Notes under the pieces: generated by a model
Seen by the model: only the letters and a program-made list of their open reading frames with translations
Database searches by the model: none
Told to the model about the DNA's origin: nothing
Translations under genes and position numbers: made by a program
Part shown: positions 1 to 52,927 of the stretch, in pieces
Position numbering within the stretch: position 1 is the first letter of the stretch
How the letters are laid out: each line of letters opens with the position of its first letter
DNA from: a bacterium
GTDB lineage: Bacteria > Patescibacteriota > Minisyncoccia > UBA6257 > GWB1-50-10
NCBI GenBank assembly: GCA_027310365.1
Contig: DAIDAY010000003.1
Span: 1 to 52,927, forward strand
Length of the DNA: 52,927 bases
Direction of reading: 5' to 3'

Positions 1-67
1 CTCCCAAGATGTGGATGCGCTCTTTCCTGCATACCACGCAATCCTTCTTGACTTCGGTGTGTTTCAT
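1..67 (-). CDS. Partial small protein running off the window edge; CxxC...H possible zinc ribbon
   Basis: ATG at 67 preceded by AGGAGG; translates MKHTEVKKDCVVCRKERIHILG. Confidence 0.5.
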   Translation of the reverse strand, partial: MKHTEVKKDCVVCRKERIHILG

Positions 68-413
68 TTTAACCTCCTATGTTTAAGAACTGGGCGTTGC
101 ACCGAGTTTCTCGATGCAACCCTCAATCCTCTATTGACGATTCAAGGGAGTCAAGGGAAGAGTAGGCTTAAAGAGATTGATCACTTTTCTTACCGCTCCG
201 ATAAGAAGACGCACACCGAGAATAGCTGAAAGCCCATAGTCAACCACTGTCGCCACTGCATCGCCAAACGTATTAAGATCGAATGACGGATGAATACCTA
301 TCGCCGGCAGGTAAGAACTTGCACTTTATTACCTTGCTTGATGTGCTTGTATAGAGTACCGCCAACCCCTATTATTTCGTCATCGGGGTGAGCCGCAATA
401 ATTAAGACTTTTT

Positions 414-1532
414 TCATGCTTTTGTTTTTTCCAGCCCTTCCACAATTGCAACCTCGAGGGGAATGCGGGGGAATTGGCTGTAGCGCATCTCGCCGTATGC
501 GGTGATGAGCGTTTTAATGAGGCCGACGTGGGCCGGCGTGAAGTTCTTCGCCTGGGCGAGGATCTTGCCGAGATGTTCGGCCATCATTTCTTTTTTGAAA
601 ACAGCTTCCATCTGCGGATTGGTGCGGAGAACGAGGATTCTCCGGAGATGCTGGATGACGTCGCGGAGGAACTGGCTCAAGCTGAACCCCCCGTCCGCGA
701 TCGACGAAACGAACTCCAGGGCTTTTGCTTGGTCGCCTTTCAAGAGGAACGCGACAAACTCATCAATTTTATCGAAGCCGATTTTCCCGACCGCTTTCTC
801 GATTTCCTCGACTTCGATGCTTTTGTCCCCGAGAGAGATCATTTGGTCGAGGAGGGATTCGGAATCGCGGAAGCTCCCTTCGGCGTAGTCGGCGATGAGA
901 TCGAGCGCCTCGTCGGAAATCTTGATTTTTTCTTCCTTCGCGATTTTCGTGAGCTTCTTCACGATTTCCTCGCGGGGAACGAGCTTGAAATAGAATTTCT
1001 GGGCGCGGGAGGCGATCGTCGCAGGAACTTTTTCCATTTCGGTCGTCGCGAGAATGATGATAATATACGAAGGCGGCTCTTCGAGCGTTTTCAAAAGCGC
1101 GTTCCAGGCGTCTTTCGTCAGCATATGCGCTTCGTCAATGATGTATACCTTGAAGCGGGAAGCCATCGGGGCGGTCCGGATGGATTCTTTGAGGTCGCGT
1201 ATCTCGTCGACGCCGCGGTTCGAAGCGCCGTCTATTTCGACGACGTCCAGGCTCTTCCCTTCGTCTATCGCGAGACACACCGTGCAGGCATTGCAGGGTT
1301 CTCCTTTTTCCTTGAACGCCGAGTCTTTCTCCCGTTTTTCGCAGTTCGCGATTTTGGCGAGGAGCCGCGCCGAGGTGGTCTTGCCGGTTCCGCGGGGGCC
1401 GGAAAGAATATAGGCGTGGGAAAGGCGATCGCGCTTGGCTTCCTCTTTCAATATCTTTACGATGGTCTCCTGGCCCAGAAGGTCCTCGAAGGTGGCCGGG
1501 CGGTATTTGCGGTAGATGGCCAAATGACTCAT
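414..1532 (-). CDS. dnaX: DNA polymerase III subunit gamma/tau
   Basis: YRKYRP..F..L.GQ start, Walker A GPRGTGKTT, PCNACTVC zinc motif, IIDEAHML, LLKTLEEPP; start moved to MSHLAIY. Confidence 0.97.
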   Translation of the reverse strand: MSHLAIYRKYRPATFEDLLGQETIVKILKEEAKRDRLSHAYILSGPRGTGKTTSARLLAKIANCEKREKDSAFKEKGEPCNACTVCLAIDEGKSLDVVEIDGASNRGVDEIRDLKESIRTAPMASRFKVYIIDEAHMLTKDAWNALLKTLEEPPSYIIIILATTEMEKVPATIASRAQKFYFKLVPREEIVKKLTKIAKEEKIKISDEALDLIADYAEGSFRDSESLLDQMISLGDKSIEVEEIEKAVGKIGFDKIDEFVAFLLKGDQAKALEFVSSIADGGFSLSQFLRDVIQHLRRILVLRTNPQMEAVFKKEMMAEHLGKILAQAKNFTPAHVGLIKTLITAYGEMRYSQFPRIPLEVAIVEGLEKTKA

Positions 1533-1551
1533 AGTAATAGTATAAGTCTCG

Positions 1552-2034
1552 ATGAGTGAAAAACCAACCATGGAAAACAAAACAGATTTAACGCTCAAAA
1601 GTTCCGCCTTCAAGGAAGGGGATATCATTCCACGAAAGTTCACGTGCGACGGCGACAACGTGAATCCACTCCTCGAAATAAAAAACGCGTCGGCGGGGAC
1701 AAAAAGTTTCGCGCTCATCGTGGACGATCCCGATGCGACGCGTGGCAGGACATGGGATCACTGGGTGATGTGGAATATCGACCCGAAGACGCAGTACATT
1801 ATGGAAGACAATTTGCCCTCTGGAGCGGTGCAGGGCTTGAATAGCAGCAATAAAAATAAATATGCGGGCCCGTGCCCGCCACAGGGTGCGAAACCGCACC
1901 GCTATATGTTCAAACTTTACGCGCTTGATACACTTCTCGACATTCCGGCTTCTTCGACAAAAGCACAGTTGGAATCCGCGATCGCGGGGCACGTGATCGG
2001 GCAGACGACGCTCATGGGACTCTACGGAAGATGA
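1552..2034 (+). CDS. YbhB/YbcL family Raf-kinase-inhibitor-like (PEBP) protein
   Basis: SSAF..G..IP, VDDPDA, WDHWV, YAGPCPP, HRY.F.LYALD motifs; start may be 1570. Confidence 0.92.
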   Translation: MSEKPTMENKTDLTLKSSAFKEGDIIPRKFTCDGDNVNPLLEIKNASAGTKSFALIVDDPDATRGRTWDHWVMWNIDPKTQYIMEDNLPSGAVQGLNSSNKNKYAGPCPPQGAKPHRYMFKLYALDTLLDIPASSTKAQLESAIAGHVIGQTTLMGLYGR

Positions 2035-2375
2035 TAGGGGTAAAAAAGAGATATCTTGAAAAGCCGTTCTTTCCGACGGCGGAGAAATATCTCTGGACGA
2101 TCCACTCGCGGTTCAAGATGAAGTATTATGGGATCGCCGAATCCCGCATGAAGCGCATCATCAGGTTCCCGGCGCGGTACGAGGAGGGGATAGTTCCGAA
2201 TACCGTTGCGGTCATGCAACCTGCCGGAACGAAGAAGTATTCCGAGATTTGGGCGATGTATAAGCTTGTCGGGAAGAAGTTGAAAGTAATAACGGTATGG
2301 CGCTACCCGGGTGTGAGCCCGAAGCGCGATCCCATCCCGCAGGAAATGTTGAAAGAAATCAGGAGCTTGCTATGA
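2031..2375 (+). CDS. Hypothetical basic protein, 114 aa
   Basis: ATGA overlaps with both neighbours; WTIHS..KM and ITVWRYPG look like conserved motifs; function unknown. Confidence 0.75.
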   Translation: MIGVKKRYLEKPFFPTAEKYLWTIHSRFKMKYYGIAESRMKRIIRFPARYEEGIVPNTVAVMQPAGTKKYSEIWAMYKLVGKKLKVITVWRYPGVSPKRDPIPQEMLKEIRSLL

Positions 2376-2947
2376 GGAAAATTCTCGGCGAGAAATTTTT
2401 CAACCGGCCGACGCTCAAAGTTGCCGAGAGTTTGCTCGGGAAATATTTAGTGAGAAAATACCGAGGCAAAACCATTGCGGCGATGATAATCGAGGTGGAG
2501 GCGTATGACGGGCCGAACGATAAGGCATCCCATGCTTCCCACGGCAAGACGGAACGGACGAAAATCATGTTCGGGCCGGCGGGACATTGGTACGTTTATT
2601 TCACTTACGGCATGCACTGGATCGTGAACATCGTGACCGGGAAAAAAGACTACCCGGCCGCCGTTCTCATCCGCGCTATTCAAACTATCGACGTCGGACG
2701 TCGATATGTTGGCGGGCCGGCGAGGGTGACGAAATTTTTCAAAATAGACAAAAAGTTCAATAGCAAGGCGGCGAACAAAAAAACCGGCCTTTGGATTGAA
2801 GACCGGGGAATCAAAATCAAGAAGTCTAAAATGCAAAGGGGTCCGCGCATAGGTATTAATTATGCCGGACCCGTTTGGTCCAAAAAAAAGTACAACCTCC
2901 ACCTTAAACCTCAGCTTTTTTGGTGGTGGGATGGCTTCAGTGAGTGA
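2372..2947 (+). CDS. 3-methyladenine DNA glycosylase (MPG/AAG family)
   Basis: LLGKYLVR, IIEVEAY.G..D.ASH, YVYFTYGMH, AVLIRA, PRIGI motifs. Confidence 0.95.
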   Translation: MRKILGEKFFNRPTLKVAESLLGKYLVRKYRGKTIAAMIIEVEAYDGPNDKASHASHGKTERTKIMFGPAGHWYVYFTYGMHWIVNIVTGKKDYPAAVLIRAIQTIDVGRRYVGGPARVTKFFKIDKKFNSKAANKKTGLWIEDRGIKIKKSKMQRGPRIGINYAGPVWSKKKYNLHLKPQLFWWWDGFSE

Positions 2948-3186
2948 TCTCTCCGACATTGCCGCCACTCTCGGAATGTCGTTGGGATCCGATGAATCCC
3001 GTAGATGAACCCGAAAAGGAGCAGTGCGATGTAAATTCCTCTTCGTTTCCATGATGGCCGATGATGGTCGCGTGAACGGTAGCCATACATGATGAAACCG
3101 TTGACCATCAGGACAAGCACTCCGATAACTAACACGACTGCGCGGAGTGCTTCTTGGTCCCTAAGTGTTTCAAAATGAAACTCCAT
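2911..3186 (-). CDS. Small two-TM hypothetical membrane protein
   Basis: AGGAGG SD, consensus promoter upstream, two hydrophobic stretches. Confidence 0.65.
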   Translation of the reverse strand: MEFHFETLRDQEALRAVVLVIGVLVLMVNGFIMYGYRSRDHHRPSWKRRGIYIALLLFGFIYGIHRIPTTFREWRQCRRDHSLKPSHHQKS

Positions 3187-3226
3187 TTATTACCCTCCTT
3201 TATAGTTTTTTTTAAAAACGACTTTC

Positions 3227-3256
3227 ATTATAATCGCAGGACCAAACTCTTGTCAA
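3227..3256 (-). promoter_or_regulatory. Sigma70-type promoter TTGACA-18-TATAAT for the 91-aa gene
   Basis: Perfect -35 and -10 hexamers on the minus strand. Confidence 0.7.
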
Positions 3257-3430
3257 ATGCATAAATAAATGTTGTAAAGAAAACTTGCCGCCTATTCTGC
3301 CCCAACCTCAAATGTTTTTTGAGAGTAGTGCCGTAGATTCCCGCGTGCCGATGCAAGCCCGAGAATTTTCTCAGGTTTATGCATCCTGCATGAAAACTAT
3401 TCTGCGAAGGTATTTTTGAGATAGGTTCTC

Positions 3431-3621
3431 GTTGTTTTCCCGTTCCTTCCTCTTCGCTTGCCTCCTGTGCATGCGCAGGCGGGCATGAAGAAACGCTTGC
3501 CCCGCATCATGCAAGGCTTTGGCGCGGAGAGGACGAAGAGTGGTCCAGCCTTCGCAGCCGAAATAGCTTCGGCGGAGCAGGTAGCGCGAGTTCCACGCTG
3601 AGGAATGTGGTAGCGTGTTTG
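3431..3621 (+). repeat. Composite dispersed repeat (module D plus family C)
   Basis: 3431-3484 resembles the reverse complement of 52783-52827; 3543-3620 resembles 29885-29960 (gtccagccttcgc..gcttcggcggagcagg). Confidence 0.8.
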
Positions 3622-3640
3622 CGTATGAAAATCTCTTCCC

Positions 3641-6600
3641 TCACAATTCTTTTACTCGGTCGCAGATGAACTTGGTGTCGCCGTTTTTCCAGGAAACACA
3701 TCCCTCTACCATCACCACGTTGTTTTCTCGCCACGCGTTTTGGTTTTCGCGGAGGATACTATTGAAAACCAGGAGTTCTATGGAATCGTTGGTGTCTTCG
3801 AGCGTGACAAACATCATCGGCTGGCCGGTTTTCGTCACTATTTTCTGAACCTTGCTCACGACGCCCGCCAAGATGATTTTGGGAGACCGTTCGCCGTTTT
3901 TGGGAAGGGTAAGAGCGTATTTCACGTTTTTCACGATGCCGTTGCCGTTGAGTTTGTCGGCATGGCCGTTGATCGGGTGATCGGTCAGGAAGAGCCCCAA
4001 GAGTTCTTTTTCCCACGACATGATTGATCGCTTGTCGGCAAATTTTCCAGGGTTCAATTTTATTTTGCTGAACTGTTTTTCTCCCGAGAAGAGGGAAAAT
4101 TGGTTGCTCCCCGTATTTTTCTTTGCGGCTTGGTTGAAATCAATGAGGCGGTCCATATTGTCGAGGAGCTCGCCGCGGTCAAGGCTGAAAGAATCGAATG
4201 TGCCGACTTTCACGAGGCTTTCCAGCGATTTCTTGTTGAGGTCACGGTCTTGTACCCGCGAGAGAAAATCGCTCAAATCCTCGTAGGGGCCGCGGAGCGA
4301 CCGTTCTTCGATGATTTTCTCCACGATGTGGAGCCCGACGTTTTTCACGGCGGCAAGCCCGAACCTGATGTTTTCTCCGTCGACCGTGAAGCTCTGGAAA
4401 CTCATATTGATGTCCGGCGGGAGAACTTTGATGCCCAGGCGTTTCGTTTCACTGATCAAGAAGCTGATTCGTTCCACGTCAGCGCCGGAGGTATTGAGAA
4501 GGCTCGCCGCGAATTCCCGAGGATAGTGGGCTTTGAGATACGCCGTCTCATAGCTGATCATTGCGTAGCAAGCGGCATGCGATCGGTTGAATCCATAGCG
4601 GGCGAACGGGGGGAAGAGTTCCCAGATTTCGTTCGCCGTTTTTTTGTTGATGCCATTTTTCACCATGCCCTCGGTGAGCTTTTCTTTTTGTTCATCGAGC
4701 AGTTTCTTGATTTTCTTGCCGATGGCTTTCCGAAGCGTGTCAGCTTCGGCGAGCGTGTATCCCGCCAAGTCCCGTGCGATTCTCATCATCTGTTCTTGGT
4801 AGATGCCGACGCCGTAGGTGCTTTTCAGAATCGGCTCGAGTTTCGGATGGAGATAGGTTACTTCTTCCTTGCCGAACTTCCGGTTGATGTACGAAGGAAT
4901 CAGTTCCATCGGTCCCGGCCGGTACAGAGCCCCCATGACGATGATATCCTCGAGTTCCGTCGGCCTCAGTTCTTTCAGGTATCTCCGCATGCCGGACGAT
5001 TCCAGCTGGAAGATGCCCGTTGTTTCTCCCGATTGGAGAAGTTCGAATGTTTTCTTATCGTCAAGGGGCAAGCGTTCGATGTTTATGTCTACGCCGTGGA
5101 TTTCTTTCACGACGCGGAGCGTTTCTTCGATGGTACTGAGGTTCCTGAGTCCCAGGAAGTCCATTTTCAAAATTCCCAAGTCTTCGACGCTGTGCATTTC
5201 AAATTGCGTAATGACGGAATTTTCTCCTTGCGGCGCTTTTTGGAGGGGCATGAAGTTGGTCAAGGGTTCCGGCGCGATCACGACGCCGCATGCATGGACC
5301 GAAGCGTGCCGCGCGGTTCCTTCGAGTTTGATGGCCGAGTTGATGATTCTTTTGGCGTCAGGATCCTTGTTGTAAAGGGCTTTCAGTTCAGGAAGCGTTT
5401 CCAGGGACTGCTTCAAGTTCACATTGAAGGGGATGAGCTTCGCTATGTGGTCGCCCAGACTGTAGGGAAGGCCTAAAGCCCGTGCGACATCCCGCACGGC
5501 CGCTTTTGACATCATCATTCCGAACGTGATGATTTGAGCTACTCGGTCATCGCCATACTTGTCTTTGACGTACGACAAGACCTCGTCTCTCCGGAGGTCC
5601 GTAAAATCGATATCGATATCCGGTGCTTGGATTCTGTCGGGGTTGAGGAACCGCTCGAAGAGCAGATCGTATTTCAGGGGGTCTAAAGCCGTGATGCCGA
5701 GAATATAGGAAACGATGCTCCCCGCAGCGGATCCGCGGCCGGGGCCGACGACGATGCCGTGATCCTTGGCCCAGTTGACGTAGTCTTGAACGATGAGGAA
5801 ATAATCGGCAAATCCGGTTTTTTCGATGACACCGAGTTCCATCTCGACCCTCTTCTTCACCTCGTCGGTTATTTCTGAATATCTCTTGCTGATCCTCTCA
5901 TCCACCAATTCTTTCACGTATTTCATGGAGGTCTTTCCGTCGGGTACCGGGAATTTGGGAAGGTGGATTTTTCCGAGCTCGATTTCCAAGTTGCATTTCT
6001 CCGCGATCTTCATGGTATTTGCCACCGCTTCCGGAGCATCGGCGAAAAATTCCGCCATCTCGTCGCCGCTCCGGAAGTGCAAGTCGTAATTTTTTAAAGA
6101 CATCCGTTCGCCATCGGTCACTTTTGCATTCGTTTGGACGGCCAAAAGTATTTCATGTTCCGTTTTATCGGAGGTCTCGAGGTAATGGCTGTCCTGCGTC
6201 GCCACGACCGCGACGCCGATTTTTCGAGCAAGTGCAATTGCCCTCTTGTTTAAATCCGGGGTGTGCGGTTGGAGTTCGATATAAAAGTCTTCGCCGAAAA
6301 CTTTCCGATACCACAAGGCCGTCTCCTCGGCTTCGCGCAGCTTTTGGGATTCAAGGAGGCGCGCCATTTCTCCGGAAGAGCACCCGGAAATGCAGATAAG
6401 CCCTTCGTGGTATTTTTCCAAAATCTCTTTGTCGATTCTCGGCTTGTAGTAAAATCCTTCGATGTGGGAAGCGGTGACGAGCTTGATGAGATTCTTCCAG
6501 CCAGCGTCGTTTTTCGCGAGGAGAATCAGGTGATACCTCGTTTCATCGATTTTCGGCCGCTTATTGAGGCGGCCGTACGGCGCGACGTACGTTTCGACGC

Positions 6601-6790
6601 CGATGATCGGTTTGATGTTTTCTTTTTTCGCCTTTTTATAGAATTCTATCGAGGCATAGAGATTTCCATGGTCGGTGACTGCAAGCGCATCCATGTCGAG
6701 CGCTTTCGCTTTCTCCACGAGGCCGTCAACTTTCGAGAGGCCGTCCAAGAGGGAGAAATGCGAATGCGTGTGAAGATGAACAAATTTCAT
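3641..6790 (-). CDS. dnaE: DNA polymerase III subunit alpha
   Basis: PHP HLHTHSHFSLLDG, GPGRGSAAGS, PDIDIDF, GFNRSHA, C-terminal OB fold. Confidence 0.98.
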   Translation of the reverse strand: MKFVHLHTHSHFSLLDGLSKVDGLVEKAKALDMDALAVTDHGNLYASIEFYKKAKKENIKPIIGVETYVAPYGRLNKRPKIDETRYHLILLAKNDAGWKNLIKLVTASHIEGFYYKPRIDKEILEKYHEGLICISGCSSGEMARLLESQKLREAEETALWYRKVFGEDFYIELQPHTPDLNKRAIALARKIGVAVVATQDSHYLETSDKTEHEILLAVQTNAKVTDGERMSLKNYDLHFRSGDEMAEFFADAPEAVANTMKIAEKCNLEIELGKIHLPKFPVPDGKTSMKYVKELVDERISKRYSEITDEVKKRVEMELGVIEKTGFADYFLIVQDYVNWAKDHGIVVGPGRGSAAGSIVSYILGITALDPLKYDLLFERFLNPDRIQAPDIDIDFTDLRRDEVLSYVKDKYGDDRVAQIITFGMMMSKAAVRDVARALGLPYSLGDHIAKLIPFNVNLKQSLETLPELKALYNKDPDAKRIINSAIKLEGTARHASVHACGVVIAPEPLTNFMPLQKAPQGENSVITQFEMHSVEDLGILKMDFLGLRNLSTIEETLRVVKEIHGVDINIERLPLDDKKTFELLQSGETTGIFQLESSGMRRYLKELRPTELEDIIVMGALYRPGPMELIPSYINRKFGKEEVTYLHPKLEPILKSTYGVGIYQEQMMRIARDLAGYTLAEADTLRKAIGKKIKKLLDEQKEKLTEGMVKNGINKKTANEIWELFPPFARYGFNRSHAACYAMISYETAYLKAHYPREFAASLLNTSGADVERISFLISETKRLGIKVLPPDINMSFQSFTVDGENIRFGLAAVKNVGLHIVEKIIEERSLRGPYEDLSDFLSRVQDRDLNKKSLESLVKVGTFDSFSLDRGELLDNMDRLIDFNQAAKKNTGSNQFSLFSGEKQFSKIKLNPGKFADKRSIMSWEKELLGLFLTDHPINGHADKLNGNGIVKNVKYALTLPKNGERSPKIILAGVVSKVQKIVTKTGQPMMFVTLEDTNDSIELLVFNSILRENQNAWRENNVVMVEGCVSWKNGDTKFICDRVKEL

Positions 6791-6949
6791 GGGATTTGGG
6801 AGCGGCGCCGTCTCGCCGTTTCGCGGCTTCCCGGACGGCGGAGTGCGTCTCTCCCGACGTTACCCCTTCATTATAGAGAGTTCAGTTTCAAAAACAATGT
6901 CTTATCCGCCGTTTTTTATAGCTTGCCCGATTGGGGTATAATCTTCGCA

Positions 6950-7543
6950 ATGCTCCAGCAATACATAATCGGAGTGGATGAAGTGGGACGAGGGCCTTTG
7001 GCCGGACCCCTTATGGTTTGTGCGGCAGCCATTCCGAAAGGGATGAGACTGAATTTTCTCCCGAACGGCGTGAAAATCAATGATTCAAAAAAGCTCACAG
7101 CGAAGTCGCGGGAGGCATGGGCAAAAAAACTGAAGGGAAGAGAAATCGTTTTTGCGATCTCAAGCGTTTCGCCCAATACGATTGACAAGATAAATATTTC
7201 TCGCGCCGCAAACCTTGCCGTCCGGAGATCCGTGGAGAAACTCTCCGCGAAAAACGGGATTCCGATCGAACACTCGGTGATTTTTTTGGATGGGGGATTA
7301 CATTTCCCCGGCGGGCGCACAGTCATTAAAGCCGATCAAAAAATCAAAGCCGTCATGGCGGCGTCAATTCTCGCGAAGGTAAGACGTGACAAATATATGA
7401 AAAAACTTTCCGTGAAATATCCAGTCTATGGATTCGAGAGACATGTGGGGTACGGAACGCGGGCGCACATTGCGGCGATCAAGAAACACGGCTTGAGTCC
7501 CGTGCACCGGAAAACGTTCTGCAGGTTTGTGGCAGGTCAATGA
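6950..7543 (+). CDS. rnhB: Ribonuclease HII
   Basis: GVDEVGRGPLAGP, DSKKL, AASILAKV.RD, GYGT..H. Confidence 0.96.
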   Translation: MLQQYIIGVDEVGRGPLAGPLMVCAAAIPKGMRLNFLPNGVKINDSKKLTAKSREAWAKKLKGREIVFAISSVSPNTIDKINISRAANLAVRRSVEKLSAKNGIPIEHSVIFLDGGLHFPGGRTVIKADQKIKAVMAASILAKVRRDKYMKKLSVKYPVYGFERHVGYGTRAHIAAIKKHGLSPVHRKTFCRFVAGQ

Positions 7544-7656
7544 ATCACCGCACGCAAGCGATGGGGTATTGCCAAGGCAATCTCTCGACCCGCGGACTCG
7601 CTCGGGATTTTTAGCGCGCACACAACCTCCACGGGCACGCACCCGTGGGAAATTCA
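7541..7656. mobile_element. Small element with two subterminal hairpins, IS200/IS605-end-like, between convergent rnhB and murC
   Basis: tgaatcaccgcacgcaagcgatggggtat ... ccacgggcacgcacccgtgggaaattca; family resemblance is inferred. Confidence 0.45.
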
Positions 7657-9111
7657 GTCATCTGTCAATAAAGAGCCGGTGGAACGCTTTGACAGCAACT
7701 CATCGGTGTGGTCCGCGATCGTTCCCGCGCCCATCATGACTATCACAAACTTCTCCTCCTTCGCTGAAGTTCCGGAGAGCACGTTCTTCGGGGGTTTGGG
7801 GGGGGCGATGATCTCTCGAAGAATTTGCGGGAGCTTTTTGTAGTTGTTGCAGAACAAAACATCGAGATTTCTGTTCAGCCGCTTGATCTTTTTGGCTAAA
7901 TTTTCCGAGGTGTACGTCTTATTGACCTTATCCCGGCCGGCAACTTTATACGTCGGCATGAGAACAAGGCAATCAGCCCTGTCAAACGCAGTCAAAAATT
8001 CCTCAAAAAGGTTTTGGAGACGCTTGGCCTGGTGTGGTTCAAAAACACAGATGATTTTGTATTTCGGAAATTTCTCGCGGAATGCCGAAAGCGTCGCATT
8101 GATCTCGGTCGGATGATGGGCGTAATCGTCATACACCGGTATTTTGCATTTGGTATACCGTATTTTGTATTTTTTGACGTTCAAATCGCCGCGCTCCTCG
8201 AACCGACGCCATGCACCTTTGTACTCGCGGAAGGTTGAGAGGATCACTTTTTCTTCGATATCCAATTCTTTCGCGAGCATGAGAACCGCAAGCGCATTCA
8301 TGAGATTGTGTTCGCCGGGAATGGAAAGCGTTTTCTTCAGTTTCGACTTCAAGTCTGTCCGATCGGCAAGCGAGTACCAGATGACATTCGCAGACTTTTC
8401 CCTTGCGACTCTCTCGATGTCTTTCCTGATTTTTAAGAGATTCTCATTGTCCTTGTTCACCACGAGCGTTCCGCCGAGTTTCATGTTGGCAATGAATTTC
8501 AAAAATGTTCTCTCGACATTCTCAAAACTTTTGTAGAAATCCAAATGTTCCTTGTCGATGTTCGTGATGATGACGAAGGTGGGGGAATAGTTCAAGAACG
8601 CCGCTTTCCATTCATCGGCCTCAAGCACGAGATAGTCCCCCTGACCAAAACGGAAATTCGTGTCGCCAAATTCTTTGAGTTTTGTTCCCACGATAACCGT
8701 CGGGTCGAAACCCGCTTTCATCAAAACGAGAGACAAGAGAGAGGTGGTCGTACTCTTCCCGTGGGCTCCGGCGACGGCAAAGGTCTCATACCCGCGAGTC
8801 AGTTCTCCGACAGCCTCGGGGTAGGAGTAGGTCGGCAAACCCCGCTTTCTAGCTTCCAAAAGCTCGGGGTTCCCTTCGGGAATGGCGTTATTATAGATAA
8901 CCAGGCCTATTTTAGTCTCTAAATTGCCCTTTTTATGGCCTATTTTGACTTTTACGCCGTCTTTTCTCAGACCGAGGGTTATCTTACTTTCCGTGATATC
9001 AGACCCGGAAACAGCCCAATTTTGAGCCTTGAACCAACGGGCAAGGGAACTCATCCCGATTCCGCCGATGCCTATGAAATGAACGCTTTTTTCCTTGATA
9101 TGATCGAACAC
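7654..9111 (-). CDS. murC: UDP-N-acetylmuramate--L-alanine ligase
   Basis: HFIGIGGIGMS, AGAHGKSTTT, VLEADE, DDYAHHPTEI; probable GTG start at 9111. Confidence 0.96.
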   Translation of the reverse strand: MFDHIKEKSVHFIGIGGIGMSSLARWFKAQNWAVSGSDITESKITLGLRKDGVKVKIGHKKGNLETKIGLVIYNNAIPEGNPELLEARKRGLPTYSYPEAVGELTRGYETFAVAGAHGKSTTTSLLSLVLMKAGFDPTVIVGTKLKEFGDTNFRFGQGDYLVLEADEWKAAFLNYSPTFVIITNIDKEHLDFYKSFENVERTFLKFIANMKLGGTLVVNKDNENLLKIRKDIERVAREKSANVIWYSLADRTDLKSKLKKTLSIPGEHNLMNALAVLMLAKELDIEEKVILSTFREYKGAWRRFEERGDLNVKKYKIRYTKCKIPVYDDYAHHPTEINATLSAFREKFPKYKIICVFEPHQAKRLQNLFEEFLTAFDRADCLVLMPTYKVAGRDKVNKTYTSENLAKKIKRLNRNLDVLFCNNYKKLPQILREIIAPPKPPKNVLSGTSAKEEKFVIVMMGAGTIADHTDELLSKRSTGSLLTDD

Positions 9112-9673
9112 AAAAGTGGGGATAATTATGCTATAGGGTACTCCAAAAAGAACAGAAATTCCAGAGAGGGATGAAATAGCCATTGCTCAAGCCCAACGGA
9201 TAAGACCGGACAAGGGTTTGATTTTCTTCCCACTGATCCTGGAGGCGATACCGAAAACAGGAGGTGGCAAAGCACGCTTTTGGTCCACAACTTTGACCAT
9301 GAAATCTCGGAGGAAGCGGTACGATATTACCGTAAATGCGGGATTTTTCATCCGTCGTCCATTCCGGAAGCCATCTAGAGGGAACCCCTCATGAGTGGAG
9401 AAGGATAGAAGTTTTACGATAGGCGACAGCGATCCTGCCGCTTATCTCTTTATTCCTTATCTGTCGCACAAGGTATATTTTGCGCACCATCATCAGGCGT
9501 TGGGTCATTTTAACGGTGTTCGTTTTCTGTCACATCTTACGTCACGTCGAAAACCCAATGTAACGACGTGCTGGCGTTTCGAGCGTGAGAATTCTTTTTC
9601 CTGCATTGAAGTCAACCGCACAGCGATTTCCAATGACTCGGTATCCCACTTTGTTTTCCTTAATGTACAAAAT

Positions 9674-9696
9674 AAAACCGCCCCGGAGGGCAGGTC
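9674..9696 (-). terminator. Probable intrinsic terminator
   Basis: gacctgccctccggggcggtttt on the minus strand after the 122-aa gene. Confidence 0.5.
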
Positions 9697-9744
9697 TCGA
9701 AAGTTTTGAAATCCCAAACCTTCTCTTCGGGCCAACGAGGAAAG

Positions 9745-10113
9745 TTAGAGATATGAGAGGCCGACCTGCAGGAGTTTGATCACGAGTTCCCAAATCCAGA
9801 TCATGAAATTCACCGCAACTGTGATGATGTTGGCGAGACTGACGCCGATATTCGCCGAGAACCAGTTATTGACGTTTTGCCAAACGTTTCCCACGTCCGT
9901 CGTCACGCCCGTCCCCTGCCCAAGATTCAAGGAGTTGCCTCCCGCAGCATTCTCCCTTCCGTTGATGGAAGGAAGTTGGATTTTTTTGATGGTATTAAAA
10001 AGGTCGTTCACCGGCCCCGGCGTATTGTTGCCGTTCGGCGCGCCGAGCTGCGCTCCTGCCGCGAAAGGAACAAGAGATGCGACAATCGCGAAGATGAAGA
10101 TTTTTTTATTCAT
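9745..10113 (-). CDS. Hypothetical secreted/membrane protein
   Basis: Signal peptide MNKKIFIFAIVASLVPFAAGA, C-terminal hydrophobic helix, overlaps upstream stop. Confidence 0.8.
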   Translation of the reverse strand: MNKKIFIFAIVASLVPFAAGAQLGAPNGNNTPGPVNDLFNTIKKIQLPSINGRENAAGGNSLNLGQGTGVTTDVGNVWQNVNNWFSANIGVSLANIITVAVNFMIWIWELVIKLLQVGLSYL

Positions 10114-11422
10114 CGTAGGAAATTCCCGACTCCGGCAGATACGTCACGGGATCGACGGTGACGCCGACCGGTACCAAACCTTTTGCCGGCGGAATCGCTT
10201 TCAGTTCCACGTCCGGCGTGTAATAAACTCCGAAGTGCAAGTGAGGCCCGAAGGCGTATCCGGTGTTCCCAGAATAGCCGATGAGGTCTCCTCTTTTTAT
10301 TATATCACCCGCGCTCACCGCCGTCTTGGAAAGGTGTGCATAAAGAGTCGTGAGATTATTCACGTGATTGACGATGACATACCTCCCATACTGGTAGCGA
10401 TTCCACCGAGCGAAACCCCGGTCATTGTTGTCGACCCGCAAAACAACCCCGTCGGCGGCGGCGTACACGGGCGTCCCGATGCTGGCGCCGAAGTCAACGC
10501 CCGTATGAAAGTTGGTTTTGTACGCCCGTTCGGCGAACGTGGTGTAGCCATACCCTTGCGTAACCATCGGCGTATCGATGGGAAAGGATAGTATGCCGCG
10601 GATCTTGGAAGGCAAGAGATTTGGATTGAACGATGCCCTGAGATTGCCTTCGATTTCTTCGATAACCCGCGAGATTTGGAGCTGTTGTTTATTCAATTGA
10701 TCCATTTGGTCCTGATAGACCTGTGCCTGATTCCGCGTCGCCGAAAGGACGGCGTCTTTTTGCTGTTTTTGATCCCAAAGAATGCTTTGGGTATTCGCCA
10801 AGTTGATTTGAATTTCCTGCTTCTTTTCTTGTTCCGCGCTCGCCGTCGCGATATTGCCGTTCAATTGGTTTTCCAAATCGGCCAACTGGGATAGACTGTC
10901 GACGAGCGATTTATTCAAGAGATAAAGCGAATTCGTTTTATTCAAAGAATCGGCAAACGTATCGTTGCTCAAAACCGCGAAGAGAAGGCCCTGGTCGTTA
11001 TTCTGCTGAATTTCCACCATGAGTTTCGCGAGAGCTTCTTTTCGCCGGGTTATTTCATTTTGGATGTTCGCGATGGTCTCCGTCGATGATTGAATTTGCA
11101 GAGAAAGTTTCCGGGACGCCGCTTGATTGGATTGAATCTGCAAGTTAAGCTGCGAAATCTGGTAATTGAGGCCTTGAACTTCCTGACTCAGTGAGTTTTT
11201 GGATTCGCTGATTTGGTTCAGCTTTGCCTGCACGTCCTGCTTTTGCGTCTCTATTTGCTTGATTTGGCTGCTCCGTATTTCTATGAGTTGCTGAAGTGTT
11301 GCGGTCTCGCTTGATGTCGTCGCTGCATTGCTCGGTGCCGTCTGTGCCGAAATTGAAACGGCGAGTGACGCAAAAATGACAAAAGAAAACATCGCCGAAA
11401 TTTTCTTTGCATGGTTCTTCAT
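10106..11422 (-). CDS. M23 family peptidase with coiled-coil N-terminus (EnvC-like architecture)
   Basis: Signal peptide, Q-rich coiled coil, HTGVD, YAHL, GPHLHF. Confidence 0.93.
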   Translation of the reverse strand: MKNHAKKISAMFSFVIFASLAVSISAQTAPSNAATTSSETATLQQLIEIRSSQIKQIETQKQDVQAKLNQISESKNSLSQEVQGLNYQISQLNLQIQSNQAASRKLSLQIQSSTETIANIQNEITRRKEALAKLMVEIQQNNDQGLLFAVLSNDTFADSLNKTNSLYLLNKSLVDSLSQLADLENQLNGNIATASAEQEKKQEIQINLANTQSILWDQKQQKDAVLSATRNQAQVYQDQMDQLNKQQLQISRVIEEIEGNLRASFNPNLLPSKIRGILSFPIDTPMVTQGYGYTTFAERAYKTNFHTGVDFGASIGTPVYAAADGVVLRVDNNDRGFARWNRYQYGRYVIVNHVNNLTTLYAHLSKTAVSAGDIIKRGDLIGYSGNTGYAFGPHLHFGVYYTPDVELKAIPPAKGLVPVGVTVDPVTYLPESGISYDE

Positions 11423-11424
11423 GA

Positions 11425-12843
11425 TTACCGCGCCGAACCGAGTTTTTTCAAGGCTGTTTCCACCCGTGCCAGCGATTCTTCCTTGCCCAAAATATACAGA
11501 ATCTCGATGGGGCCGGGTGACGCTTCCCTCCCCGACAAAGCGACGCGGAGCGGCCACAAAACTTCTCCTCTGCCGCGCTTTTCGGCGACCGACATAACGT
11601 ACTTCTCGACCGCCTCCTTTGACCAGAGTTCGTGGTTCGGGATACCCCTCACGACATTCGCGAGGAAACTCAAATTGTCGGCGGCAATCATCTTCGACGA
11701 TCCGCGCCAAATCAAGAACGCAGGATCGTATTCGGGCAACGTGAAAAAGAACGACGCCAACTGTTCGAAGTCGGAAAGATGTTTCAAGCGTTCCTTTTCG
11801 ACAGCCAAAACTTTCTTTAATTTTTCTTTTTCCTGAAGCCACGCCGATGGGATAAAATCGGCCATCCGCTCAGCCAAAATATCCGCAGGAAGATTCTTGA
11901 TGTAATAAGCGTTCAGCCATTCCAATTTTTCGGGATTGAAAACAGCTCCCCCTCTCTGCACTTTTTTGAAACTAAAATCGCTGACCATCTCGGAAATTGA
12001 AACAACTTCCTTGTCCACCGTCGGATGCCACCCGAGAAGAGCCATGAAATTCAAGAGCGCTTCGGGGAGATATCCCTGCGCCCTGAAATCTTTGAGCGAA
12101 GCGTCCAAGTACCGCTTCGAAAGCTTCTTCCGGTCGAATCCCAGGATGAGCGGCAGGTGTGCATACACCGGCACCCTGAAACCAAGCGCTTCTTGCATGG
12201 CAACCTGTCTTGGGGTATTCGAGAGGTGGTCTTCGCCGCGGATCACGTGGGTGATGCTCATTTCTTCGTCGTCTACGACGACGGCGAAATTGTAGAGCGG
12301 CTCTTGGAATCCTTTCGCGATGATGATGTCACCGATCAAATCAAGATCGAAGGTCACTCTGCCGCGAATTAAATCAGTGAAGGAAATTTCATGCGAAGGC
12401 ATACGGAACCGGATAACGTGCTTTTCCAATTTCGCCCGCTTTTCAGCGACATCTCGCGGAATCGTTCCGCACTTGCCGCTGTATTTCGGCTGAAGTCCTT
12501 GGCTGAGCTGCGCCTGTCGTTCGGCTTCCAGTTCTTCGGGCGTGCAGAAACAAAAATAAGCCCTGTTTTCTCCAAGGAGGCGCTTTAAATATCTTTCATA
12601 GACGGGGAGACGTTCGCTCTGCCGTTCAAGATCGCCATCCCAGGTAATCCCCAGCCACCGTAACTCCTCGATGATGCTTTCTTCGTATTCCTTTTTCGAC
12701 CGTTCCTTGTCGGTATCCTCGATACGAAGCAGAAATTCTCCGCCCTCGTGTCTTGCAAACAACCAGTTAAAAAGCGCTGTTCTGGCGTTTCCCAGGCTCA
12801 AATATCCCGTTGGAGATGGGGCAAATCTGACCTTTATCGGCAT
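11425..12843 (-). CDS. gltX: Glutamate--tRNA ligase
   Basis: VRFAPSPTG, LRIEDTD, THVIRGEDH, KLSKR. Confidence 0.97.
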   Translation of the reverse strand: MPIKVRFAPSPTGYLSLGNARTALFNWLFARHEGGEFLLRIEDTDKERSKKEYEESIIEELRWLGITWDGDLERQSERLPVYERYLKRLLGENRAYFCFCTPEELEAERQAQLSQGLQPKYSGKCGTIPRDVAEKRAKLEKHVIRFRMPSHEISFTDLIRGRVTFDLDLIGDIIIAKGFQEPLYNFAVVVDDEEMSITHVIRGEDHLSNTPRQVAMQEALGFRVPVYAHLPLILGFDRKKLSKRYLDASLKDFRAQGYLPEALLNFMALLGWHPTVDKEVVSISEMVSDFSFKKVQRGGAVFNPEKLEWLNAYYIKNLPADILAERMADFIPSAWLQEKEKLKKVLAVEKERLKHLSDFEQLASFFFTLPEYDPAFLIWRGSSKMIAADNLSFLANVVRGIPNHELWSKEAVEKYVMSVAEKRGRGEVLWPLRVALSGREASPGPIEILYILGKEESLARVETALKKLGSAR

Positions 12844-12887
12844 GCGGAAAGTATACGCCAAAACGGCCGCCTTATAAAGCTGCGGCG

Positions 12888-13232
12888 TTATGCCTCAAGA
12901 TCAAGCTCTGCTCTCAACTTGATCCAATATTCCTTCTTCTTTTTCTCTTCAGTCCCCAAATTTTCTCCCTTTTGCACCTCTTCTTGTATCGCCCCGCCGA
13001 TGAACTTCCCTAAATCCTCTTTTGTCTTCGTCTCCATACACAGCTCATCCACACGGTTGAGGGCCCACTGAATAAACTCCCTTTCCTTTGATGGTATTGA
13101 CTGTCCCTTTTCGTCGATAACGGTCGCACTTTTCATTTCTCCTTCGGCCAACGAAAGCTTATCCCTCAACTGTTCCTTGATTTTTTCCCAATCCACGACG
13201 CGCTCTCCGTTGTCTATTTTTTCTCTCAACAT
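12888..13232 (-). CDS. Hypothetical charged helical protein
   Basis: 114-aa ORF filling the murG-gltX gap on the operon strand. Confidence 0.7.
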   Translation of the reverse strand: MLREKIDNGERVVDWEKIKEQLRDKLSLAEGEMKSATVIDEKGQSIPSKEREFIQWALNRVDELCMETKTKEDLGKFIGGAIQEEVQKGENLGTEEKKKKEYWIKLRAELDLEA

Positions 13233-13243
13233 GGCAAACCGAT

Positions 13244-14356
13244 TTACAAATTCATGATATCTCCCGCAATGAGATCAGCCGCGTCCGGCTTCGCGAAAGC
13301 TGATGCAGCGCTGCCCATTCTCGCAGAGTTGTTCGCATTTCCGAGAATGTCTCCCGTCTTCGTCGTGACGACGTCCAGTTTCAAATTGTTTTCCTCAATG
13401 ACAAAGGCAGCGCCGGTTTTCGCGTAAGCGTACGCATTGGTTCTTTGATGATCCCCTGCCGCCTCGGGCAGCGGAACCAAGATCGAGGGTTTCCCGAAGA
13501 ACGCAGCTTCGAAAATGGACGCCGATCCGGCTCGCGAAAGAATGACATCCGCTGCCGTATACGCCAATTTCATCTCCTCGGCAGTCATGAAACCGAACAG
13601 TTTGTATCGGGAAGAATATAACGAACCAACCTCCTTCGACAAGGAAGAGATGATGAGCTGCGCTTCATTGAGATTCGCCGCGCCGGCCTGGTGGCAAATC
13701 TGGAATTCCTTGAGAAGCGGCTCAAAATTGTCGAAGATGAACTGGTTGATCCGCATTGCCCCCTGCGATCCCCCGACGACAAAAACGAGCGGAAGCATCT
13801 TATCAAATCCTAACGCTGCCTTGGCATCGTCTTTTGGCATAACCCTCCCTTTAAAGGCGTCCCGCAAAGGATTCCCGACCAGTGTTATGTTTTTCTTCTT
13901 GTGGAAAAAGGCATACGACTCCTCGAACGATATTGCTATCTTTCTCGCGAATTTTCCGGAAATTCTGCTGGTAAGACCTGGAACGGTGTCGGATTCGTGG
14001 ATAACAACCGGGATCATGTAGAACCGGGCGGCGATGACAACTGGCAATGCGCCGGGGCCACCTTTCGAAAAAACGATATCTGGCATGAGAAAATACAATT
14101 TCGCGAGCGCTTCGATGAGACCGAGGAGAAATTTCGGGATGTCGATAAAATTCGAAAGGGAAAAATACCTCCGGAGTTTGCTCGTGATGATCGATGACAT
14201 CCGTATTTCCCGCCGCGCGAATTCATCGGCATACTGCCCGGCGGGGCCGAGATAAATAATTTCAACGCCTCCCGCTCGCATAAGCGCATCGGCAACGGCA
14301 AGCAATGGGTAAAAATGCCCGCCCGTTCCCCCTCCCGTCAAAACAATTCGTTTCAT
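13244..14356 (-). CDS. murG: Undecaprenyl-PP-MurNAc-pentapeptide GlcNAc transferase
   Basis: TGGGTGGHFYP, GNPLR, GGSQGA, SRAG, HQ..NA. Confidence 0.97.
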   Translation of the reverse strand: MKRIVLTGGGTGGHFYPLLAVADALMRAGGVEIIYLGPAGQYADEFARREIRMSSIITSKLRRYFSLSNFIDIPKFLLGLIEALAKLYFLMPDIVFSKGGPGALPVVIAARFYMIPVVIHESDTVPGLTSRISGKFARKIAISFEESYAFFHKKKNITLVGNPLRDAFKGRVMPKDDAKAALGFDKMLPLVFVVGGSQGAMRINQFIFDNFEPLLKEFQICHQAGAANLNEAQLIISSLSKEVGSLYSSRYKLFGFMTAEEMKLAYTAADVILSRAGSASIFEAAFFGKPSILVPLPEAAGDHQRTNAYAYAKTGAAFVIEENNLKLDVVTTKTGDILGNANNSARMGSAASAFAKPDAADLIAGDIMNL

Positions 14357-14361
14357 TGATG

Positions 14362-14997
14362 TTATTGTACCACCCGGCCAAGGGCTCTCAAAATTCCCAC
14401 GGCTGCCACGACGACGAGCTGAAGGATGATGTTGATAATAATGAGGCTCACGGCCACGAGGGCGAGGTTCCCGAGAAAATCAGAATTGATAAAGAACAGA
14501 GCGATAATGACAAGCCAGATGTTTTTCAAATCCTGGATCGAGGGGCCGATCATCGCGCCGACGTTGAAGAAAAGGAAAATCATCACCCAGCTCTGCCACG
14601 TCGCGAGGTTTATTTCCCCGACGAGAGTAAGTGTCGAAGCGGCCAGGCTCCCCAATCCGGAAAACTGCGGCACGATAAAGAAGTCCCCGAGAACAAACGC
14701 GTTCATGGCGTAGAGGAAAAATAATCCTCCAGCTATCGGCGCGAAGGATATGAGCGCTTCGCCGACAAACAACAGCTTTGATTTTTCATGTGTGACGTGC
14801 GGCTCACGGGAAAACACTTTGAACTCGCGGATTTTCGCGCCTGTCAAAACGCAAAAGGCCGCATGCGATGTTTCGTGGATAAACGCGCCGACATAGTACA
14901 AAAGATGCGTTATCCGGTAATTCAAATACCGCCAATTCAAAAAATTGCTGAAGTATCCCAGTGCCGTTATTGACAAGACAACCAATCCTAAATTCAT
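14362..14997 (-). CDS. Membrane metalloprotease-like protein (M50/M50B-like)
   Basis: FIHETSH (HExxH), multiple TM segments, PS..D motif. Confidence 0.7.
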   Translation of the reverse strand: MNLGLVVLSITALGYFSNFLNWRYLNYRITHLLYYVGAFIHETSHAAFCVLTGAKIREFKVFSREPHVTHEKSKLLFVGEALISFAPIAGGLFFLYAMNAFVLGDFFIVPQFSGLGSLAASTLTLVGEINLATWQSWVMIFLFFNVGAMIGPSIQDLKNIWLVIIALFFINSDFLGNLALVAVSLIIINIILQLVVVAAVGILRALGRVVQ

Positions 14998-16097
14998 GAC
15001 CTCCGTGAAATGTTCACGATGATTCCCGACATCGTGAGGAAAACGGCAAGCGCGGTGCCGCCGTAGCTTGTGAAAGGCAACGGAATGCCAGTGAAGGGTA
15101 ATAACCCCGAAACAGCTCCCATATGCACGAATGCCTGAAGGCCGATGACGGAAACAAACCCGACGACCGCAAGCTGGCTGAACAAGTCAGGGGCGCGCTT
15201 CGCGATCTTGATCCCCCGCCAGACAAAAAGCAAGAAGAGGGTGATAAAGCCGACCGAGCCGACGAATCCCAGCTCCTCCGCAATCACGGCGAATACGGAG
15301 TCTCCCGTCGGCTCCGGCAGATAGTGCAGTTTCGTCGTCGAACGGCCGTACCCGACACCCCAGGCCCCTCCTGATCCTATCGCGATCAAGGATTGATTGA
15401 TTTGATATGTTTTCCCGAGAGTATCGGAACTCGGATGAAGAAAGCTGAAAACCCGTTGGAAGCGGTACGGCGTCACGGCGATGAGGAGCGCAAGGGCGAG
15501 AACGCCGATGATGACGATGAACGCAAGCGATTTCAATTTCGCTCCGGCGATAAGGTACATGATGAGCGTGGAGCTTACTATGAGGACGACGGTCGTCGTG
15601 GCCGGCTGAAGGATAATCGGCAGGACTACCATAATGAGGATGATAAAAAACGGCAGCGTTCCTTCCCGGAAACGCTGGCGCCGGACAGATGCTTTCGAGA
15701 GCCATGATGCAACATAAAGAATGGCCGCGAGTTTCACAAATTCGGACGGCTGGAATCCGAAACCTGCAATCCGAAGCCAGCGGTCGGCGCCGTATGCCTG
15801 GTATCCCAAGGGCGTGAAGACCATGAGAAGAAAAGCCACGCCGACGATCAAGAGATACAGGCTGATTTTCTGCCATATTTTATAATCGAGAAAAACACCG
15901 AGGAGAAAACCGACGAGTCCCGGCAAAAGACCGAAGAGAATCTGGTGCGTAAGATAGTAAAAGCTGTTTCCGTATTGGACTTTCGCCACATCCGACGAGG
16001 CCGAGGTGAGCATGACAAGGCCGAAAACGACAAGCACCGTCAAAAGGAAGATGAAGACATAATCGGGAGATCTCCGCTGCGACAAAGATTTGCTCAT
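14994..16097 (-). CDS. ftsW: SEDS peptidoglycan glycosyltransferase FtsW
   Basis: FQPSEFVK, YQ..QS..AIGSGG, LPEP..D..FAVIAEE.G, SYGG; lies between mraY and murG. Confidence 0.92.
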   Translation of the reverse strand: MSKSLSQRRSPDYVFIFLLTVLVVFGLVMLTSASSDVAKVQYGNSFYYLTHQILFGLLPGLVGFLLGVFLDYKIWQKISLYLLIVGVAFLLMVFTPLGYQAYGADRWLRIAGFGFQPSEFVKLAAILYVASWLSKASVRRQRFREGTLPFFIILIMVVLPIILQPATTTVVLIVSSTLIMYLIAGAKLKSLAFIVIIGVLALALLIAVTPYRFQRVFSFLHPSSDTLGKTYQINQSLIAIGSGGAWGVGYGRSTTKLHYLPEPTGDSVFAVIAEELGFVGSVGFITLFLLFVWRGIKIAKRAPDLFSQLAVVGFVSVIGLQAFVHMGAVSGLLPFTGIPLPFTSYGGTALAVFLTMSGIIVNISRRS

Positions 16098-17548
16098 TTT
16101 TCCGCGACACTCTTCAAAACCCGCCCGGCGAACTGCGGCCGCACCATTCCTCTTTCCATGATTATCCGGCCGTTTACGACGACGTACCACGGCTTCCCGC
16201 CTTTGAACACATTTATGTCGGCGAAATATCCCTCTTTGATCATTCCGCGCCTTGTGATGCCGTATTTCCTTGCCGGAAGAGCGGTGATTTTTTCGACGGA
16301 ACTTTCGGAAGAAAGAATTGTTGGAAAAAGCGATGCATTTTCCTCCTCCGCGCGGTGATAGTGGGCGGAGAGGAGCGCGTGCTTGCTCTTCATGAGTTCT
16401 TTGAGCGCTTCATCGCTGACCGACGGCGAAAAGAATCCTCCCCGCATCCGGGAAAGGATTGCGAGTTGGAAAAGAGTCTTCCCCAGAGAAAGTTCTTGGG
16501 AAGCGGCGACATCCGCAAGGCGCTTGCCTTCCAAAAATCGTAGTGGCTTCGGCATCGAAGCGACAACGATATTTTCCAAATTCAGCGTATCCAGGTAGGC
16601 AATGATTCTTTCCTGAAGATGCCGCGTTTTCGCGGCCGCAAGAACATCTTTCAACACTCCGCTCGCGATCCACGGCGGCAGAAAATCGTGCGCGGCCATC
16701 TTGATGACTGGTTCGGGAAAAACGTCGAAATGCAGGTGCTTCTCGGCGGCGTTTTCCTCGATATCTTTGGCTGCCTTCAAATATTCATACCGCACTTCTT
16801 CGAGTGGCTGGAAGTGATTGATCTCCGCGTTGAGATTGTGCGCGGCGGCGATGTCATAAATTTCCGCGAGCGATTCCTTCACCTTTCTTTCATCGCGGAG
16901 ATGGAACGTGAAAACATTCCTGAAACGGCCCGCAGCGTTCAAAACCCGGAGTATCTCTTGCCGGTTTACGCCGGAAAGATACGGTTCCGAAAGATCGAAC
17001 GCGGCGCCGAACGCTCCCTCCCGGATCGACTGGGACAAAACCCTTCCGGCGCTTTCCGTTTCCCCGATTGTTAAATCTCTCCCAAACCCTTCCATAAAAG
17101 CGCTTCGGAGTGTCGCATAGCCGACGAGTGTCCCGAAATTGATTCCCACTCCTCTCTTTTCCAACGCGGAAAGCAGTTCCCTCACCGACTGCCAATTCAC
17201 ATTCCACCGGAGGGAATACCGATCCCTCAAAAAAGCAGTCGTCCCGAAGAAAATCGGGGCGAGCGACAAGCCGTTCCCGCCAGCAATCGCGGTTGTGATG
17301 CCCTTGCGGATGAGGCGGGTTGAGAAGATGTCGTCGAATATCCCCCCTTCCTCCCCGGCGTCGAAATTAATCTCGATGAATCCGGGTGTCACGACCATCC
17401 CCTTTGCATCGATGATGTTCTTTCCGTATTTCCTCCCCGGCTTCGCGAAGCCGACGATGGCATCGCCCCTTACCAAAACGTCAAATTCCTCGGGCCCCGA
17501 TCCGTCTCCTTTGTGGACCAAACCGTTTTTGATGATAAGTTCGTTCAT
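16094..17548 (-). CDS. Amidohydrolase superfamily protein (N-acyl-D-amino-acid deacylase-like), degenerate metal site
   Basis: IIKNG.V..G.G, IIDAKG.VVTPGFI, GITT...G..G.S.AP, RG.IKEGYFADI, V.VNG. Confidence 0.8.
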   Translation of the reverse strand: MNELIIKNGLVHKGDGSGPEEFDVLVRGDAIVGFAKPGRKYGKNIIDAKGMVVTPGFIEINFDAGEEGGIFDDIFSTRLIRKGITTAIAGGNGLSLAPIFFGTTAFLRDRYSLRWNVNWQSVRELLSALEKRGVGINFGTLVGYATLRSAFMEGFGRDLTIGETESAGRVLSQSIREGAFGAAFDLSEPYLSGVNRQEILRVLNAAGRFRNVFTFHLRDERKVKESLAEIYDIAAAHNLNAEINHFQPLEEVRYEYLKAAKDIEENAAEKHLHFDVFPEPVIKMAAHDFLPPWIASGVLKDVLAAAKTRHLQERIIAYLDTLNLENIVVASMPKPLRFLEGKRLADVAASQELSLGKTLFQLAILSRMRGGFFSPSVSDEALKELMKSKHALLSAHYHRAEEENASLFPTILSSESSVEKITALPARKYGITRRGMIKEGYFADINVFKGGKPWYVVVNGRIIMERGMVRPQFAGRVLKSVAEK

Positions 17549-17649
17549 CCTATGAGAAATAAACGTACCATCGCGGCTTCTTGAATATCCATACCTTAGG
17601 AAAAATCATTTTAGCTTCTATCACGGAGTATCTGTTCATTTCCCATGGG
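17549..17649. mobile_element. MITE-like element E1 at a start codon
   Basis: AT-cctatgagaaat ... atttcccatggg-AT; TIR 10/12. Confidence 0.7.
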
Positions 17650-17651
17650 AT

Positions 17652-18698
17652 TCACGCAAAGTGCGCCAAGAAAAAGATAACGAGACCGAAAGCCGCGGCC
17701 ATGGCGCTTATGATCCAAAACCGCATCGTAATCTGACTTTCGGGCCAGCCAAGCCCCTGAAAATGATGGTGGATCGGCGCCGAAAGAAAAACTTTTTTCT
17801 TCCGCAATTTCTTGCTCGCCACCTGGATGATGACCGAACCGGACTCGACGAGGAAAGTGAAGGCGAAAAACGGCAGAAAGAGCGACGTGTCGGTTGTGAG
17901 CGCGATAACCCCCAGCGTAATGCCGAGAGACATCGAACCCGTGTCACCCATGAAAAATTTCGCCGGATGGATATTGAACCACAAAAATGCGAGAAGGGCA
18001 CCGATGATTGCGGCAATCATCGCGGCCAAGTCGTATTTATGGAGCGCGAAGGCGACGACATCAAGCGCCGCAAAGGAAAAGAGCGAAACGCCCCCGAGAA
18101 GGCCATCCAAACCATCCGTTTCGTTCGCTGAAAAGGCCGTCGCGACGATCACAAAAATGAAAAACGGGATGTACCACCATCCGAAATCGAGGGGGCCGAT
18201 GAACGGGAAATACACCGTATGCCAGCCGAGGCGAAAATAAAACCACCAGGCCCCAAGGACGGCTGCGAGGGTGTAGAGTATAAGCTTATGCTTTATTTTG
18301 AGACCGCCGCCGTGGGGGCCGATGCCTTTGATTCCCATTACATCGTCGAAGAGACCGATGAGCGCGGCAAATAAGAGCGCGAAGAGCGGAACGTATGTTT
18401 CTGATCGACTGACGAAGTTCAAATAACTGGAGAAACCGTCGAAGATGTTCCCCAAAATCAGGAATATGACGGCAAGTCCGATGACCGTCGCCCAAATGAT
18501 GATTCCGCCCATGGTCGGCGTCGAGGATTTATCCTTGTGATACTGGTAAAAAACGGGAGCGCTCTTTTCATCCCTGATGTTGTTTTTCCTCAGGTTGAAT
18601 TTTTGGAGGAAGGAGAAAACAAACGGCGTAATAATGAGTGCGGTCGTGAATGCTAACGCAAAAATCATGAGCACCCTCGTCGCGGAGAATACCGTCAT
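17652..18698 (-). CDS. mraY: Phospho-N-acetylmuramoyl-pentapeptide transferase
   Basis: TPTMGG, DD, TDGLDGL, FMGDTGS, APIHHHF. Confidence 0.97.
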   Translation of the reverse strand: MTVFSATRVLMIFALAFTTALIITPFVFSFLQKFNLRKNNIRDEKSAPVFYQYHKDKSSTPTMGGIIIWATVIGLAVIFLILGNIFDGFSSYLNFVSRSETYVPLFALLFAALIGLFDDVMGIKGIGPHGGGLKIKHKLILYTLAAVLGAWWFYFRLGWHTVYFPFIGPLDFGWWYIPFFIFVIVATAFSANETDGLDGLLGGVSLFSFAALDVVAFALHKYDLAAMIAAIIGALLAFLWFNIHPAKFFMGDTGSMSLGITLGVIALTTDTSLFLPFFAFTFLVESGSVIIQVASKKLRKKKVFLSAPIHHHFQGLGWPESQITMRFWIISAMAAAFGLVIFFLAHFA

Positions 18699-18722
18699 AT
18701 CGTTATTATTCTACCTCCCCAT

Positions 18723-18830
18723 CCAAAGAGGAGCAACATAAAAACGCTTTGCATTGCAAACCTGAGATATTTTATGCGCACACGTCTGGGGATACTCATA
18801 TATCGCTGATTCGACCGCACTCCTCTCTGG
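18723..18830. mobile_element. MITE-like element with ccaaagaggag / ctcctctctgg ends
   Basis: 10/11 TIR, 108 bp, fills the gap upstream of mraY. Confidence 0.5.
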
Positions 18831-18840
18831 GTATGAGAGT

Positions 18841-19764
18841 CTATTGGAATTTATAGGATTTGGAAACCCAATCGATGAGAGTATTCAAATCGTCGAACCG
18901 GGAGTCGCTTCCCATGATAACCGAGATCAATCTTTGATTCCCGATTTCAAGTACGGTGGCGAGGTTTTGCTTTGCAAGTGGCGAAGTGCCCGTTTTTCCG
19001 CCTAAAAAATCGATCCGGGCAACGATCGGATCGATGTTCGAAACCACATTGATCCGCGAAGAATTCAAGGGTTGCACGTTCTGAGTCGTGAGACGGGTCC
19101 ATGTCAGAATCTCCGGGTCTTTCTCGACGATGTACTTGAGGAGCATGTACATATCATTCGGCGTTCCCCTGTTGTTGTCGTCCAACCCGGAAGAATCATT
19201 GATGACAGTCTGCGTCATCCCGATTTCCGCCAGCTTGGCCCTCGCCATAGCCAAAAACCGATCATTGCCGATGTATTCCTCAAAGGCGGCAGCCGCCCGG
19301 TTGGAGGATTCCATGAGCATGATTTTTAAGAGATCTTCCGACTTATAGATTTCGCCGGCTCGGAAATTCCCCGCTTCGCCGTCGACGGTCATGGTTGTCG
19401 TGGAAATGGGTATTTTTTTGTCGAGGCCGACGTTCTCAACGACGACAACCGCCGTAATGAGTTTTGTGAGCGACGCCAAACGCCACGGCGCATACGCCTT
19501 GAGGCGATAGAGCGAGAAATTACCGTCGAGCGATTGCATCAAAACGCCCTCCGCCGAAAGTTTCGGGTCCAAAACGCTCCAGTCGCGGATCGGTATCCGG
19601 CCGGCCTCTGCATGGAAGGACACGGTGGTCGAAGAATTGCCCGGCGGCGCATCGGTTGGAACGGTACCTTCACCCCCCCTCAAGTTAAAAATCGGCACAA
19701 CGACCGTTATGAAAACGATCCCCAAGACAATAATGAGGGTGAATAAAAAAAAATTTTTTGTCAT
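18841..19764 (-). CDS. D-alanyl-D-alanine carboxypeptidase (peptidase S11)
   Basis: ASLTK (SxxK), SSN (SxN), KTG; N-terminal membrane anchor. Confidence 0.9.
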   Translation of the reverse strand: MTKNFFLFTLIIVLGIVFITVVVPIFNLRGGEGTVPTDAPPGNSSTTVSFHAEAGRIPIRDWSVLDPKLSAEGVLMQSLDGNFSLYRLKAYAPWRLASLTKLITAVVVVENVGLDKKIPISTTTMTVDGEAGNFRAGEIYKSEDLLKIMLMESSNRAAAAFEEYIGNDRFLAMARAKLAEIGMTQTVINDSSGLDDNNRGTPNDMYMLLKYIVEKDPEILTWTRLTTQNVQPLNSSRINVVSNIDPIVARIDFLGGKTGTSPLAKQNLATVLEIGNQRLISVIMGSDSRFDDLNTLIDWVSKSYKFQ

Positions 19765-19778
19765 GAATCTTCTTTGCC

Positions 19779-20378
19779 TTAAGCCGCGTCGAAGGATTCA
19801 TCCTCCGGAGCTTCGGCGACGGAGGGTTTCCCTTCCATTTGCTCGAAGCTTTCCAAAATATGTTTGTATTTTTGATACTCGGGAAGATCCTCGACGCTCC
19901 GTATTCCCAAGTGCTTCAAGAAATCAAAACTCACGGTATATTCATAAATATTTTTCTTACCCTGCTGGAGCTGCCTCCCGATAAGCCCGCGGATTAAAAG
20001 ATTTCTCAAAATGAACGTCGCGTTGACGCCGCGGATGTAATCGATGACCGATCGTGTGATGGGCCCGAGATACGCAATGATGGAAATGGTTTCGAGCGCC
20101 GCGGGTGTCAGCTCCTCCTTGAATTCGTCTTCGCCGATCCTCTTTAAAATCCAGCTGAACGTTGTCTTTGTCGCGATCTGTACCTTGCCGTCATTTTTCA
20201 AAAGCATGAACCCGGATTCTTCGCGCGCTGCGAAACTCGCGGAAAGTTCGTCAATAAGCGCCGAGCATTCTTCTTCCTTGAATTCCAACAACTTCGCGAT
20301 TCTCTTAATCTCTATCGGCTCGCCGTAGTAAAAAAGCAATGCCTCGATCGCAGCTCTTTTCTGTTTTTCCTTGTCCAT
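19779..20378 (-). CDS. scpB: Segregation and condensation protein B
   Basis: IEALLF, LT.AALET.SIIAY..PITR..ID.IRGV, FL..LG.....LP. Confidence 0.95.
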   Translation of the reverse strand: MDKEKQKRAAIEALLFYYGEPIEIKRIAKLLEFKEEECSALIDELSASFAAREESGFMLLKNDGKVQIATKTTFSWILKRIGEDEFKEELTPAALETISIIAYLGPITRSVIDYIRGVNATFILRNLLIRGLIGRQLQQGKKNIYEYTVSFDFLKHLGIRSVEDLPEYQKYKHILESFEQMEGKPSVAEAPEDESFDAA

Positions 20379-20389
20379 TTTTTCCTTAA

Positions 20390-20470
20390 GAAGATTGGGT
20401 GAGGTGAAAAAGTGTGGAGGACGTGGACGATCGCTCTGGAGCATACACTTTTTTGACCTACCGAATTTTC
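20390..20470. repeat. Long imperfect inverted repeat between scpA and scpB
   Basis: aagattgggtgaggtgaaaaagtgt ... acacttttttgacctaccgaattttc. Confidence 0.6.
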
Positions 20471-20474
20471 TACT

Positions 20475-21170
20475 TCATATCTTCGAAACAATCATATCGG
20501 AAAACCGGCCCTCCTGTTCAACAGTTATAAGCTGTTGCCTGATCAAATGCAAGACGGCGAGAAAAAGCACGACAACCTCTTTCTTGTTTCCACCGTGCAG
20601 TTCCTTGAATTTCACGGGGGCTTGCGTCAGACGGCTGAAAACCTCCTCGATTTTCTTCTTCAAATTGATGATTTCATTCCGCACTTTTACCACCGGCTTC
20701 AAAAATTTTTCCATCTCGCCGATGAGCTTTTTCACGGCCGACTCGAAATCACTCACTGTGACTGATTTCGGCGGATAGAAAACTTCGGCCACACCCTTCA
20801 GATATTCCCGCGTCCCCATGACTTCAGTCGGTTTCCATACATCCTTGAGATAGAGCTTCGCCTGCTTGAATTCCCGGTAGACCTTGAGGCGGAGTTCCAG
20901 ATTCTTGATATCGGCTTCCTCTTCCTCGGAAAGCTCCAGGGACGGCAGAACCGATTTCGACTTGATGAGAAGAAGCTTCGAGGCAACTGAAAGGAAATCG
21001 GCCACGAGGGAATTCCCCACTCCCTGCTTTTCTATCTTTTCCAGATAATCAAAAAAGCCGCCGGTCACTTCGGCTAAGCTTACGATCGTTACCTCCAGCT
21101 TCTGATCTTCGATGAGCTCTAAAAGCTTCTCGATCGGCCCCTGATAGTATTCAAAAGACAGTTCATACAT
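20475..21170 (-). CDS. scpA: Segregation and condensation protein A
   Basis: YQGP.E.LL.LI, A.FL..AS.LL.IKS...LP, FLA.L.L. Confidence 0.94.
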   Translation of the reverse strand: MYELSFEYYQGPIEKLLELIEDQKLEVTIVSLAEVTGGFFDYLEKIEKQGVGNSLVADFLSVASKLLLIKSKSVLPSLELSEEEEADIKNLELRLKVYREFKQAKLYLKDVWKPTEVMGTREYLKGVAEVFYPPKSVTVSDFESAVKKLIGEMEKFLKPVVKVRNEIINLKKKIEEVFSRLTQAPVKFKELHGGNKKEVVVLFLAVLHLIRQQLITVEQEGRFSDMIVSKI

Positions 21171-21208
21171 AGGAAATGCTCTTATATGATATAATACTTC
21201 TGAAGATT

Positions 21209-21592
21209 ATGAAATTGTTTGAGAACGATTTGAGGTATCTGTCTCCTTCGTTCATCCTCCGGCTCGGTGTCGGCTTCGTTCTGGTCTATGCGGCGATCGG
21301 CTCGCTTCTTGAACCGGAAGCATGGCTCGGTTTTGTCCCCCACTGGGTGAGTACTATCATCGCGCCGGCGACTTTCCTCCTCATCTTCTCGGTATTCGAA
21401 CTTATCCTCGGCTTTGCCATTTTTTTCGAGAGATTCCTCACGACCGCCTCCCTCCTCGCCTTCTGGGTTTTGATTTTCATTCTTATCTTTTACGGCGTGA
21501 ACGATATCACCTTCCGCGATTTCGGCCTCGCCCTTGCATCCCTCGCCCTCTTCTTCATCTCTTTAAGAGAACGAGAAAACAAACCTCACTAA
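21209..21592 (+). CDS. DoxX-like membrane protein
   Basis: ILRLG.G, four TM segments, RDFGL motif. Confidence 0.8.
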   Translation: MKLFENDLRYLSPSFILRLGVGFVLVYAAIGSLLEPEAWLGFVPHWVSTIIAPATFLLIFSVFELILGFAIFFERFLTTASLLAFWVLIFILIFYGVNDITFRDFGLALASLALFFISLRERENKPH

Positions 21593-21725
21593 CCTGAAGG
21601 TGCATCAATGGACTAAAGTGCAGGCAGCCAGCGCGTCGGTGCCGAGTTTTGGCAAAGCGTACGTGGTGAAGACGGTAAAGTAAACCGCTCGTTAGCAAAG
21701 GGGCTTGGTTTGTTGTTGAGGAAAC

Positions 21726-21841
21726 CATCTCGCAGGACGACTTGCCTGCGCAAGCAGGGCGGGCACGATGTCTCGCTCTGCGAGACGAGCGAGTCCGAGA
21801 GCGAGCGCAAATCTCACGCTGGGGAATTCGATAGCGTGTTT
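21726..21841 (+). repeat. Dispersed repeat family C
   Basis: tctcgcaggacgacttgcctgcgcaagc shared with 29814 (+) and, with one substitution, 41865-41892 (-). Confidence 0.9.
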
Positions 21842-21864
21842 ACGAGACAATAAATCGAGTCCGC

Positions 21865-22872
21865 CTAGCCATGGCGAACCTCGATAACATCCCCGTCTTG
21901 AACGATATAATCCTTCCCCTCCAGTTTCAGCCATCCCCTCTGCTTCGCCTGCGTCCAGCCTCCCGCCGCGATGAGTTTTTGCCAGTTCACCACTTCCGCC
22001 CGGATGAATCTGTGCTCGAAATCTGTATGGATGACGCCCGCCGACTGCGGCGCTTTCGTCCCTTTCTCGATCGTCCACGCCCGCGTTTCGTCCTCCCCGG
22101 TCGTGAAGAAACTAATGAGATTCAAAATGGAGTAGGCGGCCTTGATCAAGTTGGGAACCGCATCGGTTTCGCTCAAATCCGCGATCAAATACTCGAATCC
22201 CATCTTCCTGATTTTTTCTTTCACGTCTTCTTGCACATCCTCCGGCTTCCCGTTCAAGAGGAATATCTGCGGCTTCGCGGTCAAAAGTTGAAGCTCCCCG
22301 ATTATTTTCTCGTTCTTCAGGGAAGTGAGGAGTTCGCCCTTCCCGAGCATCTCCTTTGCTTTTTTCAAAACCTCCAGATCAATCTTCGCCTCGCCTGTCT
22401 GCCCTGAGTTCGCCGAACGGGTCTCCGTCTCAAATTTCCTCAATCTCTTCTCGATGGTATCCAAATCCTTGAAGATGAGCTCCGCTTCGATCGTATCGAT
22501 ATCGCGGACGGGGTTCACGTTTCCCTCCACATGGACAATGTCGCCGTTCTCGAAACATCGCACGATGTGCGTTATCGCCTGGACGTTCCGGATGTGCGAC
22601 AAGAATTGATTTCCCAATCCCTCACCCTTGTATGCGCCTTTCACCAACCCTGCGATGTCGTAGAATTCGACGACGGCCGGGATTTTCTTTTTCGAATGCG
22701 TGAGATCAGCGAGCTTGTCGACCCGCTCGTCCGGAACGGGAACAACCCCCACGTTGGGATCGATCGTCGCGAACGGGTAATTCGCGATGTGCACCTCCTG
22801 GCTCGTTATGATTTTGAAAAGAGTGCTCTTTCCAACATTGGGTAAGCCGACTATTCCTACTTCTAATTTCAT
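21865..22872 (-). CDS. ychF: Ribosome-binding ATPase YchF
   Basis: GIVGLPNVGKST, ANYPF.TIDPN, DIAGLVKGA..GEGLGN.FL, C-terminal TGS domain. Confidence 0.97.
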   Translation of the reverse strand: MKLEVGIVGLPNVGKSTLFKIITSQEVHIANYPFATIDPNVGVVPVPDERVDKLADLTHSKKKIPAVVEFYDIAGLVKGAYKGEGLGNQFLSHIRNVQAITHIVRCFENGDIVHVEGNVNPVRDIDTIEAELIFKDLDTIEKRLRKFETETRSANSGQTGEAKIDLEVLKKAKEMLGKGELLTSLKNEKIIGELQLLTAKPQIFLLNGKPEDVQEDVKEKIRKMGFEYLIADLSETDAVPNLIKAAYSILNLISFFTTGEDETRAWTIEKGTKAPQSAGVIHTDFEHRFIRAEVVNWQKLIAAGGWTQAKQRGWLKLEGKDYIVQDGDVIEVRHG

Positions 22873-22985
22873 CCCGTTAGAAATAAGACACAGACACGAA
22901 GAGTATGCCGTATCTTCTCTCCGACCATTATCGTTAATTTTACGCTTGTGGAATTACTCCAACGGTGTCTGTGATTTCGAATGGG
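22873..22985. mobile_element. MITE-like element E2 at the ychF start codon
   Basis: AT-cccgttagaaat ... atttcgaatggg-AT; TIR 10/12. Confidence 0.75.
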
Positions 22986-23244
22986 ATTCATATGTCCTTT
23001 TCAACAATTTTACCTCGTGAGGAGCAAAATGCCCAGAGTGTTCTCCCCGTGTTGGGATGAATATCCGAACGGATGCGGACGCAGACCTTAATACCTCGTA
23101 CGGTTCTCTTGAAAATGGATTTAAACTGAAGTGCGGGGTTTTCTCCCCCAGCGAAGGCAAGAAAGATCCTGCTTGGTTTTATAGGCAGGAGAGCGTTGTT
23201 CGCAAACGACCCGATATCAAACATTCCGGAACTAATATGGAATC

Positions 23245-23358
23245 CGCCTCAAAAATCAGTAGGTACTGAATTTTGAGGCGACGGAGTGAAGCTCCGCATA
23301 TTCCGCTGCGGATGACGATGAGCGATGATGGAGGCCCTCCGGGCGAGAGTCGGGGGGA
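23245..23358. repeat. Dispersed repeat family A
   Basis: 88 nt identical to 30138-30225; begins with a 36-nt palindrome. Confidence 0.95.
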
Positions 23359-23761
23359 AGATATCCCTCCTCGCAAGCTCAGTAAGAATCCCCCCAAAGG
23401 CTTTCTTATGATTGGGAAAGAAATCCTTGAGTGCGAGAATTTCCCGGGGCGAGAAAACCTTCACCTTCTCCCTTTCATCACCTCTGCTTTTCAGCTTTGG
23501 AAGTAAAGGCAACTTTGCCGTAAAGAGCGTTACGACGTGGCTTCCCTTATCCTCTTCTTGAACAACTTCAAGATTGCTTTCGCGCAAGGTCACGCCTATT
23601 TCTTCCTGCACCTCTCGGAAAGCGCATGCCTCGGCGGTTTCTCCGGGCTTGCTCCTGCCGCCGGGGAATTTCCAAAAAACCGGCGCCGGTTTTTTAGGAT
23701 CCCGCACCAGGGGAATTCCCTCCGGAGCGACAATCATGACAGCGACGGCGTGATCTTTCAT
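23249..23761 (-). CDS. NUDIX hydrolase
   Basis: Nudix box GGRSKPGETAEACAFREVQEEIG; C-terminus read through repeat A. Confidence 0.9.
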   Translation of the reverse strand: MKDHAVAVMIVAPEGIPLVRDPKKPAPVFWKFPGGRSKPGETAEACAFREVQEEIGVTLRESNLEVVQEEDKGSHVVTLFTAKLPLLPKLKSRGDEREKVKVFSPREILALKDFFPNHKKAFGGILTELARRDIFPPTLARRASIIAHRHPQRNMRSFTPSPQNSVPTDF

Positions 23762-23793
23762 GTTCCCATAATAGCATATATAATACATCTATC

Positions 23794-25530
23794 ATGGCGA
23801 ATATCGAAAAAATGAGACACTCGCTGGCGCACTTGCTTGCCGCCGCCGTCTTGAAGAAATTTCCCAAAGCGAAATTGGGCATCGGGCCGGTCATCGAGAA
23901 TGGCTTTTATTACGACTTCAAGCTTCCTCGTTCCCTGACGGCCGAGGATTTGAAAGCGTTTGAGCACACGATGCGCGCGCTTGTCATGCAGAAACTTCCC
24001 TTCCGGGGAAAAAAACTGACCCCATCGAAAGCAAAGAAATTATTCAAAGATCAGCCCTTCAAACTTGATCTCATTAAGGAATTCGTCAAAGAAAAGAAAC
24101 TGTTGACCGTCTACGAAACCGGCGATGTATTTCTCGATCTCTGCCGCGGTGGGCACGTAAAAAACACCTCGGAAATAAATACCGACAGTTTTAAGTTGAC
24201 GTTGATTGCCGGTGCGTATTGGCGCGGCGACGAGAAAAATCCGCAACTTCAGAGGATTTACGGACTGGCTTTTACCACGAAAAAGGAGTTGGATGAATAC
24301 CTCGCCATGCTCGAAGAAGCGAAAAGGAGGGACCATAAAATTCTCGGCCCGGCACTGGATCTTTTCACCTTTTCCGATCTCGTGGGAGCTGGTCTCCCTC
24401 TCTGGACGCCGCGGGGAACCCTCGTCCGGAACCTCCTCGACCGTTTCGTCTGGGAACTCCGGAGAAAAGCCGGCTACGAACAGGTAGATATTCCCCATAT
24501 CACGAAGAAGGATCTCTATGAACGAAGCGGCCACTGGGAAAAATTCAAGGAAGATCTCTTTAAGATCCAAACCCGCGAAGGGCACCTCTTCGTCATGAAA
24601 CCCATGAACTGCCCGCACCATACGCAGATCTATGCCCGGAAACTTTGGAGCTACCGCGATCTTCCTCAGCGCTATGCGAATACCACGAAGGTGTACCGCG
24701 ACGAGCAAACAGGCGAACTTGCCGGGCTTTCCCGCGTTCGAGCCATCACGCAGGATGATGCGCACGTTTTCTGCCGTCTTTCCCAAATCGAGGAAGAATT
24801 TTTGAAAATCTGGGATATTATTCAGACCTTCTACGGTTCGTTCGGTTTCAAGCTCCGCATTCGTATCTCGACGCACGATCCCAAGCATCTCGAAAAATAC
24901 CTCGGCGACAAGAAAAAGTGGAAATTCGCCGAAGATATGCTTTATAAAATAGCAAAATCCAAAAACGCCGATACCTTCAATGGCGCTGGGGAAGCAGCAT
25001 TCTATGGGCCGAAACTCGACTTCATGGCGAAAGATTCTCTGGGGCGCGAGTGGCAAGTAGCAACCATCCAGCTTGACGTCAACATGCCGGAGCGGTTCGA
25101 TCTCACCTGCACCAGCGAAGAAGGCAAACCCGAACGGATCGTCATGATCCACGCGGCGATCATGGGATCCATCGAACGATTCCTTTCGGTTATCATCGAA
25201 CATTTGGCCGGCGACTTTCCGGTCTGGCTCTCGCCCATCCAAGCACGCGTGATTCCCATCTCTGACAAACATCGTTCGTATGCCGAGACGCTTCAAAAAA
25301 AATTGAAAGCGTACAATCTGAGAGTTGATGTTGCTTCAACCGGCGAAACGCTCGGCAAGAACATCAGGCAGGGCGAAATCGAGAAGATCCCGTATCTTCT
25401 CGTCGTTGGAGACAGGGAAATGGAGAGCAGCTCTGTGAACGTCCGCGAGCGGCATAAAAAAGAAACCTCGATCGTTGCGATCGAGAAATTCATAGAAAAA
25501 ATAAAAAGAGAAAACGAGGAAAAGGTTTAG
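23794..25530 (+). CDS. thrS: Threonine--tRNA ligase
   Basis: RHSLAHLLA, DLCRGGHV, KPMNCP.H, AFYGPKLD, H.AI.GS.ERF. Confidence 0.98.
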   Translation: MANIEKMRHSLAHLLAAAVLKKFPKAKLGIGPVIENGFYYDFKLPRSLTAEDLKAFEHTMRALVMQKLPFRGKKLTPSKAKKLFKDQPFKLDLIKEFVKEKKLLTVYETGDVFLDLCRGGHVKNTSEINTDSFKLTLIAGAYWRGDEKNPQLQRIYGLAFTTKKELDEYLAMLEEAKRRDHKILGPALDLFTFSDLVGAGLPLWTPRGTLVRNLLDRFVWELRRKAGYEQVDIPHITKKDLYERSGHWEKFKEDLFKIQTREGHLFVMKPMNCPHHTQIYARKLWSYRDLPQRYANTTKVYRDEQTGELAGLSRVRAITQDDAHVFCRLSQIEEEFLKIWDIIQTFYGSFGFKLRIRISTHDPKHLEKYLGDKKKWKFAEDMLYKIAKSKNADTFNGAGEAAFYGPKLDFMAKDSLGREWQVATIQLDVNMPERFDLTCTSEEGKPERIVMIHAAIMGSIERFLSVIIEHLAGDFPVWLSPIQARVIPISDKHRSYAETLQKKLKAYNLRVDVASTGETLGKNIRQGEIEKIPYLLVVGDREMESSSVNVRERHKKETSIVAIEKFIEKIKRENEEKV

Positions 25531-25575
25531 GTGGTACACTTTAGTATGCAGCATACCACCCATTCGGAAATCCCC

Positions 25576-25704
25576 TCAGATAAACATATTCCCCTCATCC
25601 TCGTAGCTTTTTTGAAGTTGCCACGACGATGATCTTTTCTTCCTCTTAGTCGCCATTGATATAATCATGGCTACCAAGAGAAAAATAATCAGAATCTTTT
25701 TCAT
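25576..25704 (-). CDS. Small 42-aa single-TM protein not in the ORF track
   Basis: GGAGG SD then MKKILIIFLLVAMIISMATKRKKRSSSWQLQKSYEDEGNMFI. Confidence 0.6.
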   Translation of the reverse strand: MKKILIIFLLVAMIISMATKRKKRSSSWQLQKSYEDEGNMFI

Positions 25705-25781
25705 TTTACCTCCGGTTACCTCCGTTGGTTTTTATTTTAAAGTGCAAATTCTTTAGATAGAATATACAACAACAATCATTC

Positions 25782-26642
25782 ATGCGTCAAGAAAAGAAAA
25801 AGCTTCTGGTTATTGTGGGGCCAACGGCGTCGGGAAAAAGTGCGCTCGCCGTTATGTTGGCAAAAAAACTCGGCGGCGAGATTGTCTCAGCGGATTCAAG
25901 GCAACTATACCGCGGGCTTGAAATCGGATCTAATTACCCTTCGCAGAAAGAATTGCACGCTGTCCCTCATCATCTCATAGGAATCGTAAACCCCAAGAGG
26001 ATTTTCACTGTTGCTAAATACCAGAAATTGGCGAGAAATGCCGTCGAAAAAATCTGGAAGAGAAATAAGCTCCCCATTCTCGTCGGCGGAACCGGTCTCT
26101 ACATCCAAGCCGTCGTGGACGGTTTCGTCGTGCCGGAAGTGCCGCCAAACGAGCCATTGAGAACTGAACTGGAAAAGAAGACCGCCGAAACATTAGCTGG
26201 GCTTTTGAAAAAGAAAGACAAAAAAAGGTGGCGGGGCATAGACAAGAAAAACAAACGGCGTCTCATACGGGCGATCGAAGTGGCAGAGGCCCTCGGCCGC
26301 GTCCCAAAGCTTAAATTTAATCGCCTCAAAGCAGAAATTTCCTTTATTGGTTTGCGTCCCCCGAAGGAGATGCTGGAAAAATCGGTAAGAAAAAGAGCCG
26401 GGGAAATGATGCGGAGCGGTTTCATTAATGAAACCAAGAGGCTTTTGGGAAGCGGCGTAACGGAAGAAAGGATAAAAGAATTTGGGTTCGAGTATCGGAG
26501 AGCTCTTCAATATATCCGTGGGAAAATCAAATCCAAAAAAGAACTAGTGGATCTCATCGTAAGAGACACCCTGCGGTATGCGAAAAGGCAGATAACCTGG
26601 TTCAAGCGGGATAAGCGAATCCGATGGATTCGCAATGACTAA
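25782..26642 (+). CDS. miaA: tRNA dimethylallyltransferase
   Basis: GPTASGKS, SADSRQ.Y, VGGTGLY, YAKRQ.TWF. Confidence 0.97.
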   Translation: MRQEKKKLLVIVGPTASGKSALAVMLAKKLGGEIVSADSRQLYRGLEIGSNYPSQKELHAVPHHLIGIVNPKRIFTVAKYQKLARNAVEKIWKRNKLPILVGGTGLYIQAVVDGFVVPEVPPNEPLRTELEKKTAETLAGLLKKKDKKRWRGIDKKNKRRLIRAIEVAEALGRVPKLKFNRLKAEISFIGLRPPKEMLEKSVRKRAGEMMRSGFINETKRLLGSGVTEERIKEFGFEYRRALQYIRGKIKSKKELVDLIVRDTLRYAKRQITWFKRDKRIRWIRND

Positions 26643-26701
26643 TTATTCTCATTCCTCGTTACTCTCAACATGAGAACAACAAAGTTCATGAGAAATTCTA
26701 T

Positions 26702-26729
26702 TTGACTTCTTATCTCAATTCCCTATAAT
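26702..26729 (+). promoter_or_regulatory. Sigma70-type promoter TTGACT-16-TATAAT for rpmF
   Basis: Near-consensus hexamers upstream of rpmF. Confidence 0.65.
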
Positions 26730-26745
26730 AAAGTTAAATAAAACG

Positions 26746-26940
26746 ATGGGTGGCGTACCGGTAAAACATCATTCAAAATCAAAGGTGGGAAGAAGGCGTT
26801 CGCAACTCGCCTTGAAGAAAGTGCGGGTGATCCCTTGCCCAAAGTGCGGAGGCCCGGCGTTACCCCATCGCATCTGCTCGCAATGTGGAACCTACGTCAG
26901 GCGGGAAAAATCCAAATCTCAAGCATCCAATCCCAAATAA
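26746..26940 (+). CDS. rpmF: 50S ribosomal protein L32
   Basis: VP....SKS....RR, CPKCG...PHRICSQCG.Y. Confidence 0.95.
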   Translation: MGGVPVKHHSKSKVGRRRSQLALKKVRVIPCPKCGGPALPHRICSQCGTYVRREKSKSQASNPK

Positions 26941-27022
26941 GTCAATGATCGCAATGCAAAACGTTTTGGATTCTGAGCATCGGAATTTGTTTGCCATTGG
27001 GAATCTGTAATTTTGCATTCTC
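26908..27022. repeat. Degenerate heptamer array, A/C-rich half then T/G-rich half
   Basis: aaatcca aatctca agcatcc aatccca ... ttttgga ... tgccatt gggaatc tgtaatt ttgcatt. Confidence 0.6.
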
Positions 27023-27028
27023 ACCGAT

Positions 27029-27463
27029 ATGGCAACCCGCCATTTGATCAGATCCATCGTCCTTCAGTCCCTCTATGAGTGGGATTTTTACGATAAGAAA
27101 GCTGATCTCGCCCGCATTATAGAGGACAACTTGAGCGAGTTCGGCCCCGGCATCGACGAGCCGGAATTTGCCTGGCGGCTTTTGAAAGGTATTATCGACC
27201 ATCTGCCCCAGCTTGATGAACTGATTAAAACATACGCCAACGAATGGCCGCTGGATCAAATAGCCATCGTCGACCGCAATATCCTCCGCATCGGACTCTA
27301 TGAACTCATCTACGCCAACCGGGACGAAGTGCCGCCGAAGGTTGCCATCAATGAAGCGATCGAGATTGCGAAGAACTACAGCGGGCAAAATTCGCCCCGT
27401 TTCATCAACGGGGTTTTGGGGACGATCTACAAAGAATTGGAGGAAGGCAGAATCAAACCTTAA
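27029..27463 (+). CDS. nusB: Transcription antitermination factor NusB
   Basis: R...LQ.LYE, DRNILR...[19 protein letters not shown]. Confidence 0.97.
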
Positions 27464-28139
27464 GGATTTTTTTCACTTCCCTCCAAACACGTTCATGAAT
27501 CTCCTTAATCGTGAGGAGTTTATTGTCTCCGACACACTCAACGACAACAAAATCTCCGGGGAACATTTTTGTTATCTCGAGATATGTTCTTTCCGCGCTC
27601 TTCAAATGCGATTGATCTTCTTCATGGATATCTCTCCTTTCTCCGTGAAGGTATTTTCTCGAATGTTTCTTGCCAATCAGATCATAGGCTATTCGAGAAG
27701 GAACATGGAGCAGAATCGAAACAGTGGGTTTCGGGATGTCCATCATGATGTATTCAAAATCATAAACCCATCGCAAGTACTTTTCCCGCGCACGCCTGTC
27801 CGTTATTTTCGCTCCCTGATGCCCCATGTTGGAAGAGACATACCGGTTGGAAACAACTATGTTCCCCGCATCGATCCATTCCTTTATCTTCGGTCCGACA
27901 TCAAACCGGTCCACGGCGTAAAACACCGAGGCTTTGTACGGGCCGACATCGCGCCATCCGCCATAGCGCCCGTTCAAATATTGTTCCACAAAAAAAGCCG
28001 ATGGCTTCCCGTACTGCGGGAAGTCGAACGTCGCCGTTTTGAATTTCTCCCTCTTTAATCTTTTCAGCAAAAGTTTGAACTGTTCTCCTTTTCCCGATCC
28101 GTCGATTCCTTCAATGACGATGAATTTTCCCCTTTTCAT
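27453..28139 (-). CDS. tmk: Thymidylate kinase
   Basis: [23 protein letters not shown]. Confidence 0.93.
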
Positions 28140-28382
28140 GCCTCGTAGTACAACCGCAAGCTATTTGTTGTTTGAATAATAAACCTTTGATTTCTTTTCT
28201 TTGCCACCCCCCCGCCCGGAAAGCCCCGCCGCAGTGCGACAGGAATGAACGGATGGCATCCCGAATCTCGTATTCCGCTTCCGGGAAGCTCCCGTGTAGG
28301 GGGCGGAGAGCTCTTCGCCGTACACTGTTCCATCCTCGCATACACGCCTTTGGCGACATCATTCGCAGTTGTACTACGAGGC
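28140..28382. mobile_element. 243-bp MITE-like element at the tmk start codon, carrying repeat module B
   Basis: AT-gcctcgtagtacaac ... gttgtactacgaggc-AT, perfect 15-bp TIR; internal 58 nt identical to 49582-49639. Confidence 0.88.
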
Positions 28383-28444
28383 ATGAATTTTATTATACCA
28401 AAACTCTGTTCCGCATTTTCCGTTGCGAACGAAGAGGAACGAAC

Positions 28445-28471
28445 AAAAAGCCACCCAAGCGGATGGTGGCT
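28445..28471 (-). terminator. Intrinsic terminator after rplK
   Basis: agccacc/ggtggct stem followed by a T tract on the minus strand. Confidence 0.7.
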
Positions 28472-28496
28472 GATGAGCGGGAGAAAAATTTATGCT

Positions 28497-28922
28497 CTAG
28501 TCTATGACTTCTACACCCATATTTTTGGCGGTTCCCGCTATGATCTTCATTGCCGCCTCAACATCATTCGCATTCAAATCGATCATCTTCTTCTCCGCAA
28601 TTTTTCTCAAATCATCCTTCGTAATTTTTCCTGCCACTTTCTTGCCGGATTCTCCGGAAGCTTTTTCGATGCCGGCGGCTTTCTTGATAAGAGCGGATGC
28701 CGGCGGTGTTTTGAGTTTAAACTCGAACGACCGGTCTTCGTAGATGGTTATTTCCGCAGGAATCACGTCACCCCTCATGTCCTTCGTGGCTTCATTAAAC
28801 TGCTGCACAAAAGCGCCGATATTCACGCCGTGCTGGCCCAATGCCGGGCCGATTGGCGGGGCCGGAGTCGCTTCTCCTGCCTTGATCTGCAATTTTAACG
28901 TCGTTTTGATCGGTTTCGCCAT
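28497..28922 (-). CDS. rplK: 50S ribosomal protein L11
   Basis: [31 protein letters not shown]. Confidence 0.98.
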
Positions 28923-28999
28923 TGTTTTTGTATTTTGTATTTCGTGGCTGGTGGCTGGTATTTGTGCACAACGCACAAAACGCCACACACTAAAAGTCA

Positions 29000-29554
29000 C
29001 TACAATTTTCTCACTTGCAATGAATCCAGCTCGACGACGGTATCTCTTCCAAAGATGGGAACGAGAATTTTGATCCTTCCCCGCTCGTCATCCACCTCAG
29101 AGATTCTTCCTTCTTGATCCTTGAACGGCCCATCGGTTATTTTTACCATTTCATCAACTCTGAAGTCAACTTTAAATTTTGGTTCAACTTCTCCAATCCT
29201 TGTCATGAGTTCTTCCACCTCTTTTTCGGAAAGCGGCATCGGTTTTGTCGAATCAGCACCGACGAATCCCGTGACGCGCGGCGTATTCCTCACAACGTAC
29301 CATGAATCATTATCGAGAATCATGTGGACGAGCACATACCCGGGATATATTTTTTCTTCCGTCTTCGTCCGTTTCCCGTTCTTGATTTTTATCTTCACCT
29401 CCTTTGGGACGACAACATCGAATATCTTGTCGTTCATGCCGAGTGAAGCAATCCTCTGCTTGAGGTATTTTGCCACGGCGTCTTCGTAACCCGAATAGGT
29501 ATGCACCGCATACCAAAACTTAGCCTTCTTGTTCGAACTGCTGTCCTGTTCCAT
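29000..29554 (-). CDS. nusG: Transcription elongation factor NusG
   Basis: [37 protein letters not shown]. Confidence 0.98.
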
Positions 29555-29556
29555 GA

Positions 29557-29742
29557 CTACAATACTATTCTCTGAAGAGCCTGCAGAAACACGAAATCGA
29601 CGATACCGAGGAAGAGCGACAAACCGATGGATAAGCTGATGACAAAAAGGGTGTACCGCACCGTTTCTTCCCTCGTCGGCCAGTTCACTTTTTTCAATTC
29701 CTGCCGGGATTCCTGTATGAAATTGCCGATTTTTTCAAACAT
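29557..29742 (-). CDS. secE: Preprotein translocase subunit SecE
   Basis: ELKKVNWPTREE plus TM helix, immediately upstream of nusG. Confidence 0.95.
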   Translation of the reverse strand: MFEKIGNFIQESRQELKKVNWPTREETVRYTLFVISLSIGLSLFLGIVDFVFLQALQRIVL

Positions 29743-29812
29743 AACGAACGTCTTACTGTACCATGAAAACAACCCTTTTTGCAAGCAGGAATCTCAATTC
29801 CCCGATCAAAGC

Positions 29813-29960
29813 GTCTCGCAGGACGACTTGCCTGCGCAAGCGGGGCGGGCATGGTTGCCTGGAGGGCAGAGCGGGTCCGAGAACGTCCAGCCTTCGCGGC
29901 TGAAGCTGCTTCGGCGGAGCAGGCAGCATGAATTCCTCGGGGAGAATTTGACGGCGTGTT
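29813..29960 (+). repeat. Dispersed repeat family C with an extra hairpin module
   Basis: 5' part matches 21726, 3' part matches 3543-3620. Confidence 0.88.
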
Positions 29961-30137
29961 GAGAAGGAGAATCGCGATGCCTGCTTTTTTGTGGAAACTG
30001 CCGAGCAGACGATAGCCAGGAGCTCCTCATGCTGGCTTTTCAGCCTCACGAGTTCGCCGAGGGTGGGCATTCCTTTGACACCCCGCCCCAACCAGCCGCA
30101 TATCGTGGGAGAGCTCACTTTGGAGAAGTCCCGAACT

Positions 30138-30252
30138 CGCCTCAAAAATCAGTAGGTACTGAATTTTGAGGCGACGGAGTGAAGCTCCGCATATTCCGCT
30201 GCGGATGACGATGAGCGATGATGGAAGCTTCTCTGGGCGAGAGCCGGGGGGA
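30138..30252. repeat. Dispersed repeat family A
   Basis: Matches 23245-23358. Confidence 0.95.
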
Positions 30253-30255
30253 CGC

Positions 30256-30837
30256 TTACGAAAACTTATAGGCGCCTTGGCGCAGGATTTCAATTTTGCC
30301 TTCCTCCAACTTTATTACAGTCGAGGATTTTGATCGCAAGGTTCCACCATCAACGTAGAAGCCGACCCGATCACCAAAATACTTTTTTGCTTCTTGGATA
30401 TTCTTTGCCGGCTTGCCATTTTCTGGGTTGGCGCTTGGCGCAACAAGCGGCCCCGATTTTTTCAGAAATTTCCGAAGCCACTCTGGACGCGGGCACCGGA
30501 AAGCGAGACTGGCGCCTCCTCTCTTCAAGTAACCAAATTTCTTTCCCCCGACGGGCAAAACGACACTCACCGGTCCCGGCCAGATTTTTCTCAGGATCCT
30601 GCGATCCGCAGCAGTCAGGTGAACGTTGAATTTTCCGAGGTCGCGCGGCGAGGAAACGACGATGATAAAAGGCTTTTTCCGATTTCTCCCTTTCAATCGG
30701 TAAATACCGGAAACTGCTTTTTCTGAAAATGCCGATCCGACGACGCCGTATAAAGTATCCGTCGGCATGACGCCAAAGGCGCCACCACGCAAGACGAGCA
30801 CCACGTGGTTACTAAACTCCTTCGGGAATGATTTCAT
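30256..30837 (-). CDS. tsaC: L-threonylcarbamoyladenylate synthase (Sua5/YrdC family)
   Basis: PTDTLYG, LKGR...KP, WPGP, APSAN, STV, LRQG. Confidence 0.93.
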   Translation of the reverse strand: MKSFPKEFSNHVVLVLRGGAFGVMPTDTLYGVVGSAFSEKAVSGIYRLKGRNRKKPFIIVVSSPRDLGKFNVHLTAADRRILRKIWPGPVSVVLPVGGKKFGYLKRGGASLAFRCPRPEWLRKFLKKSGPLVAPSANPENGKPAKNIQEAKKYFGDRVGFYVDGGTLRSKSSTVIKLEEGKIEILRQGAYKFS

Positions 30838-31297
30838 TTTTCTTCACGAACAACACCTTAAAGATAAAAAAGGAGATCGCCGCCAATGCAAGGCCACCGG
30901 CGATATCGGCGGGAGAGTCCGCGCCAACCATAATCAAACCCGCCGCATTGAGAAGAGAAAGGAGGGTAAAAAACATACCCCACTTTTTCCGGAAAATCCA
31001 CAATGCAAACGATATCGTGAAAAAGAAAGCGGCGGAGGCTGAAGGAAAACCAGTGCGGCCGGCGATCACGTCCGCAAGGGGAAAAAGAATGAAGCGCGAA
31101 AGAATACCAATGAAAATAATCTGCAAAAATGCGAGCGTTTTATCTCTTAACCCCTTTTTCTTGACTACGAAAAGAAGAACGCCGATTCCCATAAGGTACG
31201 GGAGATAGTACCCGAAAACGCTGCCGATAAAACTCAGAAGAGCGGACCCTGCCGCTAATCCGCGGAGCCATGAGAAAATTTCTTCGTTGAGATTCAT
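30812..31297 (-). CDS. PAP2-like membrane protein, degenerate active site
   Basis: FPSASA and GADSPADIAGG align loosely to the PAP2 FPSGH and HxxxDxxxG motifs. Confidence 0.55.
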   Translation of the reverse strand: MNLNEEIFSWLRGLAAGSALLSFIGSVFGYYLPYLMGIGVLLFVVKKKGLRDKTLAFLQIIFIGILSRFILFPLADVIAGRTGFPSASAAFFFTISFALWIFRKKWGMFFTLLSLLNAAGLIMVGADSPADIAGGLALAAISFFIFKVLFVKKNEIIPEGV

Positions 31298-31412
31298 CCC
31301 GTTAGAAATAGTACGCCTACATGCCGCTTGATCTGCGTACCTTGTTCTTGACTCCTTCCCTTAATCTTTTACTCACGTTTTTATTATGATTTGCGCACGC
31401 GATTCTAACGGG
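31298..31412. mobile_element. MITE-like element E3 at a start codon
   Basis: AT-cccgttagaa ... ttctaacggg-AT; perfect 10-bp TIR, 115 bp. Confidence 0.8.
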
Positions 31413-31551
31413 ATTCGTACCCTGTAGCACAACGTCGAGTTGTTTATTATCGCAAACAATACACCCTTCAACTCTCAGATCACGTTCAGCGCGGTTGCAC
31501 TCCAGATCAAGCTCCGGCATCGTTGCTCGATGTGTCCCTATGGGACACATC

Positions 31552-31767
31552 TTATTTCCTCACAAATGGCAAAAGGCCCATCACCCTTGCCTGCTTGATG
31601 GCTTTGGCCAGCCGCCGCTGATGCTTCGCGCAGATATGCGTATGTCGCGGATCAATAATTTTAAGTTGGCTGGAAACGAACTTTCTCAGCGTCTCCACAT
31701 CATGATAATCAATCACTCGCGAATTCTGCGAGCAAAAAAAGCACTGTTTTTGGGATAGTTTCGTCAT
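31552..31767 (-). CDS. rpsR: 30S ribosomal protein S18
   Basis: CFFC, IDY.DV..L..F, C.KHQR.L..AIK.AR...LLPF. Confidence 0.96.
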   Translation of the reverse strand: MTKLSQKQCFFCSQNSRVIDYHDVETLRKFVSSQLKIIDPRHTHICAKHQRRLAKAIKQARVMGLLPFVRK

Positions 31768-31773
31768 AATCTT

Positions 31774-32214
31774 TTAAAAGGGAATGTCTTCCGGTTTTAT
31801 TTCGGAGTCCTCCAAATTGATTTCCGGCAACTCTTCTTTCGCGGAGTTTGTCTCTTCGCTCCGCTCTTCCGGCGTGACCGCGCCGCCCGCCCGCTGCCCA
31901 AGCTGCATGCGCTCGGCGACGACCTCGGTTGTCTTCCTCTGCACGCCCTGCTTATCTTGCCACGAACGCGTTTGGAGGTGCCCCTCAATCAAAACGGAGC
32001 TCCCCTTTTTCAGAAACTGGTTCGCAATCTCCGCTTGCCTTCCCCACATCACGATGTTGTGAAACTCGGTTTTTTTCTGGCGCTGCCCGGATCGGTCGGA
32101 AAAGAAACTGTTCGTGGCGACGCCGAACGAACATACCGATTGCCCCCCTGGCGTCTGCCGAAGTTCCGGATCCCGGGTGAGGTTGCCCACTATGAAGACT
32201 TTGTTGAGATTCAT
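31774..32214 (-). CDS. ssb: Single-stranded DNA-binding protein
   Basis: NKV.IVGNLTRDPELR.T, EG.LQTRSW, C-terminal DIPF. Confidence 0.98.
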   Translation of the reverse strand: MNLNKVFIVGNLTRDPELRQTPGGQSVCSFGVATNSFFSDRSGQRQKKTEFHNIVMWGRQAEIANQFLKKGSSVLIEGHLQTRSWQDKQGVQRKTTEVVAERMQLGQRAGGAVTPEERSEETNSAKEELPEINLEDSEIKPEDIPF

Positions 32215-32345
32215 CCTGCGCCTTTAAAGAATCATAGCCGTTCCGGCATATGAATCTTTGTTTTTTGTGTGACCTTTACAATTACTCATGCGATGGATGG
32301 TTTAAACTTTTGTTTTGCTATACCGCAATCCCTTACGAGTGCAGG
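32215..32345. mobile_element. MITE-like element at the ssb start codon
   Basis: AT-cctgcgc ... gtgcagg-AT; short TIR (6/7), 131 bp. Confidence 0.55.
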
Positions 32346-32358
32346 ATTCATGGCCTTC

Positions 32359-32749
32359 TTAATTCAGGATTTCTTCTATTTTCTTTTCCAAGCTTTCATT
32401 CGTCAGGATACCTTCCTCTTTTTTCTTGAACGAGGGCGCATAGGCCGACCGCTCCCGGAACGTCGAAAATTCAGACCGTTCCGCCGTTTTCCGCTCACCC
32501 GCCACGGTAATGATATACCGCAGAGTAAAATTCCCTGAGTTCAGCGTTTCGCGTATCTTTTGGACAGCTTCGGGATTGACGGAGAATTCAATAGTACCCA
32601 AAAACGCGTATGACTCTCTCCGGATCGGGTAGCCGAGCTGCATTTTACGCAATTCTTTCTCAGCGAAGATTTCAACTCCGTTCTTTTGGAGCGCTTCCTT
32701 GACGCCTGCGGTACTTTCGTCCTTCAGCCAAAAGGTTATTTCATATCTT

Positions 32750-32769
<20 letters not shown>
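32359..32769 (-). CDS. rpsF: 30S ribosomal protein S6
   Basis: RYE, L.YPI, LRY; rpsF-ssb-rpsR synteny. Confidence 0.9.
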
Positions 32770-36433
<3,664 letters not shown>

Positions 36434-36440
36434 GGTAGCG

Positions 36441-39400
36441 CTATTCCTCGTTGTCCGTTCGTTCGTCTTCGCGGCCTTTTTCATATTCATAACTTACGTC
36501 GAGTCCGAGTGATTTCATTTCCGAAACCAGAACGTTGAACGAGGCGGGAACGTTCGGTTTCCTGATCTCCTGACCCCTGATGATTGCTTCAAAAGCAGCC
36601 GATCGTCCCAAGACGTCGTCTGACTTTATCGTCAGCATTTCCTGGAGCGTGTGCGCCGCCCCATATCCTTCCAAGGCCCATACTTCCATTTCCCCGAAGC
36701 GCTGTCCGCCGAGGTTCGCCTTTCCGCCCAACGGCTGTTGCGTTATCAGGGAATAAGGGCCCGTCGAGCGCACATGCATCTTGTCTTCCACAAGGTGATT
36801 TAATTTCATGATGTACATGTAGCCTACCGTGATCGGATCGGGAAAGGGCTGCCCCGTAAGGCCGTTGACGACTTTCATTTTCCCACTCGGATGATATCCA
36901 GCCGTCTTCAATTCTTCTTTGATGTCCTCTTCGGTCGCACCGACAAATCCCTGGACGATCGCCCGATAGCCGTGCTTCTTGGCTGCCAAACCGAGACTCA
37001 CTTCCATGATTTGGCCTAAGTTCATTCTGGTCACGACACCCAGCGGATTCAGGACGATGTCCACCGGCGTTCCGTCTTCTAGGTACGGCATGTCTTCAAT
37101 TCTTCTCACTTGGGCAATGACACCTTTGTTGCCGTAGCGGCCCGCCAGCTTGTCGCCGGCTTTTATTTTGCGGAGCTGCGCCACCTCGACTTGTATCTTC
37201 TTGATGATTCCCGGATCGAGCTTGTCGCCCTTGTCGCGGGAGAAAATTTTGATGCCGATAACCCTTCCCTCTTTGCCGTGCGGCAACGTGAGAGAGGTGT
37301 CTTTGATATCGCGCGCCTTCTCGCCGAAAATAGCCCGGAGCAGCCGTTCTTCCGACGTGAGCTCTGACTCGCCCTTCGGCGAAATCTTGCCGACCAGGAT
37401 GTCGTTCGCCCGCACTTCGGCCCCGATCCGGATGATGCCTTCCGCATCGAGGTTCCTCAGTTTTTCTTCCGAAACGTTCGGAATGTCGGGTGTCGTGATT
37501 TCAAGGCCCAGTTTCGTGTCTTTGACGAGGCAGGTATGCGTGTCGATGTACACCGAGGTAAACAAATCCTCGCGGGCGACCTGCTCGGAAATCACGATGG
37601 CGTCTTCGAAGTTCGCGCCGTAGAACGGAACGAATGCGACGAGAAGATTTTTCCCGAGCGCCAAAACGCCGTCCTCCGTCGCCGGACCATCGGCCAAAAC
37701 CATCCCCGGTTTCACCTTGTCGCCCGTAAGTACCCGAGGCTTCTGAGACATACAGGTCGAATTATTGGACCTCTTGAATTTATACAAACGATAAATCTTG
37801 TTCCCCTTTTCCGTTTTGACGGTTATCGAATCCGCATCGACTTCCGAAACGACGCCGGCGGCATCGGCGACGATGACTTGCCCTGAATCTCTGGCTGTTT
37901 TTTCTTCGAGTCCTGTGCAGACGAGCGGCGCTTCCGCCCGGAGCGGCGGCACCGCTTGGCGCTGCATATTGGAGCCCATAAGAACCCTGTTCGCATCATT
38001 GTGTTCCAAAAATGGAATGAGCGACGTCGCGATACTGACCATTTGATTCGTCGAAACGTCGATTAGATCGACTTCGCTGACGGGGCAAGTCGACGGATTG
38101 CCCTTCACTCGCGCCGGAACCACATTCTCCAAAATTCCCCCGTCTTCGCCGATCTTCACGTCGGCCTGCGTAATGTTGTACTTCTCCTCATCAAAAGCGT
38201 TGAGCCATATCAGCTTGTTGGTAATCTTCCCGTTTTCCACCTTGAAGTACGGCGTTTCCAAAAAGCCGAACTCATTGATGCGTGTGCAGATCGCGAACGA
38301 GTTGACGATACCGATGTTGGCGCCTTCCGGCGTTTGTATCGGGCAGATTTTTCCGTAGTACGACAGGTGCACATCCCTGACCTCGAAACCGGCGCGTTCC
38401 CTCGTAAGTCCGCCGGGGCCCATGGAAGATAATCTCCTCTTATGTTCGAGTTCGGCAAGGGGGTTCACTTGATCCATAAACTGGGAAAGCGTCGAAGCCG
38501 CGAAAAAATCTTTCACGACGGACGTCAGGAGCTTATAGTTGACGAGCTGCGCCGGTTGGAGTGTCGAGCGGTCAAGCGTCGACATTTTATCCTGGACGCC
38601 CCTCTTTAATCTCGCGAAACCGATCCGGAGGCGGAGCTGTACCAGCTCGCCGACCGATCTGATTCTCCGATTACCCAGATGGTCGATGTCGTCCGGCCTC
38701 GCGGATAAATCGTTGTTTAACCTGATGATTTCGGCAACCGTCAGGATCAGATCGTCCAAATCCAAAACGCGATTGTCTTTTTTCTGGAGAGCTAATCGTT
38801 GATTGAATTTATAGCGTCCGACGGGACTCAAGTCGTACCGGTCGAATCTCGAAAACATCGGTTCAATGAGAAATTTCGCGTTTTCGAGCGTCGCGAGCTC
38901 TCCGGGACGCAACCGCTTGTAGATTTCCAAGAATGATTCATCCCTCGTTTTTGCTTCATCTTTGCCGAGTGTGACGTCGATGTACTTCAGCTTGCCGGTA
39001 TCAACCCCGGCGAAAGCCTTCCTGATCGCTTCGTTGGTTTCCGCGCCGAATACCCGCAACAGTTCCGTTATCGGAGCTTTTCTCCTCCGATCGATCTTCA
39101 CGGTGATGATGCCGTCGGCTTCCGTTTCGAATTCGAGCCAAGCTCCCCGGTTCGGAATCACTTTCGCGCCGAAAAGCTGCCTTCCCCGCCATACGTTCGA
39201 CGTAAAATAAGCGCCCGGCGAACGGATGATTTGAGAAACGACGACGCGTTCCACGCCGTTCACGATGAACGTCCCCCGCTCAGTCATCACCGGAAAATCG
39301 CCGAGGTATACCTCCTGCACCCTGGTCTCCTTGGTCAACTTGTTCGCCAGCTTAATGTTCGCCCGGAGAGGGACTTCGTAGGTCAAGTCTTTCTCAAGCG

Positions 39401-39617
39401 ACTGCCGTTCCGTGTACTTCGGCTCGTCGAATTTATAATCGAGGAAACTCAACTCTAGTTCGCTCCCGCCGTGATCCTTGATAGGCGATATTTCGTCGAA
39501 GAGTTCGCGGAGGCCTTTTTCCAAAAACCACCGGTATGAGTCGATTTGGATTCCCAGCCAGTTCCCCGGCGCAAACGATGGACCTTTATAGTACGAAAAA
39601 ACTTTTGTTTTCGGCAT
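36441..39617 (-). CDS. rpoB: RNA polymerase beta subunit
   Basis: GTFIVNGVERV, GSNMQRQ, GDKLAGR.GNKG, GGQRFGEME. Confidence 0.99.
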   Translation of the reverse strand: MPKTKVFSYYKGPSFAPGNWLGIQIDSYRWFLEKGLRELFDEISPIKDHGGSELELSFLDYKFDEPKYTERQSLEKDLTYEVPLRANIKLANKLTKETRVQEVYLGDFPVMTERGTFIVNGVERVVVSQIIRSPGAYFTSNVWRGRQLFGAKVIPNRGAWLEFETEADGIITVKIDRRRKAPITELLRVFGAETNEAIRKAFAGVDTGKLKYIDVTLGKDEAKTRDESFLEIYKRLRPGELATLENAKFLIEPMFSRFDRYDLSPVGRYKFNQRLALQKKDNRVLDLDDLILTVAEIIRLNNDLSARPDDIDHLGNRRIRSVGELVQLRLRIGFARLKRGVQDKMSTLDRSTLQPAQLVNYKLLTSVVKDFFAASTLSQFMDQVNPLAELEHKRRLSSMGPGGLTRERAGFEVRDVHLSYYGKICPIQTPEGANIGIVNSFAICTRINEFGFLETPYFKVENGKITNKLIWLNAFDEEKYNITQADVKIGEDGGILENVVPARVKGNPSTCPVSEVDLIDVSTNQMVSIATSLIPFLEHNDANRVLMGSNMQRQAVPPLRAEAPLVCTGLEEKTARDSGQVIVADAAGVVSEVDADSITVKTEKGNKIYRLYKFKRSNNSTCMSQKPRVLTGDKVKPGMVLADGPATEDGVLALGKNLLVAFVPFYGANFEDAIVISEQVAREDLFTSVYIDTHTCLVKDTKLGLEITTPDIPNVSEEKLRNLDAEGIIRIGAEVRANDILVGKISPKGESELTSEERLLRAIFGEKARDIKDTSLTLPHGKEGRVIGIKIFSRDKGDKLDPGIIKKIQVEVAQLRKIKAGDKLAGRYGNKGVIAQVRRIEDMPYLEDGTPVDIVLNPLGVVTRMNLGQIMEVSLGLAAKKHGYRAIVQGFVGATEEDIKEELKTAGYHPSGKMKVVNGLTGQPFPDPITVGYMYIMKLNHLVEDKMHVRSTGPYSLITQQPLGGKANLGGQRFGEMEVWALEGYGAAHTLQEMLTIKSDDVLGRSAAFEAIIRGQEIRKPNVPASFNVLVSEMKSLGLDVSYEYEKGREDERTDNEE

Positions 39618-39649
39618 GTGTTATGGCGCTGCTTTTGCGACGATCGACG

Positions 39650-40666
39650 TTATAAATATTTTGCTTGTTTTTGGCTATTCTCCTGGAGCGTTTTCGAAAA
39701 GAAAACGGTTCCGGAAGCGTTGGAAAAATAGTAGAGGTAGGGCGTTGAAAGAGGCGCGAGGGCGGCTTGAATGGCGCCTCTGCCGGGATTTGCGATCGGC
39801 GTCGGCGTCAAACCGGCAAACGTGTAGGTATTATAAGGGGAATCGATTTTCTTGTCGTTTCCCGTGGGAACAACTGCGGGGCACGTGAGAAGCGTACCGT
39901 TGCACTTCGCGTAACTTAAGGTTGCGTCAACCTGAAGCGGCATGCCGATCGCCAACCGCTTGAGAAGGATGCCCGCCACCGTTTCCCGATCGCTCGCGCT
40001 CGCCACCTCCCGCTCCACGTAAGAAGCGAGAATAAGTCTGTCGTACCAATTTTTTCCATCCACGAGGAACGGCCACGCTTTCAATTCGAAGGTGTCGAGG
40101 AGCGTCCTGACGACATCGGCAGCATTGGCATTGAGATTGAAACTATAGGTATCGGGGAAAAGAAACCCCTCGAGGGAAGTCGCTCCCGCGAGGAATTGGT
40201 ACTGCGGGAAAAGATTTTGAAAATCGAAGTTGATCAAGGAACCCCTCGCAATGACTCCTTTCCCGGAAAGAATGGTGTCGATATCCTTGATGGTGGCACC
40301 CTCGGGTATTTGAACGGTCACGTCGTTCCTGACGCCCGCCGTGAGAATCCCCACGATCTGGGGAACGCTCATAGTGCCAGCCAGTTCGTATATTCCTGGC
40401 TTGAATTTTGTCGCCGAACCGGTCAGGAGTGAATAAATTTTGAAAACGACGATTGATTTTACGAGAGATGCTTGGGAAAGTTTCGCGCCGATTTCCCTGA
40501 AGCCTTCTCCTTTTTCAATGGAAATGCGCGCGGGCGCCATGACGGCAAATGAAGGTTCCAGGCCGTAGAAAAAGTAAGCCACCATAAGAATAAAAATTAA
40601 AAAAATTCCCGAAACGACGAGGAAACGCGAAGCGACTCGTCCTCTTTTATGTAAGGTTGGTTGCAT
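39650..40666 (-). CDS. mltG: Endolytic transglycosylase MltG
   Basis: IPEG, LEGFLFPDTY, AS.VERE, LQVDAT, SPYNTY...GL.PTPI.NPG. Confidence 0.95.
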   Translation of the reverse strand: MQPTLHKRGRVASRFLVVSGIFLIFILMVAYFFYGLEPSFAVMAPARISIEKGEGFREIGAKLSQASLVKSIVVFKIYSLLTGSATKFKPGIYELAGTMSVPQIVGILTAGVRNDVTVQIPEGATIKDIDTILSGKGVIARGSLINFDFQNLFPQYQFLAGATSLEGFLFPDTYSFNLNANAADVVRTLLDTFELKAWPFLVDGKNWYDRLILASYVEREVASASDRETVAGILLKRLAIGMPLQVDATLSYAKCNGTLLTCPAVVPTGNDKKIDSPYNTYTFAGLTPTPIANPGRGAIQAALAPLSTPYLYYFSNASGTVFFSKTLQENSQKQAKYL

Positions 40667-40671
40667 TGGCC

Positions 40672-41751
40672 CTAACGGGATTCGATTTTAATATGTTGGA
40701 TTATACCGATAAGTACGGCGATAGTCAATATACTGGACCCCCCGTAGCTTACAAACGGCAGCGTGATGCCCGTAACCGGGAGGAGGCCGATATTGGCTCC
40801 GGTATTGATGAGTATTTGAGTGAGAAGAACTACGCTTGTCCCGAAAACAAGAAACTTAAAACTGTTGCTTTGGGCCCTCAATCCGATGTGTTCTAATCTA
40901 TAAAAAATGAAGAGAAAAGTCAACAAGAGCACCAGATCGCCGAATAATCCCCATTCCTCGGAGAAAGCGGCGAAAATAAAGTCGGCTTGAGCTTCGGGTA
41001 AAAAGCGGAATTGCGTCTCGGTGCCTTGGCCGAATCCCTTGCCCCAAAAGCCGGCCGAACCGATGGCAATCTTGGCCTGGATGACGTTGTAGTTGATTCC
41101 CAAAGGATCGCTTGCGGGAGAGAGGAAGGCGACGAGACGATCCCTCTGGTAGCCCTTCAGGAAAAAGCTCCACATAACGACAAATACCAGGAGAAAAACA
41201 AGGAGGCCGATGAAAAATCTCTTCTTATTGATGCCGCCGATCAGAATAAAACCGAGCCAAATATATCCCATGATGATGGTAGAACCGAAGTCGGGCTGGA
41301 TGGCCGTCAATGTTGCGGGGAGCAATGTCAAACCGAGCGATTCAAGGAGATACTTCGATCTCCAAGCGGCAACATAACGCCTCGCGAAGAAACCCGCCAG
41401 AACGAGAATGAGGGCGAGTTTCGCAAATTCCGCCGGCTCAAACTGAAGCGAGCCTATTGCGAGCCAGCTCGTGGTTCCGCGGATGAGACGTGATTGGAGA
41501 TCGGAGACGACCAGCATCAGAACGCTGAAAGCGTAAAAGCCGTAGGTAAAAACGGGCCATTGCAAAATCCAGTGCCAATTGATTCGGCTCCCTCCAACGA
41601 TTACCAGGAAACCGATCGCGTACCATATAATCTGCCGCTGGAAGAAGGTTTGGTTGTAGGGGGCCAAGACAACGAGGCTTACGGCCGCGAGAATAACCAA
41701 ACATCCCATCAAGACCCAATCCATTTTTTTCAGGTTATTTACAACATTCAT
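40672..41751 (-). CDS. rodA: SEDS rod-shape-determining protein RodA
   Basis: EPAEFAK, QPDFG, DPLG..YN..Q..IAIGS, PFVSYGGSS. Confidence 0.9.
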   Translation of the reverse strand: MNVVNNLKKMDWVLMGCLVILAAVSLVVLAPYNQTFFQRQIIWYAIGFLVIVGGSRINWHWILQWPVFTYGFYAFSVLMLVVSDLQSRLIRGTTSWLAIGSLQFEPAEFAKLALILVLAGFFARRYVAAWRSKYLLESLGLTLLPATLTAIQPDFGSTIIMGYIWLGFILIGGINKKRFFIGLLVFLLVFVVMWSFFLKGYQRDRLVAFLSPASDPLGINYNVIQAKIAIGSAGFWGKGFGQGTETQFRFLPEAQADFIFAAFSEEWGLFGDLVLLLTFLFIFYRLEHIGLRAQSNSFKFLVFGTSVVLLTQILINTGANIGLLPVTGITLPFVSYGGSSILTIAVLIGIIQHIKIESR

Positions 41752-41778
41752 GGTATTGAGATCGCATGTGACTGCGCA

Positions 41779-41893
41779 CAAACGCGCTATGCTCAATCTC
41801 GGCGAGAGATTTGGCCGCTCGCTCTCCCGCCGGTCCGCGGACCGGCGGGAGCCATGTCCGCCCCGCTTGCGCAGGCAAGCCGTCCTGCGAGAT
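41779..41893 (-). repeat. Dispersed repeat family C
   Basis: Reverse complement of the 21726 element with a different internal hairpin (ctcccgccggtccgcggaccggcgggag). Confidence 0.88.
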
Positions 41894-41945
41894 AGTTTGT
41901 TGAACGGTCAAATGCGATCCCACTTCATTTTAAACGAATAACCAA

Positions 41946-42086
41946 GAAAATCCACGATATTCTCCGGCAGTTCTCGGAGGTGAGTGAGCTTGGTTCTCGG
42001 GAAAGAGGTCACAAGCCGAGAGCGCAGGGTGACGCTTGCCGCTGAAGCAAGCGAACGACCGGTGCCGGAGAGTATCGTGGATTTTC
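41946..42086. mobile_element. Element with 24-bp TIR enclosing repeat module F
   Basis: gaaaatccacgatattctccggca ... tgccggagagtatcgtggattttc (23/24); core matches 47454-47555 and 51749-51853. Confidence 0.85.
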
Positions 42087-42088
42087 AC

Positions 42089-42871
42089 TCACTCTCCTGG
42101 TGATAAGAAGACTTGAGTCTTGACAGCGGCTAAATCGGTTCCGGCAAAGATGCTGGTCGGGAAATAAACCGAGAAGCTGGAGGTTGCAAAGCTCGCCAAA
42201 CTATTCAAGGTTGTATGGCCGGCGAAAATAGGATTGCCGTATTTATCGAGGATAAAGGCAACAACATCGACGGAGGGAACGCTGAAGGCGCTTCCATTTT
42301 GAACGATGCCGGAAACTTGGATCGCGTTGGTTGTCGTCGAAAGGGAAGGCCCTGTCGGCAGCGAAAGACTCGGCACAAGGAAATCGGAAGACCGCGTCCA
42401 CGATTCTCCTCCCAGGAGTCGAACCTCGGCATTCGATATTTTTCCAATGACATCCGAGGCGCCGTCATATTCGACAACGACATACTTCGATTCGCCCGGC
42501 ATCACGCCGCTCGAACCGTCCACGATCCCCACGGAGTTCCCGCTCTCATCAGAAAACGAAACGGAGTAAGGGAAACTCTGGAGTCCCAAATCCACATTGG
42601 CGTTCACGAAATTCACCACTGCGAACGCTTTTCCCAGATCGGCAGTTTTGAAAATCTGAGGCGTTCCCTGCATGCCGAGCGGCTTTGCATTCTTCAAATA
42701 GCAGGGAATGCAAGGTCCGCCACAGTCGACTCCGGTTTCCCCCTGATTCTGGATATTGTCGAAACAAGAGGGAGCGGGAGTGAATTTCGGCGCAAGGATC
42801 AAAAATAAAATCAAACCCACTATGATCACATAGGAAAAACCGTATATCAATTGTTTCGTGTTGCGAGACAT
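42089..42871 (-). CDS. Membrane-anchored hypothetical protein with Cys-rich motif and probable Ig-like domains
   Basis: TM helix followed by SCFDNIQNQGETGVDCGGPCIPC; beta-rich remainder. Confidence 0.8.
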   Translation of the reverse strand: MSRNTKQLIYGFSYVIIVGLILFLILAPKFTPAPSCFDNIQNQGETGVDCGGPCIPCYLKNAKPLGMQGTPQIFKTADLGKAFAVVNFVNANVDLGLQSFPYSVSFSDESGNSVGIVDGSSGVMPGESKYVVVEYDGASDVIGKISNAEVRLLGGESWTRSSDFLVPSLSLPTGPSLSTTTNAIQVSGIVQNGSAFSVPSVDVVAFILDKYGNPIFAGHTTLNSLASFATSSFSVYFPTSIFAGTDLAAVKTQVFLSPGE

Positions 42872-42912
42872 AGCAGGGAACGCCTCAAAAATCAAAGCTC
42901 AAAATGCAACGT

Positions 42913-43653
42913 TTAAGCTTGAAATCTACGAAGTTCTCGGTTTCGGTTTTGAGATGTCAGATGTGACCTTTGCACTTGGTTAAATATCTTTTTCAATTCC
43001 GTCTTATTGACGCTTGCCCCGCCGATGAGGACACCGTCGATTTCTTGGCGATCGAGAAAACGAAGAATGTTCTCCCCCTGAACCGATCCTCCATACAGAA
43101 CCCTCGCGCCCGTTATCCCCTTAATAAATTTTGTCATTGCGGCGCTCTCCTCGGGCACGTCCGATTTCCCCGTCCCGATGGCCCATACCGGCTCATAGGC
43201 GACGATCAAGCTGACGTTGCGAGGAACGCTTTTCAGTTGCCGGGCAACGAATTTTTTGGCTTCTTCGACGCCCTTCTTCCTTATCGACCACGGTTCGCCG
43301 ACGCAGAGGATTATTTTCAAACCCGCACGGGCAGCGGCTTCGAGTTTTTTCGCAACCACCTCGTCGGTTTCGCCGAAGTATTTTCTCCTCTCTGAATGAC
43401 CTACGAGAATCCACTCGGCGCCGACGCTCTTCACCATGGAGGCTGAAATTTCCCCCGTGAAAGCTCCCCGCTGTTCCCAAAATATGTTCTGCGCCCCGAG
43501 AGCCGCTTTTGTTGTCTTTTCGGCAATGCTGCCCAAAAAAATCGAAGGGGCAAAAAGCACGACTCCCTTCTTGTCGGAAAGGAGCGCGAGCCGTCGCGCT
43601 TCTTTTTCCGTTGCGGGGTTCAATTTCCAATTGAGAGCGATGATTTTCGCCAT
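42913..43653 (-). CDS. tpiA: Triosephosphate isomerase
   Basis: NWK, GAFTGE.S, GHSERR, AYEPVWAIGTG, LYGGSV, GGAS. Confidence 0.97.
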   Translation of the reverse strand: MAKIIALNWKLNPATEKEARRLALLSDKKGVVLFAPSIFLGSIAEKTTKAALGAQNIFWEQRGAFTGEISASMVKSVGAEWILVGHSERRKYFGETDEVVAKKLEAAARAGLKIILCVGEPWSIRKKGVEEAKKFVARQLKSVPRNVSLIVAYEPVWAIGTGKSDVPEESAAMTKFIKGITGARVLYGGSVQGENILRFLDRQEIDGVLIGGASVNKTELKKIFNQVQRSHLTSQNRNRELRRFQA

Positions 43654-43725
43654 TGAATAAATTTTACCTCCACACCTGGACGAGGGCAACATTCTTTTCC
43701 CGTACATTCTCGTTCCGGTGCGGGG

Positions 43726-44322
43726 TTAGCGCGGATACCGCTTAAACCAAACGTTCAGTTTTACCGCCAGCATATCGATGATGTCCTCCACCCCCGGCAA
43801 GCGCTTCGCGGCGCGGACGCTTTCCGGCGGCAATTCTTTTATCTTCAACCCCAAGAGTTCCGCCAACACGAGGGATTCAAATCTGAACCCCCGGCCATCC
43901 CGGGAAAGAAGACGGAAAATCTTCGCGGATGCCTCCTCGCTGAAACAGAGAAGCCCGCCGCGGGCGGCGACGATATCATAGCCTTCCTTGAAAGAGCGGA
44001 TAATGCCGTTGAATTTTTCGATTGACGCTCCTTCTCCATCCTCAAGAAGGAGGTGGTAGCTTCCCTTTGCTCCCAGCATTCCCGCCTTCACGGCATAGCT
44101 TTTTTTCCTCCCCTCCCGGCCATTCACGATCCTCAGGGAAGGAAGAAAGGCGCCTATTTTCTGAAGCATTTCAGCCGTTCCATCGCCGGAATTGTTATTC
44201 GCCACGACAATTTCAAAAGAACAGCCAAGAGATTTGAGGCGGCGATCGGCGTCGAAAAGCAGAAGCGGCAGCTGCTTGTCCTCGCCGGCAACGGGTATGA
44301 CAATCGATAGGAAGGGTTTCAT
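43726..44322 (-). CDS. Glycosyltransferase family 2 (dolichyl-phosphate glucosyltransferase-like), shortened and degenerate
   Basis: LSIVIP, EIVV.NN.S.DGT, K..AVKAGML.AKG. Confidence 0.75.
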   Translation of the reverse strand: MKPFLSIVIPVAGEDKQLPLLLFDADRRLKSLGCSFEIVVANNNSGDGTAEMLQKIGAFLPSLRIVNGREGRKKSYAVKAGMLGAKGSYHLLLEDGEGASIEKFNGIIRSFKEGYDIVAARGGLLCFSEEASAKIFRLLSRDGRGFRFESLVLAELLGLKIKELPPESVRAAKRLPGVEDIIDMLAVKLNVWFKRYPR

Positions 44323-44437
44323 TCCGTTAGAAGCAGAACACGAACGCACTTGGCGTTTCCGTATTCTCCCCGCTCTGTTTTTCCTGACCTTGTTTTTGGT
44401 ATTATCACCTGAATATGTGTTTGTGGCTTCTCACGAG
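44323..44437. mobile_element. MITE-like element E4 at a start codon
   Basis: AT-tccgttagaagc ... gcttctcacgag; 115 bp, homologous to 50881-50995; right flank is CT. Confidence 0.8.
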
Positions 44438-44446
44438 CTCCATGGG

Positions 44447-46807
44447 TTAGTTCCGGAGGCGGCCGTAAATTTCCATTTCAACTGTTTCGCGCGGCCGTCC
44501 GTACTTTACCGACGAAATTTCCTTGAGTCCCTCGGCGCGCGCATCATCCCCTCTTTCGGCCCGCGGGACGAAAATATTGAAAGGTTTCGCGGTTTCTCCG
44601 TTGATCAGTATTCTCGCATAGGCGTTGAAATTGTCGATATTGACGAGATCGTTCTCCCCGAAAACCGGCTCGAATGTTTTCTGCAGGAATTCGGCATCTT
44701 TGGGGCCCACCCGGAACGAAATGACGGAGCCGACGTTGCCAAAAACGGAATCCCTGATTTTGTCGGAAAGTTGCCCCAAAAACTGGTGGGCGACCGTGAG
44801 ATTCAGCCGATACTTCCTTGCTTCGGAGAGGATGATGGAAATACTGTCGGTCGTGAAGTTTTGGAACTCGTCGATAAAGAGGTAAAAATCGTTCCGTTTC
44901 GCTTCCGGAATGTCGGCGCGCCCCAGGGAAGCCATGAGGATTTTCCCGACAAAAATCATGCCGAGAAGGTTCGCGTTCAAATCCCCTACGCGCCCCTTCG
45001 ACAGATTGACCAGGAGAATCTTTCCCTCATCCATGATTTCCCTGAAATTGAAAGCTGATTTCACCTGACCGACGATCGGACGCATGTAGTCGTTGGCGGT
45101 GAAATTGTTGAATTTCGAGGTTACGTAGGGCGTTATGTTTTGGAGCGCCGCCTCTCCGCCCGCCTTGATTGCTTCTTTTTCCCAGAAATCCTGGATGACC
45201 GGATTGGTGATTCTTCCCAGCTTCTTCCTTCGCCACTCGGTGTCCGAGAAGACTCGCGCAACCTCCATGAGCGTTGCCGGTTCGTTGGGCGCATCTTCCA
45301 TCAAGAGGAGGAGGGCATTTCGCATGTACTGTTCGAACATGGGGCCGCCGGTTGTTTTTAAGTCGTACAATTTGTCGAAAATCTGGAGCATCTCGTTCAC
45401 AATCGACGTTTTTTCCTCCGGTTTCTCGAAATCGTATTCCAACATATTGATGCCGATGGGCATTCTGAGATTCCCCGGATCAAAGAAAATGACGTCTTCG
45501 CGCCGGTTGTCGGGAATGACGCCTAAGACATCCTGGACCAAATCGCCGTGAGGATCGATAACCGCAACGCCCTTTCCTCTTTTGATGTCGCCATTGATGA
45601 TGTCCGCGAGAAAATTCGATTTCCCGGTACCCGTCTGACCGATCGCGTAGAGATGTCTCCGCCGGTCCTCGTCCGTGATTTTCACCTCTTTTTCTTCCCC
45701 CCGGAAACGGCTGAAACCGATGGTAACACCGTTCCGCGGCAGGTTGGGCGGCGGAGCAGCTTCGCGCGATTTCAGATATTTAATCCTCGGGATGTCGGTA
45801 AAAGGCGTCGGGAGATGCATGATGCTCGCGAGCTCGGCGCTCGACAAAACCATTTTCTCGGATGGATTGAATTCGCGGAAAGAGAATTCGCGGAAAAGCC
45901 GCTTCTGATTCCTGGGTTTCACGATTTCAAACTCATTTCTTGTCGGGGCGCCGAACTGCGAAAAACCGGCCGTGAGACTTTGCAGAAGTGAGTCCGTCTG
46001 GGGAAGCGTCGGAGACGAAACAACAATTCTGACGTTAACCTCGAAAAGATTTTTGGCGCCTTTCGCCGAGACAATTTTCAAACTATCCTCATCTACTTTC
46101 CGCTCCGTTTCCTTGATCTCGGGCATGCCTTCATTTGCCGCCTTGATGATATCCGAAGGACGTATCGCAAAAACATCATTCTTCAAGATATCCCTCATTC
46201 TCCAGCCGCTTTTCAAGACTTTCACCGCCGAATCCATTTCCTTTTTTTCCCTCTTGCGTGCCGGCCCGGCCACGATCTGCATGGCGCATCCTTCCCCGAT
46301 TTCTTCGACTTTGGACAAGCTCCCCAAGAACGGCAGGAAGGTATCCGCCTCCGCTTCCTCGTACGTCCGTATCGGCAGGATGAACTTTTCTTTTTCCTTG
46401 ATGTACACTCCTGCTGATACGCCGGCATAGTTGAAAATATTGTAATCGTCGGCTTTCTCCACCGAAGCGTCATGCCAGAACGACTGGACTTGCCGCGCGA
46501 AAACTTCGACGAATTTGCTTTTTACCGAAGCATAAAAGGAAATTTCCTGACCAACGTGCGGCACGGCGACTTCGAACACGAAGGGTTCCTTGAGGGAGGC
46601 GAGCGTCGCGAAAAGCTGTTCGGAGACCTCTACTTCTTTTTTCAAATCTTTGTTTTCTTTCGACGCTCTGGGGATCTTGATTAGAAGGAGAGATGCTTCC
46701 AATTCACCCAAGAGTCTTTGTCGTTTTTTTTTCTTCCAGAAAAAAGAGAACCCCACAGCGGCGAGCGCAAAAAGAATAATTATTGTGAAATTCACTAAGA
46801 CAGACAT
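44447..46807 (-). CDS. TraG/VirD4/HerA-like membrane-anchored P-loop ATPase
   Basis: RRRHLY.IGQTGTGKS, IDPHGD, LFIDEFQNF, SEARKYRL.L.VAHQ. Confidence 0.9.
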   Translation of the reverse strand: MSVLVNFTIIILFALAAVGFSFFWKKKKRQRLLGELEASLLLIKIPRASKENKDLKKEVEVSEQLFATLASLKEPFVFEVAVPHVGQEISFYASVKSKFVEVFARQVQSFWHDASVEKADDYNIFNYAGVSAGVYIKEKEKFILPIRTYEEAEADTFLPFLGSLSKVEEIGEGCAMQIVAGPARKREKKEMDSAVKVLKSGWRMRDILKNDVFAIRPSDIIKAANEGMPEIKETERKVDEDSLKIVSAKGAKNLFEVNVRIVVSSPTLPQTDSLLQSLTAGFSQFGAPTRNEFEIVKPRNQKRLFREFSFREFNPSEKMVLSSAELASIMHLPTPFTDIPRIKYLKSREAAPPPNLPRNGVTIGFSRFRGEEKEVKITDEDRRRHLYAIGQTGTGKSNFLADIINGDIKRGKGVAVIDPHGDLVQDVLGVIPDNRREDVIFFDPGNLRMPIGINMLEYDFEKPEEKTSIVNEMLQIFDKLYDLKTTGGPMFEQYMRNALLLLMEDAPNEPATLMEVARVFSDTEWRRKKLGRITNPVIQDFWEKEAIKAGGEAALQNITPYVTSKFNNFTANDYMRPIVGQVKSAFNFREIMDEGKILLVNLSKGRVGDLNANLLGMIFVGKILMASLGRADIPEAKRNDFYLFIDEFQNFTTDSISIILSEARKYRLNLTVAHQFLGQLSDKIRDSVFGNVGSVISFRVGPKDAEFLQKTFEPVFGENDLVNIDNFNAYARILINGETAKPFNIFVPRAERGDDARAEGLKEISSVKYGRPRETVEMEIYGRLRN

Positions 46808-46891
46808 GAGTGGATAAAAATGACTAATGACTGACTAACCTCATTCGACCTCATCAGTGACCAAGTATGAGACACGAGAGTAAATAAGAAA

Positions 46892-47314
46892 TTATTTAAT
46901 GATCCCCCTCTTTTTCAATTCCGGAATGAGTTTGTCGGTCAACGCGTCGTGAAGGGCGTCTTCGATGAAGGGGGGGTATCTCCTTGATTCCGCAAGCGCC
47001 TTCTCCACATCAAAGTTCAAGGCCACGCTGATAAGGTTTTCAACGATAGTCTTCGTTTGTTCGTCGCTTCCTTCCTCGCCCGACATGTACGACGGCAGGA
47101 AATTATCCAAGGGGTTTGCGGCAGTGCTCGCGAGCTTCCCGCCTTGAGGAGAAACCGGCGCGGGGGGGACCGGCATGTTTTTGATCGCTTCCTTGACCAC
47201 TTTTTCAATCGTCGCTTCCTTCAATTCAGGAGAACGCAAGCTTTTGGCAATCTCAACGCCCAGCCTATTCAAACTGCCCTCCAGCCCTTCGCTGAAATTT
47301 TGCACCTTAACCAT
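46892..47314 (-). CDS. Hypothetical protein
   Basis: 140-aa ORF with TATAAT 7 nt upstream; P...DALHD.L motif. Confidence 0.75.
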   Translation of the reverse strand: MVKVQNFSEGLEGSLNRLGVEIAKSLRSPELKEATIEKVVKEAIKNMPVPPAPVSPQGGKLASTAANPLDNFLPSYMSGEEGSDEQTKTIVENLISVALNFDVEKALAESRRYPPFIEDALHDALTDKLIPELKKRGIIK

Positions 47315-47346
47315 TTTCTTTATTATACATCACTAATAAAATGACA

Positions 47347-47628
47347 GCAGCAACCGTAGCTCCGCTTCCCAAACACGCTATGCCAAACCCCAGCGAGGTT
47401 TGGCCGCTCGCTCTCGGGTTCGCTCGTGGGCGGAGGTACGCTTTCCGTGCGGGCAGTTCTCGGAGGCGAGCAAGCTCGGTTTCCGGAGGAATGGCGAGCC
47501 GAGAGCGCAGGGCGGCAGTGACCGCAGGAGTCACTGAACGCCCGGTGCCGGTAGGAGAGCGGAACTCCTCCCACACCCTGCCCGCTCACCCTGCGAGACG
47601 GTTTGATCAACGGAGCTACGGTTGCTGC
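47347..47628. mobile_element. 282-bp nested element: 18-bp perfect TIR, enclosing family C, enclosing module F
   Basis: gcagcaaccgtagctccg ... cggagctacggttgctgc. Confidence 0.88.
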
Positions 47629-47640
47629 ATACCCTCCCTC

Positions 47641-49110
47641 CTACTGCGTAAGGTTTTGAATTTGTATCGAACCCAAGGGATTCGACGTTGTGATGTTCGT
47701 CGCTGAAGCGTATTGGTTTGAAGGGACGCTGAACACGCCTGTCGTGTTCGTCCCACCCGACCAATCACTCTGGTTGAATGTAAAGTTTGACCATCGCGTA
47801 AAGTAGTCGCTCAAACTAAAGTTCGACGTTTTCCCGGCCGCATCCCACTCCGTAACGGCGGTAACTGCTTGCGTCGAGGGGTCGTTGAAATCGTTGAGAT
47901 TGCTCGTGCAGGGCGGGGTGGTCGACGCATCAAGCGTACCGTTCGTGTTCCGGCAAACATCCCGAACGGAGAAATATCTCCGGAAAACGCTGCCGTTGTA
48001 GAGTTGCTTGATCTCGTCTGCCGAAAGAACTCGATTGTAAATGCGGACATCGTCAAGGTAGTCGGGGGTCGTCGTTGTCCCTCCTATTCCCCCATGAATG
48101 ATGAGATTGACGCCGGTCGGCGTCACGTAATTCCCCGTCGCGGAACCGCCGGTATTGCCGTTGACGTAAATAACCGCAGTGCTGCTCGCATACGTTACTG
48201 CGACTTGCGAAAATGCGTTTATCGATACCGGAAGAGCCGATATCAAACTTAAACTCCCCCCTGACTGGGTGGTCCAGAAGACCGGCTGACCGGAGGTTCT
48301 GAATCCCATTCTGAAACCGGAAACGAGATAGGATTCCCTGCCCACGATGATGTTGCCGTTTTGATCACCGGCTCCCAAAGCAATTGGCTTTACCCAGAAA
48401 ACTATCGAAAAGCTTGAGGAGTCGAACAGGGTATTGCGTCCCACGTTAACGCTCGAGCCAGTGTTGTTGTAACCGCCATTAAAATACAGGCAGTAGCTCT
48501 CTTTGCATGTTGATGCCGACTGCCATGTCGGATTATTTACCAGGCTTCCGTTATTCCCGTTGCCGCTCTCATCATAAGTTATGGTTCCCGTTTCCTCGTC
48601 AAATCCCCACCTTCCTACCAACCCATTTTTGATTTCATTGTCTATGACCCCCTCCTCTCCCGGCGTCGCGATGAAACCCGCGCCGGAAGCGACAAGAAAA
48701 TAAGGATTGATCGTGCTCGTGCTGCGCTGGAGATTGTACACGTTTCCCCAATTGGATGCCGAAAACGTTTTCACTTTATTCAAAAGATCCTGGCTGAATT
48801 GGGTTGCCGTATTGATCGTCTGGACGGTCGAACCGGAACGCAAAATGAATGCAATCGCGATACTCGCCGCACCGATCAAAAGCGCCCCGATCGCGAGCCC
48901 CATCAATACCTCGATCAAGCTCTGTCCGCTTCTTGAACCCATCTCGAAAATGCCCTTGCTACCGCAATCTCTCTGATTCAGTTGTTGCTTCGTTGTTCCT
49001 CCTCGCTGGATATGCCTTGCTGATACAGCTTCGTCATCGTTCCTTGTCTCACTCGCACTAAGAGTGATTTCGTGACGAAAAGCATCTTTTAGATGGGTTC
49101 TCTTCTTCAT
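47641..49110 (-). CDS. Type IV pilin-like protein with LamG/concanavalin-like domain
   Basis: GQSLIEVL plus hydrophobic helix; GLVGRW.FDE..G....D.SGN.N.G; LDDVRIYNR.LS..EI..LY; alternative start 48942. Confidence 0.88.
   Translation of the reverse strand: MKKRTHLKDAFRHEITLSASETRNDDEAVSARHIQRGGTTKQQLNQRDCGSKGIFEMGSRSGQSLIEVLMGLAIGALLIGAASIAIAFILRSGSTVQTINTATQFSQDLLNKVKTFSASNWGNVYNLQRSTSTINPYFLVASGAGFIATPGEEGVIDNEIKNGLVGRWGFDEETGTITYDESGNGNNGSLVNNPTWQSASTCKESYCLYFNGGYNNTGSSVNVGRNTLFDSSSFSIVFWVKPIALGAGDQNGNIIVGRESYLVSGFRMGFRTSGQPVFWTTQSGGSLSLISALPVSINAFSQVAVTYASSTAVIYVNGNTGGSATGNYVTPTGVNLIIHGGIGGTTTTPDYLDDVRIYNRVLSADEIKQLYNGSVFRRYFSVRDVCRNTNGTLDASTTPPCTSNLNDFNDPSTQAVTAVTEWDAAGKTSNFSLSDYFTRWSNFTFNQSDWSGGTNTTGVFSVPSNQYASATNITTSNPLGSIQIQNLTQ
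48934..49101. mobile_element. 168-bp inverted-repeat element inserted in frame in the prepilin leader
   Basis: gaacccatctcgaaaatgc ... gcatcttttagatgggttc. Confidence 0.75.
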
Positions 49111-49131
49111 TGACTTCATTATAGCGAATAA

Positions 49132-49165
49132 CAAAAAGAACCCCCAGAGACAAGCCAGGGGTTTC
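49132..49165 (-). terminator. Probable terminator downstream of tRNA-Tyr
   Basis: gaaacccctgg...ctgggggttc followed by a T tract. Confidence 0.6.
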
Positions 49166-49252
49166 ATATGTGCAGGGAGGAGTTAAACAACAGCGATTTG
49201 CTGTAGAGCGAATCGCTGTTGTAAAACCCCTCGGTCTTACTATTTCGTTTAG

Positions 49253-49335
49253 TGCGTCGGGAAGGACTCGAACCTTCGGTGCCCGATGGGCGGCGGATTT
49301 ACAGTCCGCTGGAATAGCCGCTATCCGACCGACGC
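49253..49335 (-). tRNA. tRNA-Tyr(GTA), CCA not encoded
   Basis: GCGTCGG/CCGACGC acceptor stem, GCGGA-CTGTAAA-TCCGC anticodon arm, long variable arm, GGTTCGAGTCC. Confidence 0.95.
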
Positions 49336-49351
49336 CTCTATAAACACGCAC

Positions 49352-49866
49352 TTACTCAGATTTTGCGGTTTGCAGCAAAAACTTTTCTTTGTACAGCATT
49401 ATAGAATTCTTTATCTCTAAGAGCAACTTTTTATCAGCGTATCTTATATGAATGAGACCGTGCGCCATTTTCCTTCCGTCCGGCAGATAATCTCTTCCCA
49501 TTATACGGCTGAGTGAACTGTTTCCGAATTGACGAGCTCTTTGCTACCCCCCCCGCCCGTTCATTCCCGCCGCAGGTATGGCAGGAATGAACGGATGGCA
49601 TCCCGAATCTCGTATTCCGCTTCCGGGAAGCTCCCGTGTTTGAGGGCGGAGAGCTTCACTCCGGTCACTAATCAGTTTATCGGCATTTTGATCGGAGTAA
49701 CAATGCAGCAATACTCGAAGTCCACCATTATCAAGTTCGTACGTGCCCCCGGAAGTATCTCAGAAACATAGCAGTCGTATCAGGATCGCTGTTGGCAGAA
49801 TTTATCCTCGACCCCTTATCGCTTTTATCGCCTTTTCCCCAATCAAGTATGGCAAAGCACAGAAAA
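49352..49866 (-). pseudogene. Frameshifted, repeat-interrupted gene for a tRNA-adjacent LAGLIDADG-like protein
   Basis: Stitched frames: ILDWGKGDK..ANSDP....FLRYFRG / YELDNGGLRVLLHCYSDQNADKLI / KQFTQPY / RKMAHGLIHIRYADKKLLLEIK; family call is from recall. Confidence 0.55.
49535..49655. repeat. Repeat module B
   Basis: Homologous to 28198-28312, 58 nt identical. Confidence 0.92.
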
Positions 49867-49993
49867 CTTTTCTCAGTGACTTACCTCTCCAGGGGGAAAT
49901 ACAATATTTACTGAGTGAACTATACAAACGTTTCAAAACCCCCGAGTGGGGAGGAGGAAATGAACACAACATCGCTTGTCTGAGTTCCAACCT

Positions 49994-50029
49994 TGCCTCA
50001 AAAATCAGCAGGTGCTGAATTTTGAGGCA
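49994..50029. repeat. Variant of the family A palindrome
   Basis: tgcctcaaaaatcagcaggtgctgaattttgaggca; two compensatory base-pair changes. Confidence 0.85.
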
Positions 50030-50126
50030 GCGATGCTGAGTTCGATATTTCGTGGCTTTATTCCGACGAAGAACGGGGAAGATTTTACGTTTTATATTCT
50101 CGTGAGCGAGGTGGAGATCGTGTTTC

Positions 50127-50438
50127 TTAACTCTCCTTCTTCTCCTCGGTCTCCGGTAACGTCGGCATCCTGCCGCTTTCCTTCCTCAGTTTCCCAAGCT
50201 TAGCCTCGATGAAATTATTGAGTTGCAGAAGCCACACCTTTACCCTCCGCAGAAACCTCTCCGAAAACGACTTCAAGGCGGCATCGCTTTTCTCAACATA
50301 GCCCATGAGGCGGGTGCTCCTTCTCGCCTTCATATCAGCAACTTCCTCGTCGCTGATCCTCGGCAGCGTTTCGGCCATAAGATACACGATGGCGGCCAGC
50401 GCAATCATGATAACGGTTTGGAGAATAAAACGAAGCAT
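50127..50438 (-). CDS. Hypothetical membrane-anchored protein
   Basis: N-terminal TM helix followed by LPR; starts 1 nt after the tsf stop. Confidence 0.8.
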   Translation of the reverse strand: MLRFILQTVIMIALAAIVYLMAETLPRISDEEVADMKARRSTRLMGYVEKSDAALKSFSERFLRRVKVWLLQLNNFIEAKLGKLRKESGRMPTLPETEEKKES

Positions 50439-50439
50439 T

Positions 50440-50880
50440 TTACACCTCGTACCTGATGAACCTTTCCACTTGGATATTTTCCCCCACTTTCGCCATCGTG
50501 CCTTTCACGAGATCGGCAACGCCCATCGACTCGTTCTTGATATACGGTTGCCCTAAGAGTTCCTCTATATTCCCCGGGTTCATTGCCGCGATTTGCATGG
50601 CGAGCTCATGAACGAGGGATTGAAAAGGTTCCGACCGCACCACGAAGTCGGTTTCTGCCCGTACCTCCATCAAAACGCCGACGCGGCCGTTGTGGACATA
50701 GGCATACACCAAACCAGCACCGGTTTTCCGCTCTTTTTTGGACTCGGCTTTCGCAAGGCCTTGTTTCCTGATGATTTCGGTCGCCCCATCGAAGTCGCCC
50801 TTCGCTTCTTCAAGCGCCCGTTTGCATTCCATGACCCCCGCCCCCGTCATTTCCCGTAATTTTATGATGGTATTATCCAT
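50440..50880 (-). CDS. tsf: Elongation factor Ts (short form)
   Basis: LREMTGAG.MECKRAL, ETDFV, AMQIAA, GENIQV.RF. Confidence 0.96.
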   Translation of the reverse strand: MDNTIIKLREMTGAGVMECKRALEEAKGDFDGATEIIRKQGLAKAESKKERKTGAGLVYAYVHNGRVGVLMEVRAETDFVVRSEPFQSLVHELAMQIAAMNPGNIEELLGQPYIKNESMGVADLVKGTMAKVGENIQVERFIRYEV

Positions 50881-50995
50881 CCTGTGAGAAGCAGAACACG
50901 AACGCGCTCGGCGTTTCCGTATTCTCCTTGTTTTGTTTCGGCAGTCTTGTTTTTTTGTATCATTGTTCGATTCCGTGTTTGTGGTTTCTCACGGG
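50881..50995. mobile_element. MITE-like element E5 at the tsf start codon
   Basis: AT-cctgtgagaagc ... gtttctcacggg-AT; TIR 10/12, 115 bp. Confidence 0.85.
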
Positions 50996-50996
50996 A

Positions 50997-51683
50997 TCAA
51001 TTTCCTCTCAACTCCGCCTTGATAGAATTCAAAATCCAATCGATGCTTGCTTTTGCGTGGTCATTTGCCAAGATCGGGTACTGAACCAAATCCGGATTGT
51101 CGTCGGTATCCATGACGGCGATAAGTGGGATGTGCATCTTATTGGCTTCGCGCACGGCAGTTTTGTGGACAACCGAGTCAATGACAAAAACGACGTCGGG
51201 AAGCTTCACGAGATTTTTCAAACCTTCGAAGTTTCTCGAGAGCTTCGAAATTTCCTTCGAAAACTGGACCTGTTCTTTCTTCGTGTATCTCTCAAGTTCT
51301 CCCGTTTCCTTCTTCGCCTTGAGATTTTCGTAGTGGTCCATCCTCTTCTTGATGACGGAGAAGTTAGTTAGCGTCCCGCCGAGCCACCGGAAATCGACGA
51401 AAGGCATTTTGAGTTCTTCCGCCATCGCTCTCATCGATTCTTTGGCTGGAGCTTGGATGCCGACAAACAAAACCAAAGCGCCGGCGCCGAGTTTTTCCTT
51501 CAAGAAGGAAACAGCTTTGTTAAAACTCTGGACGGTCGCCTCCGGATCTAAAAGCTCGACTTCGTTCCTCCGCCCGCCGATGAAATTTTTCATCTTCGGA
51601 TGTGTCTTAGTTTTCTTGTGGCCGTAAAAAATTCCGAACTGGGCCATCTCGATAATTTTGTCTTTGTTTTCAACGCTCAACAT
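50997..51683 (-). CDS. rpsB: 30S ribosomal protein S2
   Basis: GH....HPKM, RWLGGTLTNF, DTD..P...YPI.AND. Confidence 0.97.
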   Translation of the reverse strand: MLSVENKDKIIEMAQFGIFYGHKKTKTHPKMKNFIGGRRNEVELLDPEATVQSFNKAVSFLKEKLGAGALVLFVGIQAPAKESMRAMAEELKMPFVDFRWLGGTLTNFSVIKKRMDHYENLKAKKETGELERYTKKEQVQFSKEISKLSRNFEGLKNLVKLPDVVFVIDSVVHKTAVREANKMHIPLIAVMDTDDNPDLVQYPILANDHAKASIDWILNSIKAELRGN

Positions 51684-51748
51684 AAGTACGTACCATGGTA
51701 CAAAAAATGACTTCAAAAGTCAAAGTACAATTCACTGAATACTTCTTT

Positions 51749-51872
51749 CCTACCGGTGTCGGTTCCTCTTAGCTTCCAGCGAGCGGAGCCAACTTGCGCT
51801 CTCGGCTCAAGACCCCCTTCCAGAGGACCAAGCTCGCTCGTCTCCGAGAGCCGCCGCACGGAAAGAAGTATC
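51749..51872 (-). repeat. Repeat module F
   Basis: Reverse complement matches 47436-47555 (ctttccgtgcgg..ctcggag..agccgagagcgca..ccggtagg). Confidence 0.8.
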
Positions 51873-52008
51873 AACTCGCAACTAATAAGCTGCTGAGGGG
51901 ACGAATTCAGTACTGTTGCAAAGGCTAAGACTTGGGCGTTGCCCCGGAAACAGCCTGAGCAGCGGATACTGGGTGAACACTAGCGCGTTTAGAAGAAAAC
52001 AAGACTTC

Positions 52009-52686
52009 CTATTCCCCTCCTTCTTTCCGGCGCCAGCTTTCTATTTCCTTGTGGTTACCGGAGAGGAGAACCTGCGGGACTTTCCACTTCCCGAATTTTT
52101 CCGGGCGAGTGTACACCGGATATGATCCCTTGATATTCTCCAAAGATTCGTATTTTCCCAAGACTCCCGGCAGATAGCGACTAACAGCTTCAGTCACCAT
52201 CAGGGCTGGTAATTCCCCCCCCGAAAGAATAAAACCGCCGACGGAAATTTCTTCGTCGGCAACATGCGCCGCCACGCGCTCATCGACACCTTCATACCGC
52301 CCGCAAATAAAAATAATATCCTCGTATTTCAACAGGCGCGTTGCATCTTTTTGAGCAAATTCCTTTCCTCTGGTTGAAAATAAAATAATCCGCGTTTTCG
52401 CTTTTTTGGATTTTGATATTTTGATTTGTTGAGGATTTTGGATTTTGGATTGAGGGTTTAAAATCGAACTGATTGCCGCCACAAGCGGTTCAACCCTGAG
52501 AACCATCCCCGGACCGCCGCCGAAGGGGCGATCGTCAACTTTCTTGTGTTTCCCTAACCCGAACTTCCGGAGGTTCACCAAGTCAAATGTTATTATTTTT
52601 TTTTTCTCTGCCCGTCCCAAAATGGAACTATGCAGATAGTTGTCGATCGCCTCGGGAAAAAGCGTAATGATGTGGAAGGTGAGCAT
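52009..52686 (-). CDS. trmD: tRNA (guanine-N1)-methyltransferase
   Basis: ITLFPE, VDDRPFGGGPGMVL, CGRYEGVDER, SGGE, YTRP, LSGNH. Confidence 0.97.
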   Translation of the reverse strand: MLTFHIITLFPEAIDNYLHSSILGRAEKKKIITFDLVNLRKFGLGKHKKVDDRPFGGGPGMVLRVEPLVAAISSILNPQSKIQNPQQIKISKSKKAKTRIILFSTRGKEFAQKDATRLLKYEDIIFICGRYEGVDERVAAHVADEEISVGGFILSGGELPALMVTEAVSRYLPGVLGKYESLENIKGSYPVYTRPEKFGKWKVPQVLLSGNHKEIESWRRKEGGE

Positions 52687-52782
52687 GCAACCCTTATTCT
52701 AACCCGGATGGCGCGAGAGAGAAAGAGGCAGATGAAGAAAGTATTCCCAAACGAGTATTGCCGGAATAGGCATCATCACTGA

Positions 52783-52927
52783 GCCCGCCTGCGCAGGAAG
52801 GCGAAGAGGAAGAGGCGAGAAAACAACTGGGACTGGGACTGTGTTTGAATCCCGAACTCGCCTCAAAATTCAGTACCTACTGATTTTTGAGGCGACGGAG
52901 TGAAGCTCCGCATATTCTGCTGCGGAT
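52783..52927. repeat. Module D followed by family A (hairpin inverted), truncated by the window end
   Basis: 52783-52827 resembles the reverse complement of 3431-3484; 52850-52927 matches 30129-30206. Confidence 0.9.

Follow-up and report, generated by a model that had tools for sequence, protein, structure and literature searches.

The window, that is, the whole stretch of 52,927 nucleotides that was analysed, comes from a Patescibacteria genome of 747 kb (G000, hereafter the host genome) and holds seven short elements in front of genes on the minus strand (Table 1). The intervals given by an earlier, sequence-only reading are exact, and each abuts the CAT, or minus-strand ATG, of a long minus-strand ORF. 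Pfam matches bear out its gene names for the amidohydrolase, YchF, thymidylate kinase, SSB, GT2, EF-Ts following S2 and the MraY-type GT4, but the 161-aa ORF called PAP2-like has no Pfam match.

Table 1. Elements of the window, with their flanks and frames (left and right are as read along the minus strand)
Interval	Strand	Element	Location	Tips and direct repeats	Frame and other features
17549..17649	-	MITE copy, 101 bp core (CCCATGGGAAAT...ATTTCTCATAGG)	between mraY-type GT4 and amidohydrolase genes	tips T at 17650 and A of ATG at 17548; TGAA at 17651-17654 and 17544-17547	left codon GTG through base 17655, overlapping the upstream TGA stop; internal 29-codon ORF (17550-17639), stop 1 nt before real ATG; covariance-model E = 1.6e-6
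22873..22985	-	MITE copy, 113 bp core	upstream of ychF	old start ATGAA 22987-22991; working start ATGAA 22868-22872	40-codon ORF (22869-22991), opening at the left ATG, spanning the entire element and closing at a TGA that overlaps the ychF ATG
28140..28382	-	different element, 243 bp, 20-bp perfect ends (GCCTCGTAGTACAAC...)	upstream of tmk		82-codon ORF, ATG 7 nt after TATAAT, end TGA overlapping the tmk ATG
31298..31412	-	MITE copy, 115 bp core, perfect 10-bp ends	upstream of 161-aa ORF	left decayed to ACGAA (31414-31418); right ATGAA (31293-31297)	frame interrupted by TAG 19 nt before ATG
32215..32345	-	related element, 131 bp, ends CCTGCAC...GCGCAGG (CCTGCRC)	upstream of ssb	ATGAA-T at 32346-32351; ATGAA at 32210-32214	21-codon ORF, stop 9 nt before the ssb ATG
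44323..44437	-	MITE copy, 115 bp core	upstream of GT2 gene	left ATGGA (44439-44443), then G not T; right ATGAA (44318-44322)	29-codon GTG-initiated ORF, TGA overlapping the real ATG
50881..50995	-	MITE copy, 115 bp core	between rpsB and tsf	left ATTGA (50997-51001), its TGA being the rpsB stop; right ATGGA (50876-50880)	

The proposal that the seven form one family holds for six. Five have CCCGT[T/G]AGAA-type inverted ends and lengths of 101-115 bp, as had been described; the element before ssb has variant ends and the insertion signature of the family, and is single in the host genome apart from one weak 40-nt match. The element before tmk was rejected as a member: its ends differ, it has no (A)TGAA repeat, and it contains a nested repeat of ~115 bp (element positions 71-185) which recurs at 9 other places in the host genome with 85-93% identity.

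Judged from their sequences, these ~100-120-bp mobile elements of tiny Patescibacteria genomes are a non-autonomous MITE family with terminal inverted repeats, a proposal that agrees with their variable copy numbers, target duplications and empty orthologous sites. The ends read 5'-T CCCGT(G/T)AGAAA ... TTTCTAACGGG A-3' and the cores measure 98-191 bp, most commonly 106 or 115-121 bp. About 30 copies lie in the host genome (27 curated, 3 added later), where nhmmer gives 27 matches at E <= 1e-6 and a scan for end pairs with no flank requirement finds 42, against 6-13 in five shuffles. With a covariance model the family was detected in 19 of 41 related genomes, copy numbers over the set being 0-49 (none in G004, G006 and G007, 1 in G001, 26 in G036, 28 in the host genome, 34 in G003 and 49 in G005).

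Of the 90 copies examined in five genomes, 87 have an ATG directly after the element, which bears out that it regenerates a start codon. The 27 curated host copies are followed by ATG (26) or GTG (1), opening an ORF of 38-655 codons, and with the three added copies a start codon follows in 30/30. By crude gene calls (longest ORF, first ATG), the host genome has ~165 ATGAA words at gene starts and 413 more beyond the called genes, yet all 30 copies stand at starts. The right-hand starts are real: the N-termini behind them agree with orthologues, and of 48 right-flank frames in relatives 46 stay open for the full 32 codons that could be read, against ~0.22 expected by chance. Genes directly behind copies include those for S17, L9, S5, SecY, L36, RpoA, TopA, enolase, GlyA, EF-Ts and SSB. 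Among 120 metagenome loci with family ends, 56 have ...CGGGATG and 67 ...CGGGG, about half being off ATG; start-codon residence therefore belongs to the T...A-tipped class and not to the whole family.

Empty orthologous junctions, which the sequence-only reading had anticipated, were found at all three places compared. The rpsB-tsf junction is element-free in 11/11 relatives, ychF in 5/5, and the mraY/amidohydrolase junction in 3/4 (G002, G004 and G007; G001 has a different subfamily there). The suggested duplication of AT does not hold. Six of the seven window elements do have AT on both sides (the exception is 44323-44437), but the direct repeat has the consensus (A)TGAA on both flanks. Likewise, the arithmetic by which removal of an element plus one AT gives TGATG or TGA-ATG is correct, but at ychF the AT model leaves 4 extra bases, because the '..gcat ATGAAA' of five relatives aligns with the left ATGAA of the host genome.

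The repeat was examined in 90 copies from G000, G003, G005, G036 and G011 by comparing left[-6..-2] with right[+1..+5]. It is perfect over 5 bp in 56/90, with 78, 79, 84, 80 and 79 left/right matches at the successive positions, and position 4 covaries between the flanks (G/G 12, T/T 3, C/C 1; Fisher p = 2.4e-8). Repeats of differing sequence (TGAA, TGGA, TGTA, TAAA, CTTG) are each copied on both sides. The left flank reads a-T-G-A-A-T, its -1 base being T in 86/90, and the right A-T-G-A-A-n, with +6 random. Most likely, then, the duplication is the 4-bp TGAA and the element tips are T...A. On this alignment the 3' tip A is what supplies the first base of the right-hand ATG; at metagenome locus L185, where a C...G-tipped relative is inserted as ATGAA-C[...]G-TGAA, the right codon is GTG, which shows that the first letter of the start codon comes from the tip.

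A cassette moved by an integron- or integrase-like site-specific recombinase, with ATGAA(T) as the shared crossover core, would account for fixed orientation and a sequence-specific site. About 106 of 111 copies are in sense orientation, one short core is preferred, and the inverted repeats of these 100-120-bp elements are imperfect with a conserved mismatch at position 6. Variable repeats copied on both sides, as from a staggered cut, speak rather for transposition, and the copies are dispersed through housekeeping operons and form no arrays. The attC core-word motifs are GTTRRRY and RYYYAAC; by eye, core-like words occur here in the wrong attC order on both strands, GTTRRRY-like 5' and RYYYAAC-like 3'. 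We regard a recombinase as very improbable, even though no DDE transposase was found in five MITE-rich genomes. In these, PF01609, NF033539 (IS1380), PF07282, PF13358 and PF01548 gave 0/5 and PF00665 1/5, the match lying away from family ends. Nor was a transposase flanked by the family repeats, as the sequence-only reading had envisaged, found in them; paired family ends in the searched genomes always have MITE-sized spacing. IS1380-family insertion sequences, a possible lead, are like the present elements in ends that begin with CC and in a 4-5-bp target duplication.

No G-rich Shine-Dalgarno (SD) signal was found upstream of 625 crude gene starts of the host genome, in agreement with the suggestion that the insertions are tolerated in operons of an organism lacking such sequences. 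Hexamers resembling a -10 box peak 12-15 nt before the ATG, and host translation looks to be largely leaderless or coupled to the preceding stop: of 494 pairs of neighbouring same-strand genes, 39 share an ATGA overlap and 76 are separated by 0-10 nt. In 24 of the 30 host copies a same-strand ORF of at least 77 codons ends no more than 33 nt upstream of the element, in most cases 0-8 nt before the left repeat or in an ATGA/GTGA overlap with it. With starts of these kinds, an untranslated insert of ~110 nt would cut the gene off from ribosomes.

The elements themselves carry an excess of open frames. The frame ending at the TAA of the repeat, which lies 4 nt before the real ATG, is stop-free in 21/29 host copies, against 4-12/29 for the other five frames; the alternative end is a TGA overlapping the ATG. 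From the left ATG to this TAA the frame is open in 10/30 (host genome), 18/20 (G005) and 13/20 (G003) copies, other frames giving 0-2. In 21/29, 18/20, 17/20 and 12/20 copies of four groups the start is reached by an ORF of 17 codons or more, whereas 200 interior shuffles gave means of 8.1, 3.8, 3.8 and 2.7 (maxima 14, 8, 11 and 8). Copies of one genome are kin, so that such counts overstate independence. Rule-breakers also exist. Read from the left codon, 12/30 host copies stop more than 20 nt before the ATG, 8/29 have no arriving ORF, and in G036 the through-frame is stopped early in 17/19 copies and only an internal ORF arrives. Among the five canonical window copies an ATG-initiated arriving frame is seen only in 17549 and 22873, and the copy at 31298..31412 is considered degenerate because its frame is broken.

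Based upon these sequence patterns we consider it probable (about 0.6) that translation through the element, with termination-reinitiation onto the gene, is what lets the transposon persist at start codons. Insertion by a separate enzyme would duplicate a short target, consensus TGAA, usually within the gene's own ATGAA start; the old start would thereby remain at the left and a new ATGAA, its first A donated by the element tip, would abut the gene at the right. A ribosome would open the frame at the old ATG or at an internal one, run through the element and terminate at the TAA of the 3' repeat or, in other length classes, at the overlapping TGA, to restart on the downstream gene; as a third option in those classes the frame would read in frame into the gene. 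Two serial couplings would be needed, from gene 1 to the element ORF and from there to gene 2. The distance dependence of such coupling is established, and has reportedly been addressed by a further study; coupling by termination-reinitiation collapses at a spacing of ~20 nt (PMC10666635).

One might instead see a plain MITE with a T[G/A]AA preference and an idle frame, of which only start-rebuilding insertions survive in a gene-dense genome. The gene would then have an initiation of its own, perhaps at an unstructured, A-rich stretch, and the frame would be inherited from a parent or from an in-frame ancestor like the Rickettsia palindromic elements. Purely random insertion with survivors at junctions, the null model of the sequence-only reading, cannot give the (A)TGAA consensus, but such a survival filter on T[G/A]AA-preferring insertion is conceivable. 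Element ends in the host genome have decayed by 0.10-0.18 and the left repeat by 0.17, so that ends and frame are without clear selection in place; genes behind the copies that have no arriving ORF look intact, and C...G-tipped relatives off ATG carry through-frames in 4/4 examined. We nevertheless hold an idle frame to be rather unlikely. Four groups whose interiors differ widely all keep the arriving ORF, even the AT-rich G036 copies (the 12/20 above), and the length classes favour the TAA frame, the total insert being 1 mod 3 in 18/30, 19/20 and 15/20 copies. Moreover, the lone inverted copy (C4:6420) and a 191-bp copy (C13:5692) retain complete through-frames ending in an ATGA overlap, and the right-hand ATG is preceded by no evident SD or other signal for initiation.

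The peptide itself is weakly constrained. The synonymous fraction is 0.308 against 0.261 expected, the dN/dS-like ratio of the interior is near 0.8, and changes at the three codon positions number 195/195/273. This fits a frame that must be open but whose sequence is unimportant, and also speaks for an idle frame. It tells against a functional peptide, either a leader/attenuator or a small protein, with the element spreading a regulatory module. Existing gene predictions include six such proteins of 35 aa, and the consensus is MNPVRN.KLMKK.I...VELTAHHRQ.LMKKAFCF with a mean column identity of 74%, but it is the inverted repeats that encode the conserved N- and C-termini, other subfamilies have peptides with neither sequence nor charge pattern in common, and no longer homologue was found among 1.84 billion representatives. 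We consider a role for the peptide highly unlikely.

The sequence-only reading had proposed that paired mRNA ends juxtapose the upstream stop with the real AUG. In such a hairpin, with the stop or the old AUG brought close, the ribosome would shunt or hop across the base, much as it does in T4 gene 60 bypassing or the CaMV shunt, and the duplicated ATGAA would provide matching sites for take-off and landing. Identical ATGAA words do flank the stem, and the ends pair in the minimum-energy fold of 10/10 elements (z -3.2 to +0.3, 8/10 <= -1.98). Complementarity is kept by double changes (12 cells against 5.6 +/- 1.8, with 0/500 shuffles as high), but inverted repeats bound by a transposase are equally expected to be complementary. 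G.U pairs are not in excess among the sense-strand mismatches (37 wobble, 51 of A.C type), RNAalifold gives no consensus pairs, and the open-frame excess and length-class bias are left unexplained; we judge this mechanism improbable.

Correia elements of Neisseria, ERIC, RUP/BOX and MITEAba12 are likewise short, with terminal inverted repeats and a short target duplication, dispersed in many copies without a transposase of their own, present or absent between relatives, and co-transcribed with neighbouring genes. Correia elements duplicate TA and carry promoter parts. Unlike them, the present family has an (A)TGAA repeat, a tip which completes the ATG and an open frame ending at the gene start. 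None of the elements named is known to sit at start codons; full-text literature searches gave no such case, and 'start codon' occurs 0 times in a 2024 review (PMC10969869).

Rickettsia palindromic elements, according to that review (PMC10969869), are palindromic, ~100-150 bp long, keep an open frame and are tolerated because they are translated. The C...G-tipped metagenome relatives resemble them; at L185 the insert of 113 + 4 = 117 nt reads in frame into the downstream gene. Whereas the Rickettsia elements are in-frame peptide inserts within genes, the T...A-tipped class, of a different phylum, stands in front of the gene and out of frame (insert = 1 mod 3), with a TAA in its own repeat, so that a restart would be needed. 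In integrons, short ORFs of attI1 and attC feed ribosomes to cassettes without their own initiation region (PMC8876359). There ORF-11, ORF-17 and ORF-18 of attI1 and the attC ORFs are likewise short, their peptide unimportant, and end beside the next gene's start. Their recombination site is fixed, however, and an SD of their own serves them, whereas the MITE ORF travels in a transposon in a host lacking SD signals and would begin at the start codon of the host gene. Junction types native to the host genome, TAA-N4-ATG and ATGA, recur at the 3' end of the element, the difference being that here the junction is imported by insertion. If the elements are translated through, this would be why even ribosomal-protein operons tolerate their insertion.

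All seven intervals of the window that the sequence-only reading had placed directly before start codons do adjoin the ATG of a long ORF (7/7), and the genes at these sites lie on the minus strand. Six of its gene assignments were borne out by Pfam (amidohydrolase, YchF, Tmk, SSB, GT2 and EF-Ts); the 161-aa ORF that it termed "PAP2-like" gave no Pfam match. The genes upstream, again according to Pfam, include S2 (before EF-Ts) and a MraY-type GT4. The 243-bp element before tmk is a different one, outside the family.

The window is contig C33 of the host genome G000 (747 kb in 84 contigs, 98.8% complete, 50% G+C), which possesses 30 curated copies besides the variant at 32215. A scan with the two end motifs which placed no constraint on the flanks returned 42 pairs, against 6–13 in five shuffles, and nhmmer gave 27 matches at E ≤ 1e-6. 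By covariance model the family is present in 19 of 41 related genomes, with no copies in G004, G006 and G007, one in G001, 28 in G000, 34 in G003, 49 in G005 and 26 in G036, which belongs to another family of the same order. At least 120 stretches matching the element pattern were found in a metagenome scan, and none in viral contigs. The core measures 98–191 bp and holds only ORFs of 17–66 codons, with no transposase gene within. Its terminal inverted repeat of 12 bp, which reaches approximately 20 bp in subfamilies, is 87% complementary across 22 copies, and double changes occupy 12 cells as compared to 5.6 in shuffles.

Elements, repeats and other features, with their locations
Feature	Location	Strand	Downstream gene	Character
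Family copy	window 17549–17649	minus	amidohydrolase	29-codon ORF, stop 1 nt before ATG
Family copy	window 22873–22985	minus	ychF	full through-frame, ending in ATGA overlap
Family copy	window 31298–31412	minus	161-aa ORF	frame broken 19 nt before ATG
Family copy, variant ends	window 32215–32345	minus	ssb	21-codon ORF, stop 9 nt before ATG
Family copy	window 44323–44437	minus	GT2	29-codon GTG-started ORF ending in overlap
Family copy	window 50881–50995	minus	tsf	ORF extends 19 nt beyond ATG
Unrelated element	window 28140–28382	minus	tmk	82-codon frame, from ATG 7 nt after TATAAT to TGA overlapping tmk ATG
Inverted copy	G000 C4:6420			complete through-frame ending in ATGA overlap
191-bp copy	G000 C13:5692			complete through-frame ending in ATGA overlap
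Tandem copies	G005:C14:16839–17063 (L091)			
Tandem copies	G016:C26 (L058)			
Tandem copies	L216:6132–6366			
Tandem copies	L079			
Solo 5' end	G000:C84:15540–15560			gcATGAAT-CCCGTTAGAAATAAAC...; TATAAT 8 nt before ATG
C...G-tipped copy	L161:2285–2400			
C...G-tipped copy	L170:1182–1308			
C...G-tipped copy	L172:1751–1877			
C...G-tipped copy	L185:4402–4514			117-nt insert
Family ends around tRNA	L166:628–735			tRNA-Pro(TGG) gene at 648–718, opposite strand
rve match (PF00665)	G000:C77:27112–27396 (L132)			297-aa open frame
TATAAT-GAAnnnA-ATG	G000 C19:4572			
TATAAT-GAAnnnA-ATG	G000 C1:29767			
TATAAT-GAAnnnA-ATG	window near 3808	minus		
G+C-rich repeat	window 28210–28324			nested in 28140–28382
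G+C-rich repeat	window 49538–49655			
G+C-rich repeat	G000 C22:29678–29789			
G+C-rich repeat	G000 C2:3526–3639			
G+C-rich repeat	G000 C11:20913–21022			
G+C-rich repeat	G000 C16:3184–3301			
G+C-rich repeat	G000 C83:29881–29993			
G+C-rich repeat	G000 C66:15168–15279			
Raised depth	window 23185–23330			
Raised depth	window 29807–29924			
Raised depth	window 30145–30230			
"Goes back" joint	window 29924 to 21804			37 other letters between sides
tRNA-Asp call (ARAGORN)	window 35244–35339			96 nt, within minus-strand 1246-aa ORF 32750–36490

The insertion signature was read from 90 copies (30 from G000, 20 each from G005 and G003, 19 from G036 and one from G011), the copies from relatives being the best-scoring 60 of about 125 rows of the covariance model. 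The core ends in ...CGGG and is followed at once by ATG in 87/90, with GTG, ATA and GCT once each. In 56 of the 90 the five bases which precede the last base of the left flank are identical to the first five of the right flank, the matches per position being 78, 79, 84, 80 and 79. A G, C or T as fourth base of the left repeat usually recurs in the right one (G: 12/16; Fisher p = 2.4e-8). The left flank ends in T in 86/90, and the sixth base of the right flank is random.

Relatives have orthologous junctions without the element: between rpsB and tsf it is absent in 11/11 relatives, before ychF in 5/5, and between mraY and the amidohydrolase gene in three of four, G001 having a copy of another subfamily. 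The empty ychF sites, "..gcat ATGAAAC..", align with the left copy in G000, "..acat ATGAA-T[element]ATGAAAT..", and therefore the left ATGAA is the old start. Duplication of AT only, as the sequence-only reading had it, would leave four surplus bases at ychF; the repeat covaries and spans TGAA or ATGAA, unlike the 2-bp (TA/AT) duplications of the IS630/Tc1 or Correia type. On this sequence evidence we consider it about 90% probable that the family is a mobile element which duplicates (A)TGAA at start codons.

The exact boundaries were judged with the help of a sister class. Among the metagenome loci (at least 120, of which 120 were listed) 56 carry ...TTCTAACGGGATG and 67 ...TTCTAACGGGG, mostly at both ends; the latter, the C...G-tipped class, thus accounts for 67 of the 120 listed loci (L158–L277). 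Its members have GC-rich hairpin interiors and 4-bp repeats (TAAA, TTTA, TGAA), and usually lie away from ATG. In ten such loci read by eye the repeats were of 4 bp, perfect (TAAA, TTTA, TGAA) in 4/9 and with one mismatch in 3/9, a nested or tandem copy (L163) being left unscored. One of the class, L185, is flanked as ATGAA-C[...]G-TGAA. A duplication of 5 bp, preceded by one more T on the 5' side, was given up in view of the C...G class and L185. Because of these two the element is read as T-CCCG...CGGG-A, duplicating the 4 bp TGAA; at ATGAA targets such a duplication is indistinguishable from a 5-bp one, so that only L185 and the C...G class tell the alternatives apart. The 3' A of the tip would then complete the right-hand ATG.

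Several copies stand in tandem, separated only by ATGAAT (6 nt) or ATGAT (5 nt); here the newer copy landed on a start codon rebuilt by the earlier one. G000 also has a solo 5' end without a matching 3' end within 110 bp. At the metagenome locus L166 family ends enclose a tRNA gene, which could be a captured tRNA or a case of ends flanking tRNA genes.

In its anatomy the family agrees with MITEs in all defining features tested, the cognate transposase excepted. No transposase bounded by the same ends, for which the sequence-only reading had advised a search, was found among six protein families in five genomes: PF01609, NF033539, PF07282, PF13358 (IS630 DDE_3) and PF01548 were absent from all five, and the sole match to PF00665 (rve, an integrase core) lies away from family ends. 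Nor were long elements revealed by a scan for end motifs in G003, G005 and G036, where the 151 motifs were paired at MITE size or single. Metagenome-assembled genomes can lose repeated IS copies.

The suspected preference for start codons holds for the whole genome, since 30/30 copies in G000 lie at the starts of ORFs of 38–655 codons. ATGAA occurs there about 165 times at gene starts, 413 times outside called genes and 1864 times inside genes, genes being called by crude ORF rules. The same internal orientation toward the gene is kept by 29/30 copies in G000, 58/60 of those fetched from relatives and 19/21 further loci (the first 21 of 30: L033–L046, L052, L054–L060 and L062). The genes served include those for S17, L9, S5, SecY, L36, RpoA, TopA, enolase, GlyA, HrcA, PilC, ATP synthase delta, EF-Ts, SSB and YchF.

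How does this host start its genes? The sequences preceding 625 crude starts lack a purine-rich signal and are enriched in A/T; GGAG, GAGG or AGGA occurs between –20 and –3 in only 17% of them. Hexamers resembling a –10 box are most frequent 12–15 nt before the ATG, with 56 matches at these four positions among the 423 genes that have a gap upstream, the spacing typical of leaderless mRNAs. A recurrent layout in G000, TATAAT-GAAnnnA-ATG, in which 7 nt separate the –10 box from the ATG, supports leaderless transcription. Neighboring genes are tightly packed, with 39 ATGA overlaps, 11 overlaps of 1 nt and 76 spacings of 0–10 nt in 494 same-strand pairs. For 24 of the 30 copies in G000 an upstream ORF of at least 77 codons on the same strand terminates within 33 nt of the element, and most of these ORFs have their stop 0–8 nt short of the left repeat or overlapping with it (ATGA, GTGA, TTGA).

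The element itself tends to carry an open frame. In G000 the frame ending at the TAA of ...TTC TAA CGGG ATG is stop-free in 21/29 copies, as against 4–12/29 for the other five frames; the second C17 copy was dropped as a near-duplicate from this count and from that of the arriving ORFs below. Reading from the left ATG reaches the TAA of the repeat in 10/30 copies in G000, 18/20 in G005 and 13/20 in G003 (0–2 at the other two offsets), and in only 1/19 in G036. Whichever frame is read, it is closed at the 3' end or runs into the gene: TAA stands 4 nt before the ATG, TGA overlaps it because the target has an A after ATG, and the remaining frame is that of the gene. ORFs of 17 codons or more that begin at an ATG arrive at the start in 21/29 (G000), 18/20 (G005), 17/20 (G003) and 12/20 (G036 with G011) copies, while 200 sets of dinucleotide-shuffled interiors gave means of 8.1, 3.8, 3.8 and 2.7 and maxima of 14, 8, 11 and 8. 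In all, 68/89 copies have such an arriving ORF, and the 3' end offers a junction of coupling type, either TAA-CGGG-ATG with its spacing of 4 nt or an overlap as ATGA; the arriving ORFs of the AT-rich G036 copies have 18–27 codons and begin at an internal ATG.

Relative to their consensus, 42 copies of 106 nt have 195, 195 and 273 substitutions at codon positions 1, 2 and 3, and 30.8% of the substitutions are synonymous (26.1% expected); the frame is therefore maintained, with hardly any constraint on the peptide. That the peptide ends are conserved (PVRN..., ...AFCF) is due to the inverted repeats being read as codons. A peptide profile had eight matches among 1.84 billion proteins, namely six 35-aa ORFs, one 39-aa ORF and one unrelated repetitive protein of 335 aa, and no long homolog. 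To judge from these sequence patterns the open frame probably works as a translational relay, though we hold this with much less assurance than the mobility of the element.

The sequence-only reading had proposed instead that the paired ends bring the upstream stop and downstream start together in the mRNA. The ends do pair in 10/10 predicted folds (z –3.2 to +0.3) and their complementarity is maintained through double changes, but both are also expected of repeats bound by a transposase. The sense strand has no G.U excess of the sort sought in a wobble test for an RNA stem, RNAalifold predicted no consensus pairs for 22 copies, and tRNA was the only Rfam match at gathering score across the window. 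A hairpin of this kind is not needed but may exist.

As to age, 18/20 copies in G003 have perfect repeats, but among those of 106 nt the mean identity is only 76%. Several start codons have copies in two or three species, those of topA, secY, pilC and the genes for ATP synthase delta, enolase and L24 being occupied in different species. Copies at orthologous loci are not clearly more alike than random pairs (0.779 vs 0.765; 1183 of 5000 random samples were as high), and likeness at shared loci gave mixed results per genome pair. At these loci the third codon positions of neighboring genes, near saturation at synonymous sites, are 41–62% identical and the elements 62–90%. Old element lineages that remain mobile by cut-and-paste, or that insert again and again at the same starts, would account for this; so would constraint or gene conversion. 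In G000 the ends have diverged by 0.10–0.18, like the left repeat (0.17), and therefore its copies may be immobile and decaying.

No sign of excision was seen in contigs or in footprints. In four DNA contig sets of one sample, probably the source of this DNA, no contig joins across an element, and footprints of the form ATGRA-N0-1-ATGRA showed no excess (4 and 7, with 2.6 and 4.3 in shuffles). An apparent excess at gaps of 4–5 nt consists mostly of TATAAT-GAA promoters with a leaderless ATG behind them; the 19 cases of ATGAA-N4-ATGAA in G000 (3.6 expected) are produced by the TATAAT-GAAnnnA-ATG layout. It seems unlikely, though the start codons occupied in different species would agree with it, that the elements go beyond tolerated parasites and are portable translation-initiation cassettes, kept or repeatedly acquired by the host at particular essential genes; in a bolder variant, an initiating ribosome would leave the old AUG and hop across the hairpin to the new, identical one.

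Integron attC sites have the inverse core RYYYAAC at 5' and the core GTTRRRY at 3', and lie in arrays beside intI. An attC identity was rejected for the element, which by eye has the GTTRRRY-like word at 5' and the RYYYAAC-like word at 3' on both strands, and whose copies are scattered through housekeeping operons. Rickettsia palindromic elements are inserted in frame within ORFs and, according to PMC10969869, are tolerated through being translated. The window's class differs, with a total insert length of 1 mod 3 in 18/30, 19/20 and 15/20 copies and a frame that stops before the gene. The C...G-tipped L185 resembles them, being in frame with the downstream gene, and all four C...G-tipped copies whose ORFs were listed are open in a through-frame. 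Short ORFs of attI1 and attC sites are described as coupling ORFs in PMC8876359. By analogy the element would work like a mixture of Rickettsia palindromic elements and such coupling ORFs, a device presumably needed because termination-reinitiation, according to PMC10666635, falls steeply with distance. We found no report of a start-codon-resident MITE in open-access full texts, and "start codon" occurs 0 times in the 2024 review PMC10969869.

A second, G+C-rich repeat family of G000 (about 115 bp, some 10 copies, 85–93% identity) coincides with a several-fold higher contig depth. Other stretches of similarly raised depth, together with a "goes back" joint in the window, point to further dispersed repeats or to an alternative assembly. 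The tRNA-Asp called by ARAGORN, unreported by Rfam at gathering score, is probably false.

Gene callers will misplace starts at these junctions, predict spurious 35-aa proteins or fuse the element with genes. Its 3' end (TAA-CGGG-ATGA) could give synthetic operons a compact means of coupling. Mobile DNA would be expected to be lethal almost everywhere in a 0.75-Mb genome with hardly any spare sequence, yet the family occupies ribosomal-protein, secY, rpoA and tsf operons. Selfish DNA hides in genes by splicing (introns, IStrons, inteins) or by in-frame coding (Rickettsia palindromic elements); if our reading is true, a third route would be to seize the start codon, be translated and return the ribosome. 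Patescibacteria of this SD-less, leaderless kind are not growable alone, and the family would then provide a natural, repeated experiment on how they initiate their genes, with about 100 junctions that can be compared with and without the insert.

Follow-up and report, generated by a model that had tools for sequence, protein, structure and literature searches.

How does an essential, single-copy gene go on being translated when a 245-bp structured insert sits on its start codon? The question is raised by tmk in the window, by which we mean the whole 52,927-nt stretch of DNA analysed here (contig DAIDAY010000003.1 of the patescibacterial assembly GCA_027310365.1), from an organism that starts many of its genes leaderless. 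Reading the minus strand, TGGTATAAT, composed of TGG (28400-28398) and TATAAT (28397-28392), is followed by 7 nt (28391-28385) and then by an ATG (28384-28382) that opens a frame running up to the start of tmk. A first-pass annotation had described this series of TGG, TATAAT, 7 nt, ATG at 28384, 82 codons and a TGA overlapping the tmk ATG, and every part of it was present when we re-read the coordinates. The features needed for the argument are the following:

27453-28139, minus strand: tmk (thymidylate kinase), intact, 228 aa, single copy, from the ORF list and relatives
28136-28384, minus strand: upstream frame of 82 codons, with its TGA (28138-28136) overlapping the tmk ATG (28139-28137) to give ATGA at 28139-28136, from the ORF list
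28140-28384, minus strand: insertion of 245 bp, in one of several equivalent cuts, with no counterpart at the tmk start in 8/8 same-genus genomes
28141-28159, minus strand: arm B, the gene-side inverted repeat (GTTGTACTACGAGG), followed by C and the tmk ATG, from repeat search, fold and family layout
28176-28181, minus strand: TATTAT, a weak candidate for an internal -10 box about 36 nt before the tmk ATG, putatively assigned by reading the sequence
28198-28312, minus strand: nested folded repeat of ~115 nt, of a separate family and in sense orientation, from BLAST recurrence
28207-28213, minus strand: G7 run inside the upstream frame, with one extra base in some same-sample contigs
28363-28381, minus strand: arm A, the promoter-side inverted repeat (CCTCGTAGTACAAC and further pairing), from repeat search, fold and family layout
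28392-28400, minus strand: extended -10 box TGGTATAAT, 7 nt 5' of the upstream ATG
28451-28466, minus strand: terminator-like hairpin 3' of rplK, from a terminator scan

The same site is empty in relatives. In all eight congeners the tmk ATG (protein start MKKGKF or MRRGKF) comes 6-8 nt after TATAAT, and no other sequence intervenes; the 450 nt examined upstream of tmk reached rplK in seven of them, the eighth (G002) having a longer spacer. These empty sites include those of G001 and G005, two genomes that carry the same arm family at other loci. Cutting 245 bp (28140-28384) from the window yields TGGTATAATAAAATTCATGAAAAGG, which is the congener layout, and this restoration, together with the eight empty sites, bears out the annotated insertion between a leaderless promoter and tmk. 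CATG flanks the insert on both sides, and it is this duplication of ATG or CATG at the two ends that allows several equivalent cuts. The Tmk protein is 70-77% identical to its counterparts in seven of the eight congeners and 49% identical to that of G005, and has one match in its own genome. We further examined sequencing contigs from four DNA runs of one sample and one study, possibly the source sample; none of the runs listed is recorded as RNA. Contigs from three runs spanned both junctions (tmk-arm B-core and core-arm A-promoter-rplK), none of the contigs of the four runs joined across an empty tmk site, and contigs broke inside the nested repeat. The locus thus offers a clean comparison of filled and empty sites at an essential leaderless gene, in a composite copy with a nested repeat, both of which are new here.

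The terminator-like hairpin on the rplK side (28466-28451) leaves tmk with its own promoter. We counted -10-like boxes (at least 5/6 matches, TAnnnT) before the ATG of ORFs of at least 100 codons throughout the genome. Their number peaked at spacings of 6, 7 and 8 nt (43, 49 and 29 cases, respectively), other spacings gave 3-22 cases each, and those of 5 nt or less were at background. With 121 such ORFs carrying a -10-like box 6-8 nt before the ATG, the leaderless layout is common in this genome, and the sharpness of the peak makes the leaderless reading of the tmk promoter, which is made from sequence, a well-founded one.

The ends of the insert belong to a family. The 14-mer CCTCGTAGTACAAC occurs exactly at 28368-28381 (-) and 28141-28154 (+); allowing up to two mismatches there were three matches against 0.08 expected, a number reached in 0/100 shuffles. 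At the BLAST identity seen for the central ~115 nt, the arms did not recur in their own genome, and they were recognised by pattern search. Terminal inverted repeats of the family read CCyyGTAGkACAAC ... GTTGTmCTACrrGG, to which the tmk copy conforms with exact 14-nt arms, and the same arm type is present in G001, G005 and contig C4 of the own genome. The pattern was found in 4 of 401 genomes sampled from the order and in three of the nine genus genomes, namely its own, G005 and G001, the last a complete genome in which 21 arm hits make up about 11 elements. Gene-less copies usually measure about 126-132 bp; one G001 copy has 313 bp.

Position and orientation of the copies point to start codons as the target. 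YATG stood on both sides in all 14 paired copies of the genus, arm B adjoined the ATG of an ORF of at least 68 aa in 13 of the 14, and the orientation relative to the host gene was identical in all copies. The host genes in the genus, named from peptide reading, include gap (twice), rpsT-like, rpmB-like, ABC ATPase and RF2-like genes; hosts in the own genome, recognised by Pfam, include a ClpB-like gene and a penicillin-binding-protein (PBP) gene. At gap, the element is found in two species and a one-armed relic in a third. A good -10 box at 6-8 nt before the left ATG was present in 6/14 genus copies and in 3/22 autonomous copies (see below), and at several of the other genus copies the gene before ends with its stop codon ahead of the left ATG. 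Since few copies lie behind a good -10 box, the target appears to be start codons in general, and not leaderless promoters specifically. We conclude that the tmk insert is very probably a non-autonomous, decayed copy of an inverted-repeat element that targets start codons. That sister copies occupy gap, ribosomal-protein, clpB-like and penicillin-binding-protein genes poses a testable question on translation initiation in ultra-small bacteria, and equally on the means by which an element of roughly 300 bp, with a nuclease gene and no other, could occupy start codons and leave its host alive.

Two further own-genome copies, at C11:20881-21131 (+) (locus L255) and C3:~9514-9650 (-) (L254), lie between genes. 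The preceding gene ends at a TAG inside arm A (CCGTAG or GGTAG), so that the element supplies the stop of the upstream gene plus the ATG of the downstream one. The host on C11 encodes a PBP transpeptidase of 616 aa and that on C3 a Cu-oxidase_4/PgeF-like protein of 246 aa, and the C3 copy has CTG instead of the upstream ATG. A 460-codon frame through the C3 copy was considered as an in-frame fusion and rejected, having no Pfam hit and running antisense to the DHH and Cu-oxidase_4 genes. Two loci, C66:13710-13758 (-) in the own genome and L032 in a genome of another family (G325), are one-armed relics whose arm B reads GTTATACTAC. Lying before gap (C66) and thrS (G325), they have TATACT, 7 nt and ATG through a single G-to-A change, apparently cases in which a leaderless promoter was made out of an element arm.

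Longer relatives carry a gene. In the 313-bp copy of G001 (651387-651699), the upstream ATG opens a 95-aa frame through arm A with a GIY-YIG domain (PF01541 at 9.2e-15). The annotation's proposal that the element took over the original initiation site agrees with this same-arm relative, in which the nuclease frame begins at the captured ATG. The autonomous unit is about 280-310 bp long and its sole gene is that of the ~95-residue GIY-YIG nuclease. A profile search gave as nearest solved relatives the UPF0213 proteins BH0048 (1zg2, 7.9e-11) and EF2693 (1ywl, 1.6e-7), followed by SLX1 (1.1e-4), a likeness that concerns the autonomous relative only, the tmk copy being without nuclease. In NCBIfam the sole hit, to a group I intron endonuclease, was below threshold (23.3 bits versus a cut-off of 56).

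The protein collection contains 74 homologues of this nuclease, with lengths of 70-126 aa, and many of them begin MPxxTTS. A scan of species genomes gave 227 stretches encoding relatives of the nuclease, the best 80 of which were examined, and among these 80 loci 22 open in frame with M[PS]xxTT. Each of the 22 has an inverted repeat of the first 16 nt behind its ATG (13-16 of 16 matching) immediately beyond the stop; (T)ATG and a host ORF of at least 136 aa come next, and the nuclease stop lies 2-25 nt before the host ATG. This count is biased, as the loci were picked by the in-frame M[PS]xxTT, a filter that 58/80 failed. Among the 58 unselected loci are variants lacking the ATG, and in many of the 58 an internal Met may be where the nuclease truly begins. 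There is no internal Met in the subfamily of this genus, so that no start other than the captured host ATG is apparent. No close copy of the nuclease occurs in the own genome, where the best match (42% identity) lies elsewhere than the tmk insert. The 82-aa frame of the insert matched no Pfam family at E up to 1 and encodes no nuclease. Distant small GIY-YIG frames occur in the own genome at C44:36188-36361, C55:5117-5311, C7:1752-1952, C84:24919-25122 and C11:10500-10700; they are 31-42% identical to the family nuclease, two have internal stops, and they may belong to other mini-element subfamilies.

The middle of the tmk insert is occupied by the nested repeat. Nine further copies in the own genome show 85-93% identity, making about 10 copies in this 747-kb genome, and BLAST of 40 relatives found none. 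One of these copies also lies in the window (49538-49655, minus strand, 88% identity), and read depth over the repeat was ~20x that of its flanks. Its consensus folds into a three-helix junction of 34 pairs, 7 of them G-U on the minus strand, with no compensatory changes. An Rfam scan of 27900-28700 at E up to 10 gave no match in the element and three chance-level hits (E 1.8-1.9) outside it. tRNA genes adjoin three copies of the repeat, and at two other copies the stop codon of the preceding gene is the first TGA or TAA of the repeat. The arm element on C11 also holds the nested repeat, in opposite orientation, which suggests that the nesting happened at least twice or that the two families share some affinity.

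Deleting the ~113-119 nt of the repeat from the tmk insert leaves 126-132 nt, the typical size of a copy, with a frame of ~35 codons that ends in ...KVYYSNNK at the ancestral TAG. This TAG is 21 nt before tmk, the same gap as that of the nuclease stop in the G001 element. We infer that a second repeat lodged inside an arm element that was already in place.

This composite build accounts for most of the upstream frame. The first eight codons, MPRSTTAN, are a relic of the nuclease N-terminus contributed by arm A, other copies reading MP(R/C)RTTSN. At the other end, LYYEA was compared with the nuclease tail VYYESKK and rejected as a homologue: DNA alignment shows the frame shifted by one base there, so that the relic is limited to the first eight codons. 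Bases 25-221 of the insert contain no stop in any of the three sense frames, and three of the six frames are stop-free over the whole 249 nt. One named frame was stop-free in 665 of 20,000 dinucleotide shuffles (3.3%), a figure on which a frame ending at the ATGA would look unlikely by chance, as the annotation had judged. However, with the G+C-rich nested repeat stop-free in all sense frames, a frame from the ATG must reach at least base 221, and phase alone then decides whether it ends at the TAG at -21, in the ATGA overlap or 28 nt into tmk; the prior for 82 codons ending at the ATGA is therefore roughly one in three, and not 3.3%. Openness is a property of the sequence, not of that one frame. 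A frame open in one of three phases is also compatible with weak selection for the ATGA overlap.

The comparison among copies gives the same picture, and the idea of an end-to-end open frame as a family or selected trait finds no support in it, since other start-site copies contain stops. The relic frame stops 21-90 nt before the host ATG in 11 of the 13 other genus copies (at 49 nt or more in eight of them). In the remaining two, it overlaps the host ATG by 8 nt in one and reads on in the other, where the host ORF is doubtful. In the own-genome C11 copy it stops 95 nt before the ATG of the PBP gene. Translational coupling and leader-peptide uORFs classically have an upstream frame that ends on the next start codon and a stem that hides that start. 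At tmk the stop does overlap the next start (ATGA); in contrast to such systems, the upstream frame is not conserved among homologous copies, encodes no recognisable peptide and consists of mobile-element debris. We therefore regard the 82-codon frame as mostly a by-product of how the element was built, rather than a selected relay device. The new observation that so striking an upstream frame is mostly debris carries a warning for annotation: the remains of mobile elements can add up to an upstream frame that is both long and perfectly placed.

The G7 run bears on the same frame, because some contigs of the sample contain one extra base there, which would end the frame at the TAG 21 nt before tmk. 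At 28216 and 28239, contigs of the sample also show substitutions in agreement with the repeat at other loci. These differences may represent a real variant of the tmk locus or cross-talk from other repeat copies.

If the frame is a by-product, the start of tmk still has to be exposed. The insert is predicted to form a 25-bp terminal stem, in which 28387-28363 pairs with 28159-28135 and which includes both AUGs. A 263-nt RNA had a predicted energy of -108.3 kcal/mol (z = -5.97), with 0/200 shuffles as stable. The predicted probability of being unpaired was 0.10 for the 5' AUG, 0.36 for the tmk AUG and 0.00 for the 12 nt before the tmk AUG. Folding predicts a stem of 20-26 pairs between the arms for 12 of 14 copies, with the host AUG mostly paired (unpaired probabilities of 0.08-0.40).

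The explanation that we favour, and hold to be somewhat more likely right than wrong, combines a decayed start-codon element, a nested repeat, a frame that is a by-product and an accidental help from ribosomes. The element inserts exactly on start codons, leaving an ATG at both ends, and in the full-length relatives of this subfamily the nuclease would be read from the captured host ATG through arm A. The tmk copy has lost the nuclease, an unrelated folded repeat of 115 nt having lodged mid-element, and its frame is made of eight relic codons, the stop-free repeat and a last 28 nt that fell by chance in the ATGA phase. Transcription from the conserved extended -10 box would start at or near the upstream ATG, and ribosomes would load there as they formerly did on tmk and read the relic frame. 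In doing so they would open up the 25-bp stem of the arms and terminate at the start of tmk, where they could help re-initiation, a help that would be accidental to the tmk copy. Against this explanation, the paired state of the 5' AUG (0.10) should hinder leaderless loading, unless loading is co-transcriptional. Coupling at tmk is accordingly to be seen as possible, and as neither conserved nor needed elsewhere in the family; that it makes a real contribution to the translation of tmk we consider rather doubtful.

Most sister copies on essential genes have stops far upstream of the host ATG, so the family would need a way of exposing that ATG that does not depend on the individual copy. By analogy with known inserts, cleavage of the arm stem is the best candidate for it. 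As a complete account of the tmk locus, removal at the RNA level would have RNase III or another double-strand nuclease cut the arm stem of 20-26 bp and free a tmk mRNA with a very short leader, to be translated as leaderless; lying at the 5' end of the message, the insert could be lost with no need for ligation. We judge this account unlikely. It draws on the pairing of the arms in 12/14 copies and on an RNase III encoded in the own genome (130.9 bits), and it would operate wherever the relic frame stops, also at operon-internal sites such as those on C4, C11 and C3. Precedents are found in Correia elements, described in PMC2649163 as binding and as open to cleavage by RNase III, and in PMC11270868, which describes GIY-YIG genes in non-intron rRNA insertions of CPR bacteria and intervening sequences cut by RNase III. 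However, the arms are possibly conserved only for mobility at the DNA level, the sense-strand stem has C-A and G-A mismatches in most G001 copies, and a cut inside the stem would leave a leader of about 10 nt.

Selection of the frame as a relay, such that tmk would depend on ribosomes entering at the captured ATG, translating all 82 codons and starting anew at the ATGA, seems to us distinctly unlikely. The ATGA overlap behind a leaderless-type promoter is what a relay would look like, as is a predicted stem that hides the tmk AUG until a translating ribosome unmasks it, and tmk is single copy and intact. The nuclease stop 2-25 nt before the host ATG in the 22/22 selected autonomous elements has the geometry of coupled genes, but such a short gap is also expected from an ORF that fills a minimal element. 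The stop-free nested repeat accounts for the open frame without a relay, and the family argues against one: the early stops in 11/13 other genus copies fall on genes such as gap, rpsT and rpmB, the C11 stop lies 95 nt before the PBP gene, and C3 has CTG for the upstream ATG.

An outward promoter inside the element, either TATTAT (28181-28176) or arm B, would transcribe tmk without arm A, and its start would never be hidden. The C66 gap and G325 thrS relics show that arms can become leaderless promoters, Correia elements are described as creating promoters at their ends (PMC2649163), and several copies have AT-rich hexamers resembling a -10 box at 35-45 nt from the host ATG, on its 5' side. Yet no TAnnnT hexamer stands 6-8 nt before the tmk ATG, where the sequence offers GTACTA, TGTACT and TTGTAC, and across the genome -10-like boxes at 5 nt or closer do not exceed background; on this hexamer content and spacing, arm B is unlikely to serve the tmk copy as a leaderless promoter. 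The internal hexamers, moreover, vary in sequence and position among copies, and a promoter scan that requires a -35 box reported nothing inside the element. We rate this explanation as very improbable. Equally improbable is an insertion merely tolerated or mildly harmful, with tmk translated inefficiently by breathing of the stem and through no special mechanism: no dedicated feature is in evidence and the host AUG has an unpaired probability of 0.08-0.40 across copies, not zero, but the presence of the family on gap (two species and a relic in a third) and on ribosomal-protein genes implies long persistence on highly expressed genes, and the tmk copy has had time enough to take up a nested repeat and to diverge from the other copies in its genome.

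On a bolder reading, the family would be a start-codon hijacker whose ORF or relic is read from the host initiation site, with a built-in means of handing the start back, either by ribosomes that unzip the stem or by an RNase III cut. We put it forward tentatively, as a reading with more chances of being wrong than right. If it holds, the stem cut would trim the insert in the manner of an rRNA intervening sequence, here for messages, and nature's clearest test of it would be the tmk copy, where an ATGA overlap goes together with a perfect 25-bp stem.

Our search of the literature found no description of an inverted-repeat mini-element that carries a GIY-YIG nuclease and targets start codons. 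We know of no report that Correia elements (CREE) of Neisseria sit exactly on or rebuild start codons, nor of any nuclease-bearing parent for them, in contrast to the present family, the parent of which encodes a GIY-YIG nuclease read from the host ATG. As presented in PMC2649163, CREE are gene-less inverted repeats of 100-160 bp that are co-transcribed with neighbouring genes; what they have in common with the tmk element is a stem and ends with the potential to alter expression, the ends by acting as promoters and the stem by RNase III binding or cleavage. The 23S rRNA intervening sequences, described in PMC11270868 as stem-bracketed inserts cut out by RNase III without ligation, resemble the tmk insert in that this too is bracketed by a long stem in an essential transcript, cleavage being here only a candidate; they differ in that the tmk insert is carried by an mRNA, at the extreme 5' end of the message.

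Insertion sequences and MITEs offer a parallel: their long autonomous and short gene-less forms have the same inverted repeats at the termini, a given site may be filled in one relative and empty in another, and a short duplication borders the insert. They differ in the gene, the only one of the present family being that of the ~95-aa GIY-YIG nuclease and not a DDE or serine transposase, and in the size of the autonomous unit (about 280-310 bp), the start-codon target and the fixed orientation to the host gene. The nearest published system is the Ssn family (Chenal et al. 2025, PMC11893778), in which a small single-domain GIY-YIG protein is encoded by a gene flanked by a hairpin-forming NTS/SRM repeat that is dispersed in the genome. 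That description also fits the autonomous relative, as a possible member of cd10448 with arms that may count as SRM motifs. Ssn is presented in that paper as a site-specific ssDNA nuclease modulating transformation, not as a mobile cassette on start codons; the homologue lists of the same work might include the proteins reported here.

A metagenome scan with the arm pattern, from which 80 loci were kept, gave 83 arm matches in these loci. Five instances (three distinct elements) were true copies; the remainder were 56 matches to a tight hairpin repeat and 22 solo or other matches. The hairpin repeat, seen at loci L148-L172 and others, has the motif GTAGGACAACTGCGA, in which arm, 2-nt loop and arm form a hairpin within a longer repeat of a G+C-rich organism, and is possibly related to the arms as a hairpin-only form, possibly not related at all.

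Upstream of tmk, loci L019 (G008) and L022 (G002) contain a different extra stretch, of roughly at least 150 nt, between the rplK terminator and the tmk promoter. It begins after a common GGAAAATGCGGAAC motif, which in the window is found at about 28420-28407.
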